A stretch of DNA of 44,483 bases from a virus (taxonomy: Duplodnaviria; Caudoviricetes), in the IMG/VR virus record IMGVR_UViG_3300032257_000028, positions 1 to 44,483 of that record. One strand, given 5' to 3'. Positions 1-44,483 of the stretch are shown piece after piece. The notes under the pieces were generated by a model. It made no database searches and was not told where the DNA came from. It saw only the letters and a program-made list of their open reading frames with translations. A program made the position numbers and the translations under genes. Each line of letters starts with the position of its first letter. The stretch's first letter is position 1.

Positions 1-221
1 TAGAGACGACCTTAGGGGTGCCACAGTGGCACGGGGGGGGTGCCACAGTGGCACGGGGGGGGTGCCACAGTGGCACACGGAAGGGCCCAGTGACGGGCCC
101 AGTGAAGTGGTAGCTCCCCCCAACCCCCTCACCTGCGGTGAGGGGGAGCTGAACGACATCGTGCTCACTCGGGTTGCCCGAGAGAGCCTCCGGGCTGCCG
201 GCATCACTTCGCTCGGCGATC
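1..221. repeat. Terminal direct repeat (other copy at 44263-44483); indicates a circular or circularly permuted assembly
   Basis: 1-221 matches 44263-44483 except one mismatch (C94 vs A44356). Confidence 0.95.
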
Positions 222-349
222 TCGCCGAGCAAGCGACGCAGTCCGGCTTGCGGCGCCTTCCCGGCATCGGCCGCAAGACTGCGTTGAGACTGGCGCAGGC
301 TGTCGAATCAGCAGGGCTGAACCTCCAGCCAGAACCGAGGCGATTATGA
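2..349 (+). CDS. C-terminal part of the replication initiator (joins 43916-44262 across the junction); ends in an RNAP alpha-CTD-like helix-hairpin-helix domain
   Basis: In frame with GTG 43916 across the repeat. LTRVARESLRAAGITSLGDL...LRRLPGIGRKTALRLAQAVESAGLNL follows the RpoA alpha-CTD pattern. Confidence 0.75.
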   Translation, partial: RDDLRGATVARGGCHSGTGGVPQWHTEGPSDGPSEVVAPPNPLTCGEGELNDIVLTRVARESLRAAGITSLGDLAEQATQSGLRRLPGIGRKTALRLAQAVESAGLNLQPEPRRL

Positions 350-750
350 CCGTTCGAGGCCCGTGGAAGCTCGTTCGGTCTGGCGCCAGATGGCGCTTGT
401 TCGAGGGCGATCTGGAGCTCACCGGGCAGTTCGGCCCGATGCGTTTCGACGCCGTCGTCGGCATCGTGCCGCTGCTCGGGGCTCCTGCCTCGACCAGCGT
501 TGCAATGCTTCGGCAAATCAAGGAGGAAAGGGCGGCTATCGCCCGAGACTACGCCAGGCTGTGGCTTGCAGCCTGGCGCTCTGCCGGCCGAGGAGAGGCA
601 TACCCGTTCGATGCGGACCACGACCCCGCCCGACTGCATCTCATCGCCGAGAAGTTCGAGCCTGAACCTGCCAAACAGGCATTCGGGCAACACATCACCA
701 CGAACCCGGACGCCACCATCGCGGCGTTCGTCGAGGAGCTATCCGGATGA
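346..750 (+). CDS. Hypothetical protein
   Basis: 134-aa ORF with ATGA overlaps on both sides. Confidence 0.7.
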   Translation: MTVRGPWKLVRSGARWRLFEGDLELTGQFGPMRFDAVVGIVPLLGAPASTSVAMLRQIKEERAAIARDYARLWLAAWRSAGRGEAYPFDADHDPARLHLIAEKFEPEPAKQAFGQHITTNPDATIAAFVEELSG

Positions 751-1337
751 CCGTTCATCCCGTTTTGTTCGACCACGATTCGGTCGAGAATGAAGGCCAA
801 AACCGTGGCTTCGAGCCATGGCAAGCGCTGTATATCGTCGTCCCCGGCAAGCCAACCGGGGCCGCTCGACCTCGGGTCGTTCGTCGCCGAGATGGCGGTG
901 TGATGACCCACATGCCCGACAACAGCGTCCGCTGGGAGGAGCGCTGTCGCCAGCTCGCCGCCGCTGCTTGGGCGGATGAGCTTCCGCTCGACGAGCCCAT
1001 CCGAGTGGTGATCCGGTCGGTCCACGGTCGCCCTCGGAAGCTGATTCCCAAGCGCCTCGGTGGCACGCTCACCGGGCCTGGTGAAGTCCGGATGCAAGCG
1101 GAGCTTGGTGGAGTGTTCGACCGTGTGCCGTGCCAGAGCAAACCCGACATCGACAACATCGCGAAGCTGTGCATGGACGCCTTGGTCAAGGCCGGCGTGA
1201 TGCGCGACGACACCCGAGTCGTCGAGCTCGCCTGCTCGAAGGTCTACCAGGCCATCGGCCAGGCTGTTGGCCAGACCGATCTCCCTGGCGTCGAAATAGA
1301 GGTATGGACTCTGATGCCGCCGAAGGAGGACTCGTGA
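747..1337 (+). CDS. rusA: RusA-family Holliday junction resolvase
   Basis: VPGKP..ARPR, KPDIDNIAKLCMDAL and DDTRVVEL motifs. Confidence 0.92.
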   Translation: MTVHPVLFDHDSVENEGQNRGFEPWQALYIVVPGKPTGAARPRVVRRRDGGVMTHMPDNSVRWEERCRQLAAAAWADELPLDEPIRVVIRSVHGRPRKLIPKRLGGTLTGPGEVRMQAELGGVFDRVPCQSKPDIDNIAKLCMDALVKAGVMRDDTRVVELACSKVYQAIGQAVGQTDLPGVEIEVWTLMPPKEDS

Positions 1338-1834
1338 AGGTCTACATCGCATCGAGCCTCGGAAATGTTGCCACCGTGCAACGACTCCGGGACCTGCTCG
1401 TGAGCCTCGGCCACGAGATCACCCACGACTGGACCGTGGTGGAGCCTGGCCACGCCAACGACCCTCGGGCCGCCGAGCATCCGGGGTTTCCTGACTCGAC
1501 TGATCCGATATCGATCACGCTCGAGGACCGTGCGGATGCCGACATCGAGGGCGTGGTGTCTGCCGATGCGCTCATCGCCATCCTGCCCGGCGGCGTGGGC
1601 ACCCACACCGAGCTCGGGGCCGCCCTGGGCTGGAACCGGTGCGCGGGCGACAGCTACGGGAAAGAGCCCATCAAGGTCTTCCTGTGGGCAGCTGGCGGGC
1701 TCGACGCCTACATCGCGCCGGGTGGCTATCCCTGCGCGTTCTGGCTCGCGCCGTGTGTGCACCTGGTCGACGGGGACGCGGCGGACATGCTGGCGGCGTT
1801 CGAGTTCTGGGCGAAGCAGAAGGGGGCGTCATGA
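1334..1834 (+). CDS. Nucleoside 2-deoxyribosyltransferase-like protein
   Basis: GTG start after AGGAGG; KVYIASS, DIEGVVSADALIAILP and GTHTELGAALG motifs. Confidence 0.85.
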   Translation: MKVYIASSLGNVATVQRLRDLLVSLGHEITHDWTVVEPGHANDPRAAEHPGFPDSTDPISITLEDRADADIEGVVSADALIAILPGGVGTHTELGAALGWNRCAGDSYGKEPIKVFLWAAGGLDAYIAPGGYPCAFWLAPCVHLVDGDAADMLAAFEFWAKQKGAS

Positions 1835-1876
1835 GCGCCCCAGGGAGATGACCGAGTAAGGCCGGACCATACGGGC

Positions 1877-1918
1877 TATAATGCCTATGAGGATTAGTGA
1901 TGTTTTGGGATTCACTAA
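1877..1918 (+). promoter_or_regulatory. Putative -10 box plus inverted repeat ahead of the lower-GC cassette
   Basis: TATAAT at 1877-1882; TTAGTGA(1894-1900)-N11-TCACTAA(1912-1918). No good -35. Confidence 0.4.
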
Positions 1919-2024
1919 CAGATCAGCAACGAGAAGGGGCCCGGCTCGCGTCTCGAGGCGCACGACCATCCGAGGTAGCCAGAACGCTCGGGGCATGGGA
2001 GTGTGAGTGCGTTGGGTATGAGAA

Positions 2025-2546
2025 GTGAGACGCATACATCGGAGATCGCGGACCACGGCAACAACGAGACTTGGTGCTGCGCGAGATATTTTTGATGGGT
2101 TCAGTCATGGCGATCGGGTGATTGCCCTGGTTGGTGGGACGGCGTCGATGATGGACGTGGTCACATCGGCTGTTGAGGTCACCGGGCCGGCGAGTCTTGA
2201 ACTTGGGACGTGGACTATCAGCATTGATGATGTCCGCACCATTGCTTGGATGCTGGAGAACGGCGATCTCACCAGGGTTAAGGTTTTGGTTGATCGGTCG
2301 TTCCGCTCGTTCCGCTCGTACTATTCGGCTCTTATAGAGCTGCTCGGTCGTGACAGCGTGATTGAGACACGGACCCACGCGAAGTTCGCGATCTTGCGTA
2401 ATAATGCGTGGAATGTGGCAATCAGGTCGTCTATGAACGCGAACAAGAACACGAGATGGGAACAGGTAGACGTGGATGATGATGCAGGCATATGTGACCT
2501 GTTTTCAGCCCATATAGACGCATTAACAGGGAAAAGGAGCGCATAA
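2025..2546 (+). CDS. Phospholipase D-like (HxK) nuclease-fold protein
   Basis: THAKFAIL...IRSSMNAN...RWEQ matches the single-domain PLD HxK/GSxN/E pattern. Start uncertain. Confidence 0.7.
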   Translation: MRRIHRRSRTTATTRLGAARDIFDGFSHGDRVIALVGGTASMMDVVTSAVEVTGPASLELGTWTISIDDVRTIAWMLENGDLTRVKVLVDRSFRSFRSYYSALIELLGRDSVIETRTHAKFAILRNNAWNVAIRSSMNANKNTRWEQVDVDDDAGICDLFSAHIDALTGKRSA

Positions 2547-2547
2547 A

Positions 2548-3120
2548 ATGCAGTCTCGTATGAAATGGATGAATGTTGGCGATCTGGTTCCGTGGAAGGA
2601 GAATCCTCGGAAAAACGAGCTGGCTGTTGGGCCGGTTGCCGAGTCGATCAAGGAGCTTGGATTCGGGGCTCCGATCCTCGCCAGAAAAGACGGGCTACAT
2701 GTCATCGCTGGGCACACGCGGCTCAAGGCCGCCAAACGGATCGGCCTGAAGAAGGTTCCGGTCGTGCTGCTGGATGTAGACGAGCGCCAGGCGAAGAAGT
2801 TGGCGCTCGCCGATAATCGTCTTGGGGAAATTTCGTCGTGGGACAACGACGGCTTGCGAGCTTTACTCGAGGAGCTCGATAGCGACGGGGAGGACATCGG
2901 CGTTCTCGGATGGTCCGGAAGCGATATCGACAAGCTGTTCGGGGAGATCGACCACTCACTCATGGAGTGGGACGACGGTGATCTTGAGAGTGCTGAACAG
3001 ATAGTCGTTCTGCTGCACACACCGTTCTCGAGCGCGACCAGGATCAGGAAGATGCTCGAAGACGCAGGGATGGTCTACGACCTTCATCTACGGTTCGAGG
3101 ATGGAGGCCAGAAACCATGA
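2548..3120 (+). CDS. ParB/Srx N-terminal domain protein (no HTH seen)
   Basis: NPRKN...SIKELGFGAPIL...VIAGHTRLKAA...LALADNR. Confidence 0.9.
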   Translation: MQSRMKWMNVGDLVPWKENPRKNELAVGPVAESIKELGFGAPILARKDGLHVIAGHTRLKAAKRIGLKKVPVVLLDVDERQAKKLALADNRLGEISSWDNDGLRALLEELDSDGEDIGVLGWSGSDIDKLFGEIDHSLMEWDDGDLESAEQIVVLLHTPFSSATRIRKMLEDAGMVYDLHLRFEDGGQKP

Positions 3121-3701
3121 AGGTCCACAACTCTAAGACGGCCCGGAAAGTCAGCCTCCGCCAAAAGATCGTGGGGGGCATGGGCGCGCTGAAGGTGCTC
3201 GAGCTGTACGCTGGGCCAGGTGAAATGAGACATCAAGCGTGGGTGGATGCCAACAAAGTCACCGGAATAGACGCCGATATGAGGAGCGTTGCGGAGTACC
3301 AAGGCGACACATGCAGGACACTGCGCCACATCGACTTCACCGAGTACAATGTCTTTGATGCGGACGCGTTCGGCGTCCCGTGGGAGCCGGTATGGCTAAT
3401 ATCAAGGAAGTCCGGGGCTTTGCCAGACGACATCGCGGTCTTCATCACGGCAGGCGGGGCGGTTACTTCAATGGCGGGGACATTCCGAAAGGCAGGATGG
3501 TCGCGCCAGATGTGCGACGCGCTTTGCGTCCGGCCAGGAGACCCAATCAAGGGACTGTACGGCAAGAAAGCATCCGCGAATACGGCGGCCAGAATGGTCG
3601 CCGCGTTCTTCGCGGACAGGGAGATCACGAAGGCAGCCTCCGCAGTCGGGGGCGCCTCCGGAGGCACGCTCTACGCGGGCTTTCGGCTCTCAAAGAGGTA
3701 G
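3117..3701 (+). CDS. SAM-dependent methyltransferase-fold protein (TcmP-like)
   Basis: Motif I VLELYAGPG, GIDAD, and FDADAFGVPW (DxDPFG-like); neighbours a DUF5131 gene. Confidence 0.6.
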   Translation: MKVHNSKTARKVSLRQKIVGGMGALKVLELYAGPGEMRHQAWVDANKVTGIDADMRSVAEYQGDTCRTLRHIDFTEYNVFDADAFGVPWEPVWLISRKSGALPDDIAVFITAGGAVTSMAGTFRKAGWSRQMCDALCVRPGDPIKGLYGKKASANTAARMVAAFFADREITKAASAVGGASGGTLYAGFRLSKR

Positions 3702-4540
3702 CCTGCCTTTGCGGCAGGTTTGCCTCCGAGCAACGGCATCTGATGCCAGAGTTTACCTTCGAGGGTGGCAAGTTTGCCACCCCTCTTGATCGCCTTGGTG
3801 GTCCCGCGGCCGCCATGCTGTTTGTGGAAAAATGGGATGCCAGCCGCAAGGCAGGCGTCGCGAAGCTCCTCGAACCACTGAATCTCGGCGGGTCGGGCAT
3901 GGTGTCCAGCCTCACCGCCGGAGATCACCCATCCGATCTCGGCATGAGTCAGTTCTTCCGCCAGGCCAGCAACGCCGGTCGGCGGGAGAAGGCTGCCAAG
4001 GAGTGGCTCGCACGACAGCATCCGGATGGTCTGCCGGTCGCCGGCCATCGCCAGTCCATCCAGCCGAGGGTAAATCTTCTTCGTTCCATCGATGACCTCC
4101 CTCGATTCGATGGATGTACCGGGAAGCACGTTCCCCGGCCATCTACCGTACTCGGCGATGACCTGGTGACTAATGCTCATCCAGCGATCGGGGCGCTTGG
4201 TCAGCACCTGGTACGTGTGCCGAGGCGTCTCGGCCATGGTCTTGAACACGCTGAGAATGAACCCGTCTGGGACAAGAGGATGGAGCAGATCGCTCATCGA
4301 ATTGACGAATACCAGGCGGGGCTTCCGCCACCGCCTCGGCTCGTCGACCTTGTCCGGATGCAGCGTCACATTGAACCCGTTCTTGTACCGAGGATTGCCC
4401 ATCGCCTCCAGGCGACGGGCAAGAGCTGCTGCATAGCAGTGCTTGCAGCCCTGCGAAATCTTCGTGCAACCCGTTACCGGGTTCCACGTTTTATCAGTCC
4501 ATTCAATGCCGCTGAACTCGTCTTTCTCGTTTCTCATCAT
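3671..4540 (-). CDS. DUF5131 / phage Gp37Gp68 radical SAM-like protein
   Basis: IEWTDKTWNPVTGCTKISQGCKHCYA, FVNSMSDL, QVLTKRP, SCEPLLG, WVISGGE, FFHKQ; GAGG RBS before ATG 4540. Confidence 0.93.
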   Translation of the reverse strand: MMRNEKDEFSGIEWTDKTWNPVTGCTKISQGCKHCYAAALARRLEAMGNPRYKNGFNVTLHPDKVDEPRRWRKPRLVFVNSMSDLLHPLVPDGFILSVFKTMAETPRHTYQVLTKRPDRWMSISHQVIAEYGRWPGNVLPGTSIESREVIDGTKKIYPRLDGLAMAGDRQTIRMLSCEPLLGSLLPPTGVAGLAEELTHAEIGWVISGGEAGHHARPAEIQWFEELRDACLAAGIPFFHKQHGGRGTTKAIKRGGKLATLEGKLWHQMPLLGGKPAAKAGYLFESRKPA

Positions 4541-4595
4541 GCACCTCTTGTTACTCAATAAGTATAACACTAACTGTTGGCTTTGGAGGCTGATA
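4541..4595. promoter_or_regulatory. AT-rich divergent promoter region between DUF5131 and terS
   Basis: Extended -10 TGtTATACT on the - strand; TATAAC on the + strand. Confidence 0.5.
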
Positions 4596-5012
4596 ATGGG
4601 CTGTAAAACGCTTTACACGGAGGAAAGGATAGGGCGGCTTTTGCAGGCTATAAAGCTCGGTGCAACCTACCAAATGGCCTGCAAGTTTGCGGGGTTCTCT
4701 TACCGGGCGTTTCGGGGATGGATGAAGGACGCCGAGGACAATCCAGAAACGTCGAAGTACAGAGGCCTTCCGGAGAGGGTCCGTGATGCGGAAGGCGCCG
4801 CTTGTGTTCGATGGCTTGGGCAGATCGAGAAGGCATCGTCGTCGGATTGGAAGGCTGCCGCATGGAAGCTCGAGCGCAGGTATCCGGGCGACTTCGGAAA
4901 ACGGGCTGTCGAGTTCTCTGGGCCGGGTGGCGGCCCGATACAAATCGAGAAGATGCCCGGTGAAGATGACGCGATTGCGAAGTTGATTCGGCGACTTGAG
5001 GGTGAGAACTGA
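4596..5012 (+). CDS. terS: Terminase small subunit
   Basis: N-terminal HTH, WKAAAWKLERRYP and SGPGGGPIQ; GGAGG RBS; directly upstream of terL. Confidence 0.8.
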   Translation: MGCKTLYTEERIGRLLQAIKLGATYQMACKFAGFSYRAFRGWMKDAEDNPETSKYRGLPERVRDAEGAACVRWLGQIEKASSSDWKAAAWKLERRYPGDFGKRAVEFSGPGGGPIQIEKMPGEDDAIAKLIRRLEGEN

Positions 5013-6748
5013 CTGTTCACTTTGATCTCGATGCGTACGACGCGAGTACCTTGTTCATCGCGGAGACATCCCGACGTTCGTTTGCGGTTGGGCTCCGCGA
5101 TCTTCCAAGCGTAGACCGAGAGACGTATCTCAGAGGGAGGTGCCGTTGGCGGGTTGACGAGTTCGCCGATCTCGTGATGCGGCAGGCGCTCGAGCGGATC
5201 GGGCCGGTCTCGGATCCCAACGACATCGACGACTTCATCTATGGCCTCCCTCCAGGGCGAGCTGGACGCCGCAAGAGCACGACCCAGCGACTGCTGATGA
5301 CCGGCCGCGGGGTCGGTAAGACGACCCGGCTGAAGATCCGAGCTCTCCATGGGCTGCTGTTCGGCTGCACGCGGGTCGCGGTCGCTATTGGCGCGTCGGA
5401 TGACGAGGCGATCGGGTGGGTGGACACCATCCGGGGTTGGCTCGAAGCGGATTTGCCAGTGTTGTCGGCAATGTTTCCAGAGCTAATGTTCAGCGCGTCG
5501 AAGAAGAAGATCGCGGTCACGACACGATTCGGCACCTCGTTCCTTCTGGCTCGGTCCTTCACTGGCGCCATGCGCGGGATGAACGTGCAGGGCCGCCGCC
5601 CGGACGCGATCTACCTCGACGACATCGAAGGCGAGGACAAGTCGATCACGGTGAAGGCCCGGGATCGCAACCAGATCCGCCTCACGAAGAAGGTGCTCCC
5701 GCTGGTCCCGCTCGAGGGCGGCGCCGAGATCTGGTGGGTGCAGACCCCGGTCAACTACGACTGCGTCGCGGTGAGGGCGTTCAAGGGAGAGGAGGAGCTT
5801 CGCGGCTGGACATGCCGCCGCGTCCGGGTGGTCAAGAGGTGGCCCGAGTGCGACCCGAAGGGGAGGGCAAGCGCGGGGCTCTGGGCCGAGAACAAGGCGA
5901 TCTACTTCGATGTCGACACCTACGGCGAGGACCAGGACGCCCGGACCGAGGCTGCCCACGAGCACTACGTCGAGCACCAGGACGAGATGGACGCCGGGTG
6001 CATCGTGCTCGACCCTGTCCGGATGCCCATCGACGCGGCGTACCGAAAGCGCTGGGACGTGGGCGAGACTGCGTGGGCGACCGAGTACGAGATCGATATC
6101 CGTGCACCCGGCGCAGGTGTTTTCGAGCCCGACACCTGGCCGCGGTACACGTGGGTGGGCGAGGACCGGGACATCCTCCGGCTGCATGGCCGCGAGCTCC
6201 CTGTCCGAGGGATGCAGCTCTCCGCTCACTACGACCCGAGCGATGGAGGGGACGACGGGGCGCTCGTCATCGTCGGCAAGCTGCGCGGTCGGTACTACGT
6301 GCTCGACGTGCACCTGTGGGAAGGGGCAAGGCTCTCCCAACAGATCGCAGCGATCCCGGATGCGCTCCGGCATTGGGTGAACCTCGGGCTGAGGTCGCTC
6401 CAGTGGGAGCCCACCACGGGCTCGGCGTCGGTCGTCGAGCGGGAGATCGCGACCCGCCTTCGGGAGGCCGGGGTGTCCGTGGCGATTGACCGCAAGCACA
6501 GCACGGAGCGGAAGGAGTCCCGCATCGTGGCGACGCTCGAGCCCAAGGCTTCCGGTGGTCTGCTCGCGGTGTCCGAGGGGTTCCAGTCGCGCCACGAGGC
6601 CCAGATCGCGGACTTCAACGCTGGCCAGCGTGACAACAGAGACGACCTGCTGGACGCGCTTCAACGGTCGATCGAACGCCTGGAGGCTGTCGATGGGGAG
6701 ATCGACGCAACGACCGCGGCGACAGCGCTGCGACGAGCGGGCTGGTAG
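5009..6748 (+). CDS. terL: Terminase large subunit (start may be CTG 5009 or TTG 5051)
   Basis: Walker A GRGVGKTT, Walker B IYLDDIE, nuclease YDPS...D and RDDLLDAL. Confidence 0.92.
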   Translation: MTVHFDLDAYDASTLFIAETSRRSFAVGLRDLPSVDRETYLRGRCRWRVDEFADLVMRQALERIGPVSDPNDIDDFIYGLPPGRAGRRKSTTQRLLMTGRGVGKTTRLKIRALHGLLFGCTRVAVAIGASDDEAIGWVDTIRGWLEADLPVLSAMFPELMFSASKKKIAVTTRFGTSFLLARSFTGAMRGMNVQGRRPDAIYLDDIEGEDKSITVKARDRNQIRLTKKVLPLVPLEGGAEIWWVQTPVNYDCVAVRAFKGEEELRGWTCRRVRVVKRWPECDPKGRASAGLWAENKAIYFDVDTYGEDQDARTEAAHEHYVEHQDEMDAGCIVLDPVRMPIDAAYRKRWDVGETAWATEYEIDIRAPGAGVFEPDTWPRYTWVGEDRDILRLHGRELPVRGMQLSAHYDPSDGGDDGALVIVGKLRGRYYVLDVHLWEGARLSQQIAAIPDALRHWVNLGLRSLQWEPTTGSASVVEREIATRLREAGVSVAIDRKHSTERKESRIVATLEPKASGGLLAVSEGFQSRHEAQIADFNAGQRDNRDDLLDALQRSIERLEAVDGEIDATTAATALRRAGW

Positions 6749-6803
6749 GATAAGGTCGATCTGACTTGTTGTTCAGGTCACAACGACCGCATCGAGGTAA
6801 CAC

Positions 6804-8318
6804 ATGGCTTTTCGGCTCGACTCCATCGCGAACGCTGTGGGGAGCTTCGTCAACTCCGTCGCCGAGGGGATGGGCTTCGGCGTCCACGACCAGGGCCGGC
6901 AGCTCGACACCTGGCAATGGCTGACTCGGTCCGGCATTGCGCACCGTGTGGTTTGGGGCCCGCCTGAAGATGCTCTCGCGCACGGATGGCGGACCGTCGC
7001 CGGCGACGACGTGAAGGACATCACGGAAAAGCTCGACTCCGAGCTGTCCCTCCAGGAGATTGCGATCGATGCACTGGGCGCCGCCCGCATCGACGGCGGG
7101 GCCTATGTGTGGCCTGTCACCGACGGCGACGAGTGGAGCGAGCCTATCGACCTCTCGCAGCCGCACTCGATCACAGCGGTGCACGTGATCGAGAAGGACG
7201 AGATGTCTCCCAGGAGCTGGGACCTCGACCCGGGGAGCCCGTCGTTCGGTCTGCCGACCACCTGGAGCGTGACGCTCATGCGTGGGAGCCAGAGCATGCA
7301 CGAGGTCGTGCATACGTCGCGGCTCGCCTACGTGCCCGGCAGCCAGGCGACGCAGAAGCAGCGGGCGGACAACGACGGATTCGGAGTGTCGACTCTCGGC
7401 CTGTACCTGGCGGCCCTCGATGACCTCGAGCGGGCATGGAGCTCGTCCGCGACGCTCGTCTCTCGACTGTCGATTTGGTGGGTGCGGATCAAGGGGGCGG
7501 CGGCGGTGGCCACCGGCAGCGAGGAGGACGTGCTCACCACTCGGCTCGGCCAGATCAAGCGCTTCGTCTCTACGCGCTCGCTCGTGCCGCTGTTCAACGA
7601 CGACGAGATGGGCTGGTCCGGGCCCACGGTCTCCGGCATCCGAGACCTCGTCAACGCGCTCGCGGAGCGTGCCAGCGCTGTGGAAGGAATCCCGCTCTCC
7701 AGGCTATTTGGGACTCCACCTGGTGGACTGTCCACGGATGACGCTGCCGGTCAGCGGTCCTATGGGGCGCTGCTCTCCCGCATCCGCGAGAGCAAGATCA
7801 CGCCGGCTTTGCTGTTCATCTACGCGGTCGCGATGGGCTCGGATGCATCTCGCCGGATCGAATGGCCCCAGCTCGACAAGCCGACAGCGAAGGAGGCCGC
7901 GGAGGTGTCGCTGCTCAACGCCCAACGCGATGCTGTGCTCGTCACGCAGATCGGAGCCGTCACCGATGACGAGGTCCGGGCCCGCTTCGGGTGCGAGCAG
8001 GAGCGCCCGCTACCCGTGCTCGATGCGGCGAACGACGTAGCGCCGGCGTCGATGGATGAGCCCAGCGCACCCGTCGGGCTGCAAGTGCCGTCGGCTGCGG
8101 CAGGGAAGGTCCAAGACACGGCGATGAATGGGGCCCAAATCGCCGGAATGCTCGACATTCAGCGCGCCGTCGCCACCAAGGAGATCACGCTGCCCATGGG
8201 TGTCGCGGCGATGATGCGGGCCTTCCAGATGGACCGCGCTGTCGCAGAGGGTCTGTTCGCGGGCTCCGACACCATCGAACCCCAGGACGCGAATGCCACG
8301 CCGATTACGACCGCGTAA
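6804..8318 (+). CDS. Portal protein (DUF1073-like)
   Basis: Follows terL; ARIDGGA, VHTSRL, GIPLSRLFGTPPGGL. Confidence 0.85.
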   Translation: MAFRLDSIANAVGSFVNSVAEGMGFGVHDQGRQLDTWQWLTRSGIAHRVVWGPPEDALAHGWRTVAGDDVKDITEKLDSELSLQEIAIDALGAARIDGGAYVWPVTDGDEWSEPIDLSQPHSITAVHVIEKDEMSPRSWDLDPGSPSFGLPTTWSVTLMRGSQSMHEVVHTSRLAYVPGSQATQKQRADNDGFGVSTLGLYLAALDDLERAWSSSATLVSRLSIWWVRIKGAAAVATGSEEDVLTTRLGQIKRFVSTRSLVPLFNDDEMGWSGPTVSGIRDLVNALAERASAVEGIPLSRLFGTPPGGLSTDDAAGQRSYGALLSRIRESKITPALLFIYAVAMGSDASRRIEWPQLDKPTAKEAAEVSLLNAQRDAVLVTQIGAVTDDEVRARFGCEQERPLPVLDAANDVAPASMDEPSAPVGLQVPSAAAGKVQDTAMNGAQIAGMLDIQRAVATKEITLPMGVAAMMRAFQMDRAVAEGLFAGSDTIEPQDANATPITTA

Positions 8319-9162
8319 GCCCTGGCGCATCCGGGGCAAGAATGCGCCCTCACCGCGGGGGTACATCTCGCTCGTCCGTCGGTGGTGGCGGGACTATTCG
8401 GCATGGGCGCTTGGAGTGCTCGACGAGCTCGCCGGCGTCCGGACCGACAACCTCGACGACGCGGGAACCGAGCAGCTCACGCTCGAGCTGAAGAACCGCT
8501 CCAAGCAATCGCCATCCGAAGGGGGCCCGCCGGCGCCTCCGTCTGCGGGAGCCATCTCCAGGGCCGGCCTACCAGCAGCCCGCCAAGCCGCTAAGGTGCA
8601 GCGCAAGGTCCTCCGGGATGCAGGCGCCCAGCTCGAGTTGCTCGTCTCGAATCTCAAGATCGCGACCAACGAAGACGGCGAACTCGTTGGTGTTGACCTT
8701 ATCCTCGGAGGCGTTGAGCAGGTGACGCTCGACGACTGGGCGAGAGAGGGCGCAAAGCTGGTGAGGCGTGTTCCTGTTGATCAAGAAATCAAGCTCCTTC
8801 AGGAGGTGTCCGATGCCGTCGCCCAGGGCGGCACCTGGCGCGAGCTCCGTGCCGTGCTCGAGCAGCGCCTCGACATCGGCAAGCGCAACCTCGAGCTGAT
8901 CGCCCGCGACCAGGTAGCGAAGCTCAATGGCAAGATCACCCAGGCCATGCAGACGGCCGCGGGAGTCGACGAGTACACCTGGCGGGCCAACCGAGACGCC
9001 CGTGTCCGTGACAGCCATGCAGATGCCGACGGGAACGTCTACTCGTGGGCTTCCGACGGGGCGCCCGGGGTCGGGTTCTATGGAGAGGCGGCCCATCCTG
9101 GCCAGGCAGGCCAGTGCCGGTGCACCGCTGAACCGCTGGCGCCAACCGCATGGGCGTCCTGA
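8293..9162 (+). CDS. Minor head/head morphogenesis protein (SPP1 gp7 / Mu gpF family)
   Basis: LIARDQVAKLNG, YTW...DARVRDSH, PGQAGQCRC. Confidence 0.9.
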   Translation: MPRRLRPRKPWRIRGKNAPSPRGYISLVRRWWRDYSAWALGVLDELAGVRTDNLDDAGTEQLTLELKNRSKQSPSEGGPPAPPSAGAISRAGLPAARQAAKVQRKVLRDAGAQLELLVSNLKIATNEDGELVGVDLILGGVEQVTLDDWAREGAKLVRRVPVDQEIKLLQEVSDAVAQGGTWRELRAVLEQRLDIGKRNLELIARDQVAKLNGKITQAMQTAAGVDEYTWRANRDARVRDSHADADGNVYSWASDGAPGVGFYGEAAHPGQAGQCRCTAEPLAPTAWAS

Positions 9163-9175
9163 CGCTGCTGCGTGA

Positions 9176-9376
9176 TCAGCCCGCCACGCGTACGGCAGGC
9201 GGCAGCCACGACCCATCAGGCTCCGGGGTGTACCCGTGCTTTTGGAGATGCTGGCTGATCGCATATCCGATTTGATCGGCGAGGCTCCGCCGCTGCTGCA
9301 CAGCGAGGTGAAACAGCGCCTGCCTCTCGCCGACGGAAAGATTTCCAGTGACTCGGATGTTGTCTCGTGCGTTCAT
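9176..9376 (-). CDS. Ribbon-helix-helix (Arc/CopG-like) DNA-binding protein
   Basis: RVTGNL strand followed by helices ERQALFHLAVQQRRSLADQIGYAISQHL; extended -10 TGcTACGAT at 9401-9409 on the - strand. Confidence 0.65.
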   Translation of the reverse strand: MNARDNIRVTGNLSVGERQALFHLAVQQRRSLADQIGYAISQHLQKHGYTPEPDGSWLPPAVRVAG

Positions 9377-9430
9377 GCGGACTTACCCCGTTGTTAGCCG
9401 ATCGTAGCACTTTCACGCGGATCCGGCGAG

Positions 9431-9490
9431 TGATGTAGTCTGATGTAGATTGCATCAATCTGATGTAGTCTGATGTTAGTTGATGTATGT
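9431..9490. repeat. Six 10-bp phased TGATGTAGTC-type units (one inverted)
   Basis: tgatgtagtc tgatgtagat tgcatcaatc tgatgtagtc tgatgttagt tgatgtatgt. Confidence 0.85.
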
Positions 9491-9537
9491 GCGGCCTCCG
9501 CCTTGCGCAGGGCGAAGTCGGCCGCGATGGTTTGGGG

Positions 9538-10632
9538 GTGAATACCACCCGTTCAACCATCCGATGCGATGTTGCAGACACCCCAGTTGCCGATGGCGAG
9601 CTGCGTCTTGATCGTTCTACTCTCCATCCCTCCAAGCGTAGGGACGATGGTTCCTGGGTATACGAGGCGCACCTGGCGTATGTCGGCAGGGAGCTCGTGT
9701 ACGCCCACGGCCGCGAGATAGCCACCAAGGAAGCGCTCTCGGATGCGACCTACCTGGACAGCCTGAAAGGGCTCGCCGTGGTCGCGAGGCATCCCAAGGC
9801 CCGGCGCGTCGACATCACGAAGCCCGGCACCTACCGCGAGGTCGGGACCATCCTCGACGCTCGATGGGACGACGGCTCGGAATCGACCGTAATCGAGATG
9901 GTCGTTCGCGAGGTCGACGCCAACAAGGCCATCCGCGAACTCGGCCAAACCGGGGTGAGCGAGGGGTACGCCGTGACCCTCCTCGACGCCTCGACCAACC
10001 CCGCCCGCCAGCTCGGACGGCGGCCCAACCATGTCGCGCTCACGCTCGACGACCCCCCACGAATGGCCGGCGCCCATGTACGCGTCGACCACCAGGAGCA
10101 CTCCATGGAACTCGCTGCTCTCCTCGCACTTCTGTCGGGCTTTGGTCTTCGGACCGACTCCGCCGAGAAGCTCCACGAGGACCTCGACAAGCTCAAGGCC
10201 GCGAAGAAGACGGCCGAAGACGAGAAGGTTCGGGCCGATGCCGCCGAGGAGCGCGTCGAGAAGTTCGCGCCTCTCCTCGAGCTCCTCGACCTCGACAGCA
10301 CTCGCACCGACGCCGACATCGTGCCCGCTCTCGAGAACGCCATCGCTGCTCGGTCGGTCGAGCTCGCCGAGCTCCGGCTCCGTGCTGACGCCCTCTCCGT
10401 CGAGCTGCCCGCCGAAGCCAAAACCGTCGCCCAGGTCCGGAAGGCGCTCGCGCTGGCTCTGAAGCCTGACGGCGCCGGCGACGACTTCGAGGGGCGCTGC
10501 GACTCCGCGGACTTCTGTTCCGGGCTCATCGCCTCCGCGTCGGCCAGCCGTGCCGACAGCTCCCTCAACCGCGCTCGGTCGAGCGTGACCAGCACCCCCG
10601 TCAACACCCAGCCGCGCATCCCCGCGGTCTGA
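9538..10632 (+). CDS. DUF2213-like prohead protease/scaffold
   Basis: Lies between the gpF-like and capsid genes; GVSEGY, PNHVAL and PRMAG motifs, then a coiled-coil C-terminus. Start GTG 9538 or ATG 9487. Confidence 0.8.
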   Translation: MNTTRSTIRCDVADTPVADGELRLDRSTLHPSKRRDDGSWVYEAHLAYVGRELVYAHGREIATKEALSDATYLDSLKGLAVVARHPKARRVDITKPGTYREVGTILDARWDDGSESTVIEMVVREVDANKAIRELGQTGVSEGYAVTLLDASTNPARQLGRRPNHVALTLDDPPRMAGAHVRVDHQEHSMELAALLALLSGFGLRTDSAEKLHEDLDKLKAAKKTAEDEKVRADAAEERVEKFAPLLELLDLDSTRTDADIVPALENAIAARSVELAELRLRADALSVELPAEAKTVAQVRKALALALKPDGAGDDFEGRCDSADFCSGLIASASASRADSSLNRARSSVTSTPVNTQPRIPAV

Positions 10633-10643
10633 AGGAGTAGACC

Positions 10644-11828
10644 ATGTCCAGTCTCCAGTCTCCCGCCGGTGGTCCGCTTCGGCGCCTGGCCCGCTCCATC
10701 GGCCGCGTTGTCCGCAGCGTGCCCGGTCGTGAGGTCCATCACTCCCGCCTCGACGCCGAGGGCTCCCAGCCCCAGCAGTCGGTAATCACCATCTCGGGCA
10801 ACACCAACGGTGCGTTCACTGTCGAGGTCGCCGACGCCGGCACTCCCGGCACCGGCATCTCCGCCCAGTTCACCTTCACCGCCGCGTCCAGCTCCATCGA
10901 CGACATCGTCACCGGCCTGGCCGCCGCGGCGAACACCGCCATCGCGGATGAGGGCCTCGGCTTCTTGATGGAAGCGGCCGTCGCCGACCTGGCGGCCAAC
11001 ACCGCCACCCTGGACTTCCACCCGGGAGTGGCCGCGACCGTCACCAAGATCGCGGACCCCGCCACCGACATGGCCGTTGCCACCACGGCCGCGACCTCTG
11101 CGCCCACCTACGGCTTCGGCGAAGCTGTCGCGCTGACGGGTCTCGTCTCCGGGCAGCCCAACAACGGGCTCTCGTCTGGGATTCAGCGGCCGGTGATCAC
11201 GAACACCCAGTCGACCCTGACGTACACGGTCAACACGAACTCGAACACCGACACCTCCTCGCTGGACCTCATCCACACCCCCTACGGTGGTGTTCCGGAT
11301 GCTCGCCCTCTGGCGTACACGGCCGGAGCCTCCGCCGCTGCGACCACCGCGGCGATCGCAGCCGCCGCCGGGACCCGCTTCCCGACCGCGACCGTGACCG
11401 ACAACAGCGGCGTCAGCGTCGAAATCGCCTTCTTGGCCGGCGACTCCATCGGCATCGGGGCGCTCACCGAAAGCGGCACGCTCGACGTGTCGGCCGCAGT
11501 CGCTGCCGGCTCACTGCCCACCTTCGAGCTCGTCCGCTCCACCGACGACGTGGTGCAGTTCGGCACCTACCCCGGGACCACCGAGGGGGCATCGGCCCAC
11601 CTGCCCGGAAACGCGGTCCCGACCGCCGGCGCAAGCGGCTCCACCGTCTACGCGGTGGCTGCGACTTCGAGCTCCATCGTCGACGGAGACCTCGTCTACG
11701 TCGGCACCTCGGGCGCCGAGCGCGGACAGCTCTACCGCTCGGCATCGAGCACCCGCGTCCCGTGGCCACAGGCCACCTTCCGGGGGCTCGACCCCAACAA
11801 CTCCAGCGTCGCTCACATCGAGCTTTGA
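10644..11828 (+). CDS. Capsid decoration/cement protein
   Basis: Ala/Thr/Gly-rich, strong RBS, between scaffold and major capsid; C-terminal GDLVYV...G motif. Confidence 0.65.
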   Translation: MSSLQSPAGGPLRRLARSIGRVVRSVPGREVHHSRLDAEGSQPQQSVITISGNTNGAFTVEVADAGTPGTGISAQFTFTAASSSIDDIVTGLAAAANTAIADEGLGFLMEAAVADLAANTATLDFHPGVAATVTKIADPATDMAVATTAATSAPTYGFGEAVALTGLVSGQPNNGLSSGIQRPVITNTQSTLTYTVNTNSNTDTSSLDLIHTPYGGVPDARPLAYTAGASAAATTAAIAAAAGTRFPTATVTDNSGVSVEIAFLAGDSIGIGALTESGTLDVSAAVAAGSLPTFELVRSTDDVVQFGTYPGTTEGASAHLPGNAVPTAGASGSTVYAVAATSSSIVDGDLVYVGTSGAERGQLYRSASSTRVPWPQATFRGLDPNNSSVAHIEL

Positions 11829-11836
11829 GGCCCACC

Positions 11837-13054
11837 ATGACCTTCCAGATCCCCGCTGTCGGTCACGTCAGCATCCTCCCGGAACATGACTTCCAGTCGG
11901 CTGTGCGTCTCGCGTCTCGCGACCTCCGGAATGTGCGCGCCGACTCCCGCGTGTCGTCCATGCCGACCCAGTTCGCCCGGGCGATGATCCGCAACTTCGC
12001 GGACTCCAAGGCTGCCGCGCTGGTCGGAAACGACCGACTCGACGCGGATGTCAGCGACGACGCCAAGCTCGATGTCATCGCGGCCATCGCCCAGGGCCTC
12101 CACCTGGAGAACCGGAACGACACCATCGAGGACCTCGGGCTGCGCAATGACGCCAGCTACCTGTTCCCGGGTGACGGCATCGGCTCGACCTCGAGCATCA
12201 TCCGCCCCGCCGAGAAGAACCGGGCACTGCTCGCCAGCCTCTCCTCTCGTTCCATCCCTGCGAACGAGAAGCTCTTCCAGAATCGCTGGGCTGGCTACGA
12301 GGGCTCTGCCGACGTGTATCGCGAGGGCATGACGAGCTTCCCCCAGGCCGGCGCCAACACCGCCGCGCAGTGGAAGCAGACCACGGTCATCGTGACCACC
12401 ACGCACACCCCGTGGAAGCTCGCCCTCGAAGGCAACCTCGGAGGACTCAACCAGGTCACCGAGGACGCCGAGGCCGCGCGTCGCGTGCTGCTCGACTACC
12501 TGGAGAACGCGCTTGTGCAGGGCATCCCCGGCGTCGCGGACTGGAACGGCGCCAAGGACGTGCCGGCCCCGATCTACGCGTCCACGGTGGACTACTCGAC
12601 CGTGACCAACATGGACACGGTCTACGCCGACCTCATCGCCATGGTGCAGATGGTCGAGACCGCCAATGAGTTCCGCGGACAGGGCCCGAGCTTCATCCTG
12701 ATGGGTACTCGATGGATCCAGCGCGTTCAGCGGCTGTCCAACATGAACGCCGGCGGTGCTTCGCTCGGCGCCCAGCTTCTCGCCATGGCGCTCGAGCAGG
12801 CCGGCGTCACCGGGATCATCAAGGCGCCGTCGCTGACCGGGCAGGGCCCGAATGGCGCGGACGCCAACTACGACATGGCGATCCTGTGGCGGCCCGACCC
12901 CGACGGGCTCCGCTGGATCAACGCAATGAGCCCCTCTCCGGTCCGCACCGTCGAGACCATCGGAGGGAGCACCACCCTGTGGGCCATGGCTGGCGGCGGA
13001 CTGGAGGCCCCTCGGGCTGACTCCGTCGGCATTGCCTACGCCAAGGTCAAGTGA
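11837..13054 (+). CDS. Major capsid protein (DUF2184-like position)
   Basis: ~405 aa, strongly biased codons, position in the head module; AEAARRVLLDYLENALVQG helix. Confidence 0.75.
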   Translation: MTFQIPAVGHVSILPEHDFQSAVRLASRDLRNVRADSRVSSMPTQFARAMIRNFADSKAAALVGNDRLDADVSDDAKLDVIAAIAQGLHLENRNDTIEDLGLRNDASYLFPGDGIGSTSSIIRPAEKNRALLASLSSRSIPANEKLFQNRWAGYEGSADVYREGMTSFPQAGANTAAQWKQTTVIVTTTHTPWKLALEGNLGGLNQVTEDAEAARRVLLDYLENALVQGIPGVADWNGAKDVPAPIYASTVDYSTVTNMDTVYADLIAMVQMVETANEFRGQGPSFILMGTRWIQRVQRLSNMNAGGASLGAQLLAMALEQAGVTGIIKAPSLTGQGPNGADANYDMAILWRPDPDGLRWINAMSPSPVRTVETIGGSTTLWAMAGGGLEAPRADSVGIAYAKVK

Positions 13055-13062
13055 GGTACGCA

Positions 13063-13257
13063 ATGAAGAACGCAACATCCGCCAAGACGGTCAAGGTGTA
13101 CAGCAAGGCGAGAGGGGTCATCATGATCCCGCGCAAGGAGTACACGGGATTCGTGGCCATCGAGCCAGGCATCACCGATGTTCCCGCCGCCGAGTGGACC
13201 GAGGTGAAGGGCCACCCCGTGGTCGAGCAGTTCAACCTCGACTCCTGGGCGGCCTGA
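13063..13257 (+). CDS. Small virion-associated hypothetical protein
   Basis: GAGG RBS; IEPGITDVPAAEW; follows the capsid gene. Confidence 0.65.
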   Translation: MKNATSAKTVKVYSKARGVIMIPRKEYTGFVAIEPGITDVPAAEWTEVKGHPVVEQFNLDSWAA

Positions 13258-13260
13258 TCG

Positions 13261-13659
13261 ATGGCGTCGTCCGATGCCACGATCGTCACTCTCTGCCGGA
13301 CTCTCTACCCGGCCGTGACGACCTCCGTGGCGTCGGATGCCTACCTCATCGCCTGGCTCGATTGGGCGAAGTCCCTCGTGGGCATTCGGGCATGGGGCAG
13401 CAAGTACGACATCGCACTCGCCACCCTGCTCGCCCACGTCGCCTACCGCGACTCTGACGAGCTCGCCGGCGGGGCGACCGGCTCCGGCGGGGCGATGACC
13501 TCGATCCGGACTCTCCAGATGGCCGCGAGCTTCGGCGACCGGTCCGGAGCCGCCCAATCGGAAACCGACGCCGAGCTGCTCACGACGAAGCCCGGTTCGC
13601 GTTTCCTCTCCATGCGCGGCGCACTCGCGGCCGCGAACTTTCCCTCTCCTCTCCCGTAG
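13261..13659 (+). CDS. Head-tail adaptor (DUF4054-like)
   Basis: YP...WG...LLAH...LLTTKPGSRFL pattern and gene order. Confidence 0.7.
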   Translation: MASSDATIVTLCRTLYPAVTTSVASDAYLIAWLDWAKSLVGIRAWGSKYDIALATLLAHVAYRDSDELAGGATGSGGAMTSIRTLQMAASFGDRSGAAQSETDAELLTTKPGSRFLSMRGALAAANFPSPLP

Positions 13660-13669
13660 GTCCTTTCCC

Positions 13670-13885
13670 ATGCCTCCCAAGCCGAAGATCAAGCCAGCAC
13701 CGCCGGTGCTGGTCACTGTCCATTACCGGGGCACCGAGCGGCTCGTCCTCGAGCACGGTGACAAGCGGTGGACGTGGACCCGCGCGAAGTCCACGCAGTT
13801 TATCCTCAAGTCCGTCTGGGATGACATCAAGGTTCGGCCGGTCGTCGCTCGCCAGCTCCTGCTCGGGGAGCTCGTCGAAGCATGA
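13670..13885 (+). CDS. Hypothetical protein
   Basis: 71-aa ORF, ATGA-coupled to the next gene. Confidence 0.6.
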   Translation: MPPKPKIKPAPPVLVTVHYRGTERLVLEHGDKRWTWTRAKSTQFILKSVWDDIKVRPVVARQLLLGELVEA

Positions 13886-14355
13886 GCCTCACCGCCGCCA
13901 TCAAGAACATCTCCAAAATCCACCGCACCCAGGTGACGGTCGGCGTGCAGGGGACTGCCCGCACGACAGCGGATGGGGAGGCTTCTCCGGCGGACCTGGT
14001 GGAGATCGGCTCGACGCTCGAGTTCGGCACCCGAGACGGCCGCATCCAGTCCCGTCCCTGGCTGCGGACCGCGCTGCGGAAGAACGGCGCGAAGTGGTCG
14101 CGGGGCTTCCGGCTCGCTCTCAGTGAGTGGGCCGGTGGCAATGTTTCCGGGGCCATGACCGTGCTCCGCCAGGTCGGCGTCGTTGCCGTCGGCGATGTGC
14201 AGGCCCAACTCCGCGCGGGCCCGTGGGTCACGAACGCGGACTCGACGGTCGAGCGCAAGGGCAGCGATCAGCCACTCGTTGACACGGGCCAACTCGTGCA
14301 GAGCCAGCGCGCCCAGATTGAAGTCCCGGGCAAGGCCCCGCTGGTGGTCGCATGA
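13882..14355 (+). CDS. Neck/tail-completion protein
   Basis: EFGT..IQSRPWLR and NADSTVERKGSDQPLVDTGQL. Confidence 0.8.
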   Translation: MSLTAAIKNISKIHRTQVTVGVQGTARTTADGEASPADLVEIGSTLEFGTRDGRIQSRPWLRTALRKNGAKWSRGFRLALSEWAGGNVSGAMTVLRQVGVVAVGDVQAQLRAGPWVTNADSTVERKGSDQPLVDTGQLVQSQRAQIEVPGKAPLVVA

Positions 14356-14720
14356 TCCCGCTGCTCGCCAAAACCTCGGTCGTCCGCCAGCGTTTCGGTG
14401 TTCCGACGCATGTGGACTTCCGCATGAAGCAGGGGGTATCGACGGACGACTCGGTCGAGATGTCGATCCAGCCGGCCCCAAAGTCGGTGATGGAGCGGTT
14501 GCCCGATGGGCTCTCCTCGCGTGACGTGCTGTTCGGCGTCTCCTACAACACGAGCATCCGGGCTGGTTCGGATTCGGTCGAGCCGGATCGGCTCGTCTAC
14601 AACGGCGTCACCTACCAGGTGCAGCAGGTCGACATCTCGCCTGCCTTCCTCGGTCAGCGCACCCATGCGGTTGTGACCGCGATCGCCGTGCAGGCGCTCT
14701 CGATGCCGGAGCCGGCATGA
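14352..14720 (+). CDS. Head closure protein
   Basis: SIQP...RLPDG...DRLVYNGVTYQV and gene order. Confidence 0.65.
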   Translation: MIPLLAKTSVVRQRFGVPTHVDFRMKQGVSTDDSVEMSIQPAPKSVMERLPDGLSSRDVLFGVSYNTSIRAGSDSVEPDRLVYNGVTYQVQQVDISPAFLGQRTHAVVTAIAVQALSMPEPA

Positions 14721-15268
14721 GCGGGATCACCCAAGAGGCCGCGAAGCAGGCGGTAGCGGTAGCGGTAGCGGCCCTGTCCGGGATGGCGACCACGTCGATC
14801 TTCCTCGACCCGGTCGATGCTGGCCGGGCTGCTGGTGACCATCTGTTGATCACGATGCAGGGCGATGTTCAGGTCGGGTACCTTCGGCGGCCCCCATCCG
14901 CCCGAACCTCGCCCGAGCAGAATCGGCAGATGACGGTCCAGGTCGACGCCTTCGGCGAGTCCACGATCGGGGGCGGGGCCGTCACGGCCCTACATGCGGT
15001 TGCTGCCCAACTGATCAGCGATGTCCCGGCGGCGCTGGCCCTGTACGCCGCGGGCGTCTCCATCCAGAACGTCGGGGCGGTCAACGACATCACGACGCTG
15101 TTCCGCTCTGGACATGAGCCACGAGCAACGCTCACTTTCCGCGCTGGGTACGTCTGGGCTGGCCCGACGGCTGCCGAACCGACCCCTGCCACCTCCATCA
15201 TCGTCGACATCGAAAGCGAGGGCGGGGTCACCGTCGACGCCGACGCTGTCGTGACCGTCACCGTGTGA
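14717..15268 (+). CDS. Tail terminator/neck protein
   Basis: Position before the sheath gene; TVQVDAFG. Confidence 0.55.
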   Translation: MSGITQEAAKQAVAVAVAALSGMATTSIFLDPVDAGRAAGDHLLITMQGDVQVGYLRRPPSARTSPEQNRQMTVQVDAFGESTIGGGAVTALHAVAAQLISDVPAALALYAAGVSIQNVGAVNDITTLFRSGHEPRATLTFRAGYVWAGPTAAEPTPATSIIVDIESEGGVTVDADAVVTVTV

Positions 15269-15275
15269 GGCACAC

Positions 15276-16355
15276 ATGACCGCGATCTTCCTCGACAACT
15301 TCCTCTCTGTGACTGTCTCCCTGATCGGAGCGGTGAACCCAGCTACCGGTCTCGGGGCCCCGCTGTACTTGGCGATCAAGGACTCCGGCGACCTCGACGG
15401 AACGACTTCGTACAGCTCGGCGGCGGATGTCGCAGCAGCGCTCGCCGGCAACGACATCAGCGCCCAGGCTGCCGTGGACTTGACCGCGATGTTCGCGCAA
15501 AGCTCGCCGCCGTCCATCGTCTACGTGGCCACCTACACGGTCGCGACTCCCGAGACTCCATCTGACGCGCTGGACAAGGCGGTTGCCGCCGTCCTGCCGT
15601 TCGGGGTCATCGTCCAGGAGAGCCGTACCGACACCGACAACTCGCTTGTCGGGACTTGGATGTCGACGCGGACATGGAACTACGTTGCGGTACTCCAGAG
15701 CGCGACCGCTGGGCTCATCACCAGCGGAAAGCCGTCCACGCTCTCGGCGGCCGAGGTCGAAAGCGTGGTCATGCTGTACGGCACGGCGACCGAGCCCCTC
15801 GCCGCGGGTTTTGCCGGTCTCATCTCCGGCACCTCCATGCTCAACCAACCGCTCGCGATGCACGCCCGCGTCAAGGGCGTGGCGCTCACGGCGCTCACGA
15901 ATGCCGAGCATACCCTCGCGCTGGCAAACGGCGTCGGGGTCCTCGAGCCGTTGGTCCGCGGATCGGGCTCGACCGAGCGCATCATCTCCGGAACGCTCAC
16001 CTACGGCGACCAGGGCTTCAGTGGCGTCGCCACCCTGGTCTACCTGGTGTCGCGAATCACGTCTGCCATTCAGGCGCTGGTTCTCGCCAAGGCGATCAAA
16101 GTCGAACCCATCTTCGCCACCCAGAACGGCGAAGCCGAGGTCGAGGCCGCAATCGTGCCCATCCTCGCGGAGCTCGCGGCCGCTGGACACTTCACCCCTG
16201 GCCAGGCCGGGACCGCGCCGAATGAGACCTACCTGCCCGAGGGCTGGGGGATCTCCATGAGCTCGCCAGGCTCCACCGTCGTGGCTGCTGTGACCGTGCT
16301 GATCGGCCAGGAAGTCACAACCATCTCCGTGCCCATCACCGCCGAGGTCCAATAA
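15276..16355 (+). CDS. Contractile tail sheath (DUF3383-like)
   Basis: YSSAADVAA...AMFAQSSPPSIVYV; 359 aa; precedes the tube gene. Confidence 0.75.
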   Translation: MTAIFLDNFLSVTVSLIGAVNPATGLGAPLYLAIKDSGDLDGTTSYSSAADVAAALAGNDISAQAAVDLTAMFAQSSPPSIVYVATYTVATPETPSDALDKAVAAVLPFGVIVQESRTDTDNSLVGTWMSTRTWNYVAVLQSATAGLITSGKPSTLSAAEVESVVMLYGTATEPLAAGFAGLISGTSMLNQPLAMHARVKGVALTALTNAEHTLALANGVGVLEPLVRGSGSTERIISGTLTYGDQGFSGVATLVYLVSRITSAIQALVLAKAIKVEPIFATQNGEAEVEAAIVPILAELAAAGHFTPGQAGTAPNETYLPEGWGISMSSPGSTVVAAVTVLIGQEVTTISVPITAEVQ

Positions 16356-16768
16356 TGTCGACCAACAACATCCAGAACTCCTCCCTCGTCCTCGGCGGCC
16401 TCCTGATCCCGTTGAGCGGTGAGGGGACGTTCGCCACGTTCGAGCCCGACCCTCGGTACTCGCACACGCCGAGCCTCTCGGGAAAGAGCGCGGACAACAA
16501 GATGCGCGCGCAAACGGGCGTGCTCACCATCTCGTGCTACGCCCACGACACGGCGAACAAGCTCCTTCGGGGCCTGGTCACGGCAGATGATGCCGTCGGA
16601 GGGCTCGGCACGCTGCCCGGGACCTTCATCAACCCGGCCGGCGAGAAGGTGGTCTGGCCTCGAGGCAAGATCACCCAAGTCGGGAAGGTCGATGCCTCCG
16701 AAGAGGCACAGGTGCTCTCGTACACCGTGACCTGCAACGGGTACATCATCACCCCGCCGGTGCTCTGA
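16355..16768 (+). CDS. Tail tube protein
   Basis: 137 aa, beta-rich, directly after the sheath. Confidence 0.65.
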   Translation: MSTNNIQNSSLVLGGLLIPLSGEGTFATFEPDPRYSHTPSLSGKSADNKMRAQTGVLTISCYAHDTANKLLRGLVTADDAVGGLGTLPGTFINPAGEKVVWPRGKITQVGKVDASEEAQVLSYTVTCNGYIITPPVL

Positions 16769-17157
16769 TGCGCATCGAGGCAGGCAGGGCGGAAACGCCG
16801 AGGATTTATGAAGGGGACTCCCCTGTCGGGAAGGAGGGGATCGATCTCTTCCGCCGGGCCGGGGTCGTGATCTCCGACTGCAAGCTCTTCGAACTCGCGA
16901 CCATGAATCCGGCAGATATCGCTCTGCGGATCTCTGGGCATCCGCGAGCCGAGGAGATGCTCTTCGCGACCTTCGCGGGGTGGACCGTCGACGGGGAGCG
17001 CTTCGACAAAGCCGCGTACTACGCCACCGGCAACGACCCGGAACGCCTCTTTGAGCCGTGGCTCGTGCTTACGGAGGCATGGATGCGCATGGGTTTTTTC
17101 GGCGCTGGCCTCCAGAGGGCCATCGTCCGCGCAGACAAGGAGGAGACCCCCACCTGA
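16768..17157 (+). CDS. Tail assembly chaperone (G-like)
   Basis: Between tube and tape measure; slippery G GGT TTT at 17091-17097. Confidence 0.65.
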   Translation: MRIEAGRAETPRIYEGDSPVGKEGIDLFRRAGVVISDCKLFELATMNPADIALRISGHPRAEEMLFATFAGWTVDGERFDKAAYYATGNDPERLFEPWLVLTEAWMRMGFFGAGLQRAIVRADKEETPT

Positions 17158-17408
17158 GGATGACGGACGCGGAGGTCGAGGGCTTCGTGAGCGCGGGAGG
17201 AGAAGGGCTGATCTGGAGAGTAGGTATGCACAAGGACATTCCAATGTCGATCACCGAGGCGGCTTCCGCCCCGGTAGACGTGCTGCTCCAGGCCGAAGTC
17301 ATGGCTGACCACCTGGACCGCGTCGAAGAGCGACTGCGCGTAAAGCGAATCCACGAAGACGCCCACCGCACGGCGCTGCGGCGGATGAGGGGCGGACATG
17401 GCCGCTGA
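17091..17408 (+). CDS. Tail assembly chaperone, -1 frame extension (T-like); may also start at ATG 17160
   Basis: The -1 frame is open from before the slippery site to 17408. Confidence 0.55.
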   Translation, partial: GFFRRWPPEGHRPRRQGGDPHLRMTDAEVEGFVSAGGEGLIWRVGMHKDIPMSITEAASAPVDVLLQAEVMADHLDRVEERLRVKRIHEDAHRTALRRMRGGHGR

Positions 17409-19008
17409 CCGCGTCGTAGAGCGGCTCGTCGTCGCGATCAAGTACGCCGTCGATCAGACGAGCCTGCGCAATTCTCTGTCGAGCTACACGCAGGTATCGA
17501 GCGCTATCGCTGCGGCGACGCTCGCTGTGGCGGGCTTCACCATCGCCCAGGCTGCCCAGCTCGACGAGGTCGCAAAGACGGCCCGCGCTCTGTCGATGAC
17601 GACCGAGGAGTACACGGCTCTCACCCATGCGGCCAACATCGGCGGTGTGAGCCAGAGCGAGCTCGGCACCGCGTTGCGGTCTCTCACCCTTCGTCTAGGC
17701 GCTGCCGGCGCCGGCTCGAAGGAGGCCTCGGACGACTTCGCCAGGCTCGGGATCTCCATCCGAGACGCGAACGGGAACCTGAAGACCGCCGGCCAGGTGC
17801 TCCCGGAGTTCGCTGACGCCCTGAAGAGTATGAGTCAGGGCGACGCCGCGGCGCTGATGGTCCGCAACCTCGGGCGCTCCGGGCTGACGATGAAGACCTT
17901 CCTCGATGGTGGGTCGGAATCAATCCGCGAGCTCACCGCGGAGGCCGAGGATCTGGGCGTCGTGCTGGACAGCGAGACCGCCGCGAGCGCCGAGCGATTG
18001 ACTGACTCGGTCACCCGCATGTGGGCAATCGTGAAGGGCTTCGGCTTCCAGCTCTCCGGAGAGCTGATGCCGCGGCTCGCGGATGTGATCGACTCGTTCG
18101 TCGGTTGGGCTAAGGCGAACGACGGGATCCTGCGGAGCGGGATCGAGCGGGGCGTGCGCGCCCTCGGCCTCGCCCTTGACTACCTGGCTACCCCGGTCGG
18201 CAAGGTTGCCGCCGGCATGGTCGCCGTCGGCGCCGCGATTGGGGCGGGGCAGGCTGCGGGCGGGCTTATCGGCGCGATGCGGCTGGCGTCTCCCGCGATC
18301 AATGCGGTCGCTACTTCGATGGGCGGACTGTCCGCGAGCATGGCTCTCCCGGTGCTCGGCGCGGTCGGGCTCGCGCTTGTTCTCGAGGATCTGTGGGTGA
18401 CCTCCCAGGGAGGAGATTCGGTCACTCGCCGACTGGCGGCCGCGTTCGGCGTCGAGGATGAGACCGTTCGACTTCTCGCGGGCTCCGTCGAGGTGCTGTC
18501 TGCGGCCTCCGAGGCGATGGCTGCGCTGTTCCGCGAGTCCGCCCTGGCTTCGGTGGATGCGCTTACCTCCGGGCTGACCGGCTTGGCGGGCGCGCTGACA
18601 GGCATCGTGATGTTCCTGCCGAACCTGCTCGGGCTCAAGTGGGAGGACACCCCGATGGTCCGGTTTGGAAACTGGCTGGCGAGCTTCCTCCCGTCGCTCT
18701 CGGCGGTGATGGACGCCCTTGGAGGGGCGTTCGATTTCGGCAAGGCGACGCAGGGGTTCAAGATGCTCTCGCGCTTTGCTGCCGGTGATTCCGGTGTGCA
18801 GCTCAACCAGGACCGTGGAGCCATCAATAGATTCGTGACCGCGCCAGTTACCGGCGTCGCCCAAAGCGCCCGTGAACGGGCCGGCGTCACCGTCTCGCCG
18901 ACCATCAACGTCAACGCGGGCGCATCGAAGGCGGACATCCGCGCGGAGTCGTTCCGGGTCTTCGGCCAGGAGCTCGACATGGCCCTGTCGACGGCGGGGG
19001 TCCTGTGA
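17398..19008 (+). CDS. Tape measure protein
   Basis: Ala/Gly-rich helical protein; FARLGISIRDANGNLK motif. Confidence 0.9.
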   Translation: MAADRVVERLVVAIKYAVDQTSLRNSLSSYTQVSSAIAAATLAVAGFTIAQAAQLDEVAKTARALSMTTEEYTALTHAANIGGVSQSELGTALRSLTLRLGAAGAGSKEASDDFARLGISIRDANGNLKTAGQVLPEFADALKSMSQGDAAALMVRNLGRSGLTMKTFLDGGSESIRELTAEAEDLGVVLDSETAASAERLTDSVTRMWAIVKGFGFQLSGELMPRLADVIDSFVGWAKANDGILRSGIERGVRALGLALDYLATPVGKVAAGMVAVGAAIGAGQAAGGLIGAMRLASPAINAVATSMGGLSASMALPVLGAVGLALVLEDLWVTSQGGDSVTRRLAAAFGVEDETVRLLAGSVEVLSAASEAMAALFRESALASVDALTSGLTGLAGALTGIVMFLPNLLGLKWEDTPMVRFGNWLASFLPSLSAVMDALGGAFDFGKATQGFKMLSRFAAGDSGVQLNQDRGAINRFVTAPVTGVAQSARERAGVTVSPTINVNAGASKADIRAESFRVFGQELDMALSTAGVL

Positions 19009-19586
19009 GCACCGAGGTCGCCCTGATTCGTGAGGACGCCACCGAGACCATCGTGCTCGAGGGAGCGATCTCGCTTCAGCTCACGCACAACGGCCGAGTC
19101 ACCGAGTATCCGGTGCCGGACCGGGAGCACATCTCCGACGGCTTCATCCGCCTCCCGCGCCTGGTGACCATCTCCGCGATCGTCTCACCAAGAGCCGACA
19201 CGCCAGGACGGGCTCCAGGAGACGCCGGCGTCGCCGAGGTCTGCGACCAGCTCGAGCGGTGGCAGCGAGACGCGGCCCCCATCTCCGTCCAGCGACCGGG
19301 TCGGCCGCTTATCCAACTCATGGCGATCGAGTCATGGAGTGAGCGCCAGGACGTCACCGACGGACTCAACGTCGAGATCGCGCTGAAGGGTATCCGGATC
19401 GCCCAGTCGGCGGCGGTATCCGTGGCTGGCCCGCCGCGTGCGGACATGGCCGGGAGCCAGGCGGATCCTGGGAACTCGGGGCCTGGCGTGCTGACCGACT
19501 TCAGCGGTGATGCGGCGGCAAGCGATCTTGCAGGCCCGGCGAACCGCACATCCCTGCTATTGACCCTGCTCGGGGGTGCAGGATGA
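19005..19586 (+). CDS. Baseplate/tube initiator (Dit-like)
   Basis: VTEYPV...ISD...P motif directly after the tape measure. Confidence 0.7.
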   Translation: MSTEVALIREDATETIVLEGAISLQLTHNGRVTEYPVPDREHISDGFIRLPRLVTISAIVSPRADTPGRAPGDAGVAEVCDQLERWQRDAAPISVQRPGRPLIQLMAIESWSERQDVTDGLNVEIALKGIRIAQSAAVSVAGPPRADMAGSQADPGNSGPGVLTDFSGDAAASDLAGPANRTSLLLTLLGGAG

Positions 19587-19951
19587 TCCGCGATCGGCTG
19601 ATGGACATCCGCACCGGAGGACGCATCGCCTTCGAGCGCTCCTTTACTCTCGAAGAGGTCGTCGTGAACCTCCGGTTCCGCTGGCTGGCCCGGATCGAAC
19701 GGTGGCTGGTCGAGATGTTCGCCGCGGACGGCGGACGGCTGTCGCTTCCACAGGTCGTCCAGCCGAGTGCCGAGTTGCTCTTCGACCGCCGCCCGGCGAA
19801 CGCTCCTCCGGGTCGGCTGCTCTGGACGGGACCCGACGACTACACCCAGGCCAGTCTGGGCGTGACGCTGACGCTGCTGTACATCGACTCCATCACGCCG
19901 GAGCGCCGCAACGTCCGTGACACCTACGTCACTCTGGGGATCATCTCATGA
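19583..19951 (+). CDS. Baseplate protein
   Basis: LRFRW...W motif and gene order. Confidence 0.6.
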   Translation: MIRDRLMDIRTGGRIAFERSFTLEEVVVNLRFRWLARIERWLVEMFAADGGRLSLPQVVQPSAELLFDRRPANAPPGRLLWTGPDDYTQASLGVTLTLLYIDSITPERRNVRDTYVTLGIIS

Positions 19952-20763
19952 GCATCCTTGCGCGCCGGGAATGGGCTCTCGAGGTCGGCACGCCTGGCGG
20001 CCGGGCCGTCCGCTACGAAGGTATGCGGATGACCTTCGAGGTGCGGCTCGGCGGGGACCCCACCGACCACGGGGCGACCATCGGTTACTGGATGCCGCCC
20101 CTCAATATGGTGCATTCGCTCGGCGCCGAGGACATCGTCGTGCGCGTGCTCGCTGGGTACGAGGACGGCGGCGCTGTGGAGATGGCCCGCGGGGCAGTCG
20201 TCGCAGGCAGCATCAAGGACCGGCGAGGATCGACCGATCCCAACGTCGAGTTCCAGATTTCGGCAGCGGGAACGGAGATGCTCCCGGTGCTGTCCCGCTC
20301 GATGCCCGGTCCGGTCTCGGCATCGGAGGTGATCGAGCAGATCCGTGCCGACCTCGGCCTTCCTGCCGACTCCATCGATCTGGCCGATGATCCCGTGTTC
20401 GAGCGCGGCTACATGCTCTCCGGCACGCCACGCGCGGTGCTGTCCGAGCTCGCGCTCTCCACCGGCTGCAACTGGGACCTGCCCGACGGCCGGCTTCGAT
20501 TCTGGCCTCGAGGTCAGCCCGCTCGACAGCTCCGCGATCTGTGGACCTCGGGGACGGGGCTGCTGGAGGTCAGCGGCCCAGGCTCGCAGCGGACCATCGA
20601 AGCGATGGCGCTGCTCCGGCCTGCGATGCGGCCCGGAGACATCGTCCGTATCGATGACCAGAGTCATCAGGGCGACATCGTGGTCCAGGACTGCACACAC
20701 TCCGGCGACACCTTCGGGGATCCGTGGTTCACCCGCATCACCGGGAGGCCTCTCGATGGCTAA
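19948..20763 (+). CDS. Baseplate hub protein
   Basis: VLAGY, TGLL..P, LLRPAMRPGD, HSGDTFGDPW. Confidence 0.75.
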   Translation: MSILARREWALEVGTPGGRAVRYEGMRMTFEVRLGGDPTDHGATIGYWMPPLNMVHSLGAEDIVVRVLAGYEDGGAVEMARGAVVAGSIKDRRGSTDPNVEFQISAAGTEMLPVLSRSMPGPVSASEVIEQIRADLGLPADSIDLADDPVFERGYMLSGTPRAVLSELALSTGCNWDLPDGRLRFWPRGQPARQLRDLWTSGTGLLEVSGPGSQRTIEAMALLRPAMRPGDIVRIDDQSHQGDIVVQDCTHSGDTFGDPWFTRITGRPLDG

Positions 20764-21409
20764 GCACACCTCCCTCTCGAAGCTTGTCGCGAAGATCAAC
20801 GACCGGATCCGCCAGAGTGTCCGGGTATCGGTGGTCGCGCGGGTGGAGTCCTTCGATCCAGCGACATCGACGGCGGACGTGAAGATCGTGGTCCAGGAGG
20901 AGCGAGTCACGGCCGACGGCGACCGCATCCCTATCGAAGCCGTCTCGATTCCTGGCTGCCCGGTTCTGTGGCCAGGTGGCTGGCTGCGTGGGATGACGGT
21001 TGGGCTCGAGCAAGGTGACGAGGTCATCGCCCTCATCCGCACGCAGTCGCACGACGAGATCGACGGAGACCGCGATGTCGGGCCAGTCCTGCCAGCGGCC
21101 GCCCGGCGAATGGACCTGTCGGACGTGGTGCTGATCCCCGGCTATCACCGGCCCGCGGCGAGCTGGCCGAGCAGCCGATGGCGCTCTGATGGGCAGATGG
21201 TGCTCTACGTCGGCAGCGGCGAGGCGGTCTTCGTGGGTGACAGTACGGCCGCGAAGGCTCTGGCGCTTGCGGAGAAGGTGAACGCTCGACTGACCTCAAT
21301 CCAAAGCAAGTACGACACCCACAAGCACGCATCTTCTTCAGCGATACCAGACACGCTGATCGGGCCCCTCGATCCAGTTGACTGCGCCGACGTGAAGGTG
21401 CGCTCATGA
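20756..21409 (+). CDS. Baseplate central spike (Gp138/gpV-like)
   Basis: ARVESFDP, CPVLWP, GDEVI, C-terminal metal-binding THKH. Confidence 0.8.
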   Translation: MAKHTSLSKLVAKINDRIRQSVRVSVVARVESFDPATSTADVKIVVQEERVTADGDRIPIEAVSIPGCPVLWPGGWLRGMTVGLEQGDEVIALIRTQSHDEIDGDRDVGPVLPAAARRMDLSDVVLIPGYHRPAASWPSSRWRSDGQMVLYVGSGEAVFVGDSTAAKALALAEKVNARLTSIQSKYDTHKHASSSAIPDTLIGPLDPVDCADVKVRS

Positions 21410-21825
21410 GCCGCCCCTGCCTCGCCCTGGACCCGACCGGCACCCGGATCGCCGTCCCGCTCCGCTACGTCTCGGGCGCCGAAGCCGTGCTCACCAAGGT
21501 CCGCATCGCGCTCCAGTCGGTGCGCGGATTCTGGCCGGACAACACCCAGTTCGGCCTTCCGCTGCTCGAATGGCTCGCCAACCCGGCGACGCCTCTGATC
21601 GAGATCGAGGGCACCGTTCGTCTCATCCTGTCCCGGATCGAGGGCGTGCTCGAGGTGGTGGCCGTGGAGGCGGCCAAAACCGGCGGCAACGTTGCCATCA
21701 CCGTGCGCATCATCGTCGACAACGGGGCTGACGAGGCACTCGTCGCGCTCGTGGGCGACATCGACGACCCGAACAGTCCAGGCGCCTGGTGGGCGCTCTT
21801 CGGCCCGAACCCATTGGTGCCCTGA
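21406..21825 (+). CDS. Baseplate wedge (gp25/W-like)
   Basis: RGFWPDNTQFGLP...IEGV. Confidence 0.7.
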   Translation: MSRPCLALDPTGTRIAVPLRYVSGAEAVLTKVRIALQSVRGFWPDNTQFGLPLLEWLANPATPLIEIEGTVRLILSRIEGVLEVVAVEAAKTGGNVAITVRIIVDNGADEALVALVGDIDDPNSPGAWWALFGPNPLVP

Positions 21826-22991
21826 TGACGCTTGTGAACGACCAAATCTGGACGGTCAGCATCTCCTCGGAGCGGCTCCTTGCGATCCGAAGCGATCTCG
21901 ATGCCGCCCTCGACACGACGCTCGACTACGACCTGACCGCGGATGGTGCATGGACGCGTGCGCAGGCGGAGCTCGCTTACCGGCAGGACCAGGGCATGGC
22001 CCTCGCGCTGGCTACGATGCTTACGGTGTCGGCGCCCCCGGCGGCGCTCTATGCGAGGGCGGTAGACGCTGGCCTAACGCCTCGTCCAGCGGTCGCTAAC
22101 GAGCGGCTCATGCCGGTGAACGTGACTTCGGGGCCGCTGCTGCTCTCGCCCGATCAGAAGGTCGTCGACGACCAGGGCCGGACGTGGACCATCATCGGCG
22201 CGCTCGAGCAGGGCACATTCTCGGCGATCGAGCTCAACGCGGACGGAAAGTACAGCATCGACAACCAAGACCTACTGCACCTGCTCGCGCCTTTCGAGGG
22301 CGCCATCGTGGTCACCTCGTTCTCCTTCACGCCCACGATCTCCGGGGTGAGCTTCGTGTCGCCCTCGAGCGGGGCGATCTTCGTCGGCGGTCGCGATGCC
22401 GAGACGCCTGCACAGCTTCGAGCACGCCTCGCAGGCACCAAGGTGTCGCCGAGCGGATCCGCGACGGGCCTGCATACCGGACTGATGGAGATCGACGGTG
22501 TAGAGGCGGTGTCCATCACCGAGAGCGCGGGCTCCATCGAAGTCGCCTTCCAGACCAGCTCGACTGAGGGCGGCGTCGTGTCCCTGATCGAGATACCCGA
22601 GGCGGTGTATCGCCTGAAGGCTGCTGGTATCGCAACGACCGGAAGCAGCGGAGGTACGATCACGGGTGTCGACGGATTCCCGGTGCAAATCAGCTTCGGC
22701 TCGCTGTCCACCACCACCGTCGCGGTGGTAGCAGCGCTCATCACCGACGGCACCATCTCCGACACCGATGCCATCGCTGCCGCGGAGGTCGCCATCTCCG
22801 GAGTGTTCGCCACCCTATCGCCAGGTGACCCCATCCGGCTCCTCGCTCTTCAGGCGGCCATCGGTGGAATCACGGGCGTCATTGGGCTAACCACGCTCAC
22901 GCTTGACGGCGGCACGGCGGACATCACGCCATCGACATCTACGACGCTGCTGACGCCAGCGCTGCCGATGACTGTGACGGTGACGCCATGA
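21825..22991 (+). CDS. Baseplate J-like protein
   Basis: GGRDAETPAQLRAR, IDGVEAV, KAAGI. Confidence 0.85.
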   Translation: MTLVNDQIWTVSISSERLLAIRSDLDAALDTTLDYDLTADGAWTRAQAELAYRQDQGMALALATMLTVSAPPAALYARAVDAGLTPRPAVANERLMPVNVTSGPLLLSPDQKVVDDQGRTWTIIGALEQGTFSAIELNADGKYSIDNQDLLHLLAPFEGAIVVTSFSFTPTISGVSFVSPSSGAIFVGGRDAETPAQLRARLAGTKVSPSGSATGLHTGLMEIDGVEAVSITESAGSIEVAFQTSSTEGGVVSLIEIPEAVYRLKAAGIATTGSSGGTITGVDGFPVQISFGSLSTTTVAVVAALITDGTISDTDAIAAAEVAISGVFATLSPGDPIRLLALQAAIGGITGVIGLTTLTLDGGTADITPSTSTTLLTPALPMTVTVTP

Positions 22992-23554
22992 GCTACCCAT
23001 ACGTAGACCATGACGAGGCCGCGATCGGAGTGCTGCCAGGCATTGCTGCCCGAGATGAGGCGGGCACCTACTTCGTGGAGATGACGAGGCAGCTCTCGTA
23101 TCTCGATGAGGACGTCGCGGAAATCTACGAAGGGCTGGTCGACCTCGAGCTCGCCACCGGCGGCGTGCTCGACATCGCCGGCGACCTGGCCGGCGAGGTC
23201 CGCGGCGGCCTCGAGGACTTCGAGTACCGCCGACTCATCGCCGGTCGTCGCATCGCCCGAGCTGGAGCCATCACCGCGCCCCGCGTGTGGGCCGGATGGA
23301 TGGCCTTGACCCTCGCATCTGGTGGGCGGCTCTACGAGCTTCCGCCTGCGTCGGTGCTGCTGACCGCTGATGTGACCTGGATTCCGAGCTCCACCTGGCT
23401 CGTCCGTGCCGGGGCCGTCGTGCGCGATCTCCTCGCCGCCGGTGTCCACGGAAACGCGGTCGTCGTGCCGCCCTCCAGCGCTCGGTACAACGCCGCTGGC
23501 CTGCCCTACGGGGTCGGGTCCTACGCCTACACACTTTCCGTCATGGGGGCTTGA
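22988..23554 (+). CDS. Baseplate wedge protein (DUF2612/gpI-like)
   Basis: ATGGVLDIAGDLAGEVRGGLEDFEYRRLI. Confidence 0.75.
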   Translation: MSYPYVDHDEAAIGVLPGIAARDEAGTYFVEMTRQLSYLDEDVAEIYEGLVDLELATGGVLDIAGDLAGEVRGGLEDFEYRRLIAGRRIARAGAITAPRVWAGWMALTLASGGRLYELPPASVLLTADVTWIPSSTWLVRAGAVVRDLLAAGVHGNAVVVPPSSARYNAAGLPYGVGSYAYTLSVMGA

Positions 23555-24183
23555 TGCCTACGAAACCGACAACGAACCCATACCAGTGGGCCACGAATCC
23601 CGGCACCCAGGAGCTTCCCTCCACGGGGCTCCAAGAGGCCGGGTTCGCCGATGGAATGCCCGTCCCCGACAAGATCCACAACCACATGTTCGGGACGCTC
23701 TTCGCCTGGCTGGTGTTCCTGTGGGGCGGCTTGCTCGGGGGGATCACCGGCGAGTTGGTATTCCTGCCATCCGTGTCGGCACCTTGGCACCCAGGTCCTG
23801 CTGACACCACCACAACGATCTCGGCGATCAACCCGGACGGAGTAACGATCACGAACAACGGCGGAGACAATGTCGCCGCCGCCTACTGGGCTCACCTGAT
23901 TGCTTCTGGAACAATTGGCAACGTTGACATCGATATCGGCGCCCTGACCACCACGACAGGCAATGCTTCGGTTTCAATCACGATCAGCGGGTACAACGGC
24001 GGGCCAGGCGTCCCGGTGACGGCGACCTATGCGGCAAACATTTCCTCCACAGGCGTGACAACGGTTCCCCAAACCGCCGGAACCGCACCCACAGAGGGGC
24101 CGCTTACCGTACGATGCCAGATTACAACCGGCTCTACCAGTGGTGACCTTGTTCGCGTCGACTCACTAACAATCAACCTCTGA
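23554..24183 (+). CDS. Tail fibre proximal/attachment protein
   Basis: WAT...P...GF...P..NHMF N-terminal motif typical of baseplate-anchored fibres. Confidence 0.6.
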   Translation: MPTKPTTNPYQWATNPGTQELPSTGLQEAGFADGMPVPDKIHNHMFGTLFAWLVFLWGGLLGGITGELVFLPSVSAPWHPGPADTTTTISAINPDGVTITNNGGDNVAAAYWAHLIASGTIGNVDIDIGALTTTTGNASVSITISGYNGGPGVPVTATYAANISSTGVTTVPQTAGTAPTEGPLTVRCQITTGSTSGDLVRVDSLTINL

Positions 24184-24190
24184 GGCTCGC

Positions 24191-25078
24191 ATGAGCACCA
24201 CCACCGCCCAAGCATCGATCGCCGCCATCCTGGCCGCAGGCGGAACCACCCGTGTCGACACCACCCTCATCGGGACCGACCGCCGCGAGCTGTCGCCGAA
24301 CCCCTGGGGGCGCCCGAGCGCTGCCGAGGCTGGCTTCACCACGCTGAACACGGGCTCGGTGGACTGCCGAGTTGCCTTCCACGAGACCCCCCAGACGCGG
24401 ACTGTCTACCTTGTGATCGACGAGACGGCGGCGCCGCTGACGGGGAACTACGTCGTCGAGCTCGACACCTTCGTCTCCACCTACGACGCGACCGCCGGCG
24501 CTCCTGCTGATGTCGATGCGCTGCTCACGGCCTGGGCGGCGAAGATCGTGGCCGACATCGGCCCGTCTGGTTCGCTCGGGCAGGCAGTCCAGTCCGCCAC
24601 CCGGGTCGCGTATAAGGACCCCGCCGGAAGCTACGACGCGATCAAGCTGGTCGGCATCGTCGACCCGGCAACCCCGGCCGATGCCGAGCCCGCCGGCGTG
24701 GACTACACGACCTTCTCGATCGGCGCTTCCACGAGCTGCCCGGCCGGCGCCGAGCTGTACATCCTGCGCGAGGTCGACTCGGCCAGCATGGCCATCTACA
24801 CGAAGAACGCGGCGAGCCTCACAACCGAGGTGGAGGCGAACCTCACCTCGGGGATGTCGGCGCTGCTGTCGGGCTGGACGCTCGCGGGCGATGTCGGGGC
24901 GCTCCCGACCGACGGCTATAGCGAGCGGCTCTATATGGCCTCGCAGTCCGCCGGATTCATTCGGCTGTATACCGCTGTAGAGACGGACGAGCCGCTGACC
25001 ATCGTGACCTCGGGCACCGGGATCTACGGCCTGGTCAACCTGGTGGCGGCGTACCTGGCCCCGACGGTGTCGCCGTGA
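24191..25078 (+). CDS. Putative virion structural protein
   Basis: 295 aa, Ala/Thr-rich, GAGG RBS, within the tail module. Confidence 0.55.
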   Translation: MSTTTAQASIAAILAAGGTTRVDTTLIGTDRRELSPNPWGRPSAAEAGFTTLNTGSVDCRVAFHETPQTRTVYLVIDETAAPLTGNYVVELDTFVSTYDATAGAPADVDALLTAWAAKIVADIGPSGSLGQAVQSATRVAYKDPAGSYDAIKLVGIVDPATPADAEPAGVDYTTFSIGASTSCPAGAELYILREVDSASMAIYTKNAASLTTEVEANLTSGMSALLSGWTLAGDVGALPTDGYSERLYMASQSAGFIRLYTAVETDEPLTIVTSGTGIYGLVNLVAAYLAPTVSP

Positions 25079-26415
25079 GTGTCAGAGGCATCATCCCGAA
25101 GACAGGTGGCATTGTGCCTCTGACTCCGGTTGTCACGGTGGGTGGGGGTGGATCTCCACCGGTGAATACTGTTCTACCGGTGATCTCCGGAAGTGCGCTG
25201 GTAGGTGCATCGCTGTCTTGCTCGGCTGGCACTTGGACCGGCGCCGCTACCATCACCTTCACCTACCAGTGGTATCGGGATGGAGTGGCCATTTCGGGAG
25301 CTACTTCCAGCTCCTACACGCTGGTGGCCGCTGACGGGACCGCCGGGATCGCTTGCGTGGTGACCGCCACCAACGGGGACGGGACGGCGAAGGCCGCGGC
25401 CCTCGGTGTGAGCGTGGGGATCGGGCCGGTGTTCACCTCCTACCCATCGATCTCCGGCTCAACGGATGTGGGCAGCGTTCTGACGTGCTCGCCTGGGACT
25501 GCGACCGGGTCGGGCTCGGTGACCTTCACCTACCAGTGGCAGCGCGACGGCGTGGATATCGGGGGCGAGACGGCTGCGGCACATACGGTGGTGGCCGCTG
25601 ATGCTGGTACCCAGCTCGCGTGCGTCGTCACCGCGACGGACGCCGATGCGAGCGCGGACTGCTTCGCGTTCATCCACATCACCCGACCGCTCTGGCACGC
25701 TCGCACGCAGCTCAACGCCGGGCTGGGTTCGCCCACGCTGTCGGACCCTTCGAGCATCTCCAGCGCGGAAAGTCTGGATGCAAGTGGGACCTTCGCCTGC
25801 ACACTGGCTCCAAGCATCGCGGCGGCTACTCCAGACCTCGCGGTGAGATACACGCAGGAGGTCAAGAGTCTAGGTGAGAGCTGGACTTTCGGGAAGCTCA
25901 TCGCAATTCTACGGTCGGTATGGGTCACCAAGCCGACGGCCGGCACCGATGTGTGGGTGGGCGTGGCGGTCACCGACGACGCGGACCCTACAGTCTCTGC
26001 TTGTCGTGGGTTTGGGGCCGCCATGTCGCTGAATGCGGATGGTACGACACAGCTTCGGATGATCCGCAAGTCTACAAGCTGGTCTCTCAACACTGGCGCC
26101 GCAGACGCCATAGGTACCGATTCGGTACTTTTCACGATCACCTTTCAGGGCGATGTCTCGCCGGACACCTCCTATCGGTACTCATCCTCGGTCGGTGTGG
26201 ACTCGTCTGGTGGCGGACTCACCAATGCGGAGCGCCTCGACACAAACAACCACACCGGGTTCAACTTCGAAAACGGAGCCTGGATTCACCTTTTCGCCGG
26301 ACGTACAGCCGGCGATGGCATCGCGCCCAACAACGTGGCCGAGACTGTAGGCTTCCGCGGCCTCGCGTCGCTCATCGGCGCCGACCTCTCAGACCGAGTA
26401 GGAGTCGCACCATGA
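25075..26415 (+). CDS. Ig-like repeat-containing virion protein
   Basis: Two tandem PxISG..VG..LxC..GT...TFTYQWxRDG...T.VAAD.G..xACVVTAT repeats. Confidence 0.75.
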   Translation: MSVRGIIPKTGGIVPLTPVVTVGGGGSPPVNTVLPVISGSALVGASLSCSAGTWTGAATITFTYQWYRDGVAISGATSSSYTLVAADGTAGIACVVTATNGDGTAKAAALGVSVGIGPVFTSYPSISGSTDVGSVLTCSPGTATGSGSVTFTYQWQRDGVDIGGETAAAHTVVAADAGTQLACVVTATDADASADCFAFIHITRPLWHARTQLNAGLGSPTLSDPSSISSAESLDASGTFACTLAPSIAAATPDLAVRYTQEVKSLGESWTFGKLIAILRSVWVTKPTAGTDVWVGVAVTDDADPTVSACRGFGAAMSLNADGTTQLRMIRKSTSWSLNTGAADAIGTDSVLFTITFQGDVSPDTSYRYSSSVGVDSSGGGLTNAERLDTNNHTGFNFENGAWIHLFAGRTAGDGIAPNNVAETVGFRGLASLIGADLSDRVGVAP

Positions 26416-27905
26416 TCTCTCTTCTCTCCCTGGCCATGGCCCAGACCCCCACCGTTCCATTCACGGTCCTCCGCCCCGAGTGGTGGGGCGCCGTCGCGGA
26501 CGACGGGCAGGACGACTACCCCGGCTTCCGGGCCATGGTCACAGTCGCCAACGCACTTGGCAAGGACGTAATCGTCCAGCTCCAGCCGGGCGAGTACCAG
26601 ATCGACCAGTACCGGCGACAGGACGACCCGGACAGCCCCGATCAGCTCCGTTTCGAGTTGATTCAGGGACTCTCCGTCGAGGGCAATGGTGCAACGATTC
26701 GTAGCTTCGGAGCATACAATCGTCGGGCCGGGGTCAAATATCCAAGAAAGAGCCCGGACAACTCGATCAGCCTTCTCACCTTCTCTCGCGTCACCTCCCT
26801 CCGGGTCAGCGACATCACGGTGCTAGGCGGCGTGCAGGACATGACACGAGACTCCGGCGTGGCGGAAAACGGAGGCAATAACGGCGTTTCTCTGTCCTCT
26901 GTCACCGGAGCAGTGATCACCGATGTCGAGTCCTCCTACTGGGCGGCGGATGGCTTCTACTTCGGCGCTGGCTCCAAGGTGGCTGGCGTCTACACCGCCT
27001 CGAAGGACATCCAGATGCGGCGTATCAAGGCATGGCACAATCGCAGGCAGGGTATGAGCATCATCCAGGCGGCAGGCGTGCTCTGCGAGGATTGCGATCT
27101 CTCCTACACCGGCTCGGATATGCCCTACGGCGCGCACAATCCGCGCGCCGGGGTAGACATCGAGCCTCATCGCCGCGAGTGCGGGCACCCAGCGCTAGCA
27201 GAGGGGGATGTATGCGTCGATGTCATCACCGGGGGGATCACCTTCATCCGGCCAGTGCTCAAGCAAAACAAGGGTTTCTGCTTCGTTTCCGAGGACACCA
27301 ATAAGGTCGACGACGTGACGATCAAGGACATCTTCTGCGAGGTCGACCCGACTACCAATGGGGGCTCGGGGATGCTGGTATCGGTCCGCAACGGGCTGGT
27401 AGACGGTGGCCACGTCGACCTGGCCCGTCGTAAGTGGTACCTCACCTTCAAGAATGACTTCAAATACTTCGCATCCGACACCGTGATTCGGAACGTCGAC
27501 ATTACAGGGTCGGGATTCAATCTGTACTATGGACCCACGGCCTACCTGACAAAGACAGTCGCGCTGGAGAATGTCGACTACACAGCAAAGGTCGATGGCG
27601 CACCGTGGCCAAGCTACCTTATCTCCATCGGCGAAGGCCCATTCTCGTGGACTGGAGGGACGATCACAATCCCCGCAGACGGCCACGACCTCAAGAGCTA
27701 CGACTACATAGCCAGGCTGCGCGGGGACTGGACAGACGTGACCTTCTCGACTGACCTGGACCCCGATTCTGGGCTCTGGTATTCGCTCTCTGCCGGTGCC
27801 GCGAGCCTTTGCCGAGTGTCGATGGCTGGTCCTCCAGGCGGCGTCAACGTGGGGACCAAGCTACGTAAGGCTCCGGTGCTCTACTCCGACGGGTGCGCGC
27901 CGTGA
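26412..27905 (+). CDS. Right-handed beta-helix (pectate lyase/depolymerase-like) protein with possible signal peptide
   Basis: WGAVADDGQDD, GEY, GNGATI, DGFYFG, HNRRQGMSI, GVDIEP. Confidence 0.8.
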   Translation: MISLLSLAMAQTPTVPFTVLRPEWWGAVADDGQDDYPGFRAMVTVANALGKDVIVQLQPGEYQIDQYRRQDDPDSPDQLRFELIQGLSVEGNGATIRSFGAYNRRAGVKYPRKSPDNSISLLTFSRVTSLRVSDITVLGGVQDMTRDSGVAENGGNNGVSLSSVTGAVITDVESSYWAADGFYFGAGSKVAGVYTASKDIQMRRIKAWHNRRQGMSIIQAAGVLCEDCDLSYTGSDMPYGAHNPRAGVDIEPHRRECGHPALAEGDVCVDVITGGITFIRPVLKQNKGFCFVSEDTNKVDDVTIKDIFCEVDPTTNGGSGMLVSVRNGLVDGGHVDLARRKWYLTFKNDFKYFASDTVIRNVDITGSGFNLYYGPTAYLTKTVALENVDYTAKVDGAPWPSYLISIGEGPFSWTGGTITIPADGHDLKSYDYIARLRGDWTDVTFSTDLDPDSGLWYSLSAGAASLCRVSMAGPPGGVNVGTKLRKAPVLYSDGCAP

Positions 27906-28013
27906 GCCCCCTGACCTGGTCACAACCGGCCCTTCATTCTGACACTGCCACGCGGGGATCAACAGGTCTTCGTTCGCGCTCCGCCCGCCCACACGCCACA
28001 ATGGAGGCATGAC

Positions 28014-28517
28014 ATGTCCGCCGCACTCACCATCGCCGAGTGGTCTACCCTCGCCGAAATTGCCCGCCGCTCTGGAGAGTCGGATCTCGCCGACCGGGTG
28101 CTCATCGCCAGCACGTCGGACCCGCTCGTGGTGACCATGCGGGATGTGGTCGACGAGATCCGGGGGATGCGTCAGGAGTCCCGAGAGGGCTTCGAGCGCT
28201 TGTCCCGAGAGATACACGAGCTTCGTGACAGCTCCCCGCCGGGGACACCTGTACCTCTCCCACCGTCCTCGGTGCGGGAGCCGGTCACCTCTCGAATGTG
28301 GTCGGTGGTCGAGGACAACCCGCGCAACGCGGCAATCGTGCTGCTGCTGGCGCTGTCCATCATCGTGGGCGGGCCGCAGACGGTTGGACGGCTGATGGAC
28401 TACGCGCTCGGTCCGGTGCCGGAGGTGCAGACCACGGTCACGATCCCGGTGCCGGCCCCGATGCCGATGCCGGTACCGATGAGCCTTGAGATCCCCCGCA
28501 CTGAGGAAACGCCATGA
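28014..28517 (+). CDS. Membrane protein (holin-like position)
   Basis: One hydrophobic segment (AAIVLLLALSIIVGG); directly upstream of the endolysin. Confidence 0.5.
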   Translation: MSAALTIAEWSTLAEIARRSGESDLADRVLIASTSDPLVVTMRDVVDEIRGMRQESREGFERLSREIHELRDSSPPGTPVPLPPSSVREPVTSRMWSVVEDNPRNAAIVLLLALSIIVGGPQTVGRLMDYALGPVPEVQTTVTIPVPAPMPMPVPMSLEIPRTEETP

Positions 28518-29062
28518 AGCTCGCCATCGTCGTTGGTCATCGCAAGAGCGCCCAAGGGGCCACTGCCGTTGATGGCGTGCAGGAGTGGAGCTGGAATCGC
28601 CCGCTCGCTGATCAGATCGCGGCGGGCGCGACGGCGCTGGGGCATGACGTGCGAGTCTTCTACCGGCCGGACCGATCGGGCTACTCGAAAGCCATGGGCG
28701 AGCTGGTGAGTGAGGTCAACGCCTACGCTCCCGACCTCGTGCTCTCGCTCCACTTCGATTCGTCCACTGACACGAGCTTTCGCGGGGCGAGCGCGCTCCA
28801 CTGGCCAGGCTCGAAGGCCGGGCGCATGTGGGCCGTGCAGCTCTCGGCAGCAGTCGCCAGGGCGGCGGGTATCCGGTCTCGAGGAGCCATCGCCCAGGTG
28901 GAAAGCTGGGCAGGCTCGCCGCTGTACATCCTCCGAGACACGGTGGCCCCGGCGGTCATCATCGAGTCGCACTTCGGGAGCAATGCAGCCGACCACGTGA
29001 AGGCTACGGCTGCCCGGGACTCCGGCGATCTCGCCAGGGCCATCGTGGGCGTGTTGCCATGA
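28514..29062 (+). CDS. Endolysin, N-acetylmuramoyl-L-alanine amidase (Amidase_3)
   Basis: VVGH, QE, LSLHFDS, LYILR, PAVIIESHFGSN. Confidence 0.92.
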   Translation: MKLAIVVGHRKSAQGATAVDGVQEWSWNRPLADQIAAGATALGHDVRVFYRPDRSGYSKAMGELVSEVNAYAPDLVLSLHFDSSTDTSFRGASALHWPGSKAGRMWAVQLSAAVARAAGIRSRGAIAQVESWAGSPLYILRDTVAPAVIIESHFGSNAADHVKATAARDSGDLARAIVGVLP

Positions 29063-29385
29063 TGGCAAAGTTGCCACGCTGGGCGCTCATGGTCTGGTCT
29101 GTGGCGGTCGTGCTGCTGGTTGCGCTGCTGGTTGCGCTGCTGCTCACCACGGGCTCGGTTCCGGAGAGGCTCGCGCTCATTGCCGTGGGCGCGGCTGCTG
29201 CTGAGGCTAGAGCTGCACGGAGGTCGAGGCGCTCTTCGCGTGCTGAGCTCGAGCAGCTCGCGGACGCGGACAGGGATGGGGATCTCCGCGCTGAGGTCGA
29301 AGCCAAGCTGGCCGACGCCGGCGATGTGGATGAGGTTCCCCTCGACGAGCTCGTCGACCAGGAGCAGGAACGGGGGCGGGGATGA
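29059..29385 (+). CDS. Membrane lysis-associated protein
   Basis: N-terminal TM segment(s) and acidic tail; follows the endolysin. Confidence 0.55.
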   Translation: MMAKLPRWALMVWSVAVVLLVALLVALLLTTGSVPERLALIAVGAAAAEARAARRSRRSSRAELEQLADADRDGDLRAEVEAKLADAGDVDEVPLDELVDQEQERGRG

Positions 29386-29777
29386 TGCTCCTGTCCCTGG
29401 CGCTGGCCGCCGATGTGGTCGATGCCGGCGCCGTGCTCGAGGTCAAGGGGCCGGCCGTGGTGCTCGATGAGCGCGCGTACCGCGACTACGTCCGCGACTC
29501 CCGGAGGCTGGCGGTCTGTGGCGAGTCGCTCGACGATGCCCTCGACGCCCTCGACGCCAGCAGGAAGCGCACGGCACGGGCGGTCGAGATCGCGCGAGCC
29601 CAGATGGACGCGGACGAGGATGCGGCGGCCGTGCAGGCGGAGGCGGTCGAGCAGCTCACCGAGGCGCTCGAGAAGTCGGAGCGCCGACGGTCGAGGCTGG
29701 TCGGTCAGCGGTCGGTGTTGCTTGGCGTGGTGGCCGGAGTCGTGGCGGGGGCATCGGTGACTGTATTGGCGCGGTGA
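29382..29777 (+). CDS. Spanin-like coiled-coil protein
   Basis: Short hydrophobic N-terminus, coiled coil, C-terminal TM segment. Confidence 0.5.
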   Translation: MMLLSLALAADVVDAGAVLEVKGPAVVLDERAYRDYVRDSRRLAVCGESLDDALDALDASRKRTARAVEIARAQMDADEDAAAVQAEAVEQLTEALEKSERRRSRLVGQRSVLLGVVAGVVAGASVTVLAR

Positions 29778-30028
29778 CTTTGATCCACGACTACCTCCGC
29801 GCTGACCTCCGTCGGGGTCAGCATCCAGTCGACCCGTAGTCCCCACTCCTGCTCCAGGTGCTCGAGCCACTTAGACAGGGTAGCCAGCTTGACTCCGGCC
29901 CGCTGGCCATTGACCCACCGCTGTCGCGAGATGCCGAGCATGAGCGCTACAGTGGACGGACTTGGCTCGCCGATGTACTTGACAAGGGCTCGAGCGACTG
30001 CCCGAATGAGGCGCTGCTCGGGGGTCAT
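29705..30028 (-). CDS. Putative HTH DNA-binding protein
   Basis: PSTVALMLGISRQRW; AGGAG RBS. Confidence 0.55.
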   Translation of the reverse strand: MTPEQRLIRAVARALVKYIGEPSPSTVALMLGISRQRWVNGQRAGVKLATLSKWLEHLEQEWGLRVDWMLTPTEVSAEVVVDQSHRANTVTDAPATTPATTPSNTDR

Positions 30029-30447
30029 GAGTCATCTCCTGTCGCGGTGATGCCCGGAATGGGCCGCGCACTGATTGGCCCCTCGTACTTCTCTACCCAC
30101 ACAGCATCGGTATCACCGAGGATCTGCTTCAGCCTGGCCTCCGCCTCCGCTCGGGTGCCGTACTGGCCGATGATACGGGTGTTGGGGCCGATGCCGATGG
30201 AGGCCGTCCATGCCGACCACGGGGCGACGGCGTCGATGTCGGTGATTGTGCAGGCTCGGATCGCCTGGTCCAGAGGCAGCCCTCGCGCCTCCAGATCGGT
30301 AAGCGCGCGTCCGATGGACGGGTAGGTGTGCGGGCCGGGACTCATCGGAACATCCAGGGATAGCGCAATTTCTGTGGGCACGTAGACGCTGACCCGGGCA
30401 GGCTCGCCGGGGTGGTGGACGTGGCTAATTATTGCGTAGGTGGGCAT
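30025..30447 (-). CDS. Hypothetical protein
   Basis: Translationally coupled on both sides. Confidence 0.65.
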   Translation of the reverse strand: MPTYAIISHVHHPGEPARVSVYVPTEIALSLDVPMSPGPHTYPSIGRALTDLEARGLPLDQAIRACTITDIDAVAPWSAWTASIGIGPNTRIIGQYGTRAEAEARLKQILGDTDAVWVEKYEGPISARPIPGITATGDDS

Positions 30448-31040
30448 TACTCGCCCCTCATCCGCCGGAGCCTGGACGATGCCAGACCCCTACGACGGGT
30501 CGAAGACTCCCAGACCGCATTGGTGACGTAGCCCCCATGCCTGGGATGCCAGTGGGCGGCGCTGTCGCCGGTGCCGTACCGGACCCAGCCGTCCTCATAG
30601 ACGCCGATGGGGCAGGGCCCCGGGTCGTACCAGTGCTGGAGCGGCGGCGAAGGGGCATGACCGTCAATGCGTTCGTATTCCGCATCGATCTGGCGGCGCC
30701 GTGCGAGCTCGCGAGCATCTGCCCGAGCCTCGGCGCTCTCGAGCAGTCGAGTACGCTCCTGTGCGGACGGCTCCCCGAGCCCGGCCCCGGCCCGGAGATC
30801 CAACTCCTTGACGAGTTCCGCCGGTACCCAACCGCCTGCGGCGTTGGCGGCGTTTGCGAAGTCGAGGAATGTCGCAGCGGGGACCACGCCCACCACGCGC
30901 ACCTCGCAAGCCGACTCCGAGTATCGGGGGTCGAGCCGGCGCGATGCGCGACGCTCAGCCCGCTCCATAGCCACGACGCGTTGCCGCTCGGCTTCGATCT
31001 CGGGCGCAAGGACTCTTTCGATCAGGCTTGTTCTGCTCAT
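30447..31040 (-). CDS. Hypothetical protein
   Basis: GAGGAGAGAGG RBS before ATG 31040. Confidence 0.65.
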   Translation of the reverse strand: MSRTSLIERVLAPEIEAERQRVVAMERAERRASRRLDPRYSESACEVRVVGVVPAATFLDFANAANAAGGWVPAELVKELDLRAGAGLGEPSAQERTRLLESAEARADARELARRRQIDAEYERIDGHAPSPPLQHWYDPGPCPIGVYEDGWVRYGTGDSAAHWHPRHGGYVTNAVWESSTRRRGLASSRLRRMRGE

Positions 31041-31145
31041 GACCTCTCTCCTCGCCCCATTCCCAGGAGCATCCCCCATCCATGCAGGGGGCGGGCTGGC
31101 CCGGTCCATCCAGGTCAGTGCAGGCGGTACAGGCCCCGCCCTCGG

Positions 31146-31391
31146 CTATCTCCGCATGAGATCCGCGATCTCCACGGCCTCTGCGGTCGCCTCGGTCTCT
31201 GAGGCGTACCAGGTGATGTCCCGGTCGTGCGCCTCTTCATAGACTACGGCCCACCATCCGCCAGGTCCGCGTGCCACGTGGACGGACCACGGCTCGCCGG
31301 CAGTCCCCGAGGCATGGTAGACCTCAGGCAGATCACTCGGGTCTAGGTCGGTGACGGTGATAATAGGGCAGATGGCTTCGTTGGTGCTCAT
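31146..31391 (-). CDS. Hypothetical protein
   Basis: AGGAG RBS, 81 aa. Confidence 0.65.
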   Translation of the reverse strand: MSTNEAICPIITVTDLDPSDLPEVYHASGTAGEPWSVHVARGPGGWWAVVYEEAHDRDITWYASETEATAEAVEIADLMRR

Positions 31392-31591
31392 GACGTCTCT
31401 CCTGTGCCCACGTAGGGGCTGTGAATATGGGGTCCGTTGCGGCGCACCGGTGGACCAGTCCGGCTGAACGTCGGAGTCCGACTGCGCCTACCAGATACAC
31501 TCTGGATGGGTGGGCCTATTCTGGGGACCGGCGGCCAACCGGTACGTGAACGGCGCATGGGGCATCACTCCCATGCGTCGCGCCCCAGAGT
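31392..31591 (-). other. Candidate structured non-coding element
   Basis: 200-nt intergenic stretch with several nested stems (see findings). Confidence 0.35.
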
Positions 31592-32221
31592 CTAGAGTTC
31601 AATGAGCGAATCATCGCTAATGCGCTGCCACAGCGCACCCACAATGGGGCCCCTCGACTCATCGGCCTCGGACGCCACGAGCCTGATATCGAGTCCGGTC
31701 TCCTCTTCGATGTCGGCGACGGCATCGTCGTCGACAGCCTCGTCCGCGTGGATGCGGACTGGCCCGAGGGCGTCGACAGCCTCGTCCGCGTGGATGCAGA
31801 CTGGCCCGAGGGCGTCCGCCACATCTCCGCAGGACACAGCGTCCCCCCACGGACGCTCGAGGTCGCGAGCCTTGCTGATCTCGCGGATGTACTCGACGAG
31901 GTCGCCCTCGCGGTACGCCCCAATCGCGTCTACGAGATGCTGGCGGAACGCGGTGACAGCCTCGACTGCTCGGCGAGCGTAGTCGATCAGAACAAGGGCT
32001 GAATCCTCTGGGATGTCGCAGTCGAGGTCAAGGGCCTCGAGCACAGCGTCATCGTCGTAGGGGTGCTCACCGAACAGCTCAACGAGCTGCTCGACAGAAG
32101 CGATGGGGTGCGTCCAATCTCCGTCCTCACCAGTGGAGTATCCGAGGTCTGATACCCACCCGACCACTGAAGGAATGGACTTGAGGGCTGCGTCGGCGAG
32201 GATGTTGGTGTCGTAGACCAT
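31592..32221 (-). CDS. Acidic hypothetical protein with a 14-aa tandem duplication
   Basis: GGAG RBS before ATG 32221; 42-bp duplication at 31729-31812. Confidence 0.7.
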   Translation of the reverse strand: MVYDTNILADAALKSIPSVVGWVSDLGYSTGEDGDWTHPIASVEQLVELFGEHPYDDDAVLEALDLDCDIPEDSALVLIDYARRAVEAVTAFRQHLVDAIGAYREGDLVEYIREISKARDLERPWGDAVSCGDVADALGPVCIHADEAVDALGPVRIHADEAVDDDAVADIEEETGLDIRLVASEADESRGPIVGALWQRISDDSLIEL

Positions 32222-32276
32222 GATGTTCTCCAATGCCCCCGTGGGGGCGGTTGTGCCGGGGGTTCCTCCCTCCGAC

Positions 32277-32322
32277 ACAATAGTAATATCCGGTTGTGTT
32301 CCGTGCGCAACAAATTTGTTGC
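32277..32322 (-). promoter_or_regulatory. Putative leftward promoter with a 16-bp perfect palindrome
   Basis: GCAACAAATTTGTTGC at 32307-32322, overlapping TTGCGC; AT-rich TATTACTAT downstream on the - strand. Confidence 0.5.
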
Positions 32323-32332
32323 TGAAGTTGGA

Positions 32333-32647
32333 TCACCGGTCGCCGTGCCTGGGGGGCTGGTCGTCAGCCTGTGACGATGGTGGTGGGTTGGTGCCACCGC
32401 CCGCCTTGAGCACCCGCAGCAACTCAGCGATTACAGGCCGTGCGCTCCACGGGTTCGCAACCCACCGATCCCCATACCTCGCCATGAGCATAACACCCGT
32501 AACACACCGATCGTTCGCGAGGATGACATACTCTCGTGCCACATCAGCGTGGTCATCTTCGCGGAGGTCGTCAGGAGGCGACCAGCGCCACAGCTCATCC
32601 ATGCGGTCGAACGCGTCGCTGTCGTCTGGATACGCTCGACCGATCAT
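32333..32647 (-). CDS. Hypothetical protein
   Basis: ATGA-coupled 104-aa ORF. Confidence 0.6.
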   Translation of the reverse strand: MIGRAYPDDSDAFDRMDELWRWSPPDDLREDDHADVAREYVILANDRCVTGVMLMARYGDRWVANPWSARPVIAELLRVLKAGGGTNPPPSSQADDQPPRHGDR

Positions 32648-33051
32648 GAGGCGTCCCTCTCTGGTGCGGCATCGCCGTCCTGTGACGATGGCTCGTGGGC
32701 AATCCCGAGTACGGTGTCCATGGCCGCCAACACGGCCTCTGTTTCGCCCGCGCGCAGGAGTTCGGCAGCGCTGCGCGTCAGCGCGCGGTACGACTTGACG
32801 TCCTGCTCCAGATAGTCACGCTGCTGGGTGAGCGTGACCCGCTCCACAGTGAGCTTTCCGGCGAGCTGGGCAAGGCTATCGAGACGGGTAGCGAGATGAT
32901 CGACCACATCCTTCGGGGTGGCGTGCCGGATGGCCTGGTCGAGCGTGGCGCGCGTGTATGGCGTGATGAGCTCCTCCAGCACGGCCAGGCCGATGGCGGC
33001 GAGTCGGCGGGTGGTGGCGTCGGTCATGTCGTCCTCTCTTTGTTGCGTCAT
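32644..33051 (-). CDS. Hypothetical coiled-coil protein
   Basis: Start at ATG 33051 or 33027, each with an RBS. Confidence 0.6.
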   Translation of the reverse strand: MTQQREDDMTDATTRRLAAIGLAVLEELITPYTRATLDQAIRHATPKDVVDHLATRLDSLAQLAGKLTVERVTLTQQRDYLEQDVKSYRALTRSAAELLRAGETEAVLAAMDTVLGIAHEPSSQDGDAAPERDAS

Positions 33052-33227
33052 CCCCTCACCCTCCTCATCCGCCTCAGAAGGCTCGCACTCTCCACAGGGT
33101 CGGCAGGCTCGCCGTCCGCCTGGCGCCTGAGCAGTCGTCCGACGGCGCGGAGAACGTCGTCGATAGACTCGGGCTCTGGCTGTGGTAGGCGGTCGTAGCG
33201 GGGATCGTGGCGGAGGGGGCGTGTCAT
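33048..33227 (-). CDS. 59-aa hypothetical protein (absent from the ORF track)
   Basis: MTRPLRHDPRYDRLPQPEPESIDDVLRAVGRLL...; ATGA overlaps at both ends. Confidence 0.6.
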   Translation of the reverse strand: MTRPLRHDPRYDRLPQPEPESIDDVLRAVGRLLRRQADGEPADPVESASLLRRMRRVRG

Positions 33228-33880
33228 GGCTCACCCCCCGATGCCGCCCGAAGCGCCGCCAAGTCCCCAGGCCACGGGATGCATCCAATGACCACCTGCG
33301 TAGGTAGAGAGCGCTCTACGCCCGCGACCTCGGCCGAGCCGGAGGGGGTGATGGGCGAGTAGCCATTCCGCTCGTGCTCTCCGATGTCTCCCTTGACGAA
33401 GCGCTCCCAGACACCACACTCGTGCATCCGTACCACGTCGGTGATGACCGTCTCGGCCACGTCCTGGCGGATGAGGCGGGCAACGAAGACCCGGCCTGAG
33501 AGTAGCTCGACAAGCACTGTGGACCCTGACTTGATTTCTGTACTCACTGCTTTCCTCCAGTATTCTTTCCTCGACCCCGACCCCGACCACGACCCCGACC
33601 ACGACCCCGACCCCGACACCGACCCCGACACCGACCCCGACCACGACCCCGACCACGACCCCGACCCCGACACCGACCCCGACCACGACCCCGACCCCGA
33701 CCCCGACCACGACCCCGACCCCGACACCGACACCGACCCCGACCCCGACCACGACCCCGGCCCCGACAACTGCCACAACATCGCTGCCCTCTCCAGCGGC
33801 GTACGCCCATGCTCATCCGCCAGTCCCTGCTCCTCGTGCAGGTCGTGATAGACGGCCATCTGATCTGCGAATGTGCTCAT
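33224..33880 (-). CDS. Ser-Gly/Trp/Val dipeptide-repeat protein fused to a DUF6948-like domain
   Basis: 33 hexamer units, then VLVELLSGRVFVARL...VITDVVRM...VIGCIPW; internal RBS and GTG at 33547. Confidence 0.65.
   Translation of the reverse strand: MSTFADQMAVYHDLHEEQGLADEHGRTPLERAAMLWQLSGPGSWSGSGSVSVSGSGSWSGSGSGSWSGSVSGSGSWSGSWSGSVSGSVSGSGSWSGSWSGSGSRKEYWRKAVSTEIKSGSTVLVELLSGRVFVARLIRQDVAETVITDVVRMHECGVWERFVKGDIGEHERNGYSPITPSGSAEVAGVERSLPTQVVIGCIPWPGDLAALRAASGGEP
33569..33766. repeat. Hexamer tandem array (TCGGGG/TCGTGG/TCGGTG on the - strand), 33 units
   Basis: Directly visible CGACCC/CGACCA/CGACAC run on the + strand. Confidence 0.95.
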
Positions 33881-33984
33881 CACTCCTCCATCCGCATCAC
33901 AGCCGCCCACGAACTTTCACCCACATGTGGCCTCACCCACACCACGTCATCCGCGCCATCGAGTACCTGCTTGAGCGGCGCGAC

Positions 33985-34251
33985 TTAGCCAAGCTCCACC
34001 TCCCCGCGCTCCTTGCGGAGCCGCCAGCACGCTCGCGCCCACGCGGTGATCTCTTCTTCGACCGAGCCACCAGGTGCCCGGATGCGCTCGATCAGGCAGA
34101 CCAGGTCTCGTCCGGCTGCCAACACTTCGTCGGTGAACTCGGCGAGCTCCGCACGGGTTGCTTGCACGGCCTGGTCGCGCTCGTGGGTGAGGCGCTCGAT
34201 CTCACGGCGCAGCGCTGCGGTCTCGGCCCCCACGCCTTGCGGGGCGATCAC
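33985..34251 (-). CDS. Hypothetical coiled-coil protein (possibly truncated)
   Basis: GTGA overlap with the ParB stop; the same frame stays open after the TAA to 33880. Confidence 0.55.
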   Translation of the reverse strand: MIAPQGVGAETAALRREIERLTHERDQAVQATRAELAEFTDEVLAAGRDLVCLIERIRAPGGSVEEEITAWARACWRLRKERGEVELG

Positions 34252-35708
34252 GCCGCACCATCCAGCGCTTCGCCACTCCTGGCGCCCTCGACGGACGACA
34301 TGTAGCGCGACAGGGCATCGACGAGCGCATCGGGGCCGGAACCGACCCACGCGGCAGTGCTCTCCCGGTTCCATGCGGAGACCAGGAGATCGAGCACCCG
34401 CAGCGCGTGAGCATCGACCAGCACCTGTCCGGACTCGATGGTGTATCCGGGGTGGCGCAGGAGCTGACCGGCGCTCGACAGAGTCTCTGCGGCGCGCTCG
34501 CCGAAGTCTTCGGGGTTCCCTTGGCAGAGCACGCACCGGCGCATGTAGCTTTGCGCGGCTGACCGGTACCATCCGCAGCACCGGGGGTCGGGGCAGTTCG
34601 CGGTTTCCACGTCCAGCGTACCCAGGCGCTCCCGGAAGGCTTCGCGGCCCTCGATGGAGAGCTCGGCCGCCCGGACATGATCGAGTGCTGCTGCCGGTGC
34701 GGAGTTGATGGCGTCCACCTGGTTGGGGGCCGCCCCGATGTTGCGGGCGATCTCCCAATTGGAGGGCGGGGTGGACGCGATCTTGTCCAGCTCCTCCTGC
34801 CTGACAGCCTCGGCCTGGGCCATCAGGGCAGGGCGCCCATGAAACAGGCCGCCCTTCTCGGTGTGGCGGTCGATGGCGTACTGACCCAGCGAGCTGATCG
34901 ACCTGGCCACCCGCCAGACGCCCATCAGGCCCAGCCGGTCCGGGCACTCTGCGGAGGCAATCGCGGCCTCGAGGTCCTCCACCGTGTCGAGGACCGCACA
35001 TCGCTCCACACTCTTGGGCAGGTCGTCATCCTCGGGCCACGGCCAGGGGCCGTTGGCGAGCTCGTAGAGTCGCTCTGTGATGGCGGCAGGAACAGAGCCG
35101 GTCGAGAAGTAGCTCCCCGCGGCCTTGTCGATCTCCTCGAGGGTGGCGGACAGTCGGATGCTCTCGATGGTGCCACGACACCAGGCCTGATCGTTGAGTA
35201 GGGCCTGCCAGCGCTTCGACGGGATGCCGTCGATGTGCTCGAGGATGGCATTCGTGAGCTGCCCGCCTCGCTTGAGACGGAAGTGCTTGCGGAGGTTGTT
35301 GACCGCCGCATGGCTCACGCCGGCGAGCTCGCCGAGATCCCGGCTCGACATCGCGCACCATTCCGCGTCCTGAAGCAGCGCGACGATGGCCCGTCGCTTG
35401 TCCTCTCGGCTCCGCTTGAGGCCGTGCCTGGCGTTGGCCTTGATCGCGGCGAGCATCGCTTCGCGGCGATTGCCGTCGCGGACGTCGACCTCGACTTCGG
35501 TGAGCTTGGCCTGGCTTGCCGCGTGGCCTCGATGCCATCCATCCACGACCAGGAGCTGGCCGTCGACGCGGAACGCGGTGATGGGCGGGAACACCTCGCC
35601 GGCGGCCATGGCCTCGGCGTACTCATCGACGGTGTCCTGGTCGAGCCCGACTCGGCACTGAAGCGCGGGGTCGAAGACCAACTCGGTGGTGGAAACTTTT
35701 CCGATCAT
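34248..35708 (-). CDS. ParB-like CTPase domain + HTH + Cys-rich C-terminus
   Basis: TVDEYAEAM...FPPI...VDGWHR, ANARHGL, HTH SSRDLGELAGVSHAAVNNLRK, CPDPRCC...CVLC. Confidence 0.85.
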   Translation of the reverse strand: MIGKVSTTELVFDPALQCRVGLDQDTVDEYAEAMAAGEVFPPITAFRVDGQLLVVDGWHRGHAASQAKLTEVEVDVRDGNRREAMLAAIKANARHGLKRSREDKRRAIVALLQDAEWCAMSSRDLGELAGVSHAAVNNLRKHFRLKRGGQLTNAILEHIDGIPSKRWQALLNDQAWCRGTIESIRLSATLEEIDKAAGSYFSTGSVPAAITERLYELANGPWPWPEDDDLPKSVERCAVLDTVEDLEAAIASAECPDRLGLMGVWRVARSISSLGQYAIDRHTEKGGLFHGRPALMAQAEAVRQEELDKIASTPPSNWEIARNIGAAPNQVDAINSAPAAALDHVRAAELSIEGREAFRERLGTLDVETANCPDPRCCGWYRSAAQSYMRRCVLCQGNPEDFGERAAETLSSAGQLLRHPGYTIESGQVLVDAHALRVLDLLVSAWNRESTAAWVGSGPDALVDALSRYMSSVEGARSGEALDGAA

Positions 35709-37669
35709 GATGCCTCCCGGAACTCGCTGGCAGCAGCGAGGGCGTGGTCATTGGTGGTGGTGAGGGTGATGCAGGGCACGGGCCGCGGGAGGATCTGGCC
35801 CCCCACGTCCTGGGTGCAGTCGATGAACAGGGGCAGCTTGGGTGCCTTGGCGGCCCGTCGGAGCCCTGTGCGGAGCCACACATCGGCGACGACCTGGCGG
35901 CCGGTGCTGGCGAGGTGCCAAGGCCGGCCATCGACGAGCACGGCTGCGCCGCCCTTCTCGTTGAGTTCGAGGGTGACCGGCCCGAGGTCACCGAGGGCGC
36001 CGAGCTGGCGGCGGACCGACTCGGAGGGCTCACGCCGCACCGCGGCGACCAAGGCCTCGAGGCGCTCCAGCTCGATGGTCAGCTCTGCGATCTCGCCGCC
36101 GGCGGTCGCGATCTGCCGCTCGACCATCGCGATGTCCTCGCGGAGCTGGCGGGCCGCGCCATCCGCGTGCTCGTGGTCGGCGAGCACTGCTTTCGCCTGG
36201 GCGATCAGGTCCGCTGGCGGACGAGGCGACGAGGGCTCGGGTGGCGCCGGGACCTCTGCCGGGATCGGGGGACGACGGCCGAGCGCCTTCCGCTCACGGT
36301 CCCACTGGACCCCCGGCGAGCTCGATGCGTCGGCGAGCTGCATCGTCGCCTGGCTCACCCGCTCGTCGGCTGCCTTGACCGCTTCCTTTGCGGTCTTGAC
36401 CTCCGGCCCGATGGCATCAAGGCGCGCCTTTGCCTTCTCGGCCCGCTCGCTCTCGAGCTTCACCAGGCGCTCCTGCTCCCGGATGAACTCCGCCTCGGCG
36501 GCCGCGACAGCTTCGGCGGCCTCGCTGGCCTCGCGCTGCACTGCCGCGAGTGCACCGTCCCATCCCGGGCGCTGGCATGTAGGGCAGACATCCGAGACCG
36601 CCTCGAGAGCCTGCTGCGCGTCGATCTGGCGGCGCTTCGCCCGATTGATCGAGTCCGACATATGCCGCGGCGGATGGCCGACCTGACGGGGCTTGACTGC
36701 GTCCTCCAGATCGGAGCGCTCACGCTCTAGCGTATCGAGCGTCTTGACCGCCTCGCGGGCTCTACGGTTCGCCGAGTCCCGCGCCTTGCCCAGCGCGTCG
36801 AGGTTGGCTTCGTCTGCCGGCCGATCGCCAAGCGCTGCGAGTCTCGCGTCCCACTGTCCTGCCCGCTCCCATGCGAGGTACACCGCCTTCCCGGATTCCA
36901 GGGCACGGGCTCGCCCGGCGTCTCCCGCTGCCCATGCCTTCTCGACTCGGAGGGTCTCGATGGACTCCGCGACGGATGCCGCGTCCGGGCGCTCTTTGAC
37001 TTCGGTCTCGTCCAGCTCCGTCCGGCTCTCCTCCAGGCCTACGAGCTTGCCCTTTGCCCGCTCGAGGTGCTGCCGGCATCGGCGCCGGAGGTCGATGGCG
37101 TCGGTCTGGTTGATCGGGTCGTGGGGACCAAGCTCGAAGCCGAGCTCGTTCATGATCTCCGCGATGATCTCCCGCTTGGTTCCGATGGTTGGGAGCGCCT
37201 CGTTGAGGAGATTCCGGAACTCGCGTCCGCCGCCGGCGGTGAACGTGAGCGGCAGCCAGGCCAGCGGAACCAGGATCGTGCGGAGCACATCGATCTTGCC
37301 GCCCATCCACTTCAGCGCGCCCAGCCAGTCCTTCTCGGTCCGGTATTCGTGGGTCGAGCCGTCGCGCTTGGTCATCTGCCGGAAGGTCTTGCCTCGGCCC
37401 TTCTCCGTCTTCGTGAGCGTCCGGGTCAGGGTGGTGCCGCTCCGAAGGGTGAGGTCGACGCGGACCTCGTCGCATCCATCCCGGATGGCCCGGACATCCA
37501 GCGCCTTGCCGGTGCGGCCCTGCCCCCACATGGCGAAGCAGATGGCATCGATCACGGTGGACTTGCCGGCCTCGCTGGGCCCCGTGAACGAGGTACAACC
37601 GGCCGCGTCCATGTTCAGAGCGGTGTGCGTATGCGGCCCCAGGCCGCGGATTTCGATGTGGGTATACAT
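35705..37669 (-). CDS. Rad50/SbcC/SMC-like ATPase with zinc hook
   Basis: Walker A GPSEAGKST, long coiled coil with central CPTC, C-terminal ASTGRQ signature and LFIDC. Confidence 0.85.
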   Translation of the reverse strand: MYTHIEIRGLGPHTHTALNMDAAGCTSFTGPSEAGKSTVIDAICFAMWGQGRTGKALDVRAIRDGCDEVRVDLTLRSGTTLTRTLTKTEKGRGKTFRQMTKRDGSTHEYRTEKDWLGALKWMGGKIDVLRTILVPLAWLPLTFTAGGGREFRNLLNEALPTIGTKREIIAEIMNELGFELGPHDPINQTDAIDLRRRCRQHLERAKGKLVGLEESRTELDETEVKERPDAASVAESIETLRVEKAWAAGDAGRARALESGKAVYLAWERAGQWDARLAALGDRPADEANLDALGKARDSANRRAREAVKTLDTLERERSDLEDAVKPRQVGHPPRHMSDSINRAKRRQIDAQQALEAVSDVCPTCQRPGWDGALAAVQREASEAAEAVAAAEAEFIREQERLVKLESERAEKAKARLDAIGPEVKTAKEAVKAADERVSQATMQLADASSSPGVQWDRERKALGRRPPIPAEVPAPPEPSSPRPPADLIAQAKAVLADHEHADGAARQLREDIAMVERQIATAGGEIAELTIELERLEALVAAVRREPSESVRRQLGALGDLGPVTLELNEKGGAAVLVDGRPWHLASTGRQVVADVWLRTGLRRAAKAPKLPLFIDCTQDVGGQILPRPVPCITLTTTNDHALAAASEFREAS

Positions 37670-38544
37670 CAGGGGTCCTCCTCTTCGTCGTAGGTGAGAT
37701 CAGGCTCAGGAATGGTTCGCTCGGGCGCGGGGGCCCGCTGTTCTTGGCGGGCCGGGATCGGCTCCCTGGTGGGCTCGACTCCAGCGAGCTCGTCCTCATC
37801 GAAGACCGGGTCCTCGCTGATGGCCGGGAGGTCCTCGGCGTCGATGACGACTCGGTCATCACGGACGACCACCGGCGCGCCGTGCTCGACCGCGAATTCT
37901 GTTGAGAGCAGCTCCCACAGGTCGCGGGACTTCGGCGCGCGCTTGAGGGCGCGATTGATCACGCTCCGGCGCCGCATCTCGTCCGGCCAGTTCTTGTACG
38001 CCGGCGACAGCTTGCCGCGGTTCCGGCGGGCGGAGTCATCGCGGATCTGCTCGAAGTCACGCTCGGTGAGCAGCTCGACGAGCGGGTCTGTCATCCCCTT
38101 GACGCCGATACTTGCCCAGGTGCAGAGCACCTTCCCGCGGTCCCTGCGCAGCTCCGGCTGGTGGGAGATCGTACCGCTGGCGAGGTCCAGGGCGAACTGG
38201 TCGTTTTCGTAGACCACTGCCGAGCGGATGAACGCGATCCGACCGGACCGATAGGCGAGCTCGATCTTCCCCTGCGCGCCGATCATTGGCGTGCACTTGC
38301 TCTTGAACGGGACCAGGAACGCCTGCTGTCCATGACCCCCGATCTCGAGCCCGAGGTTCAGGATGTACAACACCGAGCTGTAGACCGATTGCGGATCCGC
38401 ATTCCGGAGCGTCCGGTTCGACGCGAGCGCCATGGCGACGCTGGTGCGGATGTTCTCCCACGCGAGGATCCCCCGCATGGTCTTGGGAATGACCCGCAGG
38501 ATTGTGTCCTGTCGAGAGTCGAGTAGAGCCAGGGCCGCTTTCAT
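37669..38544 (-). CDS. recT: RecT-family single-strand annealing protein
   Basis: LGLE...QAFLVPF, IGAQGKIELAYRSG, VVYENDQF, WPDEMRRRSVINRALK. Confidence 0.92.
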   Translation of the reverse strand: MKAALALLDSRQDTILRVIPKTMRGILAWENIRTSVAMALASNRTLRNADPQSVYSSVLYILNLGLEIGGHGQQAFLVPFKSKCTPMIGAQGKIELAYRSGRIAFIRSAVVYENDQFALDLASGTISHQPELRRDRGKVLCTWASIGVKGMTDPLVELLTERDFEQIRDDSARRNRGKLSPAYKNWPDEMRRRSVINRALKRAPKSRDLWELLSTEFAVEHGAPVVVRDDRVVIDAEDLPAISEDPVFDEDELAGVEPTREPIPARQEQRAPAPERTIPEPDLTYDEEEDP

Positions 38545-39422
38545 TGGGCCTCCTTGGTGATGGTGAGTTTGTTGCGGTTCCAGCGGACCTTCCCGCCGGC
38601 CCATCGCAGGCCGGGGGCGTCGCCGATGGAGGCGCGAAGGATGTTCCGCTGACGCTTGGCGTCGGCGGTGATGTCGGCGATCACGCGCTCGGTGCGCACG
38701 ATGTCGTCGCAGAGCGCGACCTCGTTGGGAGTGGCGATCCGGAAGTCGGCGTAGCTCTTGCCGGCCTCTCTGGGATGCAGCTCGCGGAGCCCCCGTGAGC
38801 ACTCCGTGGAGTCATCGATCGGCGGATGCTCGCCCTCGATGATGTGCCGGTCCCACCAGGTGGTTACCGCGTCGAGCAGGCGGCGCTCGATGTCCTCGTC
38901 GCGGTGGATGGTGTAGAGCTTCCGCACCGGGACCTGGCGGAAGAAGGCCGCAACGTGCCACTCGTCGACATCCGTCACGGCCATGCACGCCCGGGCCTGG
39001 AGCTCGTAGTAGAGCGGCGGCGCGTCCCAGGGTCGGTAGCCGTGAGCGACCTTGCATTCGACGCCCTCCCAGATCCACGCCGACTGCCCCTTGAAGCAGA
39101 TCATGCCGTCGGGTGTCGTACGGAGCGGGGCAGTCGGGTGCGCGACGGACCGCGACATCGGGGTGACCGAGTCGGCGCCGGCGACATCGGCGGCCCATTC
39201 GAGCAGCGGACCTTCCAGCCAGTGCCCGATCTGCATCTGCGCCGAGCCCTCGTATTCGTCCGGCTCTCCTCGCTTGCTCGCCCAGACGTGCCACTCCCCG
39301 CCCCAGGGCGAGCAGTCCACGGCCGGGTCGCCTCCGACAGCCGCGACGATGCTCGGGATCTGCCCGAGGTCGGAGCCGCCCAAGCCGAGCTGGCGGTCGC
39401 GAAGCCATTCGAGCCGGCTCAC
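38541..39422 (-). CDS. YqaJ-type (lambda exonuclease-like) recombination nuclease
   Basis: WLRDRQLGLGGSD, GHWLE, TPDG, VECK, YYELQ. Confidence 0.92.
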   Translation of the reverse strand: MSRLEWLRDRQLGLGGSDLGQIPSIVAAVGGDPAVDCSPWGGEWHVWASKRGEPDEYEGSAQMQIGHWLEGPLLEWAADVAGADSVTPMSRSVAHPTAPLRTTPDGMICFKGQSAWIWEGVECKVAHGYRPWDAPPLYYELQARACMAVTDVDEWHVAAFFRQVPVRKLYTIHRDEDIERRLLDAVTTWWDRHIIEGEHPPIDDSTECSRGLRELHPREAGKSYADFRIATPNEVALCDDIVRTERVIADITADAKRQRNILRASIGDAPGLRWAGGKVRWNRNKLTITKEAQ

Positions 39423-39625
39423 TTCTGCACCACGAGCTCGCCCGGGGCAGCCAGGGCCTGCACGAGATCATCGCGCAGCTCATCGATGAGGCGGTCCTGA
39501 AGCTCGACCTGCTCCGCCAGCCCCGCGTTCGCGTTGCGCAAGGCCGCGAGCTCGGCCAGGTACTTCTGCGCGACCGCGTACCAGTAGGCGGACTGGGTTT
39601 CGCCGTTGGCAAGGTTGCCACTCAT
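39419..39625 (-). CDS. Small coiled-coil hypothetical protein
   Basis: Coupled 68-aa ORF. Confidence 0.6.
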   Translation of the reverse strand: MSGNLANGETQSAYWYAVAQKYLAELAALRNANAGLAEQVELQDRLIDELRDDLVQALAAPGELVVQK

Positions 39626-39699
39626 CGCCCCACCGCCTTCGACACCGCGACGAGCGCGAAGAGGGACAGGGACAGCACCTCGAGAATGATCGCGTCCAT
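39622..39699 (-). CDS. 25-aa transmembrane peptide
   Basis: MDAIILEVLSLSLFALVAVSKAVGR; TGATG and ATGA overlaps. Confidence 0.55.
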   Translation of the reverse strand: MDAIILEVLSLSLFALVAVSKAVGR

Positions 39700-40013
39700 C
39701 AGTTGCCCGCCTTCATCGCGGCGGCGAGCATGTCTCGCTGGACCCGGGCGCTCCGGTCGGCGTGCCGGAGCCTCATCAGGTAGTGGTCGACCTCGGTTCG
39801 GAGCTGGGCGATCCGCTCCAAGAGGGCGGCGGCGTTGCGGTCAGCCGCTACGAGGTCGGCCGCGAGGCGCTCGTTGTCCGCTTGCAATTCGCCGACCTGG
39901 GCGAGTAGCTCGGAGCGGGAGCGGGGGCGCTCCTTGAGGACGGTGTAGCCGGCGTCGACGAGGGCTTTCTCGGCGGCGCAGCGGGGGCTTGGTGTTGGGG
40001 CTGAACAGGACAT
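39699..40013 (-). CDS. First gene of the leftward operon, coiled-coil hypothetical protein
   Basis: GGAG RBS, downstream of the pL-like promoter. Confidence 0.6.
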   Translation of the reverse strand: MSCSAPTPSPRCAAEKALVDAGYTVLKERPRSRSELLAQVGELQADNERLAADLVAADRNAAALLERIAQLRTEVDHYLMRLRHADRSARVQRDMLAAAMKAGN

Positions 40014-40021
40014 GTGCTCTC

Positions 40022-40084
40022 CGCAAGTTTGTCTTGCGAGACCACTGTAAAGGTGTCCAGTTCTGGCGGCAAGTTAAACTTGCG
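40022..40084 (-). promoter_or_regulatory. pL-like sigma70 promoter flanked by two 17-bp operators
   Basis: TTGCCG-N17-TACAGT on the - strand; CGCAAGTTTGTCTTGCG at 40022-40038 and GGCAAGTTAAACTTGCG at 40068-40084. Confidence 0.75.
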
Positions 40085-40088
40085 ACTT

Positions 40089-40460
40089 TCAGCGCATGAG
40101 GCCCAATCGCTCCATCATGGTAGCGATGATCTCCTGATCGTCCGGCGCAGCCATCTCGAACGCTCGGGCCAAATCGATGGTCCTTGGCGCCAGCAATGCG
40201 ATCTCTCTTGACGAGTTCACCTCGACGAGGTCGACCACAAGCTGCATTCCCAGGACCCGGGCCCAAGAGGCGAACTTATCAATGCTCGGATGGGTCTCGA
40301 AGTTCTCCCATTGGCGTACCGCTTCGCCGGAGAGCTTCGCGCGCTCGATGTCCTCTGCGATCTTGTTGGCCGCCTTCTGGAGCGACCATCCGCGATCTTC
40401 ACGTTTCGCTTTGAGGATCCGCCTCAAAGCCCTGCTTCTGCCTGTTCGTTCCTGCACCAT
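40089..40460 (-). CDS. XRE-family cI-like repressor
   Basis: LKAKREDRGWSLQKAA...SGEAVRQWENFETHPSID; divergent from a cro-like gene. Confidence 0.85.
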   Translation of the reverse strand: MVQERTGRSRALRRILKAKREDRGWSLQKAANKIAEDIERAKLSGEAVRQWENFETHPSIDKFASWARVLGMQLVVDLVEVNSSREIALLAPRTIDLARAFEMAAPDDQEIIATMMERLGLMR

Positions 40461-40482
40461 GCTCCCAATGTATCGGGTTCCG

Positions 40483-40523
40483 CGCAAGTTAGACTTGCGG
40501 GGCTTGGGGTCATCGAGTAGAAC
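40483..40523 (+). promoter_or_regulatory. oR-like operator and pR-like promoter
   Basis: CGCAAGTTAGACTTGCG at 40483-40499; TTGCGG-N17-TAGAAC. Confidence 0.65.
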
Positions 40524-40555
40524 CATCACAAGTATCTCTTGTACGGGGTGTCCGG

Positions 40556-40837
40556 GTGAAGTTCAACACGGTGGCGAACTGGTTCAAAGCTAAGTTGGAA
40601 TCGATAGGATCCCCTCGGGTCGACGATCTCCGAAGCCAGCTCGCCGAGCTCGGCGTGGACGTGTCTCCGACGACGATCGCGAACTGGAAGCACGGCCACA
40701 ACACGCCGAAGCCGCAGCACCTCGCTGGCTTGTTCGAGTTCTTCTCTGCCAGCGAGTATGAGCGGAACGAGGTTCGCATCATGTGGATGCGCGAACGCGA
40801 GTCGGCCGGAACGACGCGGGCCGCGGACGCAGCGTGA
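40556..40837 (+). CDS. Cro-like HTH protein
   Basis: LAELGVDVSPTTIANWKHGHNTPK. Confidence 0.75.
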   Translation: MKFNTVANWFKAKLESIGSPRVDDLRSQLAELGVDVSPTTIANWKHGHNTPKPQHLAGLFEFFSASEYERNEVRIMWMRERESAGTTRAADAA

Positions 40838-41115
40838 ACCCTCTACGGAAACCGCATGATGAATGCGCCGCCGGTCATGCTGCCGCGCTCGGTCAGGCTC
40901 TGCTCGTCGATGGCCTGGCCCTGGGGAGCGACACCGGCGCCTTCCAGCGTCGCCTCGGCGAAGCGCTGGCCGACAACGAGCTGACCCCTGACGAGCTCGA
41001 CGAGCTCGACGAGCTCGAAGAGCTGCTCGGGTGCCTGGCTGATCGCGTCGCCACGATGCGCGCCGCCTTTCTCGCCATGCGGCGCGGAGAGTCGGTGCGC
41101 GAAGTGAGGTCCTGA
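40834..41115 (+). CDS. Hypothetical protein (CII-like position)
   Basis: GTGA overlap; ALADNELTPDELDEL. Confidence 0.55.
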   Translation: MNPLRKPHDECAAGHAAALGQALLVDGLALGSDTGAFQRRLGEALADNELTPDELDELDELEELLGCLADRVATMRAAFLAMRRGESVREVRS

Positions 41116-41189
41116 TGTTCGCCTTTGGTGTGCTCGTTGGATTCACCCTGGCCGTAAGCGGCCTCACCCTTACCTGGTGGCTCGCGTAG
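41115..41189 (+). CDS. 24-aa transmembrane peptide
   Basis: MFAFGVLVGFTLAVSGLTLTWWLA; GAGG RBS and TGATG overlap. Confidence 0.5.
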   Translation: MFAFGVLVGFTLAVSGLTLTWWLA

Positions 41190-41209
41190 CCGCCCAACCC
41201 GGAGGACTC

Positions 41210-41551
41210 ATGTCCAGTTTCCGAATGGAGGTCGGGCGATTGTCGCTCGGCAATATTTCCAGTCAGCTCGAGGAGCAGTTTCAGCATGCTCTTGCCGAGA
41301 TCGTCGAGCACTTCGCCGACGAGACCATCCGCCTTCAGCCGAACAGCCGCTCGGCCGAGGTCACCATCAAGCTGAAGTTCACCCATGAGATCGACTCCCG
41401 CGCGACCTTCGTGACGACCTCCGTCTCGTCGAAGCTGCCGAAGTACCGGCAGGTGAGCCGTCCGCTCGTGCTGCCTCGCGGCGGCGCGCACATCCTCATT
41501 GAGAAGGAAGACGTTCAGGACAACCTCTTCGCGACGCAGGTGGACCAATGA
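41210..41551 (+). CDS. Phage protein, partner of the downstream DUF2303-like gene
   Basis: GGAGG RBS; EVTIKLKF...VSSKLPK pattern. Confidence 0.65.
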   Translation: MSSFRMEVGRLSLGNISSQLEEQFQHALAEIVEHFADETIRLQPNSRSAEVTIKLKFTHEIDSRATFVTTSVSSKLPKYRQVSRPLVLPRGGAHILIEKEDVQDNLFATQVDQ

Positions 41552-42363
41552 TCCGGGAAGCCATCCAGTACATCGCGGCCATGTCCGGGCCATCCGTACA
41601 CACGGCGAACAACGGCCAGGTGGCGATCACCCGGTCGGACTCTCAGGCCATCGAGTACCTGACCACCCCCGCCCGTCGTCGCGCTCACGTGCTCTACGAC
41701 CTGGCGGACTTCAGCGACTTCATCCAGTCCCGGGCGGACTCGACGGCGGATGTCATCTTCGACTCGTCGAAGCACCGAGCGGTAGCGGACTTCGCACCCG
41801 GACAGCAGGTCGCGGCGTCCGATGTGATCTCGTGCCAGATCCAGAAGCATCCACGTCTGGCGCGGTGGCTGTCCGTCTTCGGACAGCAGCTCGAGCACAA
41901 GGAGTTCTATCGGCTGTTTGCTACGGCCGACGATGCGGACTTCAGCGGACTCGACGAGGTCGCCGGAGCCACGGTGCGTGAGCTGATCGCGTCGAACTCG
42001 CGGCAGCTCCAGGTGAACAAGAGCAAGGACTTCAGCACCGAGCTCGACCCGCGCGGCTTCTACAAGGTCCGGTCGCAGAACGACGCGAACCAGATCACCA
42101 TCAAGTTCCCGACCGAGTTCACCCTGTTCCTGCCTTGGTACATCGGGCGCGAGCTCGAGGACATCGGCTATGCGATCTCGGTGCTGATCGAGGTGGAGCT
42201 CGACGAGAAGCGCGGTGTGGTCTTCACGCTTCGCGCCCCGTCGCTGAAGCTGACCGAGCAGCAGGCTGCGCGGGATGCCGTCGGCCTGCTCCGGAAGTGG
42301 CTCCCTGACGACTGGCTGGTCGTCCAGGGCATGCACGACGCCAAAGAGGTCGAGGTCTACTGA
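41548..42363 (+). CDS. DUF2303 (YfdQ)-like protein
   Basis: DFSDFI...AVADF...W....QQLEHKEF...FPTEFTLFLPWY, in the typical two-gene arrangement. Confidence 0.6.
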   Translation: MIREAIQYIAAMSGPSVHTANNGQVAITRSDSQAIEYLTTPARRRAHVLYDLADFSDFIQSRADSTADVIFDSSKHRAVADFAPGQQVAASDVISCQIQKHPRLARWLSVFGQQLEHKEFYRLFATADDADFSGLDEVAGATVRELIASNSRQLQVNKSKDFSTELDPRGFYKVRSQNDANQITIKFPTEFTLFLPWYIGRELEDIGYAISVLIEVELDEKRGVVFTLRAPSLKLTEQQAARDAVGLLRKWLPDDWLVVQGMHDAKEVEVY

Positions 42364-42953
42364 TGGCCATCGGGCAGCCACACGATGAGCTCGAGAGGCA
42401 CTTCACTCCAGAGCGCCTCGCCGAGCTTTGCATCGATCGCTTGCAGAGCTGGCACGAACCCATCGTGATCGAGCCGTCCGTCGGCGACGGCGCGTTCATT
42501 CCAGCTGCCCGGCGTCGGTGGCCTGGCTGCTCCATCATCGGGATCGACATCGACTACGGGGCCAAGGGTTTGCACCTGGTGGACTACGCGATTGTCGAGC
42601 CCTTCGAGCAGGTGTCCGTCCTGGAGCTCCGCCGCCTCGTGCGCGAGCTCGAGCGCCAACGGGGCAGGCATCGCCCTCTGATCTCCATCGGGAACTCGCC
42701 TTTCTCGATCGCCGCCTCCCACCTACAGCAAGCCTTTCGCATCGGGTGCGTCGAGGTGTCCTCTATTCTTCCTCTTGCTGTCGGTGAGGGCTGCGGACAG
42801 TGGAAGGACATGGTCGACCATCATCCGCCGGAGTGGGTCGATCCCATCGAGGGGCGGCCCTGGCCGGCCATCGTCCGCGGAACCGGTCAATGGACCTGGA
42901 GCCGCTTCCCCGGTCAGTACCGCTGGCGGCCCATGATCCGGGGATGGCGGTGA
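42363..42953 (+). CDS. Small DNA amino-methyltransferase (orphan)
   Basis: HFTPERL, motif I IEPSVGDGAF, GIDID, motif IV variant GNSPF. Confidence 0.8.
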   Translation: MAIGQPHDELERHFTPERLAELCIDRLQSWHEPIVIEPSVGDGAFIPAARRRWPGCSIIGIDIDYGAKGLHLVDYAIVEPFEQVSVLELRRLVRELERQRGRHRPLISIGNSPFSIAASHLQQAFRIGCVEVSSILPLAVGEGCGQWKDMVDHHPPEWVDPIEGRPWPAIVRGTGQWTWSRFPGQYRWRPMIRGWR

Positions 42954-43105
42954 TGCACGACCACCGCGATCTCGTCGAGTGGCGCTACCTCCTCGAGGAG
43001 CGCATCGGAATGCTGCTCAACGACGGCATGCCCGAGCCGGAGGCCGAGGTGATCGGCCGCGAAATCGTCGAGCAGCTCTATCGCGACTCGAAGGGGGCCC
43101 GATGA
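42953..43105 (+). CDS. Hypothetical protein
   Basis: LEERIGMLLNDGMPEPEAE; coupled on both sides. Confidence 0.6.
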   Translation: MHDHRDLVEWRYLLEERIGMLLNDGMPEPEAEVIGREIVEQLYRDSKGAR

Positions 43106-43911
43106 TCTGCGAGTTCTGCCTCGGTCTTGCCACCTGCGAAGTGACGGCCCCCAATCGCTTCCGGGTGCCCGAGTGGCATCGGGTCTGCACTCGCCACCTC
43201 GAGGAGCACCAGAAGGCGTATCCGTCGACGGTGACGCGCCCTCTGCCCTCCAATCGGCCGCCACCGGACGCCACTTCGTTTCGAGTCAAACCAACCCAGG
43301 AGCCACAAATGCCCACCTTGAAGGAACAAATACTAGAGTTCATCCGAACGAATCCGAACGCCAAGTCGGTCGAGATCGCAGACGGGCTCTCTACCCAGGC
43401 TCGGGTGATCTCTTCCATGCTGACCCAGCTGTACCGGACCGGCATGGTCCGAAGGCTCGGCGAGCGTGCTCATGGCTATCGATACACCATTTCGGGGGCG
43501 TCAGGCTCTCCTTCCAAGTCCATCACTCCCGCGGTGACGCCCCCGAAGGCTACGCATCCGTGTGGTGATGGCCCGACTGCTCCGGTCGGTAACCCGTCCT
43601 CGTTGCAAGGTCGGGAGGAGCGCGTGGTGCCCGAGACGCACCCACCAGGAGAGGATGCCCCCGCGTCTTCTCCTGGTGTCCCACCTCGGGCACGATCGAA
43701 GGACGTGCCCTCTCTTGGTGCTCCACAGCAGCAACGTACGAAAGACGTACTGCATATGGAGTGCAGCGTTCGCATGGTCCCTCCAGGGAAGGTGACGCTC
43801 CGTCAGATCGAGAAGGCTGTCCAGGCCCTCGTCGGCGATGCCTACACCGACCTCGGTGACACCGGGCTCTCCATCGTGTTCGCCCTCGGGCGTCTCGCGG
43901 AGGCTCGCTGA
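43102..43911 (+). CDS. Cys-rich N-terminus plus winged-HTH protein (internal start at 43309)
   Basis: CEFC...C...CTRH; after AGGAG, MPTLKEQILEFIRTNPNAKSVEIADGL...LYRTGMVRR. Confidence 0.65.
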   Translation: MICEFCLGLATCEVTAPNRFRVPEWHRVCTRHLEEHQKAYPSTVTRPLPSNRPPPDATSFRVKPTQEPQMPTLKEQILEFIRTNPNAKSVEIADGLSTQARVISSMLTQLYRTGMVRRLGERAHGYRYTISGASGSPSKSITPAVTPPKATHPCGDGPTAPVGNPSSLQGREERVVPETHPPGEDAPASSPGVPPRARSKDVPSLGAPQQQRTKDVLHMECSVRMVPPGKVTLRQIEKAVQALVGDAYTDLGDTGLSIVFALGRLAEAR

Positions 43912-43915
43912 CCTC

Positions 43916-44483
43916 GTGAGCGCCTCTCCCACCATCACCGTGCTCAACGCTGCCTGTGCGTCGTCTCTGACGGCCACGGAGCGGCATGTGCTCATCGTGT
44001 GGGGTGGGTACCTCGGGAATCGTAGCGGCTGGGTCGCCTGGCCCTCCGTGGCGGCCCTGGTCGAGGCTTCCGGACTCGGGAGGCGGACGGTGCTTCGTGT
44101 GCTGTCCTCCCTCCGGAGCCAGGGGATCCTCGAAGTGGTGGGCTCGACCCCATCCGGAGTGCGCAAGATGCGACTGCATCTGGAGCACATCCCCGGGGGT
44201 GCCACAACGGCACCCCAAACCGACCCCCAAGAGACTCCGGAGGGGTGCCACAACGGCACCCCTAGAGACGACCTTAGGGGTGCCACAGTGGCACGGGGGG
44301 GGTGCCACAGTGGCACGGGGGGGGTGCCACAGTGGCACACGGAAGGGCCCAGTGAAGGGCCCAGTGAAGTGGTAGCTCCCCCCAACCCCCTCACCTGCGG
44401 TGAGGGGGAGCTGAACGACATCGTGCTCACTCGGGTTGCCCGAGAGAGCCTCCGGGCTGCCGGCATCACTTCGCTCGGCGATC
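43916..44483 (+). CDS. Replication initiator (HTH_36-like N-terminus); continues across the junction to 349
   Basis: LTATERHVL...AWPSVAALVEASGLGRRTVLRVLSSLRSQGIL; contains internal iterons. Confidence 0.8.
   Translation, partial: MSASPTITVLNAACASSLTATERHVLIVWGGYLGNRSGWVAWPSVAALVEASGLGRRTVLRVLSSLRSQGILEVVGSTPSGVRKMRLHLEHIPGGATTAPQTDPQETPEGCHNGTPRDDLRGATVARGGCHSGTGGVPQWHTEGPSEGPSEVVAPPNPLTCGEGELNDIVLTRVARESLRAAGITSLGD
44196..44367. repeat. Putative replication origin iterons inside the rep gene
   Basis: GGGGTGCCACA(AC/GT)GGCAC at 44196, 44242, 44277, 44299 and 44321, then two copies of GGGCCCAGTGA. Confidence 0.75.

Follow-up and report, generated by a model that had tools for sequence, protein, structure and literature searches.

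The DNA analyzed here (the window, 44,483 nucleotides) carries a 14-bp palindrome, YGGMAA-NN-TTKCCR, in 11 exact copies and one near copy (Table 1). A scan of the whole window found no other sequence within one mismatch of this motif and reproduced every position and sequence of the original prediction. The genome had also been described as circular, which is borne out by a 221-bp terminal overlap with one mismatch and by a replication-initiator-like ORF that is intact across the junction, giving a circle of 44,262 bp. An orphan gene, encoding a protein with a ParB fold and a helix-turn-helix (HTH) domain (P0001), is located in the leftward early operon after genes for YqaJ, RecT and an SbcC-like ATPase, and, as had been noticed, its own first codons contain one of the sites.

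Table 1. Palindromic sites, ParB-HTH gene with its domains, and cI-type operators of the window.
Feature	Position	Strand	Sequence and context
Site 1	1360..1373		CGGAAATGTTGCCA; GNVA, codons 10-14 of nucleoside-deoxyribosyltransferase-like gene
Site 2	3766..3779		TGGCAAGTTTGCCA; GKLA, inside DUF5131 gene (- strand)
Site 3	5466..5479		CGGCAATGTTTCCA; SAMFP frame, terminase large subunit
Site 4	9334..9347		CGGAAAGATTTCCA; gap between head-morphogenesis and protease genes
Site 5	14136..14149		TGGCAATGTTTCCG; GNVS, neck gene
Site 6	18198..18211		CGGCAAGGTTGCCG; GKVA, tape measure gene
Site 7	21684..21697		CGGCAACGTTGCCA; GNVA, baseplate wedge gene
Site 8 (1 mismatch)	23916..23929		TGGCAACGTTGACA; GNVD, tail-region gene
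Site 9	29063..29076		TGGCAAAGTTGCCA; MAKLP, first codons, membrane-protein gene after amidase
Site 10	35690..35703		TGGAAACTTTTCCG; GKVS, codons 2-7 of ParB-HTH gene
Site 11	39607..39620		TGGCAAGGTTGCCA; SGNLA, first codons, early leftward gene
Site 12	41248..41261		CGGCAATATTTCCA; GNIS, codon 14 onward, early rightward gene
Orphan ParB-HTH gene (P0001, 486 aa)	34248..35708	-	Probable binder of the sites
ParB N-terminal nucleotide-binding fold, residues 1-98	35415..35708	-	Q17-x-R19, G57-W-H-R60, N92
HTH domain, residues 101-144	35277..35408	-	Presumed recognition helix VSHAAVN at 131-137
Putative zinc knuckle, C372/C377/C392/C395	34524..34595	-	Cysteines conserved in alignments; zinc binding presumed
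Predicted C-terminal homodimerization domain, residues 406-476	34281..34493	-	Dimer model score 0.66
Three cI-type operators, 17 bp (context, outside array)	40022..40499		At 40022, 40068 and 40483; flank cI-like gene

The array is genuine and not a product of chance. Dinucleotide shuffling (n = 100) yielded on average 0.73 motifs at ≤1 mismatch, with a maximum of 3, as compared to the 12 observed. Shuffling of synonymous codons within genes (n = 1000) yielded a mean of 1.30 and a maximum of 3, one of these being the non-coding site at 9334, which was left unshuffled; the expectation is thus about 0.3 coding sites for 10 observed, and the predicted enrichment survives this control. The motif had been defined after the fact. 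An unbiased de novo scan of all 6+6 palindrome families with two degenerate positions and spacers of 0-8 ranked exactly YGGMAA-NN-TTKCCR first (-log10P of 22.6), the best family per shuffle reaching 7.6-11.7 in 12 shuffles.

Exact copies are 1,641-7,379 bp apart, in agreement with the 1.6-7.4 kb initially estimated, with a mean site interval of about 3.7 kb. This spacing is more even than random placement (CV = 0.39, P = 0.0008 for 12 sites; P = 0.003 for 11). All copies had been assigned to coding sequence, which holds for 11 of the 12 and fails for site 4, where the head-morphogenesis gene ends at 9162 and only short unassigned ORFs overlap the palindrome. About half of the copies had been placed within ~45 nt of a start codon; in our own gene calls five of the 12 are (P = 0.04; background 17% at ≤60 nt), and seven are far from gene starts. 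The proteome contains nine G[NK][VILF][AS] peptides, eight of which correspond to exact sites, for 2.8 such peptides expected. Site 2 was considered as possibly forcing a change in the DUF5131 protein. This test was neutral, GKLA being common among DUF5131 homologues (11 of 118 others; 12 of 119 with that of the window).

The N-terminal region of P0001 adopts a ParB/Srx fold, as supported by a match to PHROG 1033 (E = 1e-14), by profile matches to Srx, ParB and Spo0J, and by comparison with 7bnr_A (VIA; Z 11.3, rmsd 2.1 over 96 residues). In the AlphaFold model (pLDDT 95), HTH helices are found at residues 101-142, and the best structural match of residues 1-144 is KorB (8qa9_B; Z 12.8, rmsd 2.9 Å over 135 residues). 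Across 40 sequences, Q17 and R19 of Box I (Q-x-R) and G57 and R60 of Box II (GxxR) are invariant and align with QPR and GERR of Myxococcus ParB, respectively. Box III reads A-N-A-R-H where ENxxR is usual, with N92 invariant, preceded by A91 and followed by H95, G96 and R99. ATP or GTP can also be ligands of ParB-fold proteins; binding was seen for 11 of 28 purified proteins according to the available text of PMC12704722.

The remainder of the protein (residues 150-486) was assigned to no named family by atlas and Pfam searches, and the structure search barely covered it. It comprises a middle region of about 260 residues with four conserved cysteines and is predicted to homodimerize through residues 406-476, with a score of 0.66 versus 0.01 for the best control (contacts agreeing at ≥84%, pLDDT 84); of 30 solved homodimers, 20 attained the mark used, as did one of 23 single chains. 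P0001 is thus predicted to combine a KorB-like gate, an HTH and a C-terminal dimer domain. Domain searches revealed no methylase domain in P0001. A search with one Pfam family, AAA_31, which detected 14 of 14 controls, found no cognate ParA in the window or in a second array-bearing record (G001), and P0001 is devoid of the ParA-binding motif (L/F/I)G[KR]G(L/F/I), as defined in the available part of PMC12704722. Similarly, neither model nor sequence contains an N-terminal tail before the ParB fold.

Two unrelated phages carry the same array: G001 (36 kb) has seven copies at ≤1 mismatch (0.94 expected, P = 6e-5) and G094:C27 (37 kb) has nine (0.95 expected, P = 8e-7). In both records, the top de novo palindrome is a variant of the window motif, and even spacing is weak (P = 0.10 and 0.045). 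Among the 63 window proteins, only the ParB protein matches their contigs (tblastn, E ≤ 1e-4), a comparison which short divergent regulators could escape; no methylase-like gene, regulator or KorA/BisC-like partner of the window was found by tblastn to be common to these phages. A single-protein locus search of viral contigs returned no relatives.

Among loci of the P0001 clade, nine of 11 (a count omitting L147, identical in protein to L208, and the truncated L210) show a site inside the ParB gene or at most 605 nt upstream of the GxHR codons, and in five of the 11 it falls within the first codons. No site within one mismatch was seen near the ParB gene of G001 or G140:C163, and three motif clusters (G036:C8, G036:C21 and G145:C340) are without ParB in the stretches examined, observations that count against ParB loading at the motif. 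Density is low in L207-L209, at 2-3 sites per 16-20 kb (P = 0.02-0.10). Of 65 clade proteins, 23 have the peptide encoded by the motif, G[NK][VILF][AS], ahead of the domain, compared with none of 88 other homologues. A search with the 18-base back-translated motif retrieved 62 loci, one being a known clade member; the other 61, serving as negative controls, contained the strict motif once in 818 kb. When 80 viral family loci were scanned de novo, the window motif was recovered only in L005. Several candidates were discarded: L205 is an HTH-only false match whose record (G006) has no site in 42 kb, and G056 has two matches 28 kb apart with no surrounding ParB or array. Two apparent counter-examples, G140:C163 (35 kb with one near site) and G145:C155, are uninformative: in each, ParB is encoded at a contig end and no virion genes were found among the sampled ORFs. 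Collectively, the palindromes form an evenly spaced array which co-occurs with this ParB clade and which, among the sequences tested, is limited to phage-like DNA.

In the wider family, a palindrome with at least eight of nine pairs lies just behind the HTH codons in 37 of 55 representatives, versus 18 of 625 control windows. Site similarity tracks recognition-helix similarity (partial Mantel r = 0.41, P = 2e-4), the covariation anticipated by the original prediction, versus r = 0.02 for identity of the rest of the domain and 0.23 for the best other four-residue window; this test omitted L174-L201 except L193 (distant HTH type) and six of 105 loci which could not be parsed. With [ST]H[TAPV] helices, to which that of P0001 is similar and whose grouping was set post hoc, the window motif is found within two mismatches in six of 11 cases (five being without it) versus one of 44 others (P = 1e-4). 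A search for genome arrays in the wider family was negative: three of 30 loci with their own palindrome had one further near copy, and four whole records had 0-2 relaxed-motif sites. The HTH of P0001 thus very probably reads YGGMAA-NN-TTKCCR. That the sites belong to this protein, the core of the original prediction, is well supported by three comparative tests (shared gene, helix covariation and clade sites); the interpretation as a whole stood in part.

One of the closest known systems is KorB of RK2, a plasmid with about 12 OB operators. Both proteins combine a ParB-fold gate with an HTH, and OB operators are likewise short palindromes dispersed over a mobile genome, from which, in the available text of PMC11790492, the clamp slides over kilobases, as is proposed for P0001. 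According to the same text, KorB has a ParA partner (IncC) and lock proteins (KorA and TrbA) and acts on promoters. P0001, unlike KorB, has no ParA, another motif, sites in coding sequence, a 260-residue insert with four cysteines and a position in a phage early operon. BisD/bisS of ICEclc and HerB of plasmid F likewise involve orphan ParB-like proteins encoded by mobile elements, with non-partition roles, additional domains and a dimer module at the C-terminus (PMC12409273 and PMC13370423, as far as their available text goes). However, BisD is described there with two sites and a BisC partner, as compared with 12 evenly spaced sites within the phage's own genome, and HerB as binding the host chromosome without consensus, whereas the window motif is not enriched in the tested chromosomes.

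Chromosomal ParB/parS and Noc/NBS share the fold, 14-16-bp palindromes and the G-x-x-R box, but parS sites cluster at the origin with ParA, and Box III of chromosomal ParB differs from that of P0001. Noc has a membrane-targeting N-terminus, for which P0001 has no room. StrR proteins are activators of antibiotic clusters, and StrR-like ParB-fold regulators presumably resemble P0001 in their short NTD-HTH layout; database homologues in cultured phages are annotated as StrR-like regulators. Among phages, Cluster O mycobacteriophages contain an unexplained genome-wide array of a 17-bp palindrome that is absent from the host, with 34 copies of which a third are coding, and encode an orphan ParB-like protein, Corndog gp90 (available text of PMC4351075). 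Their motif is different, and gp90 has a canonical-type ParB_N without match to the clade profile; no site is present inside the gp90 gene, so the link is by analogy. In Cluster A mycobacteriophages, many repressor sites (stoperators) are spread over a temperate phage genome, but in the same partial source they are asymmetric and oriented with transcription, whereas those of the window have palindromic symmetry and are linked to ParB instead of cI.

Based on these data, with a probability of roughly 0.55, the twelve palindromes are loading sites of a partner-less ParB-HTH clamp that coats and marks the phage genome in lytic growth. P0001 would dimerize, close as a nucleotide-gated clamp at each palindrome and slide outwards; with sites every ~3.7 kb, the whole genome could be coated and thereby marked as the phage's own. 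By analogy with KorB, which slides 1.5 kb (PMC11790492, available text), and BisD, which slides about 50 kb (PMC12409273, likewise), we give such a spreading, genome-coating function, the preferred one, about an even chance. The coat would most likely organize or shield replicating phage DNA, or show the 260-residue middle region to a partner. Guidance of modification enzymes, also suggested originally, found no specific support, neither a methylase domain nor a shared methylase-like gene having been found. More tentatively, and slightly short of even odds, the family's single own-gene site may have been multiplied in a myxobacterial phage lineage into an even, genome-wide coding array, together with acquisition of a new effector region; a nucleotide-gated protein layer laid down by the phage would then cover phage DNA, but not host DNA, in lytic growth.

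It is doubtful, but conceivable, that the same binder instead serves long-range transcription control, as a KorB-like repressor or BisD-like co-activator reaching distant promoters and autoregulating through its first-codon site. The start-proximal sites, the first-codon sites of clade loci and the StrR-like labels are consistent with this role, in which KorB, the closest fold, and BisD act (PMC11790492 and PMC12409273, available text). Yet seven of the 12 sites fall in the middle of genes or operons, with early and late regions equally represented, and most of the site-bearing genes are themselves operon-internal. A scan of the region around the sole intergenic site found no sigma-70-like promoter, the other array phages share no KorA/BisC-like partner, and a few promoters would not need even spacing.

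Partition, the segregation function initially envisaged, is unlikely, given that the AAA_31 search revealed no ParA, that integration is a trait of the relatives and that the ParB-HTH gene belongs to an early lytic operon. The sites would then be a dispersed centromere, as in N15 and RK2, through which an extrachromosomal prophage is partitioned by a host ParA or independently of any ParA. Such a role would be in keeping with the family function and with a window containing lambda-like immunity genes but no tyrosine integrase, which makes a plasmid prophage conceivable. However, array-bearing G001 and G094:C27 carry integrases, P0001 has neither the ParA-binding motif nor an N-terminal tail, and the sites are evenly dispersed instead of clustered at one locus or origin. 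In addition, the ParB-HTH gene sits behind two cI-type operators, its position suggesting that it is transcribed from the early leftward promoter and controlled by cI, and it is therefore probably off in the lysogen.

Even less probable is another binder, such as the phage cI, Cro or a wHTH protein acting in a stoperator-like manner, or a host factor. GCAAG is common to the cI-type operator and some half-sites, and motif clusters exist without nearby ParB; nonetheless, the 17-bp operators, correctly predicted to be a separate motif, occur at three places only, confined to the immunity region, and no window regulator is shared by the other array phages. In five bacterial chromosomes, the strict motif occurs 2-19 times per 7-8 Mb versus 250 per Mb in the window, and the core motif is absent from 45 of 61 genomes of the order examined (32 matches versus 18 for the control). 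Equal density was thus not observed in the bacterial chromosomes tested, although G036 has 19 strict sites versus 5 for the control in 7.2 Mb and the tested chromosomes may not include that of the host. Helix-site covariation also argues against another binder. Chance or codon and peptide bias, to which the concentration of eight of the 11 coding sites in one reading frame and the GKLA peptides of DUF5131 homologues could be ascribed, is refuted by the codon shuffles, and the other shuffles, de novo ranking, even spacing and recurrence in unrelated phages leave it negligible.

Phages and prophages commonly encode orphan ParB-fold proteins, mostly without known function or DNA target (PMC12704722, available text), and at E ≤ 0.001 the ParB domain of P0001 is matched by 16,607 cluster representatives. 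Our literature search, which covered the main text of mostly open papers, found no publication describing palindromes of orphan phage ParBs, whether inside genes or across whole genomes. In the present case the probable DNA target is readable from the sequence, and the helix-to-site code predicts the outcome of swaps; gene-internal palindromes, if they are such targets, would provide this code for thousands of uncharacterized phage ParBs. A hypothesis is also offered for arrays that have been published without an explanation, among them the palindromes of Cluster O, for which a cultured phage exists. If P0001 coats phage DNA, a ParB clamp would act independently of ParA during lytic infection, and phages would have a new route to distinguish their own DNA from that of the host.

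The palindrome array is a real feature of this phage genome. All 11 exact occurrences of YGGMAA-NN-TTKCCR, together with the imperfect one at position 23916, were recovered as originally described, and no further stretch of the genome lies within one mismatch of the motif. Chance is excluded by dinucleotide shuffles (12 matches observed versus 0.73 expected), by the enrichment over 1000 synonymous-codon shuffles in which the proteins were held fixed (10 coding sites versus about 0.3, with a maximum of 3), and by an unbiased scan for palindromes, which placed this motif first (-log10P of 22.6 versus 7.6-11.7 in 12 shuffles). Across the 12 sites, no flanking conservation was found beyond the 14 bases of the motif, and their spacing is more regular than random placement (CV 0.39, P = 0.0008). 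All copies had been described as coding, which holds for 11 of them, the site at 9334 lying outside any recognisable gene; the "about half" placed near start codons amounts to 5 of 12 (P = 0.04).

The genome itself is a 44,262-bp circle (the ends of the window overlap by 221 bp) encoding terminase, portal, sheath, baseplate, amidase, RecT, RusA, cI-like and Cro-like proteins; it is that of a temperate-type myophage. The initiator-like ORF contains palindromic repeats that resemble iterons, GTGCCACAGTGGCAC, and its product has a helix-hairpin-like tail at the C-terminus. In the gene at 33224-33877, a 6-bp unit present in 32.7 copies makes up a long low-complexity repeat of Ser-Gly-Trp/Val.

Coordinates of the main features of the phage genome
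Feature	Position	Description
Replication-initiator-like ORF	43879-44262 joined to 1-349	Intact, across the circular junction
Cassette before terminase	2548-4570	Second ParB-fold gene (2548-3120), methylase-like ORF, antisense DUF5131 gene
ParB-HTH gene (protein P0001)	34248-35708 (- strand)	486 aa; ParB N-terminal fold, HTH, helical middle region, C-terminal domain
Three cI-type operators, CGCAAGT-N4-CTTGCG	40022-40038, 40068-40084, 40483-40499	On either side of the cI-like gene; lambda-like arrangement

The phage ParB-HTH protein, P0001, is a well-supported candidate for the binder of this array, and we estimate a probability of roughly 0.88 that it would occupy these sites. Its fold, together with Boxes I and II, places P0001 in the ParB-fold HTH family: Q17-x-R19, G57-x-x-R60 and N92 are invariant, Box III is atypical, and the helical middle region contains four conserved cysteines. 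Its AlphaFold model (pLDDT 95) matches Noc, ParB and KorB; in detailed comparison KorB fits best, with 135 residues aligned across residues 1-144 (Z 12.8, rmsd 2.9 Å). A sequence search returned no solved relative of residues 150-486, a region predicted to dimerise through residues 406-476 with a score of 0.66 versus 0.01 for the best control (contacts agreeing at least 84%, pLDDT 84); the score mark used was reached by 20 of 30 solved homodimers versus 1 of 23 single chains. The nearest named homologue is labelled Myxococcota. In the leftward operon, which lies behind two cI-type operators, the gene follows those for YqaJ, RecT and an SbcC-like ATPase, an arrangement which points to early lytic expression.

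About 65 full-length relatives of P0001 (its clade) were present among the proteins retrieved. The motif-encoded in-frame peptide G[NK][VILF][AS] precedes the ParB domain in 23/65 of them versus 0/88 other homologues. Among 11 clade loci with DNA, nine have a site in or shortly 5' of the ParB gene, in five cases on its first codons, and two (G001 and G140:C163) have none there. Two near-complete phages carrying this ParB, G001 and G094:C27, contain seven and nine sites with at most one mismatch (0.94 and 0.95 expected), and in each the top de novo palindrome is its own variant of the window motif; three partial loci (L207-L209) hold two strict sites apiece, individually weak. When 63 window proteins were compared by tblastn with the contigs of these array-bearing relatives, only the ParB matched, which indicates that the motif moves together with ParB rather than with the genes for virion, replication or immunity.

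Shorter relatives carry a near-perfect 16-20-bp palindrome about 53-55 codons past an N-x-x-H-G motif, directly behind the HTH (37/55 representatives versus 18/625 control windows within the same genes); each has a single site, and arrays were not found. The palindrome follows the recognition helix (partial Mantel r = 0.41, P = 2e-4) and not overall relatedness (rest-of-domain identity versus site, r = 0.02). With window-type helices, a grouping made post hoc, the window motif occurs with at most two mismatches in 6/11 versus 1/44 others. A different helix, VDHKTV, in L169/L172 goes with a GGGGAA-A-TTCCCC site. The clade appears to have lost the post-HTH site, often gaining a 5'-end site instead, and to have multiplied it.

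Other binders fit less well. The cI-type operators are, as had been claimed, distinct from the array motif, being 17 bp long and present at only three places, all in the immunity region; their layout is lambda-like, although searching the window revealed no integrase. Equal density in the host chromosome had been named as the sign of a host-factor site; five chromosomes with clade ParBs, not proven hosts, hold 2-19 strict sites per 7-8 Mb versus 250 per Mb in the window, and among 61 genomes of that order, likewise not proven hosts, 45 lack the core motif. Small motif clusters in G036 and G145 have no ParB within the stretches fetched; two of the three contain mobile-element genes, and could represent separate parts of the same prophages. 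Those at G036:C8 1-40000 and G145:C340 29000-50000 adjoin large DarB-like methylase genes. Further families of dispersed palindromes, with 5-7 copies each (-log10P 12-14), occur at family loci L029, L033/L039 and L063, the last with one copy inside its ParB gene and the others matching no palindrome in theirs. More than 200 CRISPR-like repeats of 61-bp period lie at about 6812000-6825000 of G056:C1 (L248).

Regarding function, we consider it an even bet that P0001 is a genome-coating clamp. The even spacing, which disregards operon structure, fits coverage, and KorB and BisD are reported to slide 1.5 kb or longer (PMC11790492 and PMC12409273). With sites every 3.7 kb, similar sliding would cover the whole circle. 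Long-range transcription control by the ParB is a less probable alternative. Segregation, one of the roles first envisaged, is improbable, since no ParA was found in the window or G001 (AAA_31 Pfam family search), P0001 has no ParA-binding motif, and both array-bearing relatives carry integrases.

P0001 with its array is not a ParABS system and, by analogy, would work most like KorB/OB or BisD/bisS. In the literature searched, the arrangement of a phage ParB with gene-internal and genome-wide palindromes was not found described. The nearest published observation is in Cluster O mycobacteriophages, which have an unexplained 34-copy palindrome and encode an orphan ParB (PMC4351075). In Corndog (L251), 24 of these palindromes occur at 2617-23797 within 24.8 kb; two flank the ParB-like gene 90, whose product belongs to a subfamily other than that of P0001 and which has no internal site.
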